Shown here: piece after piece, positions 1 through 64,000 of the stretch
How positions within the stretch are numbered: position 1 is the first letter of the stretch
Layout: every line of letters begins with the position of its first letter
Translations under genes and position numbers: made by a program
The notes under the pieces: model-generated
Databases searched by the model: none
What the model was told of the DNA's origin: nothing
The model's input: the letters and a program-made list of their open reading frames with translations, nothing else
Assembly: GCA_030390025.1 (NCBI GenBank)
Contig: CM059432.1
Span: 2,418,001-2,482,000, forward strand
Source: Squalus acanthias
Taxonomy: Eukaryota
Direction of reading: 5' to 3'
DNA: 64,000 bases

Positions 1-472
1 GAGAGCCGCACTGTCGGAGGGGCAGTACTGAGGGAGAGCCGCACTGTCGGAGGGGCAGTCCTGAGGGAGGGCCGCACTGTCGGAAGGGCAGTACTGAGGG
101 AGTGCTGCATTGTTGGAGGGGCAGTACTGAGGGAGCGCTGCATTGTCGGAGGGGCAGTACTGAGGGAGTGCTGCATTGTTGGAGGGGCAGTACTGAGGGA
201 GTGCCGCACTGTCGGAGGTGGACGTAAAAGATCCCATGGCACTATTTTGAAGAAGAGCAGGGGAGTTATCCCCTCAATCAACATCACTAAAAACAGATTA
301 TTTGGTCATTTATCGCATTGCTGTTCGTGGGATCTTGCTGTGCGCAAATTGGTTGCCGTGTTTCCTACATTACAACAGTGACTCCACTTCAAAAAGTACT
401 CCATTGGCTGTAAAGCCCTTTGGGGCATCCTAAGGTGGTGAAAGGCGCTACAGAAATGCGAGTTCTTTCTTT
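1..472 (+). mobile_element. DeuSINE (SacSINE1-like) SINE, cut by window edge, with internal 33-bp minisatellite (1-218)
   Basis: Deu-domain sequence (gtaaaagatcccatggcact..gagcaggggagtt), L2-like tail aggcgctacagaaatgcgagttctttc, tandem cagtactgagggagygcygcactgtcggagggg. Confidence 0.8.
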
Positions 473-934
473 CTGATATATCAGTTAATGTAGTGATGCT
501 CAGTCTTTGTCCCTGGCAGATCATTTCTTTCTCGGAGCTATATGTGCTCACAGGATCGATAGTTTTTAATTATTAATGGCTACTTATCAGTGTTCTCTGG
601 GTGGTGATGATGGAGTTGTGGAGAAGACCTGATCCTTGTCAGCAAGTCTTTCTCCCTGTATTGAAGACATGTTGGTGATCAGTAGTAGCGAGGCATTTTC
701 TGTCTGTGGGAACTCTCTCCCCTTTGACCTCTGTCACTTGCTGGTCTTCTGTCTACACAGTTACCTGTGGCCAACTGACCTTGTTAAGTATTTACTTCTG
801 TTATGTCAACCTTACCTTGTCATGAAAAAGTATTTCCATGCCTCTTCACTTGTATATCCCTGAATCAAGTTCCACTAAGAGGCTGAGAATAAATCAGACA
901 TTAAAGCATTTCCTGGATTGATTTATTATGTCTC

Positions 935-1162
935 TAGTGCTGTCTGGGCCCTAAGCTCTGGAATTCCCTCCTTAAACCTCTACCTCTCTCTCCTCCTTTA
1001 AGACGCTCCTTAAAACCTCCCTCTTTGACCAAGCTTTTGGTCACCTGTCCTAATATCTCCTTATGTGGCTCGGTGTCAAATTTTGTTTGATAATCGCTCC
1101 TGTGAAGCGCCTTGGGACGTTTTACTACGTTAAAGCTGCTATATAAATGTAAGTTGTTGTTC
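935..1162 (+). mobile_element. L2 LINE 3' fragment
   Basis: ctctggaattccctc..gctatataaatgtaagttgttgtt, the same 3' end as longer L2 copies with RT sequence (20830-21755). Confidence 0.75.
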
Positions 1163-1187
1163 CTGGAGTAAGACATCAGTGTGATTT

Positions 1188-1453
1188 GGGGTCAATAACC
1201 AGGGGGCATAGTTTCAAGGTAAGGGGCAGGAGGTTTAGAGGGGATTTGAGGAATCTGGAACTCACTGCCTGAAAGGGTGGTAGAGGCAGAAACCCTCACA
1301 ACATTCAAGAAGCATTTAGATGAGCACTTGAAACGCCATAGCATACAAGGCTATGGACCAACTGCTGGAAAATGGGATTAGAATAGACAGGGCTTGATGG
1401 CCGGCGCGGACACGATGGGCCGAAGGGCCTCTTTCTGTGCTGTATAACTCTAT
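1188..1453 (+). mobile_element. CR1 LINE 3' fragment; its tail is split by the Harbinger and resumes at 5595-5606
   Basis: CR1 3' UTR atgggccgaagggcctc..ctgtataactctat|gactctat. Confidence 0.8.
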
Positions 1454-1966
1454 GGGGTAAAAATTCACTTGGTTGCGCCTCCCGTTAGCGCCTTAAGAGG
1501 GCGCTAATGGGGCGTTAAGCTGCTAACGCCCGGGCGCAGCGATGTTTGCGCCGCTCGAGAACTTAACTTGAGATTCTGCGGCGGCGCTAAAACTTACCGC
1601 TGCGACCACCTGCGCGCGCAGATTATGACGTCATTCCATGGTGCAACGCCCTTGGGGCGCCCCGGAGCGGAAATTGAGTGGCGCCCCCTGCCTTACCGCC
1701 TGGCGCTTCCAACGACCGGAAGACTGGAACGCTATCAATCGGTGTGGGGCTGGGGGGGGCGCTATTTAAAGGGGGCCTCTTCCTGTCTTTTTCTGTGGTC
1801 GACATTTATGCACCACTCGTTCTGAGAGAGAGAGAGAGATTCGGAGAGAGAGAGAGAGAGAGACTTCTACATTGACTCAACGCTTTGTGAGGTAGTTTTG
1901 CCTATTCATCCTAACTTTGTTGCTACTTTAGTTGCTGTACCTCATTACTTTTCTGGCAAAGAGAAT

Positions 1967-3126
1967 ATGGGGGCTGCACTGATTGGGGGCGTCGTCCTGC
2001 TCCAGCTGAATCGGAGGATACAGAGACGCAGACAGAGAGTGGCAATGATGGCCAGATGGAGGAGGGCCATCAGGCGCATGTACAGGAGAGCTTACCCTCC
2101 CAGGGTATATCGTGAACAGCTCTCCTACATCCATATGTCCGAGGAGCTGTGTTTGCGAAGGCTGCGATTCAGCAAGGAGGTGGTCACTGAGCTCTGCCAC
2201 CTGCTGCAGCCAGATCTGCAGCCTCAGCTGAGGTCCAGGACGTCTCTGTCGGTGGCAGTGAAGGTCACAGTGGCTTTGAACTTCTACGCCACTGGCTCAT
2301 TCCAAGCTGCTGTTGGGGACCTCGCCAATATCTCCCAGTTCGCGGTGCATCGCTGCATCCGGCAGGTCACCAATGCCCTCTTCAGAAGGAGACGAGAGTT
2401 CATCTCTTTCCCCATGACCCCAGACAAGCAGCGTGACCGTGCTCTGGGCTTTGCGAGGGTAGCAGGCTTCCCCATGGTGCAGGGCGCCATTGACTGCACG
2501 CATGTGGCTTTGCGTGCTCCGCGAGAGAATGCAGAGGAATTCAGGAACAGAAAGGGGTTCCATTCCTTGAATGTCCAGTTGGTCTGTGACCACAGACAGG
2601 TGATACTCGCTGTCAATGCCCACTATCCGGGCAGCTGCCACGATGCTTTCATCCTGCGCCAGACTACTGTGGCAGAAGTTTTCGAGGCACCGCATCAGCC
2701 AGTTGGTTGGCTTCTCGGGGACAAGGGGTACGCATTGAGCACCTGGCTGATGACACCGCTCCGTACGCCAAACACCCCTGCTGAGCTGCAGTACAATGAA
2801 AGCCATCAAGCAACCAGGAACATTATTGAGCGCACAATCGGCGTGCTGAAACAACGGTTCCGCTGTCTGGACCATTCCGGAGGAGCCCTGCAGTACTCGC
2901 CTGAGCAAGTTTCGAACTTCGTAGTCGTGTGCTGCATGTTGCACAACATGGCAATCCTCAGGACCCAGCCAATGCCACCAGGCCTTGTAGCACCACCAGA
3001 GGAGGAGGAGAAGAGGAGGAAGAGGACAAGGACGATGATCATCAGCAGCACCAAGGCGGGAGGGCGGCCCACAATGGTCAAACTGCAAGGGCCGTCCGTC
3101 AACGGCTAATAGCAAGCCGCTTCTAG
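1967..3126 (+). CDS. Harbinger (HARBI1-like) DDE transposase with a frameshift near 3010 in the acidic tail
   Basis: ATG at 1967; motifs GAIDCTH, NRKGFHSLNVQLVCD, YPGSCHDAFI, LLGDKGY, RNIIERTIGVLKQRFRCL. The typical C-terminus (EEEEDKDDD..ARAVRQRLIASRF*) lies in the shifted frame ending at 3126. Confidence 0.92.
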
Positions 3127-3420
3127 GGCCCCTGCCATTGCTACAAACATTAATCAACCCAGCACGCAACCCCTAAGCCGGCCAAGGCACCAATAATTCC
3201 AACCACCAGCCATGTATATTTTGAATACAGAAACTTATTTATTTTACAAACTCTGTGTGTGTCAATTCCTCATGACAAACTCATAGAAATAAACACAAAA
3301 AAACAGTCAATAACATAACTGGTTCTCACAACCTGGAGATAATGTCCAAAACACTAAACAAAAGTTGGACCATGAACCTCGACCTTTAATAAAAAAATGA
3401 CCAGCATTTTGTCACACCTC

Positions 3421-4393
3421 CTACTTTTTGCCCTTCGAGGGTGATCTCCTTCCCTTGCGCACTTCCCCCCTTCTAACCCTACTGCTCCTCCGTAATGGGA
3501 CCTCAGTGGCTGCAGCAAGGCTGGTGGAAGGCTGCTGCTCGTCAGACCCTGACACTGCAGATGCCCCTGAAGGACGGCCTCGACCACTTCTGGGCCTGGA
3601 GGGCCCGGCTGCAGACTGCACCAACTCTGCATGGGCGGCAGCAGTCTGTCCTACAGGCGGTGGCAAGTGCAGTGGAGAAGTGACAGTGTTGGCAGCAGGA
3701 ATGCTGTCATCGTGCGAGAGGACAGCAACTCCCTGCTCGCCCGACACACTGGCACTCCCACGGGGCAGCACTTCAGCATCCGGAGCAATCTGCCGGAGAA
3801 CAGATTGCTGGCCTGCTGCGGCGCGGTGACAGCCCCGGGGACATGTGCACGAACCATCGAGGTTGGCAGCAGTCTGTGCTCGCGTGGCCTCCATCTGAGT
3901 CTGTATGAGAGCAGTCAGAGGTGGGATCACGGCAGCCAGTGACTGAATTGCAGCATTAGTGTGGCATCCGCCTGTGCTACAGCGAAGTGCTCCACACTCC
4001 TTGCCAGTGACTCAATGCATTCGGGCACCCTTCCCACTGCACCCATGAGCTCAGTGTGCATGCCCACCGCCTGGGTGTTCATTTCTGCAATCAGCCGCTC
4101 CTCCTCTGCGTCCATTGCAGTAGGAGTGTCTGGCATACTCTCCCTCTGGGGAGAAGGCCCCCGTTCTTCCCTACCCCCCCCATGGCGTTGCTGCAGCCCG
4201 CTGGGTCCTGGAGCTTCACCATCATCAGCCCCTTCCCCCCTGCTCCCCTCCGGGGAAGGCGTGTTCCCAGTGTGGGCATGGGCTTCCTCGGGAGAGGGTG
4301 GCACTGATGCTCTGGCTTCCTCTTCCTCCTCAGCTGCAGCATCACTCCCAGTGGCAGCTTCAGGGCCCGTCTCCTCAGCTGGTGAATCACCAT
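3421..4393 (-). CDS. Harbinger Myb-like protein, exon 3 (low complexity, frameshift near 3960)
   Basis: Acceptor ccctgctttcag|AT, phase-compatible with exon 2 and in frame with ORF 3927-4304; continues in ORF 3421-3930 ending in a basic tail. Confidence 0.7.
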
Positions 4394-4552
4394 CTGAAAG
4401 CAGGGAGGTACAAGAGTGGCTTTAGCGTGAGGACAGGGTGGCAGTAAGGGAGGAATAAGTGCAGCGAGTTAGCAAGTTGTATTGAAAGTGTCAAAGGCTG
4501 GTGTTGTGAGGGACAAGTGGAAGGACAGAGGACAAAAAGGTGATGACCTTAC

Positions 4553-4715
4553 CATTGCTGTCCACAACGGGGTTGGCGTCTCCAGTGGCGACGGGACCGA
4601 TCACCCGGCTTGCCACAATCCTGTGGACGCGCTCCTCCAGATCGCTGAGGGGTTGCAGCTGAGGCCGCCCTCCACCTGTCCGTTGCTGCTGTCTCCGATT
4701 ATGCGCCAGCTTGGC
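4553..4715 (-). CDS. Harbinger Myb-like protein, exon 2
   Basis: Acceptor tttttcttacag|GCC; AKLAHNRRQQQRTGGGRP..LSDLEE (RTGGG motif typical of this family); phase-1 donor G|GTAAGG. Confidence 0.82.
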
Positions 4716-4744
4716 CTGTAAGAAAAAGGACAGCATCTGAGTAA

Positions 4745-4851
4745 ATATACAACCATGGTCTTGCCTGATGTGCCTCCCATAGGTGAATAGCCCTTACAAT
4801 ATACAGCCATGGTCTTGCCTGATGTGCCTCCCATAGGTGAATAGCCCTTAC
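4745..4851. repeat. 54-bp tandem duplication in intron 1 of the Myb-like gene
   Basis: ccatggtcttgcctgatgtgcctcccataggtgaatagcccttac starts at both 4753 and 4807. Confidence 0.9.
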
Positions 4852-4999
4852 TGTATGCAAAGTGTGGAATGTGTGTGTGTGTTTGATGAAAGGGCCATAG
4901 GTGTTGGATGAGTGTTGTGCATTGGGGTTTTAAGACCCTCTGGCCATAGAGTGAGGTTGAGATGGAGGGATGGAGAGGTATTGAGAAAAAGCCACTCAC

Positions 5000-5236
5000 C
5001 CTGACGACCCAAGTGAGGTCGTTGAACTTTTTGCGGCATTGAGTATGGGTCCTGGGCACCATGCTCCTGGAGGAGACGCTCTGAGCCACCTCCCTCCACA
5101 CTCTTCTGAACTCGCGTGGCAAAGGCCTCCTGCCACTCTCAGGGAAGAGCATACATCGTCTGCGCTCCACCGCGCCAACCAGAGCATCCAAGGCCCGTTC
5201 GGTGAAGCGATGAGCGCGTTCTCTCACCCTCTCCAT
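5000..5236 (-). CDS. Harbinger Myb/SANT-like (trihelix, NAIF1-like) protein, exon 1
   Basis: MERVRERAHRFTERALDALV..WREVAQSV..RTHTQCRKKFNDL; 79 codons followed by phase-0 donor AGG|GTGAGT. Confidence 0.88.
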
Positions 5237-5620
5237 GCTTGGCAGCAAAATGGATTCACAGGTCTCTCCAGGCTGAGATTCAAGGCTGCAATGAGCAGGG
5301 TGTGGCTGGGGAGTAAGTGGCCCCCCCCGCTTTAAGAAGTGTCCGGCGCCAGTGTGTCTGTGTTCCCTCGCTAACTGGCAGCAGCTGCGCTGCGCTCGCG
5401 CGCTGAGTTAGCGCCTCACTCCTTGGCCTTTGCGCCTTAAGACAGGTGTGCAGCGCCTGCTTTAGCGCTCCACTCACCTCCCGGGGCGGTAAAAGTGAAG
5501 TTTCCTGTCAGTGCCGATAATTAGCGCCAGGCGCTAATATTTGCGTCCGGACGATATTTGCGCCCCAAATGGGGCGCGACCTAATTTCTACCCCTATGAC
5601 TCTATAATTTGAATGCAGGG

Positions 5621-6012
5621 TTTTTTTTAAATTCATTGGCTGTGGGCATCACTGGTAAGGCCAGCATTTATTGCCCATCCCAAATTGTCCTTGAGAAGGT
5701 GGTGATGAGCCGCCTTATACAACTGAGTGTCTCGCTAGGTCATTTCAGAGGGGCAGTTAAGAGTTAACCACATTGCTGTGGGTCTGAAGTCACATATCGG
5801 CCAGACCGGGTAAGGGCGGCAGATTTCCTTCCCGAAAGGACATTAGTGAACCAGATGGGTTTTTACGACAATCCGGTAGTTGTATGCTTTTTACTCCAGA
5901 TTTATTTAATGAACTGAATTTAAATTCCCCAGCTGCGATTTGAACTCATGTCTCTCAGATCATTAGTCCAGGATTACTTGTCCAGTAACATTAGCACTAT
6001 GCGACCATACCC
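5621..6012 (-). mobile_element. tRNA-derived SINE sharing its 3' end with the CR1-group LINE of 45452-46390
   Basis: Degenerate A/B boxes near 6012 and 5945 on the minus strand; about 90 bp closely matching the LINE 3' end (aaggccagcatttattgcccatccc..gagaaggtggtg). Confidence 0.65.
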
Positions 6013-6164
6013 TGGGTTGTACCTTGATCCTTTATTTTTCTTGTAGTTATAATTCATTATCTATTATAAAATCCAATAGATCATACATATTTCCTCACTA
6101 AGTATCTTTGGCTGTTGAAACCTTGTTGCAAAAAAGCTGGCATAACTAATTCTGCTGAATTTAA

Positions 6165-6467
6165 ATATTCTGAATTCTGGCCTCTTGCCCATCCCCGATT
6201 TCCTTCGCTCTGCTATTGGCGGCCGTGCCTTCAGCTGCTTGGGCCCTAAGCTCTGGAATTCCCTCCCTCAACCTCTCCGCCTCTCGTTCCTCCTTTAAGA
6301 TGCTCCTTAAAACCGACCTCTTTGACCAAGCTTTTGGTCGCCTGTCCTAATATCTCCTTATGTGGCTCGGCGTCAAACTTTTGACTTATAATCGCTCCTG
6401 TGAAGCGCCCTGGGACGTTTTACTATGTTAAAGGCGCTGTGTAAATGCAAGTTGTTGTTGTTGTTGT
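6165..6467 (+). mobile_element. L2 LINE 3' fragment
   Basis: L2 3' UTR and (GTT)n tail. Confidence 0.8.
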
Positions 6468-7046
6468 AAAGACACTGGGTCTATGTACAGCATGGTTATG
6501 GATGAAGTGTTAAATTAGTTTATCAGGATCACACATAGATGCTAAGACTGTGTTTAAACAGACCCTGTGCACGAGCGAGACATGTCTGAATTTTATTCAT
6601 AAAAGGCCCCCAGTTTTGTGTGATCATTGACGGTGGGATCGTTTATATATTAATAAAGTTTAAGCGCGGGAGGGAACAGTTCTGCTGATGCAGTTCATTT
6701 TTCGATGGATTGTTATGGTAGGAAAATATGTTTTAACGGAGATTAATCAACCCCTTGGGATAGGACTATAATACTTGCTTATTAGGACCAGAGCGATTGA
6801 TATGAGTGGTCTGTGAGAAGGAGACTGACATCAGTAGGGTGAAAAGATATTAAAGTTTCACTGGAGGGAATGGTGCAATAAACCATTTGAAGATTCGTCC
6901 ACTGTGTGCCTTGTTTATTATTTTAATTTTATTAATAAAGGGAGCACATTGCTAGTTTGTGTGTGGCTAATATTCATTTCCTCCTGAGAACCAAATGAGT
7001 TACCTGCTTTTTTAAGACAACCACGGTAGGGGGCACATGTCTAGCT

Positions 7047-7510
7047 GTCAGCTGTGGCTCAGTGGGCAGCACCCTTGCCTCCGAGTTAGATAGATCGTGG
7101 GTTTGTAGGCCCCTTCCAAGCAACTTGAGCACAAAAATCAGGCTGACGCTCCCAGTGCAGTGCTGAGGGAGTGCTGCACTGTCGGAGGTGCCGTCTTTCG
7201 GATGCGAAGTAAACCGAGGCCCCGTCTGCTCTCGGGTGGATGTAAAAGATCCCACGGCACCATTTCGTAAGAGCAGGGGAGTTCTCCCTGGTGTCCTGCA
7301 GCCAATATTTATCCCTCAATCAAAATCACTAAAAAAAAACAGATTATCTGGTCACTATCACATTGCTGTTTGTGGGAGCTTGCTGTGCGCAAATTGGCTG
7401 CTGCATTTCCTACATTGCCACACTTCAAAAGTACTTCATTGGCTGTAAAGTACTTTGGGAACGTCCGGTGGTCGTGAAAGGTGCTGTAGAAATGTAAGTC
7501 TTTCTGTTTT
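7047..7510 (+). mobile_element. DeuSINE (SacSINE1-like), near full length
   Basis: tRNA head tgtcagctgtggctcagtgg, Deu domain, L2-like tail. Confidence 0.8.
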
Positions 7511-7669
7511 CAACGCAGCGAGGTGCATCAAACTAATGCAGCTTGTAGGGGGGTCAGTTAAGTGGAAAGCATAATGGAGGGAGTCATGTGTGCTCTCCTT
7601 GTTTTAATCTGGTGTTCTGGTCTGACACAGCAAAATTAAAAATAGATAACATCAGTTGCATACTGTGAC

Positions 7670-7890
7670 TGTCAGCCATGGCTCAGTGGGTCGCTCTCTC
7701 ACCTCTGAATCAGAATGGTTGTGGGTTCAAGTCCCACTCCATGAGACTTTGAGCACAACAAGTCTAAGCTGACACTCCCAGTGCAGCAATGAGGGAGCGC
7801 TGCACTGTCGTTGGTGCTGTCTTTTGGATGAGACGTTAAACCGAGGGCCCCCTCTGTCCTCTCAGGTGGACTTAAAAGATCCTGTGGAAC
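7670..7890 (+). mobile_element. DeuSINE 5' half
   Basis: A box tggctcagtgg, B box ggttcaagtcc. Confidence 0.75.
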
Positions 7891-7892
7891 TA

Positions 7893-8740
7893 AACAGCAT
7901 GGATTTTTAAGGGGCAAGTCATGTCTAACGAACCTAGTTGAACTTTTTTAGGAGCTAACTAGCGTGGTAGATAAGGGAGTGGCTATGGATGTTATTTATA
8001 TAGACTGCCAGAGGGAATTCAATATGGTTCCACACAAGAAATGGTTAACAAAAATGGGATTGCATGGAATTGGAGGTAACCTATTGGCTTGGATAGGGAA
8101 TTGGTGAGGAGGTAGGAGACAGAGAGTAGGGATAATGGGTATGAACTCAAATTGACGGGATGTGACTAGTGCTGTCCCCAGGGATCTGTGTTGAGGCCTC
8201 AGCTTTTCACGATATATTTTTTTATTCAGTCATGTGTTGTGGGCGTCGCTGACAAGGCCAGCATTTATTGCCCATCCCTAATTGCCCTTGAGAAGGTGCT
8301 GGTGAGCCGCCTTCTTGAAACAACTGGCTTGCTAGGCCATTTCAGAGGGGCAGTTTACGAGTCAACCACATGGCTGTGGGTCTGGAGTCACATATAGGCC
8401 AGACCGGGTAAGGGCGGCAGATTTCCTTCCCTAAAGGACATTAGTGAACCAGATGGGAGCAGAAAGCTGTAAAGGGACATTGATAGATTCAGTGAGTGGG
8501 CAAAACTGCGGCAGATGAAGTTCAATGTGGGCAAGTGTGAGGTCATCCGCTCTGGACCTGAGAAAGATCGATCAGAGTATTTTCTAAATGGCGAGAGGCT
8601 CGGAACTGTGGAGGAGCAAAGAGATTTAGAGATCCAAGTACAGAAATCAAGAAAAGATAGTGGGCAGGGACAAAACATAATTAAAAAGGCCAATGGAATG
8701 TTGGCCTTCATCTCAAGAGGGCTGGAATACAAAGGTTATG
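7893..8740 (+). mobile_element. Degraded CR1 RT fragment interrupted by a minus-strand SINE (8216-8456)
   Basis: Translated [27 protein letters not shown]; the insert matches the SINE at 5621-6012. Confidence 0.7.
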
Positions 8741-9203
8741 TTACAGTGTCAGTTGTGGCTCAGTGGGTAGCACTCTCAACTCCTGCTAGTCGGAAGGTTG
8801 TGGGTTCAAGTCCCACTCCATAAGAATAAGACTTGAGTCCAGAACAAGGGAGATGTAACCTTAAAATTTGAGCTAGGCCATTCAGGGGTGATGTCACAAA
8901 GCAGTTTTAACACAGGTGGGGTCCAAAACATAAATTTGGCATGTTGATGAGGTAAGCAGGAGAAGTTTAATGTCAGCTGTGGCCTCTGGGTCAGAAGGTC
9001 GTGGGTTGAAGTCCCACTCCAGACACTTGACCACAAATTCTCTAGGCTGACACAACCAGTGCAGTCAGGTGCTGTCCTCAAAGGAGAAAGTTTGCAGGGC
9101 TATGGGAAAAGAGCAGGGGGAGTGGGACTAATTGGAGAGCTCTTTCAAAGAGCCAGCACCGGCACGATGGGCTGAATGGCCTCCTTCTGTGCTGTAAGAT
9201 TCT

Positions 9204-10348
9204 CATAGAATCATAGAAAGTTACAGCACAGAAGTAGGCCATTTCGGCCCATCGTGTCCATACCGGCCAACAAAGAGCTATCCAGCCTAATCCCAGTTCC
9301 CAGCTCTTGGTCCTTAGTCCTGCAGGTTAGAGCATCCCAAGTGCACATCCAAGTACTTTTTAAATGTGGTTCGGGTTCCTGCCTCTACCACCCTTTCAGG
9401 CAGTGAGTTGCAGACCCCCACCACCCTCTGGGTGAAGAAATTTCCCCTCAAATCCCCTCTAAACCTTCCACCAATTACTTTAAATCTGTGCCCCCTGGTT
9501 TTTGCCCCCTCTGCTAAGGGAAATAGGTCCTTTCTATCCACTTTATCTATGCCCCTCATAATTTTATACACCTCAATAAGGTCTCCCCTCAGCCTCCTCT
9601 GTTCCAAGGAAAACAGACCCAGCCTATCCAGTCTTTCCTCATAGCTAAGATTCTCTACTCCCGGCAACATCCTTGTAAATCTCCTCTGTACCCTCTCTAG
9701 TGCAATCACATCTTTCCTGTAATGTGGTGACCAGAACTGCACGCAGTACTCTAGCTGAGGCCTAACTAGTGTTTTATACAGTTGAAGCATAACCCCCCTG
9801 CTCTTGTATTCTATGCCACGGCTAATAAAGCAAGCATTCCGTATGCCTTCTTAACCACCTTATCTACCTGGCCTGCTACCTTCAGGGATCTGTGGACATG
9901 CACTCCAAGGTCCCTTTGTTCCTCTACACTACTCAGTGTCCTACCATTTAATGTGTATTCCCTTTCCTTGTTAGCCCACCCCAAATGCATTACCTCACAC
10001 TTCTCCGGATTGAATTCCATTTGCCACTGTTCTGCCCACCTGACCAATTTATTGATATCTTCCTGCAGTCTACAGCTTCCTTCTTCAGTATCAGCAGACA
10101 GCCGATTTTAGTATTATCTGCAAACTTCTTAATCATACCCCCTATATTCAAGTCAAGATCATTGATATATACCACAAAAAGCAAGGGACCTAGTACTGAG
10201 CCCTGCGGAACCCCACTGGAAACAGCCTTCCAGTCACAAAAACACCCATCAACCATTACCCTCTGCTTCCTGTCTCCGAGCCAGTTTTGAATCCAACTTG
10301 ACACTTTGCCCTGGATCCCATGGGCTTTTAACTTCGTGACCAGTCTGC
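9204..10348 (-). mobile_element. CR1 LINE 3' portion (RT C-terminus + 3' UTR)
   Basis: [41 protein letters not shown]; (ATTCTATG)n tail. Confidence 0.9.
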
Positions 10349-10451
10349 TTTTCTATGATTTTATTCTATGATTTAGTGTTTAAAGGTGATCCTAATGCAG
10401 TTCAGAAATCCATGTGATGGAACACATGGGCAATAATGACCATAGCATTAT

Positions 10452-10848
10452 TAGCTGTGGTTCAGTGGGGTAGCACTCTCGTCTGACTGAGTCAGAAGAT
10501 TGTAGGCCCAAATCCCAATCCAGAGATTTGAGCACAGACTCCAGTGCAGTACTGAGGGCTGTCGGAGGTGCCGTCTTTTGGACGAGACATTAAACCGACA
10601 TAAAAGATCCCACGGCACTATTTCAAAGAAGAGCAGGGTATTTCTGCCTGGTGTCCTGGTCAATATTTATCCCTCAACCAGCATCACTAAAACAGATGAT
10701 CTGGTCATTATCACATTGCCGTTTGTGGGAGCTTGCTGTGCACAAATTGGCTGCCGCGTTTCCCACATTACAACAGTGACTACACTTCAAAAGTACTTCA
10801 TTGGCTGTAAAGGGCTTTGGGATGTCCTGAGGTCGTGAAAGGCGCTGT
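10452..10848 (+). mobile_element. DeuSINE with a CR1 inserted in its tail
   Basis: SINE consensus; tail resumes at about 11225. Confidence 0.75.
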
Positions 10849-11210
10849 AGAATCATAAAATCATAGAATGGTTACATCACGGAAGGCGGCCATTCGGTCC
10901 GTCGAGCCCGTGCCGGCTCTCTGCCAGAGCACTTCAGCTAGTCCCACTCCCCCCGCCCTTTCCCCGTAGCCCTGCAAATTTTTTTCCTTCAGGTACTTAT
11001 CCAACTCCCTTTTGAAAGCTGTGATTGAGTCTGTCTCCACCACCCTTTCAGGCAGTGCATTCCAGATCATAACCACTCGCTGCGTAAAACAGTTTTTCCT
11101 CATGTCGCCTTTGTTTCTTCTGCCAATCACCTTAAATCTGTGTCCTCTGGTTCTCGACCCTTCCGCCAATGGGAACAGTTTCTCTCTATCTACTCTGTCC
11201 AGACCCCTCA
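10848..11210 (-). mobile_element. CR1 3' fragment
   Basis: MRGLDRVDREKLFPL..TQRVVMIWNALP. Confidence 0.88.
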
Positions 11211-11819
11211 TGAGTTAGACAGAGTAGATATAAATGCAAGACTTTGTTTCTTCTAGATTCCAATTGATCAGTCGAACAAAAGGCAGCGAGAATGTAATGC
11301 TAATTCTGGATTTCAAAAGGACTACGATGGCAGAAGACGTGAATCGAATCAAATGGGCAACTCCGTTAGGAGGGGAATATTGGAGAAAAATGGAGCCTCT
11401 TTAAAAGCAATAGGAGGCCACCTCTGTCCCAGAAGGTCAAAAGAAGGACACATGGTAAGACTAAACCAAAGTGGCTGACTGGGCATGTACAAGGACAAGT
11501 GAACGTAGACGTAAATGCTTTTATAGACTAAAGGAAAATAATTGTCAGGAGAATAGGGATAAGTATCATGCAAAATGAAAGGCAAGAAAAAGCTGCTATT
11601 AGAGCAGTTAAAAGGTCAATGGAGAAGGAGATGACTGTGGTAGCACTGATAAAAGCTTTTCAAGCTGTCAGAGGGCCATTAAAGATTGCATAGGGCCATT
11701 AAAGGATTCCTCGGGACACAGTCGTGTGGACTCCCGCGGTATATAACAGAAGTCTTAAATGATTACTTTGCATCAATCTTCATTCCTGTGAACGGTACTC
11801 AGTTATTAGTAATGTGATG

Positions 11820-12325
11820 CACTTTTCCAACGCTCTCCTGGCCGGCCTCCCACCTCGCACCCTCCGTAAACTTGAGCTCATCCCAAACGCAGGCTGCCTC
11901 GTGTCCTAACTCGCACCAAGTCCCGTTCACCCGTCACCCCCCTGTGCTCGCTGGCCCTACATTGGCTCCCGATCCAGCAAATCTCCTCATGGGCCTCGCC
12001 CCCTCCCTATCCCTGTAACCTCCCGGATCTCTGCGCTCCTCCAGTTCTGGTCTCTTGCGCATCCAGATTTCCATCGCTCCACCAACGGCGGCCGTGCCTT
12101 CAGGTGTCGTGGCCCTAAACTATGAAATTCCCTCTCTCAATCTCTCCGCCTCTCTCTCCTCCTTTAAGACGCTCCTTAAAACCGACCTCTTCGACCAAGC
12201 TTTTGGTCGCCTGTCCCTAATATCTCCTTATGGGGCTCGGTGTCAAATTTTGTCTGATAATCGCTCCTGTGAAGCGCCTTGGGACGTTTTACTACGTTAA
12301 AGGCGCTGTATAAATACAAGTTGTA
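11820..12325 (+). mobile_element. L2 3' fragment
   Basis: Matches the other L2 copies and their tail. Confidence 0.75.
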
Positions 12326-12859
12326 GTATTGATGCAAAATTTGCAAAAATTAAAATAGATGAGGATATCACCTTAGAAATAATTAGGAATCTCAAAACAG
12401 ATCTGTTGTTCCTGAGGTTGTGACTCACTTCAAAAGTTCTTCATTGGCTGTAAAACACTTTGGGATGTCCTGAGGATGTGGACGGTGCTACATAAATGCA
12501 AGTTCTTTCTTTCTTCAAAGCTTCCTATGTGCTCTGTGTCCAAATCTCCTGCATGAGACATTCCTCAGTCTACTTTTTTAACAGAGGTGTTAATCTGCTT
12601 AAGACAAACGGATCAATGCTTCTTTTAAAATGGCAGACGGAGCATTGCCGTACAAATGTGTTCAGCATTCAGGTGCCAGTGTCACAAACGGTCATTTCCG
12701 GACATATATTTTCACACGCTGGCCGGCGCTGCTTCGAGTCCAATGCCCCGACTCTGCGGAAACCCAGTTAAGAGTGTGTAAACTGGTTACACGGGAACAT
12801 AGGAACAGGAGGAGGCCATTCAGCCCCTCGAGCCTGTTCCAATTGAAAGGCGGAACAGG

Positions 12860-13368
12860 GAGTGCGGCGAAGGTTCACCAGACTGATTCCTGGGATGGTA
12901 GGACTGTCGTATGAGGAGAGATTGGGTCGACTAGGCCTGTATTCACTAGAGTTTAGAAGAATGAGAGAGGATCTCATGGAAACGTATAAAATTCTGACAG
13001 GGCTAGACAGACTGGATGCAGGGAGGATGTTTCCCCAGGCTGGGGGGTCTAGAACGAGGGGTTACAGTCTCAGGATACGGGGTAGGACATTTAGGACTGT
13101 GATGAAGAGAAGTTTCTTCACTCAGAGGGTGGTGAACCTGTGGAATTCTCTACCACAGAAGGCTGTGGAGGCCAAATCACTGAATATATTTAAGAAGGAG
13201 ATAGATAGATTTCTAGACACAAAAGGCATCAAGGGGTATAGGGAGAGAGCGGGAATATGGTATTGAGATAGAGGATCAGCCATGATCATATTGAATGGCG
13301 GAGCAGGCTCGAAGGGCCGAATGGCCGACTCCTGCTCCTATTTTTCTATGTTTCTATGTTTCTATGAT
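12860..13368 (+). mobile_element. CR1 3' fragment
   Basis: [24 protein letters not shown]; (TTTCTATG)n tail. Confidence 0.88.
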
Positions 13369-14377
13369 CAGTATCTAGCAATCAGGGCACCAGTTCATAG
13401 AATCATATAATAGTACAGCACAGAAGGAGGCCATTCGGCCCATCGAGTCTGCATATTATTTCCCCTGTTGAGTCTGCACCGGCTCTCTCTCTCTCGAAGA
13501 GTGATCCTGTTAGTCGCTCTTTCCCCATAATCCCTGCAACATTTTTTCTCCTTCTTGTAGACAGAAACGTTTGGGCTTTGCCCGAGATCGTGCGCACCCC
13601 CCGGTACCAAAACCAGATCAATTGCTTACTCATAACCACATATAATTCCAGCGGATTCCCAGCCATGCCAATAAACCTGCTGCATCAATGAGCTCATCCA
13701 CAAGCACTGTGCAATCAAAATATACAACAGGCGCCAAGGTGCAAACTCCTGAAAGTTTAATAAATAAACCGGCAGTTTTGGATTAATTAGGTCTTGTCAA
13801 AAGAGATAATTCTGTTTGTGGCAGAATTTATGGTAAATATTTGTAATTCTTTAATGAAGTGTTGTGTTCTTTTTTTTTTTAAATACATATTATTTCCCCT
13901 GTTGTGTGATGTTTACTGGAGCAGTTTACTTAAATACATTGATATATAGACCTATGGGAGCAAATAGGAGCTATCTGATTTGCGTGATGTACCAGCAACG
14001 GAATGGGCCAAGTATAGAACAAAACAATACATAATATCTCAGTCTGGTGTCAGCTTTTATTGCATTGCGCAAAGTGTAGCACATTTCATGTTGGCCTGCA
14101 TTGGAATATAAATGAAGTCATCCATTTTTTATCTTCGGTGTTTTATCAAAGGCTCGTTCAAAACACATCAATTGCAGCAGAGCATCCATTTGTGGCCATT
14201 CTCACTACTGCGGAACTTGAATGAAGTATGGTGCAATTAGTGCAGCAACTCATTGAGGAGCAGGAGGCTGGCATCAGTTTGATGTTCTATTCGTTCTATT
14301 TTTATTCACAATATTTCAAGAAACAATGAGCCTGGAGACTTTCTCCATTTAATTTTTTTTTTTTGTTTTTGCTTCGA

Positions 14378-15112
14378 AAGAAAGACTTGCATTTCTATCG
14401 TGTCTTTCGCCACCACCCGACGTCCCAAAACGCTTTACAGACAATGAAGTACTTTTTGAAGTGTAGTCACTGTTGTAATGTAGGAAACACAGCAGCCAAT
14501 TCGCGCACAGCAAGCTCCCACAAACAGAAATGTGATAATGACCAGATAATCTGTTTTTTAGTGATGTTGGTTGAGGGATAAATATTGGCCCCAGGACACC
14601 GGGGATAACTCCCCTGCTCTTACGTCATATAACGGCCATGGGATCTTTTACATCCACCTGAGAGGGCAGACGGGGCCTCAGTTTAACGTCTCATCCAAAA
14701 AACGGCACCTCCAACAGTGCGGTGCTCCCTCAGTACTGCCCCTCCGACAGTGCGGCGCTCCCTCAGTACTGCCCCTCTGACAGTGAGGCGCTCACTCAGT
14801 ACTGCCCCTCCAACAGTGCAGCGCTCCCTCAGTACTGACCCTCCGACAGTGCAGCGCTCCCTCAGTACTGCCCCTCCGACAGTGCGGCGCTCCCTCAGTA
14901 CTGCCCCTCCGACAGTGCGGCGCTCACTCAGTACTGCCCCTCCAACAGTGCAGCGCTCCCTCAGTACTGCCCCTCCGACAGTGCAGCGCTCCCTCAGCAC
15001 TGCACTGGAATGTCAGCCTGGATTTTTGTGCTCAAGTCTCTGGAGTGGGACTATGAACCCACAATCTTCTGACTCAGAGGAGAGAATGCTGCCCACTGAG
15101 CCACAGCTGACA
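14378..15112 (-). mobile_element. DeuSINE, full length, with expanded 33-bp minisatellite (14709-15000)
   Basis: Reverse SINE consensus; about 9 copies of ctccgacagtgcrgcgctccctcagtactgccc. Confidence 0.85.
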
Positions 15113-15364
15113 CTGTATGGACAGATGTTTAATCATCTGCCTACGTAACGGACTCGTAGAGCTCACATTTTAGTGAGTATAAGATCATCTCAGAAGACCG
15201 CGTGTAATGATCATTTAAATATATATATATGTATTACGTGTGTTCCGATTCACCATACCTTGATGTATTATGCTGTTATGGAGTTAGAGAAGGCATCTGG
15301 AGAGTTTGAATCCTTGAAGGGCTTTGCCACAGGAAGGGAGGGAAGGCCAGCTGGTTAGGCCTCA

Positions 15365-15658
15365 GAACATAAGAACATAAGAATTAGGAGCAGGAGTAGG
15401 CCATACGGCCCCTCAAGCCTGCTCCGCCATTCAATAAGATCATGGCTGATCTTTGATCTCACTCCACTTTCCTGCCCGATCCCCATATCTCTTGATTCCC
15501 CTAGAGTCCAAAAATCTATCGATCTCAGTCTTGAATATTCTCAACAACTGAGCATCCTCTGAGGTAGAGAATTCCAAAGATTCACAACCCTCTGAGTGAA
15601 GAAATTTCTCCTCATCTCAGTCCTAAATGGTCGGCCCCTTATGTCTCCTAGTTCTAGT
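15365..15658 (-). mobile_element. CR1 3' fragment
   Basis: (TTCTTATG)n tail and CR1 3' UTR. Confidence 0.75.
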
Positions 15659-15659
15659 T

Positions 15660-15893
15660 TAGTTGGAGTATTGCGTCCAATTCTGGGCCCCACACTTTAG
15701 GAAGGATGTCAAGGTCTTGGAGAGGGTGCAGAGGAAATTTATGAGAATGGTACCAGGGATGAAGGGTCTTCAGTTATGTGGAGAGACTGGAGAAGCCGGC
15801 ATTGTACTCCTTAGAACAGAGAAGGTTAAGGGGAGATTTAATAGAGGTGTTCAAATTATGAAGGATTTTGATAGAGTTGACAGGGAGAGACTG
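15660..15893 (+). mobile_element. CR1 fragment split by the solo LTR (resumes at 17016)
   Basis: [24 protein letters not shown]|tttccac. Confidence 0.8.
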
Positions 15894-17015
15894 TGAAGGA
15901 ATAAGCCATATAACCTATTCAGAAAAATACACTATCTTATGAAAGAATTCTGGCCTTATTAAAACATGACAAACTGGGTTTGGAAATTTAGAAACCTAAC
16001 TATGAAATAGCTATGAAAGCATTCTGGCTATTGAGATAAGACAGTTGTTGACCCTGAATAAATAACCTTATTGAAACAGAAGGTGAAGGGCTCCGACAGG
16101 CTGACCTTTTGGGAAAGAAACAATGGTTCACCCTCAATAAGGTTTTCTAATTTACACTTCGTAAAGAAGCACATAAGATAGGGAACATCTACCCTCGTAA
16201 AGTAAGGAACACCTGCCGTCACACCGTTTTTATATGGTAAACTTAGAACACCTCGAGATGAGACATGATTCTGGCTGATGTGGCAGTAAGAATTGCAGAG
16301 GCCATCAGAAAAATGACTAGAGATAATTAGCTTGCATCAGCAGAAAACCTTAAAGGAGATACCACTGGAAAAGGGTATAAATATTGAACTCTCAAATGGG
16401 ATAACAGACTCGCTTTAATCGGGCAAAGCGATTCTCGGCTTCAGAGGCGGCCCTGTAGTCTACCACTCTTTGTACCTCGGGGATCAAAGGTATTTGATAT
16501 TGGTGGCTATCCTGTATAAGAACTTTAAGAACTGTAATACTGTAGCGAAGTTAAGATTTAAAAGTAAGATTCTCTGTTAATAATAAGATAGCATTTTTTC
16601 TCTTTTTAGAACTGTTAATGTTGCAATTGACTCACCAACTGTAAATTGCATGTCGGTTCTTTAATAAATCTATATATTTTTAGAATTGTCTCACATAAGA
16701 CTTCTGCATCAAACTCGCAAACTCAATCTCTGTACACACTTTGGTGAGGAGTTGCAGAATTCTGAGGGAGTTTTCGGGACCCTCATAATATCCGGAACGT
16801 TACAGTCTAGCTAAACTTATTAAAAGCGCTATCTGGAGGACGGTAACATTCTCGGGTTGTTCCTTTCCTTTAGGGAGAGATAGCCCGGACCTTTAGACCC
16901 AATTAAGCATCTTTAGGATTCGGCTACCTCAAACTTTAGTTGAAAGTGAACGTCTGAGAAATACGCCTGATCCGGGGTAGCCCTAAAGGGGCTAGGACTA
17001 GTAATTATCCCTTCA
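15894..17015 (+). mobile_element. Putative solo LTR (1122 bp), retrovirus or LTR retrotransposon
   Basis: TG..CA ends; terminal IR TGAAGGAATAA / TTATCCCTTCA (10/11); 6-bp duplication AGACTG (15888-15893, 17016-17021); TATAAA 16376-16381; AATAAA 16663-16668. Confidence 0.8.
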
Positions 17016-17314
17016 AGACTGTTTCCACAGTTTAGCCTCGGCTTAACGTCTCATCCGAAAGCTGGCGCCTCCGACAGTGCAGCATTCCCTCGGTACTGCA
17101 CTGGGAGTGTCAGCCCAGATGACATGCTCAAGTCTCTGGAGTGGGACTACGAACCCACAGCCTTCTGACTCAGAGGTGAGGGTGCTACTCGCTGAGCCAC
17201 GGCTGAAACACGGAAAGCATTGCTGCTGAGGAGGCTCCGCGCTGCCATCCAGGATGAAGGCTCGTAATTGTGGCATAATTGCTGCAACTTTACTGAGTGA
17301 CAATCAACAGTTGA

Positions 17315-18058
17315 ACAACAACAACAACAACCTGTATTTATATAGCACCTTTAACGTAGTAAAACGTCCCAAGGCGCTTCACAGGAGTATTATAAGGCAA
17401 CAAATTTGACACCGAGCCACATAAAGATAAACTAGGGCAGGTGACCAAAAGCTTGGTCAAAGAGGTAGGTTTTAAGGAGCTTCTTAAAGGAGGAGAGAGA
17501 GGTAGAGAGGGGGAGAGGTTTAGGGAGGGAATTCCAGAGCTTGGGTCCCAGGCAGCTGAAGGCACGGCCACCAATGGTTGAGCGAATATAATCAGGATGC
17601 TCAAGAGGCCAGAATTAGAGGAGCGCAGATATCTCGAGGGGGGGTGTGGGGCTGGAGGAGATTACAGAGATAGGGAGGGGCGAGGCCATGGAGGGATTTG
17701 AAAACAAGGATGAGAATTTTGAAATCGAGGCGCTGCTTAACCGGGAGCCAATGTAGGTCAGCGATCACAGGGGTGATGGGCGAACGGGACTTGGTGCGAG
17801 TTAGGACACGGGCAGCCGAGTTTTGGATGACCTCAAGTTTACATAGGGTGGAATGTAGGAGGCCGGCCAGGAGTGCGTTGGAATAGTCAAGTCTAGAGGT
17901 AACAAAGGCATGGATGAGGGTTTCAGCAGCGGATGAGCTGAGGCAGGGGAGGAGACGGGCGATGTTACGGAGGTGGAAGTAGGCGGTCTTTGTTATGCTG
18001 CGGATATGTGGTCGGAAGCTGATTTCAGGCTCAAATATGACACCAAGGTTGCGAACAG
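17315..18058 (-). mobile_element. L2 3' fragment
   Basis: (AAC)n tail and reverse L2 RT C-terminus. Confidence 0.85.
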
Positions 18059-18144
18059 TAGGGCCATGATCTTATTGAATGGCGGAGCAGGCTCGAGGGG
18101 CCATATGGCCTACCCCTGCTCTTACTTCTTATGTTCTTATGTGC

Positions 18145-18395
18145 TAAGAGCAGGGAGTTATCCCCGGTGTCCTGACCAATATTTGTCCCTCAACCAACAT
18201 AACAAAAACAGATTATCTGGTCATTATCACATTGCTGTTTGTGGGAGCTTGCTGTGCGCAAATTGGCTGCCGCGTTTCCCACATTACAACAGTGACTCCA
18301 CTTCAGAAGTACTTCATTGGCTGTAAAGCGCTTTGAGACGTCCGGTGGTCGTGAAAGGCGCTGTAGAAATGCAAGTCTATCTTTATTTTCTTTTT
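18145..18395 (+). mobile_element. DeuSINE 3' half
   Basis: SINE consensus. Confidence 0.7.
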
Positions 18396-19254
18396 TATTA
18401 CTAGTAACTCTGCCTGTTATTTGTGAAGCAGTCCTTTTGAATAGCTGAGAACAGACCTCACTTCAATTCCCTGCAGACGCTGCAGCTTTTATCTTCAGAT
18501 GTTTTTTTACACGCATTGATATTTGTTACGGATAAATGTAACCTCCCAACGACATATTTTACAAAGTTTACTGACAATCTTGCAAATGCAAAGAAAAGGT
18601 AGGTCATCTAACACAGAGAGAGAATCTGGAAAGTAAATCTTAGTCTGAGATCGATAGATTTTTGGACTATGGGAGAATCAAGGGATACGGAGATCGGGCG
18701 GTAAAGTGGAATTGAGGTAGAAGATCAGCCATGATCTTATTCAATGGCGGAGCAGGCTCGAGGGGCCATAAGGCCGACTCCTGCTCCTATTTCTTATGTT
18801 CTTATGTTCTTACATTCTTAATCGTGTTATATTCAGGGGAATGACTACCTATGGGGAGAAACTGGTCCCTGTCGCGCCCAATGTCCGAAACGAGTGCCTT
18901 GGGATCTTTTACGTCCACCTGAGAGTGCAGACGGGGCCTTGATTTAACGTCTCATCCGAAAGACGGCACCTCCGACAGTGCAGCGCTCCCTCGGTACTGC
19001 ACTGGAGTGTCAGCCTGGATTATGTCAGCCAAGGATCAGTCTGGGATCCCTACTGCTTCCAGTTTCCAGAAGCTCACTGCCAACTGGTCAAATTCAGAGA
19101 CCATACCAAACTAGGAAGGGCTGTGGAACCTGAGGTAGGTAGGAACCTACGAAATGAGTTAGACCAAATATGTAAGTGGGTGACAAAAATGGTAGATGAA
19201 GGGACTAGACAGGGAAATTAAAAATGGGAAACATATGTACTCTATGAATGTTTT

Positions 19255-19615
19255 TTTTCCATTTGTTCCTGGAATGTGGGCATCGCTGGCAAGGCCAGCA
19301 TTTATTGTCCATCCCTAGTTGCCCTTGAGAAGGTGGTGGTGAGCCGCCATCTTGAACCGCTGCAGTCCGTGTGGTGAAGGTACTCCCACAGTGCTGTTAG
19401 GGAGGGATTTCCAGAATTTTGACCCAGCGACGATGAAGGAACGGCGATATATTTCCAAGTCAGGATGGTGGGTGACTTGGAGGGGAACTTGGAGGGGGTG
19501 GTGTTCCCATGCACCTGCTGCCCTTGTCCTTCGAGGTGGCAGAGGTCGCAGGTTTGGGAGGTGCTGCCGAAGAAGCCTTGGCGAGTTGCTGCAGTGCATC
19601 TTGTAGATGGTACAC
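19255..19615 (-). mobile_element. CR1-group LINE (second family) 3' end
   Basis: CTIYKMHCSNSPRLLRQHLP..WKSLPNSTV, as at 45452-46390 and 51060-51590. Confidence 0.75.
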
Positions 19616-19619
19616 GGAC

Positions 19620-21755
19620 CCGAGCCATTCAATACTTTTCCACTTTTTCCCCCTCTTTTCCTTTTCTCTCTATCCCTCCCTGACCGCTCTCTCCTGTCAT
19701 CATGCCTCCTTTCAGCTCTCCTCTCTCGGATACTCTGCCCTCCCAAATCCCTACCCCAGTCCTTCATTACTCGTCGACCTTCCTCCTCTCCTGCCGTTGT
19801 CCCAGGCTTGACTCCCTCTTAGATAAGCCCACAGCTTCCCTCTGTGCCTCTCTTGGCATCCTACGAAGGGCCCATCGAGGCACTCGTCGCTGCCGCCTTA
19901 CGAGCAGTAACCCCAACTGTCCCATCCTACTCTCTCGCCGACCTTCCCGCCCAGCGCGCCCACTGGGGGCTAATCTTGCCAATGTCCTCCCATCCAACTC
20001 ATCCCCCCCAGCGCTGACCCTGTGGATGCTGGCAGTGGGGCAGTCATCACCGACCCTTTCCGCGTCTCCCTACAGAATGTCCGTTCACTTGCGAACAAGG
20101 CCCTTGCCATCCATGAGCTTATCGTGGATGATTGCATCGACATCATGGCCCTGACAGAAACTTGGTTGAGGGGTGATGACACCTTACCCTTAAATGAAGC
20201 CTCCCCGCCCGGCTATACCTTCCACCACTTGCCCCACCCAGACCGCCGGGGTGGCGGTGTGGCTCTCATCACCAAATCACACCTTGGCCTGTCCCCCTAC
20301 TCCTCCGGCACTTTCTCCTCCTTTGAGCATCTCACCTAATTCCACCCCTTTCACTTAAAATTCTCGTTCTCTACCACCCACCCAAGTATCATAAAAATGT
20401 TATTACTGAGATATCTTCACTGCTTTCCTCCCTCAGCCTCTGCACCGAACGACTTCTCATCCTCGGTGATTTCGACCTCGATTATGACGGGTTTGGATAG
20501 GCTAGACGAGGAAAGGCTGTTCCCACTAGTTGATGGGACAAGGACTAGGGGACACAGATTTAAGGTTTTGGGCAAGAGATACAGGGGGGACGTGAGGAAA
20601 AACCTTTTTACACAGCGAGTGGTGAGGACCTGGAACTTGCTGCCGACAGAAGTGGTGGAAGCGGAGACACTCAATGTTTTCAAGGGGAGACTGGATAGGC
20701 ACTTGAGGGAAATAAACTTGCAGGGCTAAGGGAATAGAGCGGGGGAATGGGACTGACTGGATTGGTCTACAGAGAGCCGGCACAGACTCGATGGGCCGAA
20801 TGGCCTCCTTCTGTGCCGTTATGACTCTATGACTCCCACTTCTCTCGACTCCTCCACGGTCTCTAAATTGTCAGACTGCTTGTCTGACATCCAGTTCTGG
20901 ATGAGCAGAAATTTTCTCCAATTAAATATTGGGAAGACCGAAGCCATTGTTTTCAGTCTCTGCCACAAACTCCGTTCCCTAGCCACTGACTCCATCCCTC
21001 TCCCTAACATCTGTCTGAAGCTGAACCACACTGTTCGCAACCTTGGTATCATATTTGACCCTGAAATGAGCTTCCGACCACATATCCGCAGCATAACTAA
21101 GACCGCCTACTTCCACCTCCGTAACATCGCCCATCTCCGCCCCTTGCCTCAGCTCATCCACTGCTGAAACCCTCATCCATGCCTTTGTTACCTCTAGACT
21201 TGACTATTCCAACGCACTCCTGCTGGCCTCCCACATTCCACCCTATGTAAACTTGAGGTCATCCAAAACTCAGCTGTCCGTGTCCTAACTCGCACCAAGT
21301 CCCGTTCGCCCATCACTCCTGTGCTCGCTGACCTACATTGGCTCCTGGTTAAGCAGTGCCTCGATTTCAAAATTCTCATCCTTGTTTTCAAATCCCTCCA
21401 TGGCCTCGCCCCTCCCTATCTCTGTAATCTCCTTCAGCCCCACAACCCCCCGAGATATCTGCGCTCCTCTAATTCTGCCCTCTTGAGCATCCCCGATGAT
21501 AATCGCTCAACCATTGGTGGCCGTGCCTTCTGTTGCCTGGGCCCTAAGCTCTGGAATTCCCTGCCTAAACCTCTCCGCCTCGCTCCCTCTCTTTCCTCCT
21601 TTAAGGCGCTCCTGAAAACCTCCCTCACCTGCCCTAATTTTTCCTTAGGTGGCTCAGTGTCAAATTTGTTGTTTTATAATCGCTCCTGTGCAGCGCCTTG
21701 GGACGTTTTACTACGTTAAAGGTGCTAGATAAATACAAGTTGTTGTTGTTGTTGG
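19620..21755 (+). mobile_element. L2 LINE with APE endonuclease N-terminus and RT C-terminus, internally deleted and interrupted by a CR1 (20480-20833)
   Basis: SLQNVRSLANK..MALTETWL..RRGGGVAL (APE); LQLNIGKTE..VRNLGIIFD..AYFHLRNIA (L2 RT C-terminus); (GTT)n tail. Confidence 0.85.
20480..20833 (+). mobile_element. CR1 3' fragment nested in L2
   Basis: MTGLDRLDEERLFPL..TQRVVRTWN; tail atgactctatga. Confidence 0.85.
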
Positions 21756-22829
21756 TGGTGTTCCCATGAGCCTGCTGCCCTTGTCCTTCTAGGTGGTAGA
21801 GGTCGCGGGTTTGGGAGGTGCTGCCGAAGAAGCCTTGGCGAGTTGCTGCAGTGCATCTTGTAGATGGTACACACTGCAGCCACGGTACGCCGGTGGTGGA
21901 GGGAGTGAATGTTTAAGGTGGTGGATGGGGTGCCAATCGAGGGGGCTGCTTTGTCCTGGATGGTGTCGAGCTTTATGAGTGTTGTTGGAGCTGCACTCAT
22001 CCAGGCAAGTGTGGAGAGTGGTTTCAAGAATGGTTTCAGGGGCACCCAAGACAGTAAGCCCCAGCAGGAAGTGGCTGAGGCAGCACAGCACAGGGGGAGG
22101 CCATTCGGCCCATCGTGCCTGTGCCGGCTCTTTGGCCGAGCTCTCCAATTAGCCCCGCTCTCCCTGCCCTTTCCCCACAGCCCTGCAAATTTCTCCTTTT
22201 CAATTGCATATCCACTTCCCCTTCCCTCAGTGCTACTTCAAACCCCCTATAAACAGCAATATATCGAGCCAGAAATGTTTCATTACTCAGGAAGTTTGCC
22301 TAAAGTAAGTTAAGACACAAGAACCCACGCACATGCTAAAAATATGCTGCAAGCACAATTCATCTTCCGTGTCCACAAAATCTAAATTAGGAGATGAATG
22401 AGACAGCTGCACCTCTAGGTTATTCAATTTTGAATTAATCAGTATCCTTTCTGAATCTTCATTTCTTTGCAAAGGACAAGGTCGCCCATAATCAATGGCA
22501 TTGAGTTGCCAGGGGTAGAGGAATGGCAACTAGAATCATAGAATGGTTCCAGCACAGAAGGAGGCCATTCGGCCCGTCGAGCCCGTGCCGGCTCTCTGCA
22601 AGAGCACTTCAGCTAGTCCCACTCCCCTGCCCTTTCCCCGTAGCCCTGCAAAAATGTTTTCCTTCAGGTACTTTTGAAAGCCAACTCTCAGGCCCTTAAG
22701 TAGGCATGAGGAGGAAACTCTACTATCCAGAGCAGACCCACCTGGGAGGCAGAGGGAGATGCAGAAATTGGTGGAGAGTTGTCAGGAAGAGGTTGGTAAC
22801 AAGTGTAGTTGGCCTTAAGAACAGTGAAG

Positions 22830-23311
22830 ATCTGCTGCCCGTGTCCTAACTCGTGCCAGGTCCCGTTCATCCATCTCCCCTGTGCTCGCTGACCTACTCT
22901 GGCTCCTGGTCCATCAGCACCTTGATTTTAAAATTCTCATCCTTGTTTACAAAGCCCTCCATGGCCTCGCCCGTCCCAATCTCTGTAATCTCCTCCAGCC
23001 CCACAACCCTCCGAGATCTCTGCGCTCCTCCAATTCTGGCCTCTTGAGCATCTCTGATTTCCTTCGCTCCACCATTGGCGGCCGTACCTTCAGCTGCCTG
23101 GGCCCTGAGCTCTGGAATTCCCTCCTTAAACCTCTCTGCACCTCTCTCCTCTTTTAAGATGTGCCTTAAAACCTGCCTCTTTGACCAAGCTTTTGGTCAC
23201 CTGTTCTATTATTTCCTTGTGTGGCTCGGTGTCACATCTTGTCCTGTGAAGCACCTTGGAACGGTTTACTATGTTAAAGGCGCTATATAAATGCAAGTTG
23301 TTGTTGTTGTT
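22830..23311 (+). mobile_element. L2 3' fragment
   Basis: LADLLWL..FKILILVYKALHG; (GTT)n tail. Confidence 0.85.
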
Positions 23312-23377
23312 AGTGGGTCCAGTCTTCAGACATTCTGAGTAGTTGAAAGGTCTCCTATGAAGAAGACAAGAAGACAT

Positions 23378-25071
23378 GGAGGAGGAGGTGGAGGAGGAGG
23401 AGGAGAGGAGGAGGAGGAGGGGAGGAGGAGGATGAGGGGAGGAGGAGGAGGAGAGAATGAGGAGGAGAGGAGGAGAGGAGGAGCAGGGGAGGAGGAGGAG
23501 GAGGAGAGAATGAGGAGAAGGAGGAAGAGGAGGAGAGTAGGAGGAGGAGGAGGGGGAGGAAGAGGAGGAGAGAATGAGGAGGAGAAGTGGATGAGGAGGA
23601 GGAAGGGGAGAGGAGGATGAGGAGGAGAGGATGAGGAAGAGGAGGAGGAAGAGAGGAGGGAATGAGGAGGAGGAGGAAGAGGAGGAGAGGAGGAGGAGGA
23701 GGAGGGAATGAGGAGAAGGAGGAAGAGGAGGAGAGGAGGAGGAGGAGGAGGAGAAGAGGATGAGGAGGAGGGGGAAGAGAGGAGGGAATGAGGAGGAGGA
23801 GGGGGAGAGGAGGATGAGGAGGAGAGGATGAGGAAGAGGAGGAGGAAGAGAGGAGGGAATGAGGAGAAGGAGGAAGAGGAGGAGAGTAGGAGGAGGAGGA
23901 GGGGAGGAAGAGGAGGAGAGAATGAGGAGGAGAAGTGGATGAGGAGGAGGAAGGGGAGAGGAGGATGAGGAGGAGAGGATGAGGAAGAGGAGGAGGAAGA
24001 GAGGAGGGAATGAGGAGGAGGAGGAAGAGGAGGAGAGGAGGAGGAGGAGGGAATGAGGAGAAGGAGGAAGAGGAGGAGAGGAGGAGGAGGAGAAGAGGAT
24101 GAGGAGGAGGAGGAAGAGAGGAGGGAATGAGGAGGAGGAGGGGGAGAGGAGGATGAGGAGGAGAGGATGAGGAAGAGGAGGAGGAAGAGAGGAGGGAATG
24201 AGGAGAAGGAGGAAGAGGAGGAGAGGAGGAGGGAATGAGAAGGAGGAAGAGGAGGAGAGGAGGAGGAGGAGGAGGAGGAGGAGGAGAGGAGGAGGAGAGA
24301 GGAGGAGAGGAGGAGAGGAGGAGGAGGAGAGGAGGAGGAGGAGAGGATGAGGAGAGGAGGAGAGGATGAGGGGAGGAGGAGGAGGAGGAGAGGATGAGGG
24401 GAGGAGGAGGAGGAGGATTGGAGGAGAGGATGAGGGGAGGAGGAGAGGAGGAGGAGGAGAGGAGGAGGAGAGGAGGAGGAGAGGAGGAGGAGGAGGAGGA
24501 GAGGAGGAGGAGAGGAGGAGGAGAGGAGGAGGAGGAGGAGAGGAGGAGGAGAGGAGGAGGAGAGGAGGAGGAGGAGGAGGAGAGGAGGAGGAGGAGGAGA
24601 GGAGGAGGAGAGGAGGAGGAGGAGGAGGAGGAGGAGAGGAGGAGGAGGAGGATGAGGAGAGGAGGAGGAGGAGAGGAGGAGGGGAGGAGGAGGGGGGTAG
24701 GAGGAGGAGGAGGAGGGGGTAGGAGGAGGAGGAGGAGGAGGAGGAGGAGGGGAGGAGGAGGAGGAGAGGAGGAGGGAGGAGGAGAGGAGGAGAGGAGGAG
24801 GAGGAGGAGGAGGAGAGGAGGAGAGGAGGAGGAGGAGAGGAGGAGGGGAAGAGGAGAGGAGGAGAGGAGGAGGAGAGGAGAGAGGAGGAGGAGGAGGAGA
24901 GGAGGAGGAGGAGGAGGAGGAGGAGGAGAGGAGGAGGAGGAGGAGGAGAGGAGGAGGAGGAGGAGAGGAGGGAGGAGGAGGAGGAGAGGAGGAGGAGGAG
25001 GAGGAGGAGAGGAGGAGGAGGAGAGGAGGAGGAGGGGGAGGAGGAGAGGATGAGGAGGAGAAGAGGATGAT
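23378..25071. repeat. Degenerate (GGA)n polypurine tract, about 1.7 kb
   Basis: Almost only G/A on the + strand; higher-order repeat with marker agaagtggat at 23583 and 23931. Confidence 0.97.
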
Positions 25072-25619
25072 GTTGCACTCTCCTGGTTTCCATTCTCTCC
25101 TCCTCCGTACCTTCCTCAAAGTGCAGGCACATTGGAAACCCAAGAGCTAAATCCATTGCCTGTCTTAAAATGAAATTCTCTCTTTGAAGAATCAAGCAAC
25201 GACCTAGAATGCCTGAGATTTCAATCGGCTTTCTATACTGCAATTGCTTTCGGGCTTTTCAGTCTTATAGGATTGCTGGTCTATATAAGCTATTTACATA
25301 GATTTACTGCACGGCATGGCCCAGAATAAAAGGATTCAAATTGTTTGCAGAGGTGAGCATGGATTTGGATGGTCATTCTTCATATAAGCATCTTAGAGAT
25401 GAAAGTGGGGTTAGAAATGGAATTCGAGGTTGCTGCCCCTTTTCCACTATTTAAAAGGGCTGCTCCTTGATTTTTGGCTGCACTTCAGTCCCACGCTCCT
25501 GATCTTTGGACACCCGGTGTGGGGAGGGGAGCGGGAGGGCTGGAGGGCCTCCTCGTAGGACTGCTCCTGGGCCTGGCCAGTAAGAAAGAAAGAAAGAAAG
25601 TGCCTTTGCACTTCCTGAC

Positions 25620-26263
25620 GGGGCTCAAATGGCTTTGCGACCGGGCGCGGCGCTGACATCGACTCCCGCCATGTTCGGCGGGAGTTTTGCGGCGGCGCTA
25701 AGGCGTTGCGCCCCGATCTCCTTCGCCCGGAGATCGTGACGTCATCACCGTGCGCATCGCCCCGGTAGCGCCCCGGACCCGAAATTGACTTCCGCCCCCC
25801 CTGCAGCAGCGCCGGGCGAAAACACCGACAGCTGCAGGAGGCGCGCATCGGGCGGCCGGCCGCTTCAGGGGGCGATGATTAAAGGCGAGGTGGCCGAGGT
25901 AAGTAAAAAAATAACTTACCTTTCCTGTTCTAGTTTTATTCTGCTTGAGTGCTGGGCTGATCGCAGCTGCCTGGGTGGTCCAGGTAGGTACTTTTTCTAT
26001 TGCAGAGCCTGCAGCGATGGCCCTTCCCTTTAAGGGAGGGAAGGAGTCTTTGAAGACGGCGGCGCTGCCCGGCCCAGTGTGCCGCGCTGCTGAAGTCTCC
26101 GCCCTGCTCTCCGACGTTAGCGCCCTAAGAAGGAAGTGGCGTGCCTGATTTAGCGCTCCACCTCCCTCTTGGGGCGCTAAAACTCAATTTCGCGGTCGCC
26201 AGCGCTAGTTAGCGCCCAGGCGATGTTAACGCCCCAAAATGGTCGATACCGAATTTTTCCCCC
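25620..26263 (+). mobile_element. Non-autonomous Harbinger-type element related to 1454-5594 (left end uncertain, possibly 25407)
   Basis: 25690-25800 resembles 1579-1690; 26148-26263 resembles 5461-5594; terminal AATTTTTCCCCC; repeated TTAGCGCC/GGCGCTAA motifs. Confidence 0.7.
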
Positions 26264-27116
26264 ATAGACTATCTATTCCTTCATCCAAGTCATTAATAAA
26301 TATAGATCCCCGGGGGACTAGTCACATCCTGCCAATTGGAGTACATACCCATTATCCCTACTCTCTGTCTCCTGCCTCCTATCCAACTCCCTATCCAGGC
26401 CAATAGGTTGCCTCCAATTCCACGCGCTCCCATTTTTGTTAACAGTCTCTTATGTGACCTCAGTCTAGAGAGGAGTGGGTGGAACTGCAGGCGAAGGCAC
26501 AGAGCAATAGGGGATCAGGGCGGGTGTGAAATAGAGGGGCTTGGGAGTTCAGGGTGTTGAGGGAAGAGGAGGAGGAGGAAACATGGGATGAGACAGCCCT
26601 ATGAACAGTCACAATCTTAGAGATGGAAAACTCTATGAAGTACCTGCACTCGCTACATGAGCTCGCATTCTTACTGAGAACTGATCAACCATGATGAAGA
26701 AGTTTGCAGATGATACAAAAATTGGCTGTGTGGTCGATAATGAGGAAGAAAGCTGCAGACTGCAGGAAGATATCAATGGACTGGTCAGGTGGGCAGAAAA
26801 GTGGCAAATGGATTTCAATCCGGAGAAGTGTGAGGTAATGCATTTGGGGAGGGCTAACAAGGCAAGGGAATACACAATAAATGGTAGGACACTGAGAAAG
26901 GTAAAGGAACAAAGGGACCTTGGAGTGCATGTCCACAGATCCCTGAAGGTAGCAGGACAGGTAGATGAGGTGGTTAAGAAGGCATAATGGATACTTTCCT
27001 TTATTAGCCGTGGCATAAATATAAGCCATGATGCGGAGATGCCGGTGTTGGACTGGGGTGGACAAAAGTGAGAAGTCGCACAACACCAGGTTATAGTCCA
27101 ACAGTTTTATTTGAAA

Positions 27117-27154
27117 TCACAAGCTTTCGGAGCTGCTGCCCCTTCGTCAGGTGA
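27117..27154 (-). ncRNA. Minimal hammerhead ribozyme (family A terminal repeat)
   Basis: UCAC-CUGACGA-A-GGGGC(AGCA)GCUCC-GAAAG-CUU-GUGA. Confidence 0.8.
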
Positions 27155-28060
27155 AGTGAAGGAATACAAATCGGCACAGCATATATAGACAGAGAACAAT
27201 GCATGTGCAGCGTACAATGTCAGACGACTACATTTAATCCTTCTGACTGCCTTTCGTCACACCTCGGCAGAGAAACAATCAGGTCAGCCAGGAAGGCACC
27301 ACATCAAAGACATAGCAAGATACAACTGAGACAATGAGGTGGGGTCACAGGGGGTCTAATGTGTCAAATGCTGCAGTATGTATGGAAAACCATAAACTTT
27401 AACATTTTTACTTTTTTTTTACTGGAAATCATATCTGTGAACAAGCCAACGACGACTCGAGTCTGGATGACTCTACGTCATGTAGCGTGACATGAACCCT
27501 AGATCCCGGTTGAGGCCGTCTTCATGGGCGCGGAACTTGGCTATCAGTTTCTGCTCGATGATTTTGCGTTGTCGTGTGTCTCGAAGGCCGCCTTGGAGAA
27601 CGCTTACCCGCAGATCCGAGGCTGAATGTCCTTGACTGCTGAAGTGTTCCCCGACTGGGAGGGAACACTCCTGCCTGGCGATTGTTGCGCGGTGTCCGTT
27701 CATACGTTGTCTCAGTGTCTGCATGGTCTCACCGATGTACCATGCTCTGGGGCATCCTTTCCTGCAACAAATCAGGTAGACAACGTTGGCTGAGTCACAT
27801 GAGTATGTACCATGTACCTGGTGGGTAGTGTCCTCACGTGTGATGATGGTATCTGTGTTGATGATCTGGCATGTCTTGCAGAGGTTGCCGTGGCAGGGTT
27901 GTGTGGTGTCATGGTCGCTGTTATCCTGAAAGCTGGGTAATTTGCTGCGAACGATGGTACTTCTGAGGTTAGGCAGCTGAGGGTAGGCTGCGACACCACA
28001 GACTTCTTACAGAAACTCAGCACCCACGGATCAGTTGAACCAGGAACACTCCTCGCCACG

Positions 28061-29431
28061 ATGGACGTATCGGCACTCTACACCAGTATCCCCCACGATG
28101 ACGGCATCGCTGCGACAGCCTCAGTACTCAACACCAACAACAGCCAATCTCCAGACGCCATCCTACAACTCATCCACTTCATCCTTGACCACAATGTCTT
28201 CACCTTCGACAACCATTTTTTTACCCAAACACACGGAACAGCCATGGGGACCAAATTCGCACCCCAATACGCCAACATCTTCATGCACAAGTTCGAGCAA
28301 GACTTCTTCGCTGCACAGGACCTCCAGCCAACGCTGTACACCAGATACATCGACAACATTTTCTACCTTTGGACCCACGGTGAAGGATCACTGAAAAGAC
28401 TACACGATAACATCAACAAGTTCCATCCCACCATCAAACTCACCATGGACTACTCCTCAGAATCGGTTTCATTCCTGGACACACGAATCTCCATCAAAGA
28501 CGGACACCTCAGCACTTCACTCAACCACAAGCCCACGGACAACCTCACGATGCTTCACTTCTCCAGCTACCACCCTAACCACGTTAAAGAAGCCATCCCC
28601 TATGGACAAGCCCTGCGAATACACAGGATCTGCTCAGACGAGGAGGAACGCGATGGACACCTACGGACGCTGAAAAACGTCCTCGTAAGAATGAGATATG
28701 ACGCTCGACTCATCGATCGACAGTTCCGACGGGCCACAGCGAAAAACCGCATAGACCTCCTCAGAAGGCGAACACGGGACACAACCAACAGGGTACCCTA
28801 CGTCGTCCAGTACTTCCCCGGAGCGGAGAAACTACGCCATGTTCTTCGCAGCCTTCAACATGTCATCGATGACGACGAACACCTCGCTAAGGCCATCCCC
28901 ACGCCTCCACTACTCGCCTTCAAACAGCTGCCTAACCTCAGAAGTACCATCGTTTGCAGCAAATTACCCAGCTTTCAGGATAACAGCGACCACGACACCA
29001 CACAACCCTGCCACGGCAACCTCTGCAAGACATGCCAGATCATCAATACAGATACCATCATCACACGTGAGGACACTACCCACCAGGTACATGGTACATA
29101 CTCATGTGACTCGGCCAACGTTGTCTACCTGATTCGTTGCAGGAAAGGATGCCCCAGAGCATGGTACATCGGCGAGACCAGGCAGACACTGAGACAACGT
29201 ATGAACGGACACCGCGCAACAATCGCCAGGCAGGAGTGTTCCCTCCCAGTCGGGGAGCACTTCAGCAGTCAAGGACATTCAGCCTCGGATCTGCGGGTAA
29301 GCGTTCTCCAAGGCGGCCTTCGAGACACACGACAACGCAAAATCATCGAGCAGAAACTGATAGCCAAGTTCCGCACTCATGAGGACGGCCTCAACCAGGA
29401 TCTAGGGTTCATGTCATGCTACATGACATAG
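28061..29431 (+). CDS. Penelope-like RT + Cys linker + GIY-YIG endonuclease (N-truncated; RT YIDD changed to YIDN)
   Basis: MDVSALYTSIP, GTAMGTKFAPQYAN, RYIDNIF, PCHGNLCKTC, VVYLIRC..WYIGET..RMNGH, GLN. Confidence 0.9.
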   Translation: MDVSALYTSIPHDDGIAATASVLNTNNSQSPDAILQLIHFILDHNVFTFDNHFFTQTHGTAMGTKFAPQYANIFMHKFEQDFFAAQDLQPTLYTRYIDNIFYLWTHGEGSLKRLHDNINKFHPTIKLTMDYSSESVSFLDTRISIKDGHLSTSLNHKPTDNLTMLHFSSYHPNHVKEAIPYGQALRIHRICSDEEERDGHLRTLKNVLVRMRYDARLIDRQFRRATAKNRIDLLRRRTRDTTNRVPYVVQYFPGAEKLRHVLRSLQHVIDDDEHLAKAIPTPPLLAFKQLPNLRSTIVCSKLPSFQDNSDHDTTQPCHGNLCKTCQIINTDTIITREDTTHQVHGTYSCDSANVVYLIRCRKGCPRAWYIGETRQTLRQRMNGHRATIARQECSLPVGEHFSSQGHSASDLRVSVLQGGLRDTRQRKIIEQKLIAKFRTHEDGLNQDLGFMSCYMT

Positions 29432-29743
29432 AGTCATCCAGACTCGAGTCGTCGTTGGCTTGTTCACAGATATGATTTCCAGTAAAAAAAAGTAAAAATT
29501 TTAAAGTTTATGGTTTTCCATACAGACTGCAGCATTTGACACATTAGACCCCCTGTGACCTCATTGTCTCAGTTGTATCTTGCTATGTCTTTGATGTGGT
29601 GCCTTCCTGGCTGACCTGATTGTTTCTCTGCCGAGGTGTGACGAAAGGCAGTCAGAAGGATTAAATGTAGTCGTCTGACATTGTACGCTACACATGCATT
29701 GTTCTCTGTCTATATATGCTTTGTCGATTCGTATTCCTTTACT

Positions 29744-29781
29744 TCACCTGACGAAGGAGCAGCCGCTCCGAAAGCTTGTGA
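29744..29781 (+). ncRNA. Minimal hammerhead ribozyme (family A terminal repeat)
   Basis: UCAC-CUGACGA-A-GGAGC(AGCC)GCUCC-GAAAG-CUU-GUGA; stems I and II pair; palindromic AAGCUU stem III. Confidence 0.82.
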
Positions 29782-30627
29782 TTTCAAATAAAACTGTTGG
29801 ACTATAACCTGGTGTTGTGCGACTTCTCACTTTTATAGAATATAAGAGCAGGGAAGTTATGCTTGAACTGTATAAAACACTAGTTAGGGCACAGCTAGAA
29901 TACTGCGTACAGTTCTGGTCACCACATTACAGGAAAGATGTGATTGCACTAGAGAGGGTACAGAGGAGATTTACAAGGATGTTGCCAGGACTGGAGAATT
30001 TTAGCTATGAGGAAAGATTGGATTGGCTGGGGTTGTTTCCTTTGGAACAGAGGAGGCCAAGGGGATACTTAATAGAGTGTGTAAAATTATGAGGGGCCTA
30101 GATAGAGTGGATAGGAAGGACCTATTTCCCTTAGCAGAGAGCCCAATAACCAGGGGGCAGAGATTTAAAGTAATTGGTAGAAGGATTAGAGGGGAGTTGA
30201 GGAGAACTTTTTTCACCCAGAGGGTGGTGGGGGTCTGGAACTCACTGCCTGAAAGGGTGGTAGAGGCAGAAACCCTCATCACATTTAAAAAGTACTTGGA
30301 TATGCACTTGAAGTGCCGTAGCCTACAGGGCTACGGACCAAGAGCTGGAAAGTGGGATTAGGCTGGATAGCTCTTTGTCGGCCGGCACAGACACGATGGG
30401 CTGAATGGCCTCCTTCTGTACTGTAAACGTCTATGATTCAATGAACCACACCCAGTGAGGGACAATTCCTTTAGAAGGCAATCGCCAAATTCATATTTCT
30501 CAAATATGTGAGTCCAGCATTCTAGTGCTCAAGCTAGCTCGTAATGCAGTATCAGTCTGACATCTTACAGAATGTTGTATGTAATCTCTGTGTAATTAAC
30601 GACCCTTACTCTCGTTAAGCTGAGTGT

Positions 30628-31060
30628 TTACAACAACAACAACAACTTGCATTTGTATAGCACCTTTAACGTAGTAAAACGTCCCAAGGCGCTTCACAGG
30701 AGCGATTATCAAACAAAATTTGACACCGAGCCACATAAAGAGATATTAGGGCAGATGACCAAAAGCTTTTAGGAGCGTCTTAAAGGAGGAGAGCGAGAGC
30801 GGAGAGGTTTAGGGAGGGAATTCCAGCGTTTAGGGCCCTAGCGAGCTGAAGACACGGCCACCAATGGTGGAGCGATGAAATCGGAGGATGCGCAAGAGGC
30901 CAGAATTGGAGGAGCGCAGAGATCTCAGGAGGGTTGTGGGGCTGGAGGAGATTACAGAGATAGGGAGGGGCGAGGCCCTGGGGAGATTTGTAAACAAGGA
31001 TGAGAATTTTAAAATCGAGGCGTTGCTTAACCGGGAGCCGAGGTAGGTCAGCGAGCACAA
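30628..31060 (-). mobile_element. L2 3' fragment
   Basis: (AAC)n tail; RLDFKILILVYKS. Confidence 0.85.
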
Positions 31061-31699
31061 TTGGTGCAACAATTGGTAAAAGTGCCCAAAAGATGCAAAG
31101 AACAAAGCAAACAAGACAAAGATTCATACGATTAATAAACAAAATCACACTAAATCATATGAAGAACTGCAAAGTACAACCTATTCAACAGGGAGCGGAA
31201 AAGAAAACAGTTCCAGCTGTCTAGATTCTTTTAACAATAATTACAAAAAGATACATTTCACTTTTCTTGACGATTGTAGCAGAGCAGTAATAAACATGTT
31301 TCAGAGTGACTGGACTTGGCAGTAACATCCGTGGTAAATGTCACAATGTAATCTACTCCAGGGCATGATTGTAACAGCACAAAGTAACTCAATAACTTGC
31401 TAACTCGTGTGTGCAATGATTTCCTATTTGGGAATGAAATAAACTTGCTTGCAGAATCAGACACATTCCTGAAACAGCAGAAAAGGACAAAAGATATCAC
31501 AACATTAATCTCTCGCAACAGAAGTCCTCTGTTTCTTTGGGAATGACACCACAGTCAATGTTGATACAACCCCAATAACAAAAATACTTTTACTATAAAG
31601 CTGTCCCAATGGAACGCTTGAACATCTTCATCCTAGATTAATCGGATCTGGATTTAGCTCGAGTGAAATATATGGTACAGACCTCTTACATTCGAGTCT

Positions 31700-32000
31700 A
31701 GAGGGAGTCTAGAACCAGGGGTCACAGTCTCAGGATAAGGGGTCGCCCATTTAAGACTGAGATGAGGAGAATTTCTTCACTCAGAGGTTGTGAATCTTTG
31801 GAATTCTCTGCCCAGAGGGCTGTGGAGGCTCAGTCGTTGAGTATATTCAAGGCTGAGATAGATAGATTTTTGGACTCTAGGGGAATCGAGGGATATGGGG
31901 ATCGGGCGGGAAAGTGGAGTTGATGTCGATGATCAGCCATGATCCTATTGAATGGCGGAGCAGGCTCGAGGGGCCGTACGGCCGACTCCTATTTCTGATG
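31700..32000 (+). mobile_element. CR1 3' fragment
   Basis: CR1 3' consensus. Confidence 0.75.
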
Positions 32001-32162
32001 CTACTATGTTTGTGCAAAAGTGTAAGTAGTGCATTTCAGGCTGGAACGGTAACAATGATATTGTAAACATGAACAGGTGTAACAGTCTGTTGCCTCCAGC
32101 TAACAGTGGATGCTGATCTCCTACCTTGAATTCGCCATATTCACGGACTATCTGGTCATTTA

Positions 32163-32620
32163 AAGAAAGACTTGCATTTCTATAGCACCTTTCACAAACT
32201 CCCAAAGTGCTTTACAGCCAATGAAGTCCTTTTGAAGTGTAGTCGCTGTTGTAATGTAGGAAACGTGGCAGCCAATTGCGCACAGCAAGCTCCCATAAAC
32301 AGCAATGTGATAATGACCAGATAATCTGTTTTTGTGATGTCCGTTGAGGGATAAATATTGGCCAGGACACCAGGGATAACTCTCCTGCTCTTCTTTGAAA
32401 TTGTGCCACAGGATCTTTTACATCCACCTGAGAGAACAGACGGCGCCTTGGTTTAACGTCTCATCCTAAAGGCAGCACCTCTGACAGTGCGGCGCTCCCT
32501 CAGCACTGCACTGGAGTGTCAGCCTAGATTTTTGTGCTCTAGTCTCTGGAGTGGGACTTGAACCCACAACCTTCTGAGTCAGAGGCGAGGGTGTTACCCA
32601 GTGAACTACAGCTAACACTG
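32163..32620 (-). mobile_element. DeuSINE, full length (followed by a + strand 3' fragment, 32620-32790)
   Basis: Reverse SINE consensus. Confidence 0.8.
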
Positions 32621-32929
32621 ACATTTATCACATTGTTGTTTGTGGGAGCATGCTGTTCACAAATTGGCTGCTGCTTTTCCACATTACAGGAGTGACTACA
32701 CTTTGTAAAAGTGCTTCATTGCCTGTCACATGCTTTGGGATGTCCTGAGGTTGTGAACAGCGGGATACATAATGCAAGTCTTTCTTTCTTTATATTACTA
32801 TCTGTTCTGGGTACTTGCATGACTGGATCCTAAGATCCAGACTCCCCGTGGCTACGAATGCTGTAGATCTTTCTATGATTCTATGAGTTTAGGTCTAGAG
32901 TTCAGAATGATAGGATGCACAACCTCAAG

Positions 32930-33665
32930 ATCATAGAGTCATACAGCACAGAGGAGGCCATTCGGTCCATCGTACCTGTGCTGGCTCTTTGAACAAGCTC
33001 TCCAATTAGTCCCACTCACCCCGCCCTTTCCCCATAGCTCTGCAGTTTTTTCTCCTTCAAGTATTTATCCAGTTCCCTTTTGAAAGTTACTATTGAATCT
33101 GCTTCCACCGCCCTTTCAGGCAGCGCATTCCAGATCATAACAACTCGCTGCGTAAAAAAAATTCTCCTCATCTCCCCTCTGGTTCTTTTGCCAATTATCT
33201 TAAATCTGTGTCCTCTGGTTACCGACCCTCCTGCCTTTGGAAACAGTTTCTCATTATTAACACTAGCAAAACCCCTCATGATTTTGAACACTTCTAAAAT
33301 CTCCCCTTAACCTTCTCTGCTCCAAGGAGAACAACCCCCAGCTTCTCCAGTCTCTCCACATAACTGAAGTTCCTCATCCCTGGAACCATTCCAGTAAATC
33401 TCCTCTGCACCCTCTCCAAGGCCTTGACATCCTCCCTAAAGTGTGGTGCCCAGAATTGGACACAATACTCCAGCTGGGGCCGAACCAGTGATTTATAAAG
33501 TTTTAGCACAACTTACTTGCTTTTGTACTCTATGCCTCTATTTATCAAGCCCAGGATCCCGTATGTTATTTTTAAAAGCCTTCTCAACTGGCCCTGCCAC
33601 CTTCAAAGATTTGTGTATTACACCCCAAGGTCTCTCTGTTCCTGTGCCCCCTTCAAATTGTACCA
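32930..33665 (-). mobile_element. CR1 3' fragment
   Basis: [29 protein letters not shown]. Confidence 0.88.
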
Positions 33666-33880
33666 GATCTGAAACAATTGTAACAAACCTTAAACTTGTT
33701 GGCAACTGATATTAATTAAAAAGGAAAATGCAAATGCTGAAAATATGAATACAAAATAGATCAATCAGCATCTCAGGAAAAAACAGTAGTATGATGATTT
33801 GGTTCTAATGAGGGTTAATAAAAACTGAAAATGCTGGAAACACTCAGCAGGTCAGGCAGCATCTGTGGAGAGTGAAACAG

Positions 33881-33917
33881 AGTTAACGTTTCAGGTCAAT
33901 GACCCTTCGTCAGAACT
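33881..33917 (-). ncRNA. Minimal hammerhead ribozyme (family B) in a solo terminal-repeat fragment (33820-33917)
   Basis: AGUU-CUGACGA-A-GGGUC(AUU)GACCU-GAAAC-GUU-AACU. Confidence 0.8.
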
Positions 33918-34036
33918 CTAATGAGGGTTACCACCCAAAACTTCACTCAGAACATTAGTTCCATAAAACTAACGTTTTATTTCTACAAAAAAAAAAGGTG
34001 AATGCATTTTCCATGCAAGATAAACTGTAAACTATA

Positions 34037-34414
34037 GTTTTCAAAACCCCCCATGGCCTCGTCCCTCCCTACCTCTGTAACCTCCTCCAGCCCTACAACC
34101 CTCCGAGATCTCTGCGCACCTCCAGTTCCGGCCTCTTGCACATCCCCCGATTTCCATCGCTCCACCATTGGCGGCCGTGTCTTCAGCTGCCTGGGCCCTA
34201 AGCTCTGGAATTCCCTCCCTAAACCTCTCCGCCTCTCTCTCCTCCTTTCTGACGCTCCTTAAAACCTCTCTCTTTGGCCAAGCTTTTGGTCACCTGCCCT
34301 AATATTTCCTTATATGGCTCGGTGTCAAATTCTGTTTGTTAATCGCTCCTGTGAAGCACCTTGTGGATGTTTTATTGCGTTAAAGGCGTTGTATAAATAC
34401 AAGTTGTTGTTGTT
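34037..34414 (+). mobile_element. L2 3' fragment
   Basis: L2 3' consensus and (GTT)n tail. Confidence 0.8.
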
Positions 34415-35434
34415 ATAAACACTAACGTAGGGCAGGGTTAACCATAAGAACAATTAGGGTTTAGAGTGTCCAGAGATTGTACAGCTATTTGAAGTTTGAG
34501 TTGGATTTCTGTGTCTGTAATCCAGCAGTGTGGATGGATTACACACGGCGAAGTTAAGTCAACCGAACATTTTTCGCAACCATAAATATTTTATATTTTG
34601 GTGTAAATTTAGACCTTCTTGATCCCCAGCATTACTTTCTGTTTTGAAAACAGTCAACCATAACTGCCTGGGATTTAATACAGAATCTTCCTGCTTTCTT
34701 TGTCTGTTTATGATTTCATATTTACACAGTTATCTAAGCACAGGGTTCTGTCACATCTACTTTTTACTACATTAACAACAACTTGCATTTCTATAGCGCC
34801 TTAGAATCATAGAATCATAGAATGGTTACAGAACAGAAGGAGGCCATTCGGCCCGTCGAGCCCGTGCCGGCTCTCTGCAAGAGCAGTTCAGCTAGTCCCA
34901 CTCCCCCGCCCTTTCCCCGTAGCCCTGCAAAATTTTTTCCTTCAGGTACTTATCCAACTCCCTTTTGAAAGCCGTGATTGAGTCTGCCTCCACCACCCTC
35001 TCAGGCAGTGCATTCCAGATCATAACCACTCGCTGCGTAAAAAAGTTTTTCCTCATGTCGCCTTTGGACCTTCTGCCAATCACCTTAAATCTGTGTCCTC
35101 TGGTTCTCGACCCTTCCGCCAATGGGAACAGTTTCTCTCTATCTACTCTGTCCAGACCCCTCATGATTTTGAACACCTCTATCAAATCTCCTCTCAATCT
35201 TCACTGCTCTAAGGAGAACAACCCCAGCTTCTCCAGTCTATCCATGTAACTGAAGTCCCTCATCCCTGGAACCATTCTTGTAAATCTTTTCTGCACCCTC
35301 TCTAAGGCCTTCACATCCTTCCTAAAGTGCGGTGCCCAGAATTGGGCACAATACTCCAGTTGAGGCCAAACCAGTGTTTTATAAAGGTTCATCATAACTT
35401 CCTTGCTTTTGTACTCTATACCTCTATTTATGAA

Positions 35435-35555
35435 TGCTTTGGCGATTCTGTATCTTTTTACTTCACCCGACGAAGGAGTAGTAAGCTCCGAAAGCTTGTG
35501 ATTTAAAATAAAACTGTTGGACTATAACCTGGTGTTGTGCGACCTCTCAATTTTG
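35435..35555 (+). mobile_element. 121-bp Penelope terminal-repeat insertion containing a hammerhead motif (35463-35501)
   Basis: Matches 29717-29834; perfect 12-bp duplication TCTATTTATGAA (35423-35434, 35556-35567); core reads CCGACGA..GAAAGCTT. Confidence 0.88.
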
Positions 35556-37519
35556 TCTATTTATGAAGCCCAGGATCCCGTAAGCTTGTTTAACCGCGAT
35601 CTCAACCTGCCCTGCCACCTTCAACGATTTGTACACATACACTCCCAGGTGTCTCTGTTCATGCACCCCCTTTAGGATTGTACCCTCTAGTTTATATTGC
35701 CTCTCCTCGTTCTTCCTACCAAAATGTATCACTTCACACTTTTCTGCCTTAAATTTCATCTGCCATGTGTCTGCCCATTCCACCAGCCTGTCTATGTCCT
35801 CTTGAAGTCTATCACTATCCTCCTCACTGTTCACTATACTTCCAAGCTTTGTGTCATCTGCAAATTTTGAAATTGTGCCCTGTACACCCACATCCAAGTC
35901 ATTAATATATATCAAGAAAAGCAGTGGTCTTAGAACTGACCCCTAGGGAACACCACTGTATACCTTCCTCCAGTCCGAAAAACAACCGTTCACCACTACT
36001 CTCTGTTTCCTATCACTTAGCCAATTCTGTATCCATGCTGCCACTGTCCCTTTTATTCCATGGGCTTCAACTTTGCTGGCAAGCCTATTATGTGGCACTT
36101 TATCAAACACCTTTTGGAAGTCCATGTACACCACATCAACCGCATTGCCCTCATCAACCCTCTCTGTTACCTCATCAAAAAACTCAATCAAGTTAGTTAA
36201 ACACGATTTGCCTTTAACAAATCCATGCTGGCTTTCCTTAATTAATCCACACTTGTTCAAGTGACTGTTAATTTTGTCCCGGATTATAGTTTCTAAAAGC
36301 TTCTCCACTACCGAGGTTAAATTGACTGGCCTGTAGTTGCTGGGTTTATCCTTACACCCTTTTTGAACAAGGGTGTAACATTTGCAATTCTCCAGTCCTC
36401 TGACACCACCCCGGTATCTAAGGAGGATTGGAAGATTATGGCCAGTACCTCCGCAATTTCCATCTTTACTTCTTTCAGCATCCTCGGATGCATCCCATCC
36501 GGTCCTGGTGACTTATCTACTTTAAGTACAGCCAGACTTTCTAGTATCTCCTCTTTATCAATTTTTATACCATTCAGCATCTTCGTCCTTCGTAAAGACA
36601 GATGCAAAGTACTCATTTAGTACCTCAGCCATGCCCTTTGCCTCCATGTGTAGGTCTCCATTTTGGTCCCTAATCGGCCCCAGCCCTCATCTTACTACCC
36701 GTTTACTATTTATATGCCTATAGAAGACTTTTGGATTCCCTTTTATGTTAGCTGTCATTCTATTCTCATACCCTCGCTTTGCCCCTCTTATTTTCTTTTC
36801 ACTTCCCCTCTGAACTTTTTCTATATTCAGCCTGGTTCACACTTGTATTCTCAACCTGACATCTTTCTGCTTCATCTTACTCTCTATCTCTTTCGTCATC
36901 CAGGGAGCTCTGTCTTTGGTTGCCCTACCTTTCCCCCTCGTGGGAATGTACCTAGGCTCTACCTGAACCATCTCCTCTTTAAAGGCAGCCCATTGTTCCA
37001 TTACAGTTTTGCCTGACGATCTTTGATTCCAATTTACCTGGGCCAGATCCATTCTCAACCCACTGAAATTGGCCTTCCTCCAATTAAGTATTTTTACTCT
37101 AGATTGCTCCCTATCCTTTTCCATAGCTAATCTAAACCTTATGATACTATGATCACTGTTCCCTAAATGTTCCCCTACTGACACTTGCTCCACTTGACCC
37201 ACCTCATTCCCCACAACCAGATCCAGCAATGCCTCTTTCCTCATTGGGCTGGAAGCATACTGATCAAGTTCTCCTGAACACACTTCAGAAATTCTTCCCC
37301 CTCTCTGCCCTTTACACTATTACTATCCAAGTCTACATTAGGATAGTTGAAGTTCCCCGTTTTCACTACTCTATAGTTCTTGAACCTCTCTGTAATTTCC
37401 CTACAAATTTGCTCCTCTATATCCTTCCCACTAGTTGGTGGTCTATAGAATACACCTAGTAGTGTAATGTCACCTCTATTGTTTCTCAACTCTAACCAAA
37501 CAGATTCTGTCCTTGACCC

Positions 37520-37863
37520 AGAATCACAGAATCACAGAATCCCCACAGTGCAGATAGAGGCCATTTCGGCCCATCGAGCCTGCACTGACACATATCCCAC
37601 CCTATCCCCGTAACCCCTCATATTTAATCCCCCTAACACTAAGGGTCAATTTATCATAGCCAAATCAACCTAACCCTCACATCTTTGGACTGTGGGAGGA
37701 AACCGGAGCACCCGGAGGAAACCCACGCAGACACGGGGAGAATGTGCAAACTCCACACAGACAGTCACCCGAGGCCAGATTCGAACCCGGGTCCCTGACG
37801 CTGTGAGGCAACAGTGCTAACCACTATGCCACCGTGTTGCCCCACTATGCCACCGTGTTGCCC
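37520..37863 (-). mobile_element. HE1-like V-SINE (tRNA head, CR1-derived tail), with 21-bp head duplication
   Basis: A box TGGCATAGTGG, B box GGTTCGAATC, V domain ctgtgtggagtttgcacattctccccgtgtctgcgtgggtttcctccggg, tail (ATTCTGTG)n. Confidence 0.85.
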
Positions 37864-37954
37864 CTCCAGAACATCCTCTCTATCCAGCACTGTAATATTC
37901 TCCTTAACCAATACTGCCACACCACCTCCTTTCTTTCCTTCCCTATCTTTCCGG

Positions 37955-38476
37955 AACACCTTATATACTTGCATTGGAGGCAGTTCAGAGATGATTCACT
38001 AGGTTAATTCCAGAGATGAAGGGGTTGACTTATGAGGAAAGGTTGAGCAGGTTGGGCCTATACTCATTGGAATTTAGAAGAATGAGAGGTGATCTTATTG
38101 AAACATATAAGATACTGAGGGGGCTCGACAAGGTAGATGCAGAAAGGATGTTTCCCCTCGTGGGGAAATCTAGAACGCGGGGACACAGTTTTAGAATAAA
38201 GGGTCGCCCTTTTAGAACTGAGATGAGGAGGAATTTCTTCTCTCAGAGAGTCGTAAGTCTTTGGAATTCTCTGCCCCAGAGAGCCGTGGAGGCTGGGTCA
38301 TTAAATACATTTAAGGTGGAGATAGACAGATGTTTGCAAGATAAGGGAGTGAAGGGTTATGGGGAGCGGGCGGGGAAGTGGCTTTGAGCCCAAGATCAGC
38401 CACGATCTTATTGAATGGCGGAGCAGGCTCGAGGGGCCAAGTGGCCTATTCCTGCTCCTATTTCTTATGTTCTTAT
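37955..38476 (+). mobile_element. CR1 3' fragment nested in an opposite-strand CR1
   Basis: MKGLTYEERLSRLGLYSLE; flanked by CTTATAT on both sides. Confidence 0.85.
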
Positions 38477-38594
38477 ATCCAGGAATATTTCAAACCCAAT
38501 CCTGCCCTTTTTGAGCCAGGTCTCAGTTATCACCACATCATGTCCCATGTGGCTATTTGCGCCTGCAGCTCACCAACCTTATTTACCACACTTC

Positions 38595-39439
38595 GGGCTG
38601 GATTTCCAATGACCCGTGGAGTCGGGTTTGGAGTCGGGGGGGGGGGTTAAAGTTGCAGATTCGGGGGTCCCGACCCCATCCCGACTCCAACCCGCCTCCA
38701 TGCCAGTTTCTCTGGCGGCGGGTACCCGACCTGGTCTGAGGCCCGACTCCCCGAGGCGGGAAGGGATTGCTGACAATTAACTGCCTGTTAACAGGTAGTT
38801 AACAGGCAGTTTTTTGCATAATCCCTATTTTAAAAACAAAAGTGTGGGCTTCCCGACAGGTGGCAACCACTCCAAGTTATCGGGTCGGGCCGTGGGTCTG
38901 CAGGGGTTGGAGGGGTCGACATGTCCGGTGGGCAGGTGAGTGATGGGTGCATGTGTGCAGAGGTAAGTGTGTAAGGTAAGTGCTAAGTGTTGGAAAAAGT
39001 TTTACTTACCTTAACTTCCTCCTGCAGGTGTCAGCCCTTCAGTTCTCGGGAGTTAGAAATCTCACCGGCACAGAAAGCAGGAAAGCCGTGGACCTGTCAA
39101 AAACAGCAGTCTTCTGTTTTCTGTGCTGGAATGATTTCTAACTCAGCCTGAAAGGAAGAACTGAAGTTAGAAATCATATTGTGAGTGTTTGACAGCTTCA
39201 CAGAGCTGTCAAACGCTGATATTTCATCTGTCAAAACCTCTTGACAGATGAAATGTCAATCTGTGACGTCACCTGTTGCCGGGTGGCCCTTAATTGGCCT
39301 GCTGAGCCCACTGGGCGGGCTCAACAAGGTCAATCAAGGGAAAATACAGTGGGTTGGCCACATCTCGATGGAGGCGGGTTCACAAGCCAGAATGTGTGAT
39401 TCCCGACCCCAACCCGACTCCAACTTCAAAATCCAGCCC
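38595..39439. mobile_element. MITE, Harbinger-type (TIR GGGCTGGATTT)
   Basis: GGGCTGGATTT..AAATCCAGCCC; 3-bp flanks TTC/TCC; interrupts a CR1. Confidence 0.82.
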
Positions 39440-39619
39440 TCCGTGCGTTTACACACATGCACTGCAAACCTATCTCAGACCTTCTTGTATTCTCTCTTAG
39501 TCTGACACCACCTAATACCGTACTATTTCTCACTCTAGTGCTCTCTGTCTCTCCCAATCCTTTGTGTACCTTGTTTCTCCTTTCTAATGCTGCATCTTAG
39601 TGCCCATCCCCCTGCTTTA

Positions 39620-40036
39620 CTGCAGTAAAACACCCAAAGGCGCTTCACAGGAGCAATTATCAAACAAAATTTGACACCAAGCCACATAAAGAGATATTAG
39701 GGTCAGGTGACCAAAAGCTTGGTCAAAGAGGTAGGTTTTAAGGAGCATCTTAGAGGAGGAGAGAGAGAGGTGGAGAGGCGGAGAGGTTTAGGGAGGGAAT
39801 TCCAGAGCATTAGGACCTCGGCAGCTGAAAGCATGGCCGACAATGGTGGAGCGATTAAAATCATGGATGCTCAGAAGCCAGAATTGGAGGAGCGCAAAGA
39901 TCTCGGAAGGTTGTCGGGCTGGAGGAGGTTACAGAGATAGGGAGGGGCGAGACCATGGAGGGATTTGAAAACTATTTTAAAGTCAAGGCGTTGCTTACCC
40001 AGGAGCCAATGTAGGTCAGCGAGCACAGGGGTGATG
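39620..40036 (-). mobile_element. L2 3' fragment
   Basis: Reverse L2 consensus. Confidence 0.75.
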
Positions 40037-40236
40037 CCACAGCGGAAGCCAAGCGCAAGGAGCGCACGTCAACCCAAGCACCCCACCCACCCGCCCCTTC
40101 AACCACCTGTCTGCCCCACCTGTGACAGAGACTGTCGGTCCCGCATTGGACTCATCAGTCACCTGAGAACTCATTTTTAATGTGGAAGCAAATCATCCTC
40201 GGCTCTGAGGGATTGCCTAAGAAGAAGAAAAGAAAG
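40037..40236 (+). mobile_element. RTE LINE 3' end
   Basis: CPTCDRDCRSRIGLISHLRTH; (AAG)n tail. Confidence 0.8.
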
Positions 40237-41287
40237 ATGGGTGAAGAGGACCTTCCATTTTGGACCCGGCACTTGGCTACTCTAGGCCTCAGTCTGGCCA
40301 CGGCCTTCACTGGGAGCCGTGCTGCTGTTTTGAGGGGGCTTTCTGCCCTAATCAGGGTTCCTGGCTGCCTCTTCTGACGCTGAGGTGCCATCAGGATTCT
40401 CCGCTTCCCACTGTTGTCTCCCTCTTGGTGGTGGGAATCCCACCGGGATGCTGCTGTGTATCGGAGATGAACTCCAACCCAAAGGAGATGGGTTGGGGGG
40501 GTGAGGGTGGAGACAGAGGGGCTGATCGACGCCCTGCCCCACCAGAACTCTGCTCTGGAGAGGAGACTCTTGGCCATCATGATGCAAAAAGCCCAAAGCC
40601 ACCATGACCATGATTGGTTGCAGTCATGTTTGTTTCAGTAAAAAAAAAGAAACGTTCCTGAGTACAGCCGAGACCCCAGCCTCTGTAGCCCACAGTGATC
40701 TGCCTTCCTGGTTCAATTAGCAAATAGTGATAGTGAGCACTGAGGACTATTTTTTGATCAGCTGGGTATGTGACAAGCCTTCCATTCCCACTCTGATCTC
40801 TCGCTGTCCTCGGCCTCCTACCCTTTTACATAGAATTACATTGAATACGCAGCATAGAAACAGGCCCTTCGGCCCAACCAGTCCATGCCGGCGTTTATGC
40901 TCCACTCGAGCCTCCTCCCGTCTTTCCTCATCCAACTCTATCAGCATGCCCCTCTATTCCCTTCTCCCTCATGTGCTTGTCTAGCCTCCCCTTAGATGCA
41001 TCTTAGAAACATAGAAAAATAGGAGCAGGAGTAGGCCATTCGGCACTTCGAGCCTACTCCGCCATTCAATATGATCATGGCTGATCCTCTATCTCAATAC
41101 CATATTCCCGCTCTCTCCCCATACCCCTTGATGCCTTTTGTGTCTAGATCTATACTATTCGCCTCAACACTCCCTGTGGTAGCGAGTTCCACATTCTCAC
41201 CGCTCTCTGGGTAAAGAAGTTTCTTCTGAATTCCCTGTTTGATTTCTTGGTGACGATCTCGTATTGATGGCCCCTGGTTTTGCTTAT

Positions 41288-41505
41288 GAAGCTCAACGCA
41301 AGCTCAAGGAACAGCACCTCAGCTTCCCATTGGGCACTTTACAACCTACCGGCCTCAACACTGAGCTCAATAACTTTAGATCATAACCAACGCTCCCATT
41401 TTCTCGGACATCAGTTGGTCATTAGATCGATGGCTCTGCTGTAACCATTTACACCTCTTCAAGACCTATCTTTTGTTTCTTTAGTTGATCCATTACCACC
41501 TCCTT
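41288..41505 (+). mobile_element. Penelope family B fragment (GIY-YIG C-terminus + 3' UTR)
   Basis: EAQRKLKEQHL..GTLQPTGLN.E.NNFRS*, matching the end of ORF 49172-50707. Confidence 0.7.
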
Positions 41506-41509
41506 AGGT

Positions 41510-42180
41510 CATGCACCATCTGGTACAGCAAGTAATTAGGAAGGCAAATGGAATGTTGGCCTTTATTGCATGGCGGATGGAGTATAAAAGTAGGGAAGTC
41601 TTGCTACAACTGTACAGGGCGTTGGTGAGACCACACCTGGAGTACTGCGTACAGTTTTGGATATACTTGCTTTGGAGGCAGTTCAGAGAAGGTTCACTAG
41701 GTTGATTCCTGAGATGAGGGGGTTGTCTTATGAAGAAAGGTTGAGCAGGTTGGGCCTTTACTCATTGGAGTTTAGAAGAATGAGAGGGGATCTTATTGAA
41801 ACATATAAGATTCTGAGGGGGCTCGACAGGGTGGATGCTGAGAGGATGTTTCCCCTCGTGGGGGAATCTAGAACTAGGGGGCATAATTTCAGAATAAGGG
41901 GTCGCCCATTTAAAACGGAGATGAGGAGGAATTTCTTCTCTCGGAGGGTCGTGAATCTTTGGAATTCTCTACCCCAGAGAGCTGTGGAGGCGGAGTCATT
42001 GAATATATTCAAGGTGGAGATAGACAGATGTTTGAAAAACAGGGGAGTCGAGGGTTATGGGGAGTGGGCAGGAAAGTGGAGTTCAGGCCAAGATCAGATC
42101 AGCCATGATCTTATTGAATGGCGGAGCAGGCTCGAGGGGCCAAATGGCCTACTCCTGCTCTATTTCTTATGTTCTTATGG
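41510..42180 (+). mobile_element. CR1 3' fragment
   Basis: [26 protein letters not shown]; (TTCTTATG)n. Confidence 0.88.
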
Positions 42181-42547
42181 TTTATGCTCCGCACGAGCCT
42201 CCTCCCACACATCTTCATCTCACCCTAGCAACATATCCTTCTATTCCTTATGTTCTTATATCATCCCTTTTGTCATTTCATCACTGCCTGCCCTCCACCC
42301 CATCACAGACCTTCCACTTTGGACAAGAACCCTGATGGCACTTCAGCATCAGAAGAGGCAGCCAGGAACATTAAATAGGGCGGAAAGCACCCGTTGTTCT
42401 CACCGCCTCACAATTAGCAAATCTACCATTAACATAGCTCCCATCATCAGACATGACTCCATGGAGCCAACTTGACCCCACAGAGGCCCTGCTAACCTCT
42501 ACCCAAGGAGAAGTCACCAGCTGGCCATTAGACAACAGACAACAGAT

Positions 42548-43160
42548 AACCTCCTCCAGCCCCTACAACCCTCCCTATCTCTGTAACCTCCTCCAGCCCT
42601 ACAACCCTCCCTATCTCTGTAACCTCCTCCAGCCCCTACAACCCTCCCTATCTCTGTAACCTCCTCCAACCCTACAACCCTCCCTATCTCTGTAACCTCC
42701 TCCAGCCCCTACAACTCTCCCTATCTCTGTAACCTCCTCCAGCCCTACAACCCTCCCTATCTCTGTAACCTCCTCCAGCCCTACAACCCTCCCTATCTCT
42801 GTAACCTCCTCCAACCCCTACAACCCTCCCTATCTCTGTAACCTCCTCCAGCCCCTACAACCCTCCCTATCTCTGTAACCTCCTCCAGCCCTACAACCCT
42901 CCCTATCTCTTCTCTGTACCTCCTCCAGCCCTACAACCCTCCCTATCTCTGTAACCTCCTCCAGCCCTACAACCCTCCATATCTCTGTAACTTCCTCCAG
43001 CCCTACAACCCTCCCTATCTCTGTAACCTCCTCCAGCCCTACAACCCTCCCTATCTCTGTAACATCCTCCAGCCCTACAACCCTCCCTCTATCTGTAACC
43101 TCCTCCAGCCCTACAACTCTCCTATCTCTGTAACCTCCTCCAGCCCTACAACCCTCCAAA
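42548..43160. repeat. 36/37-bp minisatellite derived from L2 sequence (about 16 copies)
   Basis: aacctcctccagccctacaaccctccctatctctgt repeated, then runs into ordinary L2 sequence (43160-43210). Confidence 0.92.
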
Positions 43161-43552
43161 ATCTCTGCGCTCCTCCAATTCTGGCCTCTTGCAAATCCTC
43201 GATTTCCTTCGAATTTCTGCCTACCCATCAGGATAAAAGCCTCTCCTTTAAATAGCAGCTGCTGTCCTTTAAGAACAGGAAATCTGCCCAGCTCATGGAA
43301 TAAAGTAAGATCCTAATGTCACATCCAATTCAGGCTGGGAGCTTGATCCGGATAAATCTTAATCCCGGATGATTGGGCTAGGTCGGTCTTGTCCAAAATG
43401 TGTTTCATTTAGTCGTCCTGTCTCAAATTAATTCTGAGTGGGTTCGCTATAGATATGAAAAGACATTGGAGTAAAGAAGATCTTTACCTTTATTACTGAA
43501 TTGAATTGAATTATTTTCTAAGCATCACTGAGGTTAGCTTTTTGAAAGCAAA

Positions 43553-43975
43553 ATAAAGACTTGCATTTCTATAGTGTCTTTCACGACCTCAGGACGTCCC
43601 AAAGCTCTTTACAGCCAATGAAGTATAGTCACTGTTGTAATGTGGGAAATGCCAATATGTGCACAGCAAGCTCCCAGAAACAGCAATGTGAAAATGACCA
43701 GCTAACCTGCTTTAGGGCTAAATATTGGCCCAGAACTCCCCTGCTCTTCTTTGAAATAGCACCATGGGATTGTTTACATCCACCTTGAGAGGGCAGTCGG
43801 GGCCTCGGTTTAATATCTCATCTGAAACGCAGCACCTCCGACAGTGCAGCGCTCCCTCAGCACTGCACTGGGAGCATCAGCCTAGATTTTTATGCTCAAG
43901 TCTCTGGAGTGGGACTCGAACCCACAACCTTCTGACTCAGAGGTGAGAGTGCTACCCACTGAGCTACGGCTGACT
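43553..43975 (-). mobile_element. DeuSINE
   Basis: Reverse SINE consensus. Confidence 0.75.
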
Positions 43976-43984
43976 CCCAAAGTG

Positions 43985-44780
43985 GGAGCCAAACTGGGGG
44001 ATATAGTTAATACAGAGGAAGACTGTTATACAAGAAGACGTTATTAAACTTACCGAATGGGCGTTTAATGCCAAATTAATTTCAATATAGATAAGTGTGA
44101 GGTGGTGCATTTTGGTAGAAGGAATGAGGAGGCCACCTACTCCTTGGAAAATAAGAGCCTAAATGGGGTAGAGGAGCAAATGAATCAAGGGGTACACAGT
44201 CACAAATCATTAAAAGTAGATTAGCAAGGCTGTAAAAATTGCAAATAAAGCACTGGGGTTCATTTCTAGAGGAATAGAATTGAAAAGCAGAGAGCTTATC
44301 TTAAATTTGTATAGAACCTTGGTTAGATTACACTTGGAGTACTGCAAACAGTTCTGGTCTCCATATTATAGAGGAACTGGAGAAAGTGCAAAAAATGATT
44401 TACAAGGCTGATACCAGAACTGAGAGGTTACACCTATCAGGAAAGATTGAACAGGCTGGGGCTCTTTTCTCTAGAAAAGAGAAGACTGAAAGGTGAGTGA
44501 TGGAGGTCTTTCAAATTATGCAAGAGTTTGATAGAATAGACGTAGAGAAGATGTTTCCACTTGTGGGGGAGACCAGAACTAGGGGCCATAAATATAAGAT
44601 AATCAATAATGAATCGAGGAGAAACTTCTTTACCCAAAGAGTGGTGAGAATGTGGGACTCAGTTGAGGCGAATAGCAGCGATGCATTTAAGGGGAAGCTA
44701 GAAAAACACATGAGGGAGAAAGGAACAGAAGGATATGGTGATAGAGTGAGATGAAGAGGGGTGGGAGGAGGCTCGTGTGG
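43985..44780 (+). mobile_element. Older CR1 3' fragment
   Basis: FDRIDVEKMFPLVGETRTRGH..FFTQRVVRMW. Confidence 0.75.
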
Positions 44781-45451
44781 AATTTGTTAAGAAATACAGA
44801 TTTTTTTTGGAGAAGGAGATCATTTTGGACAATTTTAGTTGCCTCTTTTTTGGAAAGGCAGCATTATTTGGATAGCTTTTTTGTAGTTTAGCATCTCAGT
44901 CACCCAGCATTATCTGGCATTGTCTATTGAAGCTTGTCTCCTATCACCAAGATATTTTGGGACTAGCGCTGATTCATGCCCTTGGGAAATAAACACCTAG
45001 CAGAATGGTAGCGAATTGGTGGAGAGTGCTGAAGCCTCTGTTGTGAATTATGTCCACCTTAATCGGACAATGGCAAGACCCTACTTATGGGAACAGAAGC
45101 GCAATGAGACACAGAGCTGGGGAAGAGTAAGAGTGGAGGCTTCCGGAGAAATATAATGGTGATAAATGGACAGGACATGGCCAAGGAGAGGTGATAGAGA
45201 TAAATTTGGGAGAATGTAATGGTTCTTTAGGATCTCTGCTAATGGTGTAATTTATAGGGAGATGTCCAGTGAGGATGATAGTGACAGACATCAGGAGGAC
45301 ATCGGCAGACTGGTGAAATGGGCAGACGCATGGAAGAGGAAATTTAATGCAGAGAAATGTGATTTATTTTGGTAGGAAAAATGAGGAGATGCAATACAAA
45401 TTAAATGGTGCAATTTTAAAGGGGGTGCAGGAACAGAGAGACCTGGGTGTT

Positions 45452-46390
45452 TTTTTTATTCATTCCTGGGATGTGGGCGTCGCTGGGTAGGCCAGCATTT
45501 ATTGCCCATCCCTAATTGCCCTTGAGAAGGTGGTGGTGAGCCACCTTCTTGAACCGCTGCAGTCCGTGTGGTGAAGGTACTCCCACAGTGCTGTTAAAGA
45601 AGGAGTTCCAGGATTTTGACCCAGCGACGATGAAGGATCGGCAATATACTTCCAAGTCAGGATGGTGTGTGACTTGGAGGGGAACTTGGAGGCGGTGGTG
45701 TTCCCATGCGCCTGCTGCCCTTGTCCTGCTAGGTGGTGGAGGTCACGGGTTTGGGAGGTGCTGCCGAAGAAGCCTTGGCGAGTTGCTGCAGTGCATCTTG
45801 TAGATGGTACACACTGCAGCCACGGTGCGCCGGTGGTGGAGGGAATGAATGTTTAAGGTGGTGGATGGGCTGCCAATCAAGAGGGCTGCTTTGTCCTGGA
45901 TGGTGTTGAGCTTCTTGAGTGTTGTTGGAGCTGCACTCATTCAGGCAAGTGGAGAGTATTCCATCACACTCCTGACTTATGTCTTGTAGATGGTGGAAAG
46001 GCTTTGGGGAGTCAGGAGGTGAGACACTTGCCGCAGAATACCCAGCCTCTGACCTGCTCTTGTAGCCACAGTATTTATGTGGCCGGTCCAGTTAAGTTTC
46101 TGGTCAATGGTGGGGGATTCGGCGATGGTAATGCCGTTGTATGTCAAGGGAGGTGGTTTAATTTTCTCTTGTTGGAGATGGTTATTGCCTGACACTTGTG
46201 TGGCTCGAATGTTACTTGCCACTTATCAGCTTATTAAGTATTGCTGCTTGCGGGCACGGACTGCTTCATTATTTGAGGAGTTGCAAATAGAATTGAACAC
46301 TGTGCAATCATCAGCGAATGTCCCCATTTCTCACCTTATGATGGAAGGAAGGTCATTGATGAAGCAGCTGAAACTGGTTGGGCCTAGGAC
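45452..46390 (-). mobile_element. CR1-group LINE (second family) 3' portion, nested in a CR1 (45290-45450 / 46395-47060)
   Basis: KLNWTGHIN..RAGQRLGILR..LSTIYK, MSAAPTTLKKLNTIQDKAA; poly-A-like tail. Confidence 0.78.
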
Positions 46391-46394
46391 ACAA

Positions 46395-47060
46395 GCCTTT
46401 GAAGGTGGCAGGTCAAGTTGAGAAGGACTGTTAAAAAGACATACGGGATCCATGGCTTTATAAATAAAGGAATAGAGTACAAAAGAATATAAAACACTAG
46501 TTAGGCCTCAGCTGGAGTATTGTGTCCAATTCTGGGCACCGCACTTTAAGAAGGATGTCAAGGCCTTAGAGAGGGTGCAGAGGAGATTTACTAGAATGGT
46601 TCCAGGGATGAGGGACTTCAGTTATGTGGAGAGACTGGAGAAACTGGGATTGTTCTCCTTAGAATAGAGAAGGTTAAGGGAAGATTCGATAGAGGTGTTC
46701 AAAACTATGAAGGGTTTTGATAGACTAAATAAGGAGAAACTGTTTCCACTGTCAGAAGGGTCGGTAACCAGAGGACACAGATTTAAGGTGATTGTCAAAA
46801 GAACCAGAGGTGGAGATGAGGAATTTTTTTTTACGCAGCGAGTTGTTGTGATCTGGAACGCGCTGCCTGAAAGGGCGGTGGAAGCAGATTCAATAGTAAC
46901 TTTCAAAAGGGAATTGGATAAATACTTGAAAAGGAAAAATATTGCAGGGCTATGGGGAAAGAGCGGGGGGGAGTGGGGCTAATCGGAGAGAATCTTTCAA
47001 AGAGCCGGCACAGGCACGATGGGCCGAATGGCCTCCCTCTGTAACGTATCATTCTATGAT
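46395..47060 (+). mobile_element. CR1 3' fragment
   Basis: MKGFDRLNKEKLFPL..WNALP; attctatgat tail. Confidence 0.85.
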
Positions 47061-47379
47061 TTGGCGACTTATAAATCACTTCTCAGAAATGGGCTGGAAG
47101 TGTAGCCTGTACCAAGTCGCACACTAGCAGCGCCAATCACTCATTCAGGCTTAAGAATGTAACCTATTTAGCGGACTGTCACTCTTAAAAATAAACACAG
47201 CCAGTATCTTTAAATAGGTTTGCAATCTATGCCACTCAACATCTTCCTGAAGTGGGTGGATGGGAGGCTGCTTTGGCTGTTTGTAATGCTCGAGAGAAAA
47301 AAAAATTATCCTTGCAGAGATAGAACATTAGGGATTTATTAGGAACATTAATTTTTTTTCTCTCTCTTCTTTCCTCACA

Positions 47380-47682
47380 TGGTAGCTGTTAATGTTGCTG
47401 CCATCATCATCCACACATCATCCAGAGCCATCTTTTGTTTCTTAACTTGTCCCATTACCATCTCCTTTTGCCTTGCACCATCATCCCTTTTGTCAGTCAA
47501 TCTCTCCTGCCTTCCATCCTATCACAGACCTTCCCTTTGTTCTTTCCTCCCCTCCTCCCTGCCCCTGCTTAAAAATCTCTCCTCTGACGAAGGGTTCGAC
47601 TCGAAACGTTAACTCTGTTTCTCTCTCTCCTCGATGCTGCCTGACCTGCTGAGTGTTCCCAGCACTTTCTGTTGTTATTTCA
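47380..47682 (+). mobile_element. Penelope family B 3' UTR/terminal repeat with hammerhead core at 47584-47610
   Basis: CUGACGA-A-GGGU(UCG)ACUC-GAAAC-GUU; 5' arm of stem I disrupted. Confidence 0.7.
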
Positions 47683-48847
47683 GAACATTAGGGATTCTGA
47701 GAGTCATGAGCACTGGATGAATCTGTTGTTAGATCAAGTAAGGTTACAAAGGCTGGCATTTGAAAATAGGGGACCAAACAAGGGACAATTCGAAGCTTAA
47801 AAGTAGAAGGATGGTCTAAGGTGGGCTGTTGTGAACACTCCTGCAGTTTGTAGCTTGGATTTTTCCGATCACTGGCATTAAAGTAACAGCGATTGGAAAA
47901 TAGGGAATTATATGGCAAAGGAACTTCAATATACCTGTAGATAAATGTGTGGTGGTGCATTTTGGTAGAAGGAACAAGGAGGCCACACACTCATTGGAAA
48001 ATAAGAGTCTAAATGGGGTAGAGGAGCAAAGGGGTCCAGGGGATACAGGTACACAAATCACTAAAAGTAGCGACACAAGTTAACAAGGCCATAAAAATGC
48101 AAACAAAGCACTGGGGTTCATTTCTAGAGGAATAGAATTGAAAAATAAGAAAGTTATGTTAGACATATAGAACCTTGGTTCAACCATACTTGGAGTACTA
48201 TGCACAGTTTTGGTCTTCAGATTAAAAAAAGGATATAGAGGCACTGGAGATAGTGCCATAAAGATTTCCAAGGATGATACTAGACCTGAGAGGTTATAAC
48301 TATCAGGAAAGATTGAACAGGCTGGGGCATATTTCTCTAGAAAGGTGAAGGCTGAGGGGTGACCTAATAAAGGTCTTTAAGATTCTGAAAGGGTTTGATA
48401 GGGTAGACGTAGAGAAGATATTTCCACTTGTAGGGAGGCCAAAACTAGTGATAATGACCAGATAGTCTGGTTTTAGTGATGTTGGTTGAGCGAAAAATAG
48501 TGGCCAGGACACCAGGGAGAACTTAATTGAGGTGTATAAAATTATGAGGGGCCTAGATAGAGTGGATAGGAAGGACCTATTTCCCTTAGCAGAGGGGTCA
48601 ATAACCAGGGGGTAAAGATTTAAAGTAATTGGTAGAAGGATTAGAGGGGATTTGAGGAGAACTTTTTTCACCCAGAGGGTGGTGGGGGTCTGGAACTCAC
48701 TGCCTGAAAGGGTGGTAGAGGCAGAAACCCTCATCACATTTAAAAAGTACGATAGCAAAATACTGCGGATGCTGGAAAATTGAAACAACAACAGAAAACG
48801 CTGGAAAAACTCAGCAGGCCAGGCAACATCCGTGGAGAGAGAAACAG

Positions 48848-48883
48848 AGTTAACGTTTCAGGTCGAAACCCTTCGTCAGAACT
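48848..48883 (-). ncRNA. Minimal hammerhead ribozyme (family B terminal repeat)
   Basis: AGUU-CUGACGA-A-GGGU(UUCG)ACCU-GAAAC-GUU-AACU. Confidence 0.82.
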
Positions 48884-49171
48884 GAGAAAAAAGCAGGAAA
48901 TGAAACAGATAAAAAAGCAAGGGGGAGGCTGGGGGGAGGAATAAAAGAACAAAAGGGGTGGTCTATGGTCAGTAGAGACATTAAGAGATGCTCAAGGCGA
49001 GACGAGATGGTAATAGGACAGGTTAAGAAACAAAAGGTGGCTCAGAAGTGTGAAGTGTGAAATGCTGGCAGAATGAGAGACAGTTGCCGTGTGGGAGAGA
49101 GAGAAAAAAAAGGGAAAAGGCACAAACCAAAAGTGTGGATAAAATATATATATATGTGGTAGGGGCCGAGG

Positions 49172-50680
49172 TTATGATCTGAAATTGTTGAACTCGATAT
49201 TGAGTCCAGAAGGCTGTAAAGTGCCTAATCGGAAGATGAGGTGCTGTTCCTCGAGCTTACGCTGAGCTTCCGTGGAACAATGCAAGAGGCCGAGGTCGGC
49301 TAGGTCTGAGTGGGCGTGGAGAGGTGAATTAAAATGACAGGCGACCGGAAGCTCGGGGTCACCCTTACGGACTGAACGGAGGTGTTCCGCAAAGCGGTCA
49401 CCCAATCTGCGTTTGGTCTCCCCAATATAGAGGAGACCACATCGTGAGCAGCGAATACAGTATACTAAATTGCAAGAAGTACAAGTAAATCGCTGTTTCA
49501 CCTGGAAGGGGTGTTTGGGGCCCTGGAGAGTGGGAAGGGGGGAGGTATAAGGGCATGTGTTGCATCTCCTGCGCTTGCACGGGAAGGTGCCGGGCAAGGG
49601 GGTAGGGGTGCTGGGGGTGATAGAGGAGTGGACTAGGGTGTCTCGGAGGGAGCGGTCCCTGTGGAATGCTGAAAGGGGAGGTGAGGGGAAGATACGTTTG
49701 GTGGTGGGATCACGTTGGAGGTGGCGGAAATGGCGAAGGATGATCCGTTGAATGTGGAGGCTGGTGGGGTGAAAGGTGAGGACAAGGGGAACTCTACCGT
49801 GGTTCCGGGAGGGAGGGGCCGGGGTGAGGGCAGAAGTGTGGGAGATGGAACGGACACGGTCGAGGGCCGTGTCGACCACGGTAGAGGGGAATCCTCGGTT
49901 GAGGAAAAAGGAAGACATGTCGGAAGCACTGGTATGGAAGGTGGCATCGTCGGAGCAGATGCGGTGGAGACGGAGAAACTGGGAGAAGGGAATAGAGTCC
50001 TTACAGGAGGCGGGGTGGGAGGAAGTGTAGTCCAGGTAGCTATGGGAGTCAGTGGGCTTATAGTGAATGTTGGTCAATAACCTATCCCCAGAGATGGAGA
50101 CGGAGAAGTCGAGGAAGGGAAGGGAGGAGTCGGAGATGGACCATGTGAAGGTGAGGGAAGGGTGGAAATTGAAGGCAAAGTGAATGAAATTGTCTAGTTC
50201 AGGGCGAGAGCAGGAAACAGCACCGATACAGTCGTCAATGTACCGGAAAAAGAGGTGAGGGAGGGGACCCGAGTAGGACTGGAACAAAGAGTGTTCCACA
50301 TATCCCACGAAAAGGCAGGCATAGCTAGGACCCATGCGGGTACCCATAGCAACACCTTTGATTTGGAGGAAATGAGTGGAGTCAAAGGAGAAGTTGTTCA
50401 ATGTGAGAACAAGTTCAGCCAGGTGGAGGAGGGTGGAGGTGGATGGGGTCTGGTTGGGCCTTTGTTCAAGGAAGAAGCGGAGCGCCCTCAGGCCATCCTG
50501 GTGGGGGATGGAGGTGTAGAGGGATTGTACGTCCATAGTGAAAAGGAGGCGGTTGGGGCCAGGAAACTGGAAACTGTTAAAGTGGCGGAGGGCATCAGAG
50601 GAGTCGCGGATGTAGGTGGGAAGAGACTGGACAAGGGGAGAAGAAATAGAGTCGAGATAGGAAGAGATAAGTTCCGTGGG
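49172..50680 (-). CDS. Penelope-like RT + Cys linker + GIY-YIG endonuclease (N-truncated, no internal stops)
   Basis: YIRDSSD, MDVQSLYTSIP, GVAMGTRMGPSYA, RYIDDC, PCKRRRCNTC, LVYCIRC..LYIGETKR..RFAEH, GLN. Confidence 0.92.
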   Translation of the reverse strand, partial: PTELISSYLDSISSPLVQSLPTYIRDSSDALRHFNSFQFPGPNRLLFTMDVQSLYTSIPHQDGLRALRFFLEQRPNQTPSTSTLLHLAELVLTLNNFSFDSTHFLQIKGVAMGTRMGPSYACLFVGYVEHSLFQSYSGPLPHLFFRYIDDCIGAVSCSRPELDNFIHFAFNFHPSLTFTWSISDSSLPFLDFSVSISGDRLLTNIHYKPTDSHSYLDYTSSHPASCKDSIPFSQFLRLHRICSDDATFHTSASDMSSFFLNRGFPSTVVDTALDRVRSISHTSALTPAPPSRNHGRVPLVLTFHPTSLHIQRIILRHFRHLQRDPTTKRIFPSPPLSAFHRDRSLRDTLVHSSITPSTPTPLPGTFPCKRRRCNTCPYTSPLPTLQGPKHPFQVKQRFTCTSCNLVYCIRCSRCGLLYIGETKRRLGDRFAEHLRSVRKGDPELPVACHFNSPLHAHSDLADLGLLHCSTEAQRKLEEQHLIFRLGTLQPSGLNIEFNNFRS

Positions 50681-50844
50681 GCAAAAAAAGTACTTGGATA
50701 TGCACAAGAAGTGTCGTAACCTGCAGGGCTACGGACCAAGAGCTGGAAAGTGGGATTAGGCCAGATAGCTCTTTGTCGGCCGGCACAGACACGATGGGCC
50801 GAATGGCCTCCTTCTGTGCCGTAAATTTCTACGATTCTATGATT

Positions 50845-50988
50845 CCCCCCTTTCCCTTCCTCTGCACCTGCTTAAAACCTCTAACTTTTTCCAGTTCTGA
50901 CAAAAGGTCACAGACCTGAAACGTTAACCCTCTTTCTCTCTCCGCAGATGCTGCCTGACCTGCTGAGTGTTTCCAGCGTATATTTCAA
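50845..50988 (+). mobile_element. Solo family B terminal repeat with mutated hammerhead (50893-50928)
   Basis: Core reads CUGACAA instead of CUGACGA; GAAACGUUAAC retained. Confidence 0.7.
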
Positions 50989-51059
50989 GGACATTGAGCC
51001 TCTTGACTTTCTCAGTGGTGAAGGTCAAGAGGAGGGAAGGTCCTGTCCAAGTATCCTTT

Positions 51060-51590
51060 TTTAAAAATTCATTTATGGGATGTGGGCGTCGCTGGCAAGG
51101 CCAGCATTTATTGCCTATCCCTAATTGTCCTTGAGAAGGTGGTGGTGAGCCGCCTTCTTGAACCACTGCAGTCCGTGTGGTGAAGGTTCTCCCACAGTGC
51201 TGTTAGGGAGGGAGTTCCAGGATTTTGACCCAGCGACGATGAAGGAACGGCCGATATATTTCCAAGTCAGGATGGTGTGTGACTTGGAGGGGAACTTGGA
51301 GGTGGTGGTGTTCCCATGCGTCTACTGCCTTTGTCCTTCTAGGTGGAAGAGGTCGCGGGTTTGGGAGGTGCTGCCGAAGAAACCTTGGCGAGTTGCTGCA
51401 GTGCATCTTGTAGATGGTACACTCTGCAGCCACGGTGCGCTGGTGGTGGAGGGAGTGAATGTTTAAGGTGGTGGATGGGGTGCTGATCAAGTGGGCTGCT
51501 TTGTCCTGGATGGTGTCGAGCTTCTTCAGTGTTGTTGGAGCTGCACTCATCCAGGCAAGTGGAGAGTATTCCATCACACTCCTGACTTGT
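51060..51590 (-). mobile_element. CR1-group LINE (second family) 3' end
   Basis: MEYSPLAWMSAAPTTLKKLDTIQDKAA. Confidence 0.78.
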
Positions 51591-51959
51591 GATGTTGTGA
51601 GTTGCTGCAGTGCAGCGTGTAAACAGTACAGACGACATCCACGGTACGCCGGGGATGAAAGTTTATTTACTTTCCAATGACAGTGAACAGTTTAAAAGTA
51701 ATACATTGCACTCTGGATGTAATCATAGTTTAGATCTTACAGACACAATGATACCCCTGTCACTGCTTCCTTCTCAAACTCGAAGCGTTCACATGTGTCC
51801 GTATGTTGATTGTTTTTGATGTGAGGACTATATTCCTGTCAGTTCCGAGAGCACCAGGTACCAACGGGTTGCTGATACGGTGCTTTCAAATTTAAATTAA
51901 ATGCAAAGGCAAAACACTGCGGATGCTGGAAATAAAATAAAATGAAATAAAAACAGAAA

Positions 51960-54214
51960 AAAGAAAGAGAGACTTGCATTTCTCCAGCGCCTTTCACAAC
52001 CTCAGGACATCCCAAAGCGCTTTACAGCCAATGAATTACTTTTTGAAGTGTAATCACTGTTGTAATGTAGGATAAATTTGCGCACAGCAAGCTCCCACAG
52101 CCAGCAATGTGATAATGACCAGATAATCTGTTTTTGTGATGTTGATTGAGGGATAAATCTTCTTCTTAGGCAGTCCCTCGGAACCGAGGATGACTTGCTT
52201 CCACATTAAAAATGAGTTCTCAGGTGACTGATGAGTCCAATGCGGGACCTACAGTCTCTGTCACAGGTGGGGCAGACGGTGGTTGAAGGGACGGGTGGGT
52301 GGGGTTCTTGGGTTGACGTGCGCTCCTTCCGCTGTTTGCGCTTGGCTTCCGCTTGCTCCTGGCGAAGAGACTCGAGGTGTTCGGCGCCTTCCCGGATGCT
52401 TCTCCTCCACTTTGTGCGGTCTTGGGCCAGGGATTCCCAGGTGTCGGTGGGGATGTTACACTTTTTCAAGGAGGCTTTGAGGGTGTCCTTGAAGCGTTTC
52501 CTCTGCCCACCTGGGGCTCTCTTGCCGTGCCGGAGCTCCGAGTAGAGTGCTTGTTTTGGGAGTCTCGTATCGGGCATGCGGACAATGTGACCCGTCCATC
52601 GGAGCTGATCGAGCGTGGTCAAAGCTTCGATGCTGAGGATGTTGGCCTGAGCAAGAACACTGACGTTGGTGTGCCTATCCTGCCAATGGATTTGCAGGAT
52701 CTTGCGGAGGCAACATTGGTGGTACCTCTCCAGTGCTTTGAGGTGCCTGCTGTACATGGTCCATGTCTCTGAGGCATACAGCAGGGTGGGTATCACTGCT
52801 GCTCTGTAGACCATGAGCTTAGTGCCGGGTTTGAGGTCCTGGTCTTCAAACACTCTCTTCCTCAGGCGACCGAAGGCTGCACTGGCACACTGAAGGCGGT
52901 GTTGGACTTCGTCGTCGACGTCTGCCCTTGTTGACAGTAGGCTCCCGAGGTATGGAAAGTGGTCCACGTTGTCCAAGGCCTTGTCGTGGATTTTGATAAT
53001 CGGGGGGGCAGTACTGTATGGCGGGGACAGGTTGGTAGAGGACCTTTGTCTTACGGATGTTTAGTGTAAGGCCCATGCTCTCGTACGCTTCAGTGAAGGT
53101 GTTGACGATGGTTTGGAGTTCGACCTCCGAGTGAGCGCAGACGCAAGCGTCGTCTGCATACTGTAATTCGATGACAGAGGTTGGGACGACCTTGGATCTG
53201 GACTGGATGTGACGGAGGTTGAACAGTTTCCCGTTTGTTCTGTAAATTAGCTCCACTCCAGCGGGGAGCTTACTGAGGGTGAGATGGAGCATTGCAGCAA
53301 GGAAGATCGAGAAGAGCGTTGGTGCGATGACACAGCCTTGCTTGACCCCGGTTCGTACATGAATTGGGTCTGTGGTGGAACCGTTGGTCAGGATCACGGC
53401 TTGCATGTTGTCGTGAAGCAGGCGGAGGATGGTGACAAATCTTTGAGGGCAGCCGAATTTGAGGAGGACACTCCATAATCTCTCACGGTTGACAGTGTCG
53501 AAGGCCTTTGTGAGATCAAAGAAGGCCATGTACAGCAGTTGGTGCTGTTCCCTGCATTTCTCTTGTAATTGACGCGCGGTGAAGATCATGTCCATTGTGC
53601 CCCTTAGTGGGCAGAATCCGCATTGCGACGCTGGGAGGAGCTCTTCGGCCACTGGGAGAAGGCGATTGAGGAGGATTCTTGCGATGACTTTCCCTGTGGC
53701 AGACAGGGATAAATATTGGCTCCAGGACACCAGGGAGAACTCCCCTGCTCTGCTTCTGAATAGTGCCATGGGATCTTTCACGTCCACCTGAGAGAGCAGA
53801 CGGGGCCTCGGTTTAACATTTCATCCAAAAAAGATGGAACCTCTGACAGTGCAACGCTCCCTCAGTACTGCCCCCTCCGACAGTGCAGCGCTCCCTCAGT
53901 ACTGCCCCCTCCGACAGTGCAGCGCTCCCTCAGTACTGCCCCCTCCGACAGTGCAGCGCTCCCTCAGTACTGCCCCCTCCAACAGTGCGGCACTCCCTCA
54001 GTACTGCCCCTCCGACAGTGCGGCGCTCCCTCAGTACTGCCCCTCCGACAGTGCGGCGCTCCCTCAGTACTGCCCCTCCGACAGTGCGGTGCTCCCTCAA
54101 TACTGCACTGGGAGTGTCAGCCTAGATTTTTGTGCTCAAGTCTCTGGAGTGGGACTTTGAACCCACAACCTTCTGACTCAGAGGCGAGTGTGCTACCCAT
54201 TGAGCCACAGCTGA
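51960..54214 (-). mobile_element. DeuSINE split by RTE insertion, with 33/34-bp minisatellite (53842-54103)
   Basis: SINE halves 51960-52158 and 53705-54214 join across the RTE. Confidence 0.8.
52159..53704 (-). mobile_element. RTE-clade LINE, 5'-truncated (RT + C-terminal C2H2 finger), frameshift in G-run near 53005
   Basis: GKVIARILLNRL, QCGF..RGTMDMIF, FFDLTKAFDTV, GVKQGCVIAPTLF, LQYADD, CPTCDRDCRSRIGLISH; (AAG)n tail; 10-bp duplication AGGGATAAAT (52149-52158, 53705-53714). Confidence 0.92.
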
Positions 54215-54271
54215 CCCTTATATGTTGGAAATACTCAGCAGGTCAGGCAGCATCTGTGGAAAGAGACACAG

Positions 54272-54308
54272 AGTTAACGTTTCAGGTCGGTGACCCTTCG
54301 TCAGAACT
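54272..54308 (-). ncRNA. Minimal hammerhead ribozyme (family B) in a solo fragment (54225-54308)
   Basis: AGUU-CUGACGA-A-GGGUC(ACC)GACCU-GAAAC-GUU-AACU. Confidence 0.8.
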
Positions 54309-54350
54309 GCAAACCTAAATGCATCTCATTTATTTGAGATGTTATACTTT

Positions 54351-55052
54351 GGGCTGGATTTTGTCTTGGGGTCGGGTTGGGGTCGTGTCATCCGCATTTC
54401 GTGTTATCCACCCGACTGCAATTGGATGTGGGAGATTGATGCAATTTTCACTTAATTGGGCAATTGAGTTCCAGCATGTGGGAACCCATGAACCAATTAG
54501 TGTTTTCAGTCTGAAAGTCGCCTCTGATGATGTCATCATTGATGCTGCATTGAAGGTCTTCAAAGTCTGCCTGGCCTTTGGTGTGAGAGGACCTGGATGC
54601 AAAATGAGCAGCAGCTCTAAGTCTGGAGAGAGAGAGAGAGAGGGGAGAGGGGAGAGAGAGAGAGAGAGAATTTTTTTTGCTCCACCACTCCCAGATGCCA
54701 GCCAGCCACTCACTGATACTCAGCGCAGCCACTGATATTCAGCTATCCACATGTGCTCCCTCTAGCTTTCACAATCGTGTACCAGAACAGGCGTGCTTCA
54801 CGTAGAAGAAGGGTTAAAATCACAAAGGCCTTTCAAAATGACATTATAGCGGCAATTTAGTGCTTGTTAAGGGCCTTAACAGCCTATCCCGTCTCTTAAA
54901 GGCGGGACGGAGTCGGGACCAGCAGACACGATTTCATCAAAATTGCGTGGAGGCGGGATGGAGGCGGGTTTGTGCCCGCCCACCACTTTTCGCAATTTTA
55001 ACCCCCCACACGCCTCCAAACCCGCCTCCACGGGTCAATGAAAATCCAGCCC
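54351..55052. mobile_element. MITE related to 38595-39439, opposite orientation
   Basis: GGGCTGGATTTT..AAAATCCAGCCC; both subterminal regions match the reverse complement of the 38.6-kb copy. Confidence 0.82.
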
Positions 55053-55389
55053 ATTGTATTTTTAAAAATCCACTTTTTCACTGTGGCTTAACTAGTTTAA
55101 TTTTCGAGCTGTGTGACTTGTTTTGCCCCACTGTTGTAAGAAGGCAATCAAAGTTAAAGGTTACGTCGTGAAAAAGAGCGTCCTCTGGGATATATCTCCA
55201 GTTGGAAGCTCTATCAAAGGGGCGGAATGCGTTATGTAGCTCCTTTAACACAGCTCTTGACTGATTCTTGGGGATTTCATGCACTCGGACATCGAAACCC
55301 CTTGGTTTCACCTCCAGCGCATCAGAAAATCTCAGAAAAATTAACCTCCAGCGCCATTTATAATGTTATATCAGGAAAGGAAGCTACTG

Positions 55390-55775
55390 GGTGTTCAAAA
55401 TCATGAAGGGATTTGATAGAGTAAATAAGGAGAAACTGTTTCCACTGGCAGGAGGGTCGGTAACCAGAGGACACAGATTGAAGGTGATTGGCAAAAGAAC
55501 CAGAGGGGGAGAGGATGAGAAACTGTTTTTAACGCAGCGAGTTGTTGTGATCTGGAACGCGCTGCCTGAAAGGGCGGTGGAAGCAGATTCAATAGTAACT
55601 TTCAAAACAGAATTGGATAAATACTTGAAAAGGAAAAATTCACAGGGCTGTGAGGAAAGAGCAGGGGGGGAGTGGGACTAATTGGAGAGCTCGTTCAAAG
55701 AGCCGGCATAGGCACGATGGGACAAATGGCCTCCTTCTGTGCTGTATCATTCTATGATTCTTCTCTAATTCTATG
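55390..55775 (+). mobile_element. CR1 3' fragment
   Basis: FKIMKGFDRVNKEKLFPL; attctatgatt tail. Confidence 0.85.
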
Positions 55776-55927
55776 ATTATACAGTCTGGAGTTCGGGAAA
55801 GAGGGACAGTAAGGAACTGAGAGAGGGCACAGTTCTGTGAAAAAAGAAATAGGGCAAAACTGGCAGAGAATTAAAAAAAAATGATTCTCAGTTACAATGA
55901 ATCCCATTGGATCAAGGCTTTGACTAG

Positions 55928-56285
55928 TGTCAGCCGTGGCTCAGTGGGCAACACTCTCACCACTGACATCAGAATGTTGCGGGTTTAAGTCCCACTGCAC
56001 GGGACTTGAGCACATAATCCAGGCTGATATTCCATTGCAATACCGAGCGAGTGCTGCGCTGTTGGAGGTGCTGTCCTTCAGGTGAACTATTTCGAAGAAG
56101 AGCAGGGGAGTTATCCCCGGTGTCCTGGGGCCAATATTTTTCCCTCAACCAACATCACTAAAACCAGAGTATCTGGCCATTATCACATTGCTGTTTGTGG
56201 GAGCTTGCTGTGCGCAAATTGGCTGCTGTGTTTCCCACATTACAACAGTGACTGCCCTTCATTGGCTGTACAATGCTTTGGGACC
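55928..56285 (+). mobile_element. DeuSINE, internally deleted
   Basis: SINE head and body consensus. Confidence 0.7.
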
Positions 56286-56371
56286 CACAGTTTTGTGTAT
56301 TTCTTCAATGATTTGCAATCTTAAGATACTGATTTATTGGGGTTCGTAATCTTGTTTCATGGACCAGCTTT

Positions 56372-57105
56372 CTCCTTCTTAGGCAGTCCCTTGGAATCGA
56401 GGATGACTTGCTTCCACACTCACAACTGAGTTCTCAGGTGACTGATGAGTCCAATGCGGGACCTACAGTCTCTGTCACAGGTGGGGCAGACGGTGGTTGA
56501 AGGGGCGGGTGGGTGGGGTGCTTGGGTTGACGTGCGCTCCTTCTGATGTTTGCGCTTGGCTTCCGCTTGCTCCCAGCGAAGAGACTCGAGGTATTCGGCG
56601 CCTTCCCGGATGCTTCTCCTCCACTTTGTGCGGTCTCGGGCCAGGGATTCCCAGGTGTCGGTGGGGACGTTACACTTTTTCAAGGAGGCTTTGAGGGTGT
56701 CCTTGAAGCATTTCCTCTGCCCACCTGGGGCTCTCTTGCCGTGTCAGAGCTCCGAGTAGAGCGCTTGTTTTGGGAGTCTCGTATCGGGCATGCGGACGAT
56801 GTGACCCATCCACCAGAGCTGATCGAGCGTGGTCAAAGCTTCGATGCTGGGGATGTTGGCCTGAGCGAGAACACTGACGTTGGTGCGCCTATCCTGCCAA
56901 TGGATTTGCAGGATCTTGCAGAGGCAGCGTTGGTGGTACCTCTCCAGTGCTTTGAGGTGCCAGCTGTACATGGTCCATGTCTCTGAGGCATACAGCAGGG
57001 CGGGTATCACTGCTGCTCTGTAGACCATGAGCTTGGTGCTGGGTTTGAGGTCCTGGTCTTCAAACACTCTCTTCCTCAGACGACCGAAGGCTGCACTGGC
57101 ACACG
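56372..57105 (-). mobile_element. RTE LINE 3' fragment
   Basis: Very similar to 52159-52890. Confidence 0.88.
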
Positions 57106-57121
57106 CATCATACAGAATCAT

Positions 57122-57865
57122 ACAACAACAACAATTTGTATTTATATAACGCCTTTAACGTAGTCAAATGTCCCAGGGCGCTTCACACAGCAGTGTTATC
57201 AGACAAAAAAATTTGACACCGAACCACATAAGGCGAAATTAGGGCAGGTGACCAAAAGCTTGGTCAAAGAGGTCGGTTTTAAGGAGCGTCTTAAAGGAGG
57301 AAAGAGAGGTAGCGAGGCGGAGAGGTTTAGGCAGGGAATTCCAGAGCTTAGGGCCTCGGCAACAGAAGGCACGGCCGCCAATGGTGGAGCGATTATAATC
57401 AGGGATCCTCAAGAGGGCAGAATTTGAGGAGCGCAGATATCTCGGGGGTTGTGGGGCTGGCGGAGGTTACAGAGATATGGAGGGGCGAGGCCATGGAGGG
57501 ATTTGAACACAAGGATGAGAATTTTGAAATCAAGGCGTTGCTTAATCGAGAGCCAGTGTAGGTCAGTGAGCACAGGGGGTGATGGGTGAACGGGATTGGT
57601 GCGAGTTAGGACACGGACAGCCGAGTTTTGGATGACCTCAAGTTTACATAGGGTGGAATGTAGGAGGACGGCCAGGAGTGTGTTGGAATAGTCAAGTCCA
57701 GAGGTAACAAAGGCATGGATGAGGGTTTCAGCAGATGAGCTGAGGCAGGGGAGGAGACGGGCGATGTTACGGAGGTGGAAGTAGGCGGTCTTTGTTATGG
57801 CGCGGCTATGTGGTCGGAAGCTGATTTCAGGGTCAAATATGACACCAAGGTTGCGAACAGTGTGG
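57122..57865 (-). mobile_element. L2 3' fragment
   Basis: VRNLGVIFD..AYFHLRNIAR..LDYSN; (AAC)n tail. Confidence 0.88.
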
Positions 57866-58596
57866 TTTCTAGCTGATTCTGGCAATAACTGAGGCCATGA
57901 AAGGAGTTGTATAAATGCAAGTCTTTGTTTCTTTCTCAAGTCCTATAATACAACAATTTTACAATACTGTACTTCAAACCATTCTTGAAGGGGAATGTCA
58001 ATCATGTCACTAGGGGTGCAGGTGCATCAGTAAATCTGGATCTAACTTCATCTCACCATGGGACCACTGACTATAACTTTGGGCTCTCTATTGCCTCCAC
58101 CCTATCATCCGTTTACAACCATGCCGATGTAACCTGAGTTTCCTCTGTGTCTATTTGCTGCCACTCCATACCCGAGCCCATGACTTCAATCTCCCCCTTT
58201 TCTCCCCGCGGTTCTCTTTACCCATCTTGGGTCCTTCTCCTCTTTCTCTTCCCCATCCCCTCACCCGGTAATGCTGTCTTTCAATTCTCCCCTCTCGGGG
58301 ACCTCCATTACTCTTATGTAGCCAGAGAAATCTCCGCAATCGCTCCCGCACCGTTACCTCTGGAGTCCCCCCAAGGATCTATCCTCGGCCCCCTCCTATT
58401 TCTCATCTACATGCTGCTCCTCGGCGACATCATCCGAAGACATGACGACAGGTTCCACATGTACGCTGACGACACTTACATGGCTGAAAAAGCAAAATTT
58501 GCAGGGCTATGGGGAAAAAGCAAGGGCAGTTGGGACTAATTGGATAGCTCTTTCAAAGAGCTGGCACAGGCACGATGGACCAACTGATCTCCCTAG

Positions 58597-58605
58597 TGTC
58601 AGCCA

Positions 58606-58641
<36 letters not shown>

Positions 58642-59058
58642 AGGTTGTGGGTTCAAGTCCCACTCCAGAGACTTGAACACAAAAATCTAGGCTGACACTC
58701 CAGTGCACTACTGAGGGAGTGCTGCACTGTCAGAGATGCCATCTTTCAGACCGAGGCCCCGTCTGCTCTCTCAGGTGGATATAAAAGATTCCATGGCACT
58801 ATTTTGAAGAAGAGCAGGGGAGTTCCCCCCGGTGTCCTGGCCAATATTTATCCCTCAATCAGCATCACTAAAACAGATTATCTGATCATTTTCACATTGC
58901 TGTTTGTGGGAGCTTGCTGTGCACAAATTGGCTGCCGCGTTTCCTACATTACAACAGTGACTACACTTCAAAAAGTACTTAATTGGCTGTAAAGCGCTTT
59001 GGGACATCCTGAGGTCGTGAAAGGTGCGACAGAAATGCAAGTCTTTCTTTTCTTTCTT
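58597..59058 (+). mobile_element. DeuSINE, full length
   Basis: A/B boxes, Deu domain, tail gcaagtctttctttt. Confidence 0.85.
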
Positions 59059-59446
59059 CTGTGCGGTATGATTCTATGACGCCCAGCTCTACCTCTCCAC
59101 CACCTCTCTCGACCCCTTCACTGCCTCTGTAAGTTTAAGATTAGCCCGATAGTCTCTGTGGGTGTGTTGGGACCCCTAGAATGAAAGGACAGGAGCGCAG
59201 TAAGAGTAAGTTTCATTCAAAAGTTCACACTCTAAATAAGTCAAGTCTTACCACTTAAATATCCGAAACAACTTTAAGTTTAACCTGTCTCTACACGATA
59301 TGAAGTCTCCATGATGCTTCTGAGAAATCTCACATTAAAAGGAAGCATGCACAACACCAGCAGTACATGAGCTGAGCGACGACTGACTAACGGATCTAGG
59401 AAGGGATATCACCCTGTATCTGCATTCTTTCGGAAGGGAAACTGAT

Positions 59447-60213
59447 GGGTTAGAAATTCGACTCCAGAGTGCCCGATTTCTCAGTGTTACGGGTGCCATT
59501 TTGACTCCAAAATGGCGTCTGCGCCGTGCACACACATTTCTAGTGCTGGCCGCGCCAGACGGCGTTTTGGTAAGGGCCAAAGAAGAGGCGTCGTTTACCC
59601 ATGTCTGAAGCAGGCGTGAGGCTATTAACGTATTGAACTAAGGGGCCTAACGCTGCTTCTGCTCCCACTTGCAAATTTGGTTGGCGTCTGAGGCAGGCAG
59701 CGCCAGCGCTGATCGCCCCCGGGAAAAGCAACGCCAGACAGCAGCGAATTTTTAAAAAAAGGTAAGTGCTTACCATAATCACCTGCCGCGCCCTGTCCCG
59801 GGATCTCCGACCTCCAGGCCTCACCCGATCTCCAGGCCTCCCGATCTCCCTCCGACCCTGACCTCCTAGCGATCCCCGACATCACTGCCGACCCCCCAAC
59901 AATACTGCAGGCGCCCCCAGCCCAACGCCGCCGCCCCCCCCCCCCCGCCACTCCCCTCGCCGATCTTCTTACCCGACCCCCGACAGCACCTCCGATCACA
60001 GACACCGAGGCCCACCCGTTCCTCCTCCAGACCCACGCTGCGCAACCCACTCACTTTCCTGGAAATTTGGAGCTTCAACCTGCGCGGGCACCGTCTACGT
60101 GATAAATAAGGTCCGAGGCCCAAAATCCAACCGTTCCTCCCACCTCCACATTTGAGCGTGGGCACTCTGCCGGCAAGGCGCCCAAAAATTGGACGCCACT
60201 GAATTTCTAGCCC
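59447..60213. mobile_element. MITE, Harbinger-type (TIR GGGYTAGAAATTC)
   Basis: GGGTTAGAAATTC..GAATTTCTAGCCC (12/13), similar to the autonomous Harbinger TIR; CpG-rich interior. Confidence 0.78.
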
Positions 60214-60721
60214 ATGGTATTCAAAACGTGCGGGCGTGACATGATCCGTAAAAGCAATGGACTCAAAAGCTGATTTTTTTTTTTTAAAAGCCTTCCTAAG
60301 GAAGATAAAAGCAACAAGCAAATTACTGATGTCATATTACTGAGAGGAACATGTCTCCAGTGCATTCGGTGTATGTGCCAAACAAACTGGATGGCAGATG
60401 TCCCACAGGAGCTCAATTGGACCCAGGTGTGGATTGCACTAGGCAGCAACTCAGCTACTATTCCTTGTTACCTGAATCCTTTGAGTTAGAAGACAACTGG
60501 GTTCTTTTCCAGAGGGAGGAAGGAGTAGAAGGAAATGTCAGCGATATGAAGCCAACACAACAAACATCAACAAGGTGAAAAACACAAATGCTCACGAACC
60601 TAGGACAAAGCTCAATAGACGGGGGGGATGAGTCATTCATCCTTGAATTAAGAGGAGATAGTTTACCTGTTTATGAACTGAAGGTGCATTTTTGGTTAAT
60701 TTATGAATGGAATCAGATTTA

Positions 60722-61232
60722 TAGGAGTGTGATGGAATACTCTCCACTTGCCTGGATGAGTGCAGCTCCAACAACACTCGAGAAGCTCGACACCATCCAG
60801 GACAAAGCAGCCCGCTTCATTGGCACCCCGTCCACCACCTTAAACATTCACTCCCTCCACCACGGCGCACCGTGGCTGCAGTGTGTACCATCTACAAGAT
60901 GCACTGCAGCAACTCGCCAAGGCTGCTTCGACAGCACCTCCCAAACCGGCGACCTCTTCCACCTAGAAGGACAAGGGCAGCAGGCGCATGGGAACACCAC
61001 CACCTCCAAGTCATACACCATCCTGACTTGGAACTATATCGGCCGTTCCTTCATCGTCACTGGGCCAAAATCCTGGAACTCCCTCCCTAACAGCACTGTG
61101 GGAGCACCTTCACTACACGGACTGCAGCGGTTCAAGAAGGCGGCTCACCACCACCGTCTCGAGGGCGACTAGGGATGGGCAATAAATGCCGGCCTTGCCA
61201 GCGACACACACATTCTGTGAATGATTTTTTTT
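60722..61232 (+). mobile_element. CR1-group LINE (second family) 3' end
   Basis: RSVMEYSPLAWMSAAPTTLEKLDTIQDKAA. Confidence 0.78.
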
Positions 61233-61250
61233 AATAAAAGCTAAAATATC

Positions 61251-62980
61251 GGCCCCGTATTTTCCGATCCCTACGGGTGTGTACGAGCTGGGTACCCACC
61301 CGCAGAAATCTCACAAGTGCCGGTTTCAGGCGTGCGAAGCGCATGCGCTGAAAACCGGCGCGTCGATCTGTCAAGAATCCTCTTGACAGATCGCACGCCT
61401 GCCCAAGAGAAGGGCCTCTGCGGGGGGGGAGAGTTCCACTTTCTGCAGAACCTCCGCCCGCTGAAAACCCTTAGAAAATCTTACGCCTGGTAAAAGCATG
61501 CGTAAGGCGTAAGGCCTGCTTTTACCAGCATAAGAGTTTAAAAAAAGTAAAATTTTACTCATTTATAATTTAAAAATACTTTTAAAAATGGTAAGTTTAT
61601 TTTTAGCCCTGTAAAAAACTTTAAATATTTTTTCAAAAAATTAAATTTTTGTTTAAAATATTTAATTTAATGCAATTTTAACACATTTTAAAAATGGGAT
61701 GTTTTTTTAAAAATGTATTGACTGTTTTGATGTCTTTTTTCAGTGATCCCCGTTCATACTTTTTTCAGAAGAAGCCGCAGTGCTTTGCGAAATCACAGCC
61801 TCGTGTTCAGAGGCTGGTGGAAGCTGCAAGGCTACTTGGCCACGTCGCAGTGGGGCCTGATGCCGGGACGAACGCTACCAGGAGGGCCTTACACGGTGAG
61901 CTTTGCGCTGAGCAAATAAGCATTAGTCCCTAGCGGCAATTTTCAGTCCTGCCCACGCCACCATTTTCGGCAGGCCGTTAACGCCGGACTGCGGTGGCGC
62001 GGCAGGTGTTTAGCGATCTGGATATTTAAGGCCTTGGTTCCGAAGACGCTCCTTAAAACCTCCCTCTCGACCAAGCTTCGGCTCACCTGGCCCGATATCT
62101 CCTTATGTGTCTCGGTGTCAAGTTTTTGTTTGATAATCGCTCCTGTGAAGCGCCCTGGGGATGTTTTACTAGGTTAAAGACGCTGAATAAATACAAGTTG
62201 TCGTTGTATTGGCCCGTATTTTCCGATCGGAGGATTCCCGCGTGCGGAGGCCTCCGATCTGGAAAAAATCTACGCCCTTACCCGAGGGCTCCCGAGGTCC
62301 GGACACTTCCGCTCCTGGGCCTCGCCAACTCGAAATGCGCAGAGGCCCACGTATCCCAGGGGGCGCAGGCGGTTCGCAAGCGTCCCTGGGATCACGTGGG
62401 CCATGGGGAGCCAATGGGAGAAGGGAATCTCCCTTCACACTTTTGAGAGATCTCTCAGCTTAGACCCGTCAAAAGTATGAATGGAAATCACTCCAAAAAC
62501 ACATCAAAACATTAAGTACATTTTAAAAAATCACGTTTTTAAAATGAGTTAAAATTACATTAAATTAAATATTTTTAACCAAAAATTTTATTTTTTGAAA
62601 AAATAATTCAAGTTTTTTACAAGACTAAAAATAAACTTACCTTTTTTTAAAGTATTTTTAAATTATAAATGAGTGGAAATTTTTTTAAAACTTTTTTTTT
62701 AAACTCTTATGCTGGTAAAAGCAGGCCTTGTGCCCGCTTTTACCAGGCATAAGATTTTCTAAGGGTTTTCAGCGGGCAGAGGCTCTGCAGAAAGTGGAAC
62801 TCTCCGCCCGCAGAGGCCCTTCTCCAGGGCAGGCGGAGGATCTATCAAGAGGATTCTTGCCAGATCGGAAGTGCCGGTTTTCAGCGCATGCGCTTCGCAC
62901 GCCTGAAACCGGCACTTGCGAGGTCCCTACGGGTGGGTACACAGCTCGTACACACCCGTAGGGATCGGAAAATACGGGGC
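61251..62980. mobile_element. Two related MITE-like elements in inverted orientation (about 61251-62033 and 62211-62980) separated by an L2 tail
   Basis: 61252-61762 is the reverse complement of about 62470-62980; terminal motif GCCC(C)GTATTTTCCGATC at 61252, 62212 and (reversed) 62963-62980. Confidence 0.78.
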
Positions 62981-63364
62981 AATATGTCCTCAGTCAACCT
63001 GCTGATAATTTAGGAGAAATATATTCCACAGTAAACGAAATACCTGGCTGGAGTTCTTTGCATACCAGTTATGAAAAGATGTTTCTTCTAAAGCATGTTT
63101 AGCTCATTATGGGTTATTTTTGTGCTGCACTTACAACTTCAGTTTGTACTGTTTAATATTTGCTGAATGTGTTGTGTATTAAATAATCGTAATTACTGTT
63201 GTAAAAATCTACCAATCTGCAGCAAGTGTGGTAGTCTAGCCTGATACTCCGCTAAATCCAAGTGCACAGATTTTTCCAATTAGCTGTAAACATCACTCTT
63301 TGGGTCACACAAACTCCACAAAGGGCAGATTATTAACAAACCAATACATCTCCCGGATACAGAG

Positions 63365-63573
63365 CAGAGGCAAAATGCTGCGGATGCTGGAAATCTGAAA
63401 TACAATGAGAAAACGCTGGAAGCACTCAGCAGGTCAGGCAGCATCGGTGGAGAGAGAAACAGAGTTAACGTTTCAGGTCGGTTCAGGTTCTGACGGCAGG
63501 TCACCGACCTGAAACGTGAACTCTGTTTCTCTCTCTACCGATGCTGCCTGACCGGCTGAGTTTTTCCAGCATT
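63365..63573. mobile_element. Inverted pair of Penelope family B terminal repeats with degenerate hammerheads
   Basis: 63365-63482 (-) and 63487-63573 (+); + core reads CUGACGG..GAAACGUG. Confidence 0.75.
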
Positions 63574-63574
63574 T

Positions 63575-63800
63575 CCTGAAAGGTCTGGCTCTAATTTTCA
63601 GACTCTGCCCTCTAGTCCTAGAATCCCCAACCAGTGGAAATAGTTTCTCTCTATCTACCCTTTCTGTTCCCCTTAATATCTTGAAAACTTCGATCAAATC
63701 ACCTCTTTAATCATCTAAATTCCAGGGAATACAACCCTGGTTTGTGCAATCTCTCCTCGTAATTTAACCCTTAGAGTCCAGCTATGATTCTGGTAAAGCA
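63575..63800 (-). mobile_element. CR1 fragment
   Basis: IEVFKILRGTERVDREKLFPL. Confidence 0.75.
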
Positions 63801-64000
63801 TTAGACATATGAAACTGCTGTGAAACTGGGAGGGGAGAAAATAGTACAATAGAATGCTCAGAATTGTAAGAGGGAAGGTTAGCATTGCAAGGGAGCATTG
63901 ACGGGGATTCTGCGGTTGAAATTAAACATGTAAACCACATTTATCCTCAGAACCTCAATGGCTCATAAAACTAAAACTATTCTGAATGGTATTCTTGCCC

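Follow-up and report, generated by a model that had tools for sequence, protein, structure and literature searches.

The window, by which we mean the whole 64-kb stretch of DNA analysed here, contains nine motifs that are very probably minimal type I hammerheads, carried in the 3' pseudo-LTR (pLTR) ends of two Penelope-like element (PLE) families with a Neptune/Nematis layout. The copies are 5'-truncated, and the motif is likely a passive passenger of their insertion and likely inert. All nine motifs listed in an earlier note were found at the positions and on the strands it gave, and its predicted cut after 29777 is correctly placed.

27117..27154 (-): family A, complete; stem I 4 bp, stem II 5 bp, CUU, N17 at 27121
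29744..29781 (+): family A, complete; predicted cut after 29777
33881-33917 (-): family B, complete
35463-35501 (+): family A, damaged by U4C
47584-47610 (+): family B, core intact, stem I 5' strand lost (1/4 pairs)
48848..48883 (-): family B, complete; GUU, N17 at 48852, G10.1.U11.1
50893-50928 (+): family B, damaged by G8A and a stem I mismatch; A10.1-U11.1
54272-54308 (-): family B, complete
63487-63522 (+): family B, damaged by A9G, extra A>C and H17G

The stems, the extra A, the AAGCUU and AACGUU palindromes and the CUU or GUU triplets are as previously described, except that four of the nine copies (35463, 47584, 50893 and 63487) are not intact. Since a MAFFT alignment of the nine motifs failed to keep structural register, base pairs were counted using anchor positions. 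Every motif has an extra nucleotide before stem II (A in eight, C in 63487), and positions 15.2-16.2 are self-complementary with no helix III loop, being GC in all three family A copies and CG in all six of family B. The two families have the same core, equally placed with respect to the end of the ORF, but differ in stem II and in this central pair, and stem I pairs in both using different letters (UCAC/GUGA versus AGUU/AACU). The G10.1-C11.1 pair, described as highly conserved in such motifs, is found in 3/3 family A copies and only 1/6 family B copies, where stem II is otherwise closed by G.U (3/6) or A-U (2/6); the pair is not absolute, as G.U also occurs in published members.

A strict descriptor was used to scan the window, requiring stem I of at least 3 bp, CUGANGA, 0-1 extra nucleotides and stem II of 3-8 bp, followed by GAAA, a self-complementary NN and UH. 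This gave five matches in the 64 kb, with C3 at 27150-, 29748+, 33913-, 48879- and 54304-, and none in any of 300 local dinucleotide shuffles. Further CUGANGA..GAAA matches at 30846, 34186 and 58466 fail the descriptor and were rejected. That the motifs are chance look-alikes within repeats, lacking ribozyme ancestry, is extremely improbable: besides the shuffles, two families with unrelated stems share the core at one position relative to the ORF end, and the layout fits the published consensus NNN CUGANGAH G...C GAAAN palindrome NUH (PMC4209133). In favour of chance are the non-significant excess of core conservation described below and an Rfam scan of the window whose 10 matches at E<=1 include no hammerhead, probably owing to the absent helix III. 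The top miRNA-like Rfam matches inspected lie on inverted repeats or low-complexity sequence, and no tRNA genes were found in the window. Harbinger elements splitting the motifs were also considered and rejected, the window having no split half-motifs.

The density of motifs depends on what is counted. An nhmmer search of the window found seven family B and three family A copies and no significant match beyond these; two metagenome scans for further copies gave no matches in either. The tenth motif belongs to a 5'-deleted family B copy at about 63370-63486(-), head to head with 63487. The ten motifs derive from about eight insertions, because 27117 and 29744 are arms of one, and 63487 and the partial copy are likely one. 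The earlier figure of one motif per ~7 kb therefore includes broken copies and counts two insertions twice; complete motifs number five in 64 kb, from four insertions. Likewise, the description of the motifs as mostly detached from any ORF is true of six of nine, while 27117, 29744 and 48848 immediately follow Penelope coding sequence on its 3' side, about 290-315 nt beyond the ORF stops.

The family A features are as follows.

27026..27979 (-): family A inverted arm, 5'-truncated, with the end of the endonuclease region, 3' UTR, hammerhead and tail
27941..29431 (+): family A Penelope ORF, truncated at the 5' end; homology is genuine from about 27989
35435..35555 (+): family A solo insert, 121 bp, 12-bp target duplication, with hammerhead 35463-35501

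The inverted arm matches 28925-29834 over 916 bp with 96.8% identity, which indicates a single insertion, and residues 324-496 of the family A ORF protein (P0002) match the arm at 94% by tblastn. This hairpin insertion has a target duplication of 8 exact bp; the element at 29744 ends at 29834, 57 nt beyond the predicted cut, and a 38-nt tail (27026-27063) is present only on the inverted arm. The ORF encodes an RT with the motif YIDN in this copy, a C-x4-C-x2-C linker and, from alignment, a GIY-YIG-type region with CCHH. A Pfam search with P0002 matched RVT_1 (E=3.5e-7) and gave no GIY-YIG match; the protein is 90% matched to shark protein P0123.

Family B is represented by a larger number of inserts.

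33818..33916 (-): family B solo insert, 99 bp, starting at stem I of a complete hammerhead
47337..47681 (+): family B-type insert, 345 bp, 15-bp target duplication
48751..50684 (-): family B, 5'-truncated copy of a Penelope element (1934 bp) with a 9-bp target duplication
49172..50684 (-): family B Penelope ORF (open frame 49172-50728), with RT YIDD, linker C-x4-C-x2-C and GIY-YIG with CCHH
50843..50980 (+): family B end fragment, an insertion separate from 48751-50684, with hammerhead 50893-50928
54219..54313 (-): family B end fragment, starting some 4 nt ahead of stem I, with hammerhead 54272-54308
63370..63486 (-): family B partial copy, most of the 5' core missing, long tail, inverted partner of 63487
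63487..63578 (+): family B end fragment, with hammerhead 63487-63522, folding back on the partial copy

The 99-bp insert is flanked by a 14-bp target duplication (33804-33817 / 33917-33930), and the 1934-bp copy sits within a LINE 3' fragment. Pfam matches of the family B ORF (P0001) to RVT_1 (E=1.9e-5) and GIY-YIG (E=7.5e-4) both fall below the gathering score, and the protein is 64-69% matched to the best-scoring shark and ray proteins. We rejected 50893 as the inverted arm of the 48751-50684 insertion, since the latter carries a 9-bp duplication of its own and the two ends are just 86% alike; a 7-bp 'duplication' at 50893 is at chance level and was dropped. Another repeat follows within the tail of the 54219..54313 fragment. 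A search for target duplications found none for the 54272 copy or for the hairpin at 63 kb. The 1934-bp copy has the long (tailed) 3' end, at about 48754, where at least 82 contigs of run X5 and at least 11 of run X17, among those listed, have loose ends. None of 24 sequencing runs is listed as an RNA run with this sequence, which has no bearing on expression, and four of the 24 were used. Run X5 and its companions are three contig sets that carry no information on RNA ends, strand or level, and the raw-read run X21 contributed 14 reads, too few to judge ends or copy number. A 451-bp family B stretch is matched by 16,351 contigs from a single DNA run.

The assignment of the motifs to two Penelope-like families, as originally proposed, is borne out by the adjoining RT/GIY-YIG ORFs, and also by target duplications, the inverted arm and the optional tail. 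The motifs at 29744 and 48848 lie 3' of 5'-truncated ORFs, for which shark and ray proteins are the nearest named relatives, and the remaining copies are 83-92% identical to the 3' ends of the ORF-linked copies. The proteins of the two families are 32% identical to each other. In nine aligned sequences the CCHH residues of the C-terminal GIY-YIG domain (C427, C430, H449 and H465) and the linker cysteines between RT and endonuclease (C384, C389 and C392) are invariant. Elements of the Neptune and Nematis clades are described with a C-x(2-5)-C-x2-C linker in this position (Craig et al., bioRxiv 2021.04.23.441226), and the window copies resemble them in having RT followed by C-terminal GIY-YIG with CCHH and a C-x4-C-x2-C linker, as well as 5' truncation, an inverted 5' copy and a one-sided 30-40-bp tail, all present among the window copies. 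The likeness is one of domain layout, and unlike those elements the window holds no complete element and no tandem pLTR-ORF-pLTR unit, only 3' ends. Absence of the tandem unit is expected for truncated copies, so no copy here is a likely source element.

These features suggest how the copies may have arisen. Most window inserts have flanking target duplications, and one, probably two, have an inverted arm; inserts with defined ends range from 99 bp to 2.8 kb. Where the 3' end can be fixed, it lies about 57-71 or 95-101 nt past the predicted cut. The element endonuclease would nick AT-rich DNA, and RT would begin within the element RNA, at either of two positions 3' of the hammerhead, as in the anole element (PMC11167929), before copying through the hammerhead and usually stopping early. 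All copies extend across the predicted cut, and the template was therefore uncleaved or re-ligated RNA. Selection on the motif presumably acts in source elements, where pLTR-ORF-pLTR transcripts may allow slow cleavage by joining two motifs or supplying the element's own protein; once inserted, copies would decay through ordinary mutation. Run X5 shows variation at N7 (C>U, 25% of weighted depth) and lists no variant of at least 5% at G8 or G12-H17, which is the pattern expected of constraint in source elements. The excess conservation of the core over the flanking repeat anticipated by the earlier note did not reach significance, with 3/72 differences in the core versus 24/306 in the tail (p=0.21), nor did positions with a listed variant in run X5 (0/12 core versus 16/94 other, p=0.12). 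This result fits decay and is no statistical proof of selection on the core.

In three of the six full family B copies the start lies no more than about 5 nt from stem I, a pattern that random truncation would not obviously produce. It is conceivable, although unlikely, that the ~100-120-nt solo inserts form a non-autonomous SINE- or retrozyme-like family mobilised by the Penelope protein, with the RNA 5' end (a transcription start or splice acceptor) at the hammerhead edge. In favour of such a family, the 99-bp and 121-bp inserts have clean target duplications, and in 48848 and 50893 a YAG followed by UUCUGA comes after a 70-90% pyrimidine tract; three contigs of run X15 leave the reference exactly at 48881 (the RNA status of X15 is a guess, consensus agreement 0.63), and in Drosophila virilis an intron of Penelope ends at helix I (PMC4209133). 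The numbers are very small, and insert lengths form the series 99, 121, 345 and 1934 bp, as 5' truncation predicts. The motif is not in a tandem array, the nearest same-strand copies being 3.3 kb apart. The best-supported loose ends of run X5 (303 contigs at 48866) continue through the core into upstream pLTR-like sequence, and no joint into 48881 is among the loose ends listed. A fall in depth at 48866 was rejected as a truncation peak, being due to the stem II loop of the reference itself.

A weak lead is that family B stem I coincides in part with a possible splice acceptor; CAG and a pyrimidine tract come before the 48848 hammerhead. That the 5' strand of stem I also serves as a 3' splice acceptor (pyrimidine tract, YAG|UUCUGA), like the Penelope intron of D. 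virilis, and that copies are spliced onto host exons, is improbable. If true, splicing would restore stem I and activate a ribozyme that U17, the weak pair at 10.1-11.1 and an alternative helix in the core otherwise keep silent, perhaps requiring bound Penelope protein. The splice boundary would also explain the ~100-bp inserts starting at stem I, and very many dispersed shark copies could be spliced in.

Passive carriage in truncated insertions, which we prefer, was also weighed against activity in host RNA, namely that dispersed intact copies cleave read-through or intronic transcripts, through cis or trans dimers or with help from Penelope protein, and so shape the transcriptome. We consider this improbable. 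In its favour, there are five complete motifs in the window, three intact family B copies lie on the minus strand at spacings of 5.4 and 15.0 kb, the isolated family A motif folds into stems I and II with pair probabilities of about 0.99, and cleavage by the anole PLE hammerhead is reported in the presence of the element's protein (PMC11167929). Dimerisation is the predicted requirement, because the helix III loop is missing and on the strength of the literature (PMC4209133). In a nearest-neighbour model that leaves out tertiary contacts, the active dimer lies above two folded monomers by 2.5 kcal/mol (A) or about 10 kcal/mol (B), and is never the lowest-energy fold; the family B core is predicted to favour an alternative helix with its own cleavage strand. 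The two intact family A copies are antisense to each other, and each is predicted to pair with the other's arm (-238 kcal/mol over 137 nt). Within one family and on one strand, intact motifs come no nearer to each other than 5.4 kb. A scan of 52 of the 126 ORFs turned up no host gene. Even as dimers such motifs are reported to have low activity (PMC4209133); of nine Xenopus retrozyme dimers, one cleaved, and in the anole data reported no RNA-seq ends fall at the cut site (PMC11167929). The effects on read-through transcripts suggested earlier find no support here.

The kind of motif is already described: the core, extra A, palindrome, dispersed single copies and dimer model were reported by Cervera and de la Peña in 2014 (PMC4209133), and the window adds two shark families to this known class. 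Like the metazoan PLE motifs in that paper, those in the window are type I, with a CUGANGA core, one extra nucleotide before stem II, no helix III loop, self-complementary 15.2-16.2, a short helix I and U-rich upstream sequence, and are mostly single dispersed motifs from truncated PLEs, with opposite-strand pairs. They differ in their short stem II (4-5 bp) and, in family B, in mostly closing it with G.U or A-U rather than the usual G10.1-C11.1. U17 and G.U at 10.1-11.1 do appear in several rows of its Fig. S3 (G.U in Xenopus 1 and cichlids, both in Latimeria 1), and there is no chondrichthyan among the entries of Table S1 and Fig. S3 covered here. Five complete motifs in 64 kb would, if the window were representative, be far above the 4,000-9,000 per genome given there. 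The Poseidon element PAc of Anolis carolinensis (Frangieh et al. 2024, PMC11167929) shares two 3' end points separated by a tail, AT-rich targets and insertions that keep an uncleaved hammerhead. It belongs to a different clade, is described with no linker finger and has an ORF starting within the hammerhead, whereas the window motifs overlap no start codon; PAc was assayed, and the window motifs are known from sequence alone. Animal non-LTR retrozymes (PMC7761336; bioRxiv 10.64898/2026.07.22.740005) likewise have type I hammerheads related to PLE pLTRs and monomeric dispersed copies, and are reported in the sole chondrichthyan sampled. Unlike the window copies they form tandem repeats with a hammerhead per unit; no tandem same-strand motif pairs occur in the window, where the distance from a copy to the nearest one of its family on that strand is 3.3-15 kb.

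What PLE minimal hammerheads do in vivo is described as an open question (PMC7761336). The dispersed window copies alone do not answer it, but a genome with very many copies would make a statistical test possible, through core-versus-tail decay, intron strand bias and RNA ends at the cut site. If solo copies acted in host transcripts by cleaving or splicing, this would mean a large unrecognised RNA-processing load in cartilaginous fishes.

All nine minimal hammerhead motifs that the earlier note had claimed for two Penelope-like families were found in the window as described; they are named here by their first coordinate. In structural register, the sequence is UCAC CUGACGA A [5-bp stem II] GAAA GC U U GUGA in family A and AGUU CUGACGA A [4-5-bp stem II] GAAA CG U U AACU in family B. 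Five complete motifs in the window, with C3 at 27150(-), 29748(+), 33913(-), 48879(-) and 54304(-), fit a strict descriptor, which gave 0 matches in each of 300 dinucleotide shuffles of the window (1-kb blocks). The hammerhead motif is thus beyond compositional noise (5 complete vs 0 in 300 shuffles), but as the shuffles take no account of kinship among copies, they do not count as five independent confirmations. Damage is seen in four copies: 35463 (U4C), 47584 (5′ strand of stem I missing), 50893 (G8A) and 63487 (A9G, H17G). Profile searches of the window returned seven copies of family B and three of family A, the tenth motif being a 5′-deleted family B copy at ~63370-63486(-); Rfam gave no hammerhead match in the window at E<=1. 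The claimed density of one motif per 7 kb is correct as the arithmetic of nine in 64 kb, but complete motifs occur only once per 13 kb.

In family B, G.U or A-U closes stem II and position 17 is U, both of which depart from the optimal hammerhead. Rows published by Cervera & de la Peña 2014 (PMC4209133) also have G.U and U17, and the accessible part of that paper already describes the core, extra nucleotide and palindrome seen here, as well as dispersed singles, opposite-strand pairs and the dimer model. The motif type is therefore already known, and families A and B are new members. A literature search for these shark families found no paper, and the accessible lists of Cervera & de la Peña hold no chondrichthyan entries. 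According to its available text, a 2026 preprint (bioRxiv 10.64898/2026.07.22.740005), whose supplements may name such families, sampled one chondrichthyan and found retrozymes there.

One Penelope ORF was found for each family:

27941-29431, + strand: ORF upstream of motif 29744, same strand, from ORF scan (family A protein P0002)
49172-50728, - strand: ORF upstream of motif 48848, same strand, from ORF scan (family B protein P0001)

Both matched Pfam RVT_1, P0002 above and P0001 below the gathering score, and P0001 gave a weak GIY-YIG Pfam match. The RT catalytic motif of P0002 is YIDN. Alignment with seven relatives placed a C-x4-C-x2-C linker and a CCHH motif around the GIY-YIG core in both proteins. 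According to the available text of Craig et al. (bioRxiv 2021.04.23.441226), a linker of this type marks Neptune and Nematis as against Penelope/Poseidon; families A and B are thus candidate Neptune/Nematis-type elements by their linker. Identity between P0001 and P0002 is 32%, so the families are distinct. Among named proteins, those closest to them come from sharks and rays (up to 90-91% for family A, 64-69% for family B), which points to an elasmobranch host. Both ORFs are 5′-truncated compared to longer relatives.

Motifs 27117 and 29744 belong to a single insertion (27026-29834) comprising a forward copy and an inverted arm of 916 bp at 96.8% identity, with a target of ~12 bp, of which 8 bases are duplicated exactly; only the left arm carries the 38-nt tail. 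A second fold-back pair at 63370-63578 likewise has a tail on one arm, and no target duplication was found for it. Because paired arms lie within single insertions, the ten motifs go back to about eight insertions; four insertions account for the five complete motifs. The family B ORF copy (48751-50684) spans 1934 bp with a 9-bp target duplication, and the solo inserts are flanked by target duplications of 14 bp (99-bp insert), 12 bp (121-bp insert) and 15 bp (345-bp insert). Where a 3′ end could be placed, its distance beyond the predicted cut is about 57-71 nt or 95-101 nt. Loose ends at 48754, the long family B 3′ end, also occur in sequencing runs X5 (82 contigs) and X17 (11 contigs). Of the five insertions whose ends are defined, three (27026, 35435, 48751) are within LINE 3′-end fragments, which may only reflect the share of the window that such fragments occupy.

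Self-repeats make up about 51% of the window. A family B fragment at 51909-51960(-) consists of tail only, lacking the hammerhead, and an interrupted family-B-type remnant (41288-41521 and 42260-42321(+); ORF end and 3′ UTR pieces) has no detected hammerhead. Fold-back hairpins at 63408-63577 (the Penelope inverted pair) and 9163-9256 (LINE ends head-to-head) gave spurious Rfam miRNA-family matches and are possible sources of double-stranded RNA. Non-Penelope reverse-transcriptase fragments, probably LINEs, match Pfam at 35547-36512(-), 52846-53820(-) and 58138-58539(+). Convergent Harbinger-type DNA transposon genes (1826-3109(+), 4601-5407(-)) encode a DDE_Tnp_4 transposase (E=1.6e-39) and a Myb/SANT protein; split half-motifs indicating Harbinger insertion within a hammerhead were sought in the window and none was found. 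At 42547-43211 a dispersed repeat has given rise to a minisatellite with units of about 36 bp; the window also has an inverted repeat pair of 512 bp at 87% (61252-61763 / 62471-62980), and a low-complexity region (23126-25258) with three open minus-strand frames (586-710 aa) that have no Pfam match.

Three of the six full family B copies have their 5′ end no more than about 5 nt from stem I. In both copies that retain native upstream sequence and whose AG is intact, a pyrimidine tract is followed by CAG|UUCUGA:

48881-48885, - strand: stem I overlapping a pyrimidine tract and CAG, resembling a 3′ splice acceptor (from sequence)
50890-50896, + strand: stem I overlapping a pyrimidine tract and CAG, resembling a 3′ splice acceptor (from sequence)

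The 50893 copy also has a CTAAC branch-like motif, and in the D. virilis Penelope the intron end coincides with helix I, according to the accessible part of PMC4209133. Three contigs of run X15, which we guess to be RNA, depart from the reference exactly at the 48881 junction; none of the listed joints is at 48881, and the main loose ends continue upstream past the stem I junction. A putative splice acceptor at stem I is a weak lead.

Since helix III has no loop, an A15.1-U16.1 helix is impossible in a monomer, and the predicted active form is a dimer held together by an intermolecular helix of 4 bp (PMC4209133, accessible part). In folding predictions, which model neither tertiary contacts nor proteins, isolated family A motifs form stems I and II, isolated family B motifs prefer an alternative helix between core and cleavage strand, and the active dimer lies above two monomers by 2.5 (A) to about 10 (B) kcal/mol. 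With 40-nt flanks, the predicted probability of intramolecular stem I drops to <=0.33 in all five complete motifs. The nearest intact same-strand pair is 5.4 kb apart, and the two intact family A copies are each predicted to pair with the other's antisense arm. Published minimal-hammerhead dimers cleave weakly (PMC4209133, accessible part), and one of nine Xenopus retrozyme dimers cleaved. A host gene was sought among 52 of the 126 window ORFs, and none was found.

The elements of a mechanism that can be read from the DNA itself are positions, ORFs, target duplications, inverted arms and two 3′ end points. By analogy with the anole Poseidon element (PMC11167929, available text), the element endonuclease would nick AT-rich DNA, and reverse transcription would begin at either of two tail-delimiting sites within the element RNA. 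It would then pass through the hammerhead and usually stop early, leaving solo ends. Every copy in the window spans the predicted cut, so the template RNA would be uncleaved or re-ligated. For the anole element, the same text reports that hammerhead mutants inserted normally, that cleavage required the element's protein, and that no RNA-seq reads ended at the cut.

Among the six full family B copies, differences from the majority number 3/72 in the core and 24/306 in the tail (one-sided p=0.21). X5 variants at >=5% affect none of the 12 positions that run from G12 through the last base of stem I, compared to 16 of 94 in the tail (p=0.12), where part of the variants are private to the reference. 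Position N7, the free core position of the hammerhead (PMC2837043, accessible part), is variable in X5 (25%), and its CpG partner G8 has no listed variant; U4 varies at 4.7% and G10.1 at 13%. As X5 consists of contigs weighted by word depth, few of which align across the hammerhead 5′ half, this pattern is a hint, not a measurement, of possible constraint in source elements. About 55% of run X5 yielded 16,351 contigs on a 451-bp family B stretch, mostly over the hammerhead 3′ half and tail; this number fits a very abundant family B but gives no copy number, and the X5 organism may differ. Motif counts in the accessible part of PMC4209133 are about 4,000 for coelacanth and about 9,000 for Xenopus. 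Most plausibly, selection maintains the motif in tandem source elements, and elsewhere it is passive cargo.

Follow-up and report, generated by a model that had tools for sequence, protein, structure and literature searches.

Within the 64,000-nt stretch of Squalus acanthias DNA analyzed here (the window), a 121-bp insertion (35435-35555, plus strand) is most probably a dead, extremely 5′-truncated copy of a Penelope-like retroelement (PLE), defined here as “family A.” It comprises the 3′-most part of the element, without the element's optional tail. As in truncated PLEs, the 121-mer is collinear with the 3′ end of the element, shares its reverse transcriptase (RT) start site and is flanked by a target-site duplication (TSD). 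A reading from the letters alone (the sequence-only reading) had proposed either extreme 5′ truncation or a non-autonomous retrozyme- or SINE-like ribozyme element; the first of these fits best.

The insertion is bounded by two exact copies of a 12-bp sequence, at 35423-35434 on the left (CR1 sequence, 83% A+T) and 35556-35567 on the right (both plus strand). It splits a minus-strand LINE fragment that is presumably of CR1 type; the extent of the fragment (35000-35684) is approximate and comes from paralog matches. When both strands of the window were searched, the 12-mer TCTATTTATGAA was found only at 35423 and 35556. We rebuilt the empty site by deleting the insert and one 12-mer. The resulting CR1 sequence is continuous and aligns with the paralog at 33454-33641 at 84% over 189 columns, without a gap at the insertion site; it also aligns with a second paralog (9744-9921). 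As a control, flush repeats of at least 12 nt were detected in 223 of 20,000 random 121-nt windows, and these background cases are probably mostly tandem arrays. Chance duplication as the source of the flanking 12-mers is ruled out by the uniqueness of the 12-mer together with the clean empty site. Because the empty site is clean, the duplication is a true insertion scar, and the original description of a 121-bp unit splitting a CR1 between perfect 12-bp repeats holds.

The targets of both family A insertions in the window are 12 nt long with 83% A+T, vs. 52% for the window. The two insertions lie in different CR1 copies and in opposite orientations, at corresponding positions separated by only 15 nt (indices 93 and 108 of the paralog 33454-33641). 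Their duplications, both 12 nt and AT-rich, are at 35423-35434 and at 29835-29846/27015-27025. A local target preference of family A is possible (n = 2).

In a search of the window, the insert matched 29717-29834 with 89.2% identity and 27181-27063 with 87.6%. These are the two arms of the family A element, and no further match to the insert was found in the window at E ≤ 1e-3, in agreement with the earlier assignment of the insert to the last ~120 nt of that element. The whole element spans ~27026-29834 and encodes RT and GIY-YIG regions in an ORF remnant at 27941-29431 (plus strand; 496 aa, 5′-incomplete), in which an RT, a linker and a GIY-YIG-type end follow one another. Pfam identified the RT domain (PF00078, E = 3.5e-07). 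The GIY-YIG-type end, with its CCHH residues, was read by eye from the translation and had no GIY-YIG match in Pfam. The linker has a C-x4-C-xx-C pattern, read as CHGNLCKTC. The plus-strand arm ends in the stretch homologous to the insert (29717-29834), which is tail-less and has an intact hammerhead core at 29748-29754. Ahead of the ORF lies an inverted, 5′-truncated arm on the minus strand, which reaches 27988, contains the second homologous stretch (27063-27181) and carries the tail that the plus arm lacks. That optional tail (27027-27062, minus strand, about 35-36 nt) is also missing from the insert. An inverted 5′-truncated arm and an optional 30-40 nt tail at one end are usual for endonuclease-bearing (EN+) PLEs, and a CX2-5CxxC linker upstream of the GIY-YIG is a Neptune/Nematis trait (PMC8557442). 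Judged by these features, family A is an endonuclease-bearing PLE of standard layout. Its linker would be of the Neptune/Nematis type, a clade label given by motif and not by tree.

The 3′ end of the insert coincides with an end that the family uses elsewhere. In element coordinates it lies at 27063, compared with 27064 for the plus arm, in agreement with the reported spacing of about 1 nt, and 27064 is also the end in one flank-bearing contig from run X1. The boundary of the insert is ambiguous by 2 nt, as target and tail both begin with TC. Tail-bearing ends occur in the same run at 27027 and 27028 (83 and 73 contigs, respectively, with mixed flanks), so the tail is 35-36 nt long and not ~38 nt (27025-27062) as first measured. 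In a published PLE, the RT starts inside its own RNA at two adjacent sites that bound the tail; in the same study AT-rich DNA was cut and uncut RNA served as the template (PMC11167929, Frangieh et al. 2024). The insert appears to have used the tail-less start site. The preferred priming point suspected by the sequence-only reading is thus real, but corresponds to the internal start already published for the RT of PLEs (PMC11167929). Among the raw reads of another organism (run X22), 15 partial reads aligned to 27025-27204, mainly over the 3′-most 180 nt. Three of them end at the tail position 27028, which points to a related family with a common tail end in that organism. Runs X6 and X23 gave 0 records each, so that of the four runs compared only X1 was informative.

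The insert carries a type I minimal hammerhead motif (35463-35501, plus strand) with the architecture described in PMC4209133. Helix I (4 bp) pairs 35463-35466 with 35498-35501. The core (35467-35473) reads CCGACGA and is followed by an extra A (35474), a 5-bp helix II (35475-35489) and GAAA (35490-35493), with a palindromic AGCU in place of helix III. From consensus numbering, cleavage is predicted between 35497 and 35498. As this position is internal, ribozyme cleavage was rejected as the maker of either end of the insert. All hammerhead features are complete in both family A arms, whose core is CTGACGA; the insert has all of them except U4, which is changed to C at 35468 (U4C), exactly the substitution noted at the outset. 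Rfam at E ≤ 1 scored no hammerhead in its 10 weak matches, all of which are unrelated. In silico, two strands co-fold via the AGCU palindrome. The fold of the whole insert is no more stable than that of shuffled sequences (z = 0.81) and is therefore no evidence either way.

U4C is described as considerably lowering activity while viroid infectivity persists (PMC3088659), and no cleavage was detectable for single minimal hammerheads (PMC4209133). PAc, a Poseidon-type PLE of Anolis carolinensis, still inserted in vitro when its hammerhead core was mutated (PMC11167929). Whether or not U4C is counted, the copy is probably inert. The earlier suggestion that it may be inactive is reasonable, but U4C is not the sole ground for it and would reduce activity rather than abolish it. 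In family B, a second PLE family of the window, the core at 48879 (minus strand) and 50897 (plus strand) is preceded, at a distance of 2 nt, by a pyrimidine tract that ends in CAG and resembles a 3′ splice site; the corresponding triplet in family A is CAC. An intron end maps to helix I in D. virilis Penelope (PMC4209133).

The insert differs from the arm at 27 kb by 13 substitutions and two 1-nt insertions. In run X1, four of the 13 substitutions are widespread in the family (12-71% of depth) and at most two others (one G>A and one G>T) could be common, leaving at least seven, U4C included, at less than 4% of contig depth. Neither 1-nt insertion is among the variants listed at the 4% threshold. 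The U4C site (27149) is likewise absent from all six A>G sites that exceed 4% of depth in the contigs of that run, and U4C is thus rare in family A, at less than 4% of contig depth. This rules it out as a marker of any common subfamily, although a subfamily rarer than 4% would escape detection at this threshold. The rare substitutions, at 35442, 35456, 35468, 35479, 35482-35483 and 35544, fit decay in place.

For the 5′ end, we compared the target with the element sequence that immediately precedes the truncation point. Over its final 13 nt, the target agrees with the element at 9 of 13 positions, a joint-best score reached at only two of 1833 positions of the plus arm, the other being 4 nt away (shuffle p = 0.006, for a test chosen after the alignment had been seen). 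For the 12-mer the score is 8 of 12, reached at four of 1834 positions (p = 0.02). Truncated LINEs have been modelled as cDNA annealing to a target overhang (PMC4245944). The target similarity fits such annealing and would make the 5′ end specific to this particular site.

The contigs of run X1 provide a second, weak test. Alignment to a 600-bp arm gave 14902 contigs, with ~55% of the run covered. Summed depth, which is not copy number, averages 0.90M just inside the 5′ end of the insert (27145-27184) and 0.96M just outside (27185-27224); further upstream the bins range from 0.16M to 1.5M, and there is no step at the 5′ end. Among the loose ends listed, beyond which lay 275 further rows, there is no pile at 27181, but the tail-less 3′ end is missing from the same listing, which is thus insensitive to a pile-up at this position. 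Joints seen in single contigs are scattered (27099, 27120, 27157 and 27206). Depth over 27065-27104 is 5-7 times that upstream, a peak that numerous very short copies, or a block common to related families, could explain. The window provides one family A copy of this length. Most PLE insertions are 5′-truncated with one terminal repeat (bioRxiv 10.64898/2026.07.22.740005), and minimal hammerheads (min-HHRs) are mostly single and derive from truncated PLEs (PMC4209133).

Family B served as a control. Its ORF remnant is 33% identical to the family A ORF, and its long copy (48780-50990) has the same layout, with the ORF remnant on the minus strand (50605-49199), a 3′ end with tail near 48780 and, at ~50886-50979, a short inverted arm. 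A 99-bp copy (33818-33916, minus strand) is flanked by a perfect 14-bp TSD and starts 3 nt before an intact core; this insertion is both smaller and cleaner than the 121-bp unit. A 345-bp copy (47337-47681, plus strand) is flanked by a 15-bp TSD, and its 5′ junction contains a short target-like filler. These two were the only ones of six family B motifs examined in which an exact TSD search found flush duplications; the other four had none fitting. The 3′ ends of the 99- and 345-bp copies lie 96 and 98 nt after C3. Because they end nearly alike, a fixed 3′ end combined with differing 5′ ends, in copies that are sometimes very short, is not special to the 121-bp insert. No 5′ microhomology is evident in the 99-bp copy (4 of 14). 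Other family B copies lose their homology some 10 nt or less from the core, a hint of clustering.

Two further family B loci have unusual structures. At 63370-63578, two very short family B ends form a back-to-back fold-back pair joined beside the core, which is the source of the weak mir-14 score in Rfam. At 54222-54313 (minus strand), a short family B end whose homology begins a few nt before the core is followed directly by another abundant repeat, and no TSD was found.

We weighed several other origins against truncation at the target site. One is that the RT primes at the internal start of the upstream pseudo-LTR (pLTR) and copies to the 5′ end of the RNA. The 121 nt would then measure how far the RT start lies from the start of transcription, and solo repeats of fixed length would arise without an independent family. 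In vitro, PAc RT does start internally on RNA spanning the pLTR-ORF junction, with a product that shortens when the RNA is 5′-truncated (PMC11167929), and PLE promoters have been placed in the pLTR (PMC8557442, PMC11167929). The high depth over the 3′-most 40 nt in run X1 and the several family B copies that begin just upstream of the core also agree with it. However, the depth step expected at 27181 is missing and target similarity already accounts for the 5′ end, making this origin rather improbable. Also conceivable is a longer insertion that was shortened afterwards by a microhomology-mediated deletion from the left TSD to the similar 13-mer in the element. Such a deletion would be directed by the 9-of-13 similarity, and its outcome would look identical. 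It needs a second event, though, the left TSD is wholly of target type (12 of 12), and primary truncation is the norm for PLEs (PMC8557442; bioRxiv 10.64898/2026.07.22.740005), so we regard a later deletion as highly improbable.

The remaining alternatives give the unit a life of its own. Divergence of 11-12% from both arms and two 1-nt insertions, next to a TSD that is still perfect, might suggest a short non-autonomous subfamily, re-transcribed from host promoters and mobilized in trans by a PLE protein. Against this, at least seven of the 13 substitutions lie below 4% of depth, neither insertion is listed as a variant, and the window holds no second copy. The insert was also scanned with the Pol III A- and B-box consensus patterns, allowing one mismatch: B boxes were absent from both strands, the sense strand lacked an A box as well, and the antisense strand had one A-box-like match. 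Rfam gave no tRNA or 5S match to the insert. Non-autonomous PLE derivatives such as Chlamys/MRC1 do exist (PMC8557442; bioRxiv 10.64898/2026.07.22.740005), but the insert is missing the tail, which is needed for endonuclease recognition in D. virilis Penelope (cited in PMC11167929). Overall we consider such a subfamily very unlikely. A type I hammerhead in a small unit also recalls a monomer of a non-LTR retrozyme, made from ribozyme-cut circular RNA. Reported retrozymes include monomers and units as small as 51 bp, occur in one chondrichthyan among others, and derive from pLTRs (PMC7229834; bioRxiv 10.64898/2026.07.22.740005). Such elements are tandem units with at least two hammerheads; within the 64-kb window we found one unit with one ribozyme and no tandem copy within 2 kb. 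Its head-to-tail junction is unmatched in the window beyond the unit's own first half (best 21 of 30), its ends are those of the PLE and not the predicted cut site, and its motif is minimal, of the dimer type and altered by U4C. A retrozyme origin is accordingly barely credible. The proposed retrozyme- or SINE-like family gains no support from these observations: the unit has a single ribozyme, no head-to-tail junction and no sense-strand Pol III boxes, and there is neither a depth step at the 5′ end nor a common U4C variant. Metagenome contigs and viral contigs, scanned with exact patterns, contained 0 loci each. Altogether, it is unlikely that the PLEs of this genome form a distinct class of fixed-length mini-insertions of ~100-120 bp, containing the hammerhead and the RT start site, whether produced by priming in the upstream pLTR and copying to the transcription start or by a self-propagating non-autonomous subfamily.

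Under the preferred reading, a truncated family A copy, the GIY-YIG endonuclease of the element would have cut AT-rich DNA of an old CR1 with a 12-nt stagger; the duplication is observed, the enzyme presumed. The RT would have been primed on the cut DNA and copied from the tail-less internal start, a mechanism suggested by the end position and by the published PLE (PMC11167929). It would then have read through the uncut hammerhead and halted after 121 nt, probably at a point where the overhanging strand of the target could pair with the cDNA, as the similarity to the target and the analogy with LINEs suggest. Repair would have left the 12-bp duplication, and later decay in place, presumably including U4C, would have produced the present copy. 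In family A, 55-90 nt separate the hammerhead from the RT start site, and therefore any very short copy of the family contains it. This accounts for how little besides the hammerhead the unit seems to hold.

The hammerhead motif of the insert resembles the min-HHRs of truncated metazoan PLEs (Cervera and De la Peña 2014, PMC4209133) in its type I minimal core, short helix I, extra nucleotide left unpaired between position 9 and helix II, G-C pair at the base of that helix and palindromic 15.2/16.2, as well as in its location in a PLE terminal repeat; those motifs, too, are mostly single and dispersed. It differs in a 5-bp helix II, compared with 7-8 bp in Schistosoma motifs, and in U4C, and TSD-resolved 121-bp copies are not listed in the available portion of that paper. 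With PAc, family A shares two adjacent 3′ endpoints that bound a 30-40 nt tail, an RT start downstream of the hammerhead and AT-rich targets (PMC11167929). Use of uncut RNA as template and insertion despite core mutations, demonstrated for PAc (PMC11167929), would also fit family A. Family A differs in its C-x4-C-xx-C linker, which is absent from Penelope/Poseidon (PMC8557442). Non-LTR retrozymes are similar in being small non-coding units with a type I hammerhead and a relationship to PLE pLTRs. They are defined by tandem units, two or more ribozymes and circular RNA, whereas the insert is a single unit collinear with a PLE end (PMC7229834; bioRxiv 10.64898/2026.07.22.740005). The 5′ junction is comparable to the annealing-type joining of truncated LINEs, in which the target overhang anneals to nascent cDNA and yields 5′-truncated inserts with microhomology (Yamaguchi et al. 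2014, PMC4245944). However, that model was shown for L1 and zebrafish LINEs, not PLEs, and the homology of the insert is imperfect (9 of 13, with 1 nt exact at the junction). Our literature search, from which most subscription papers and Repbase were excluded, found nothing on fixed-length PLE mini-insertions or on family A.

Dispersed single minimal hammerheads from truncated PLEs have been known since 2014 (PMC4209133), and by its sequence the 121-bp insertion appears to be an ordinary object of this kind. As an ordinary truncated copy it matters little beyond providing a tidy genomic example of the two-site initiation published for PLEs. It also hints that in PLEs, as in LINEs, pairing with the target overhang can fix the position of the 5′ end. 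Should mini-insertions of fixed length nevertheless prove to be a class genome-wide, their ends would map the transcription start in vivo and the smallest RNA that PLEs mobilize, and would bear on the origin of retrozymes by offering a direct route to them from PLE ends.
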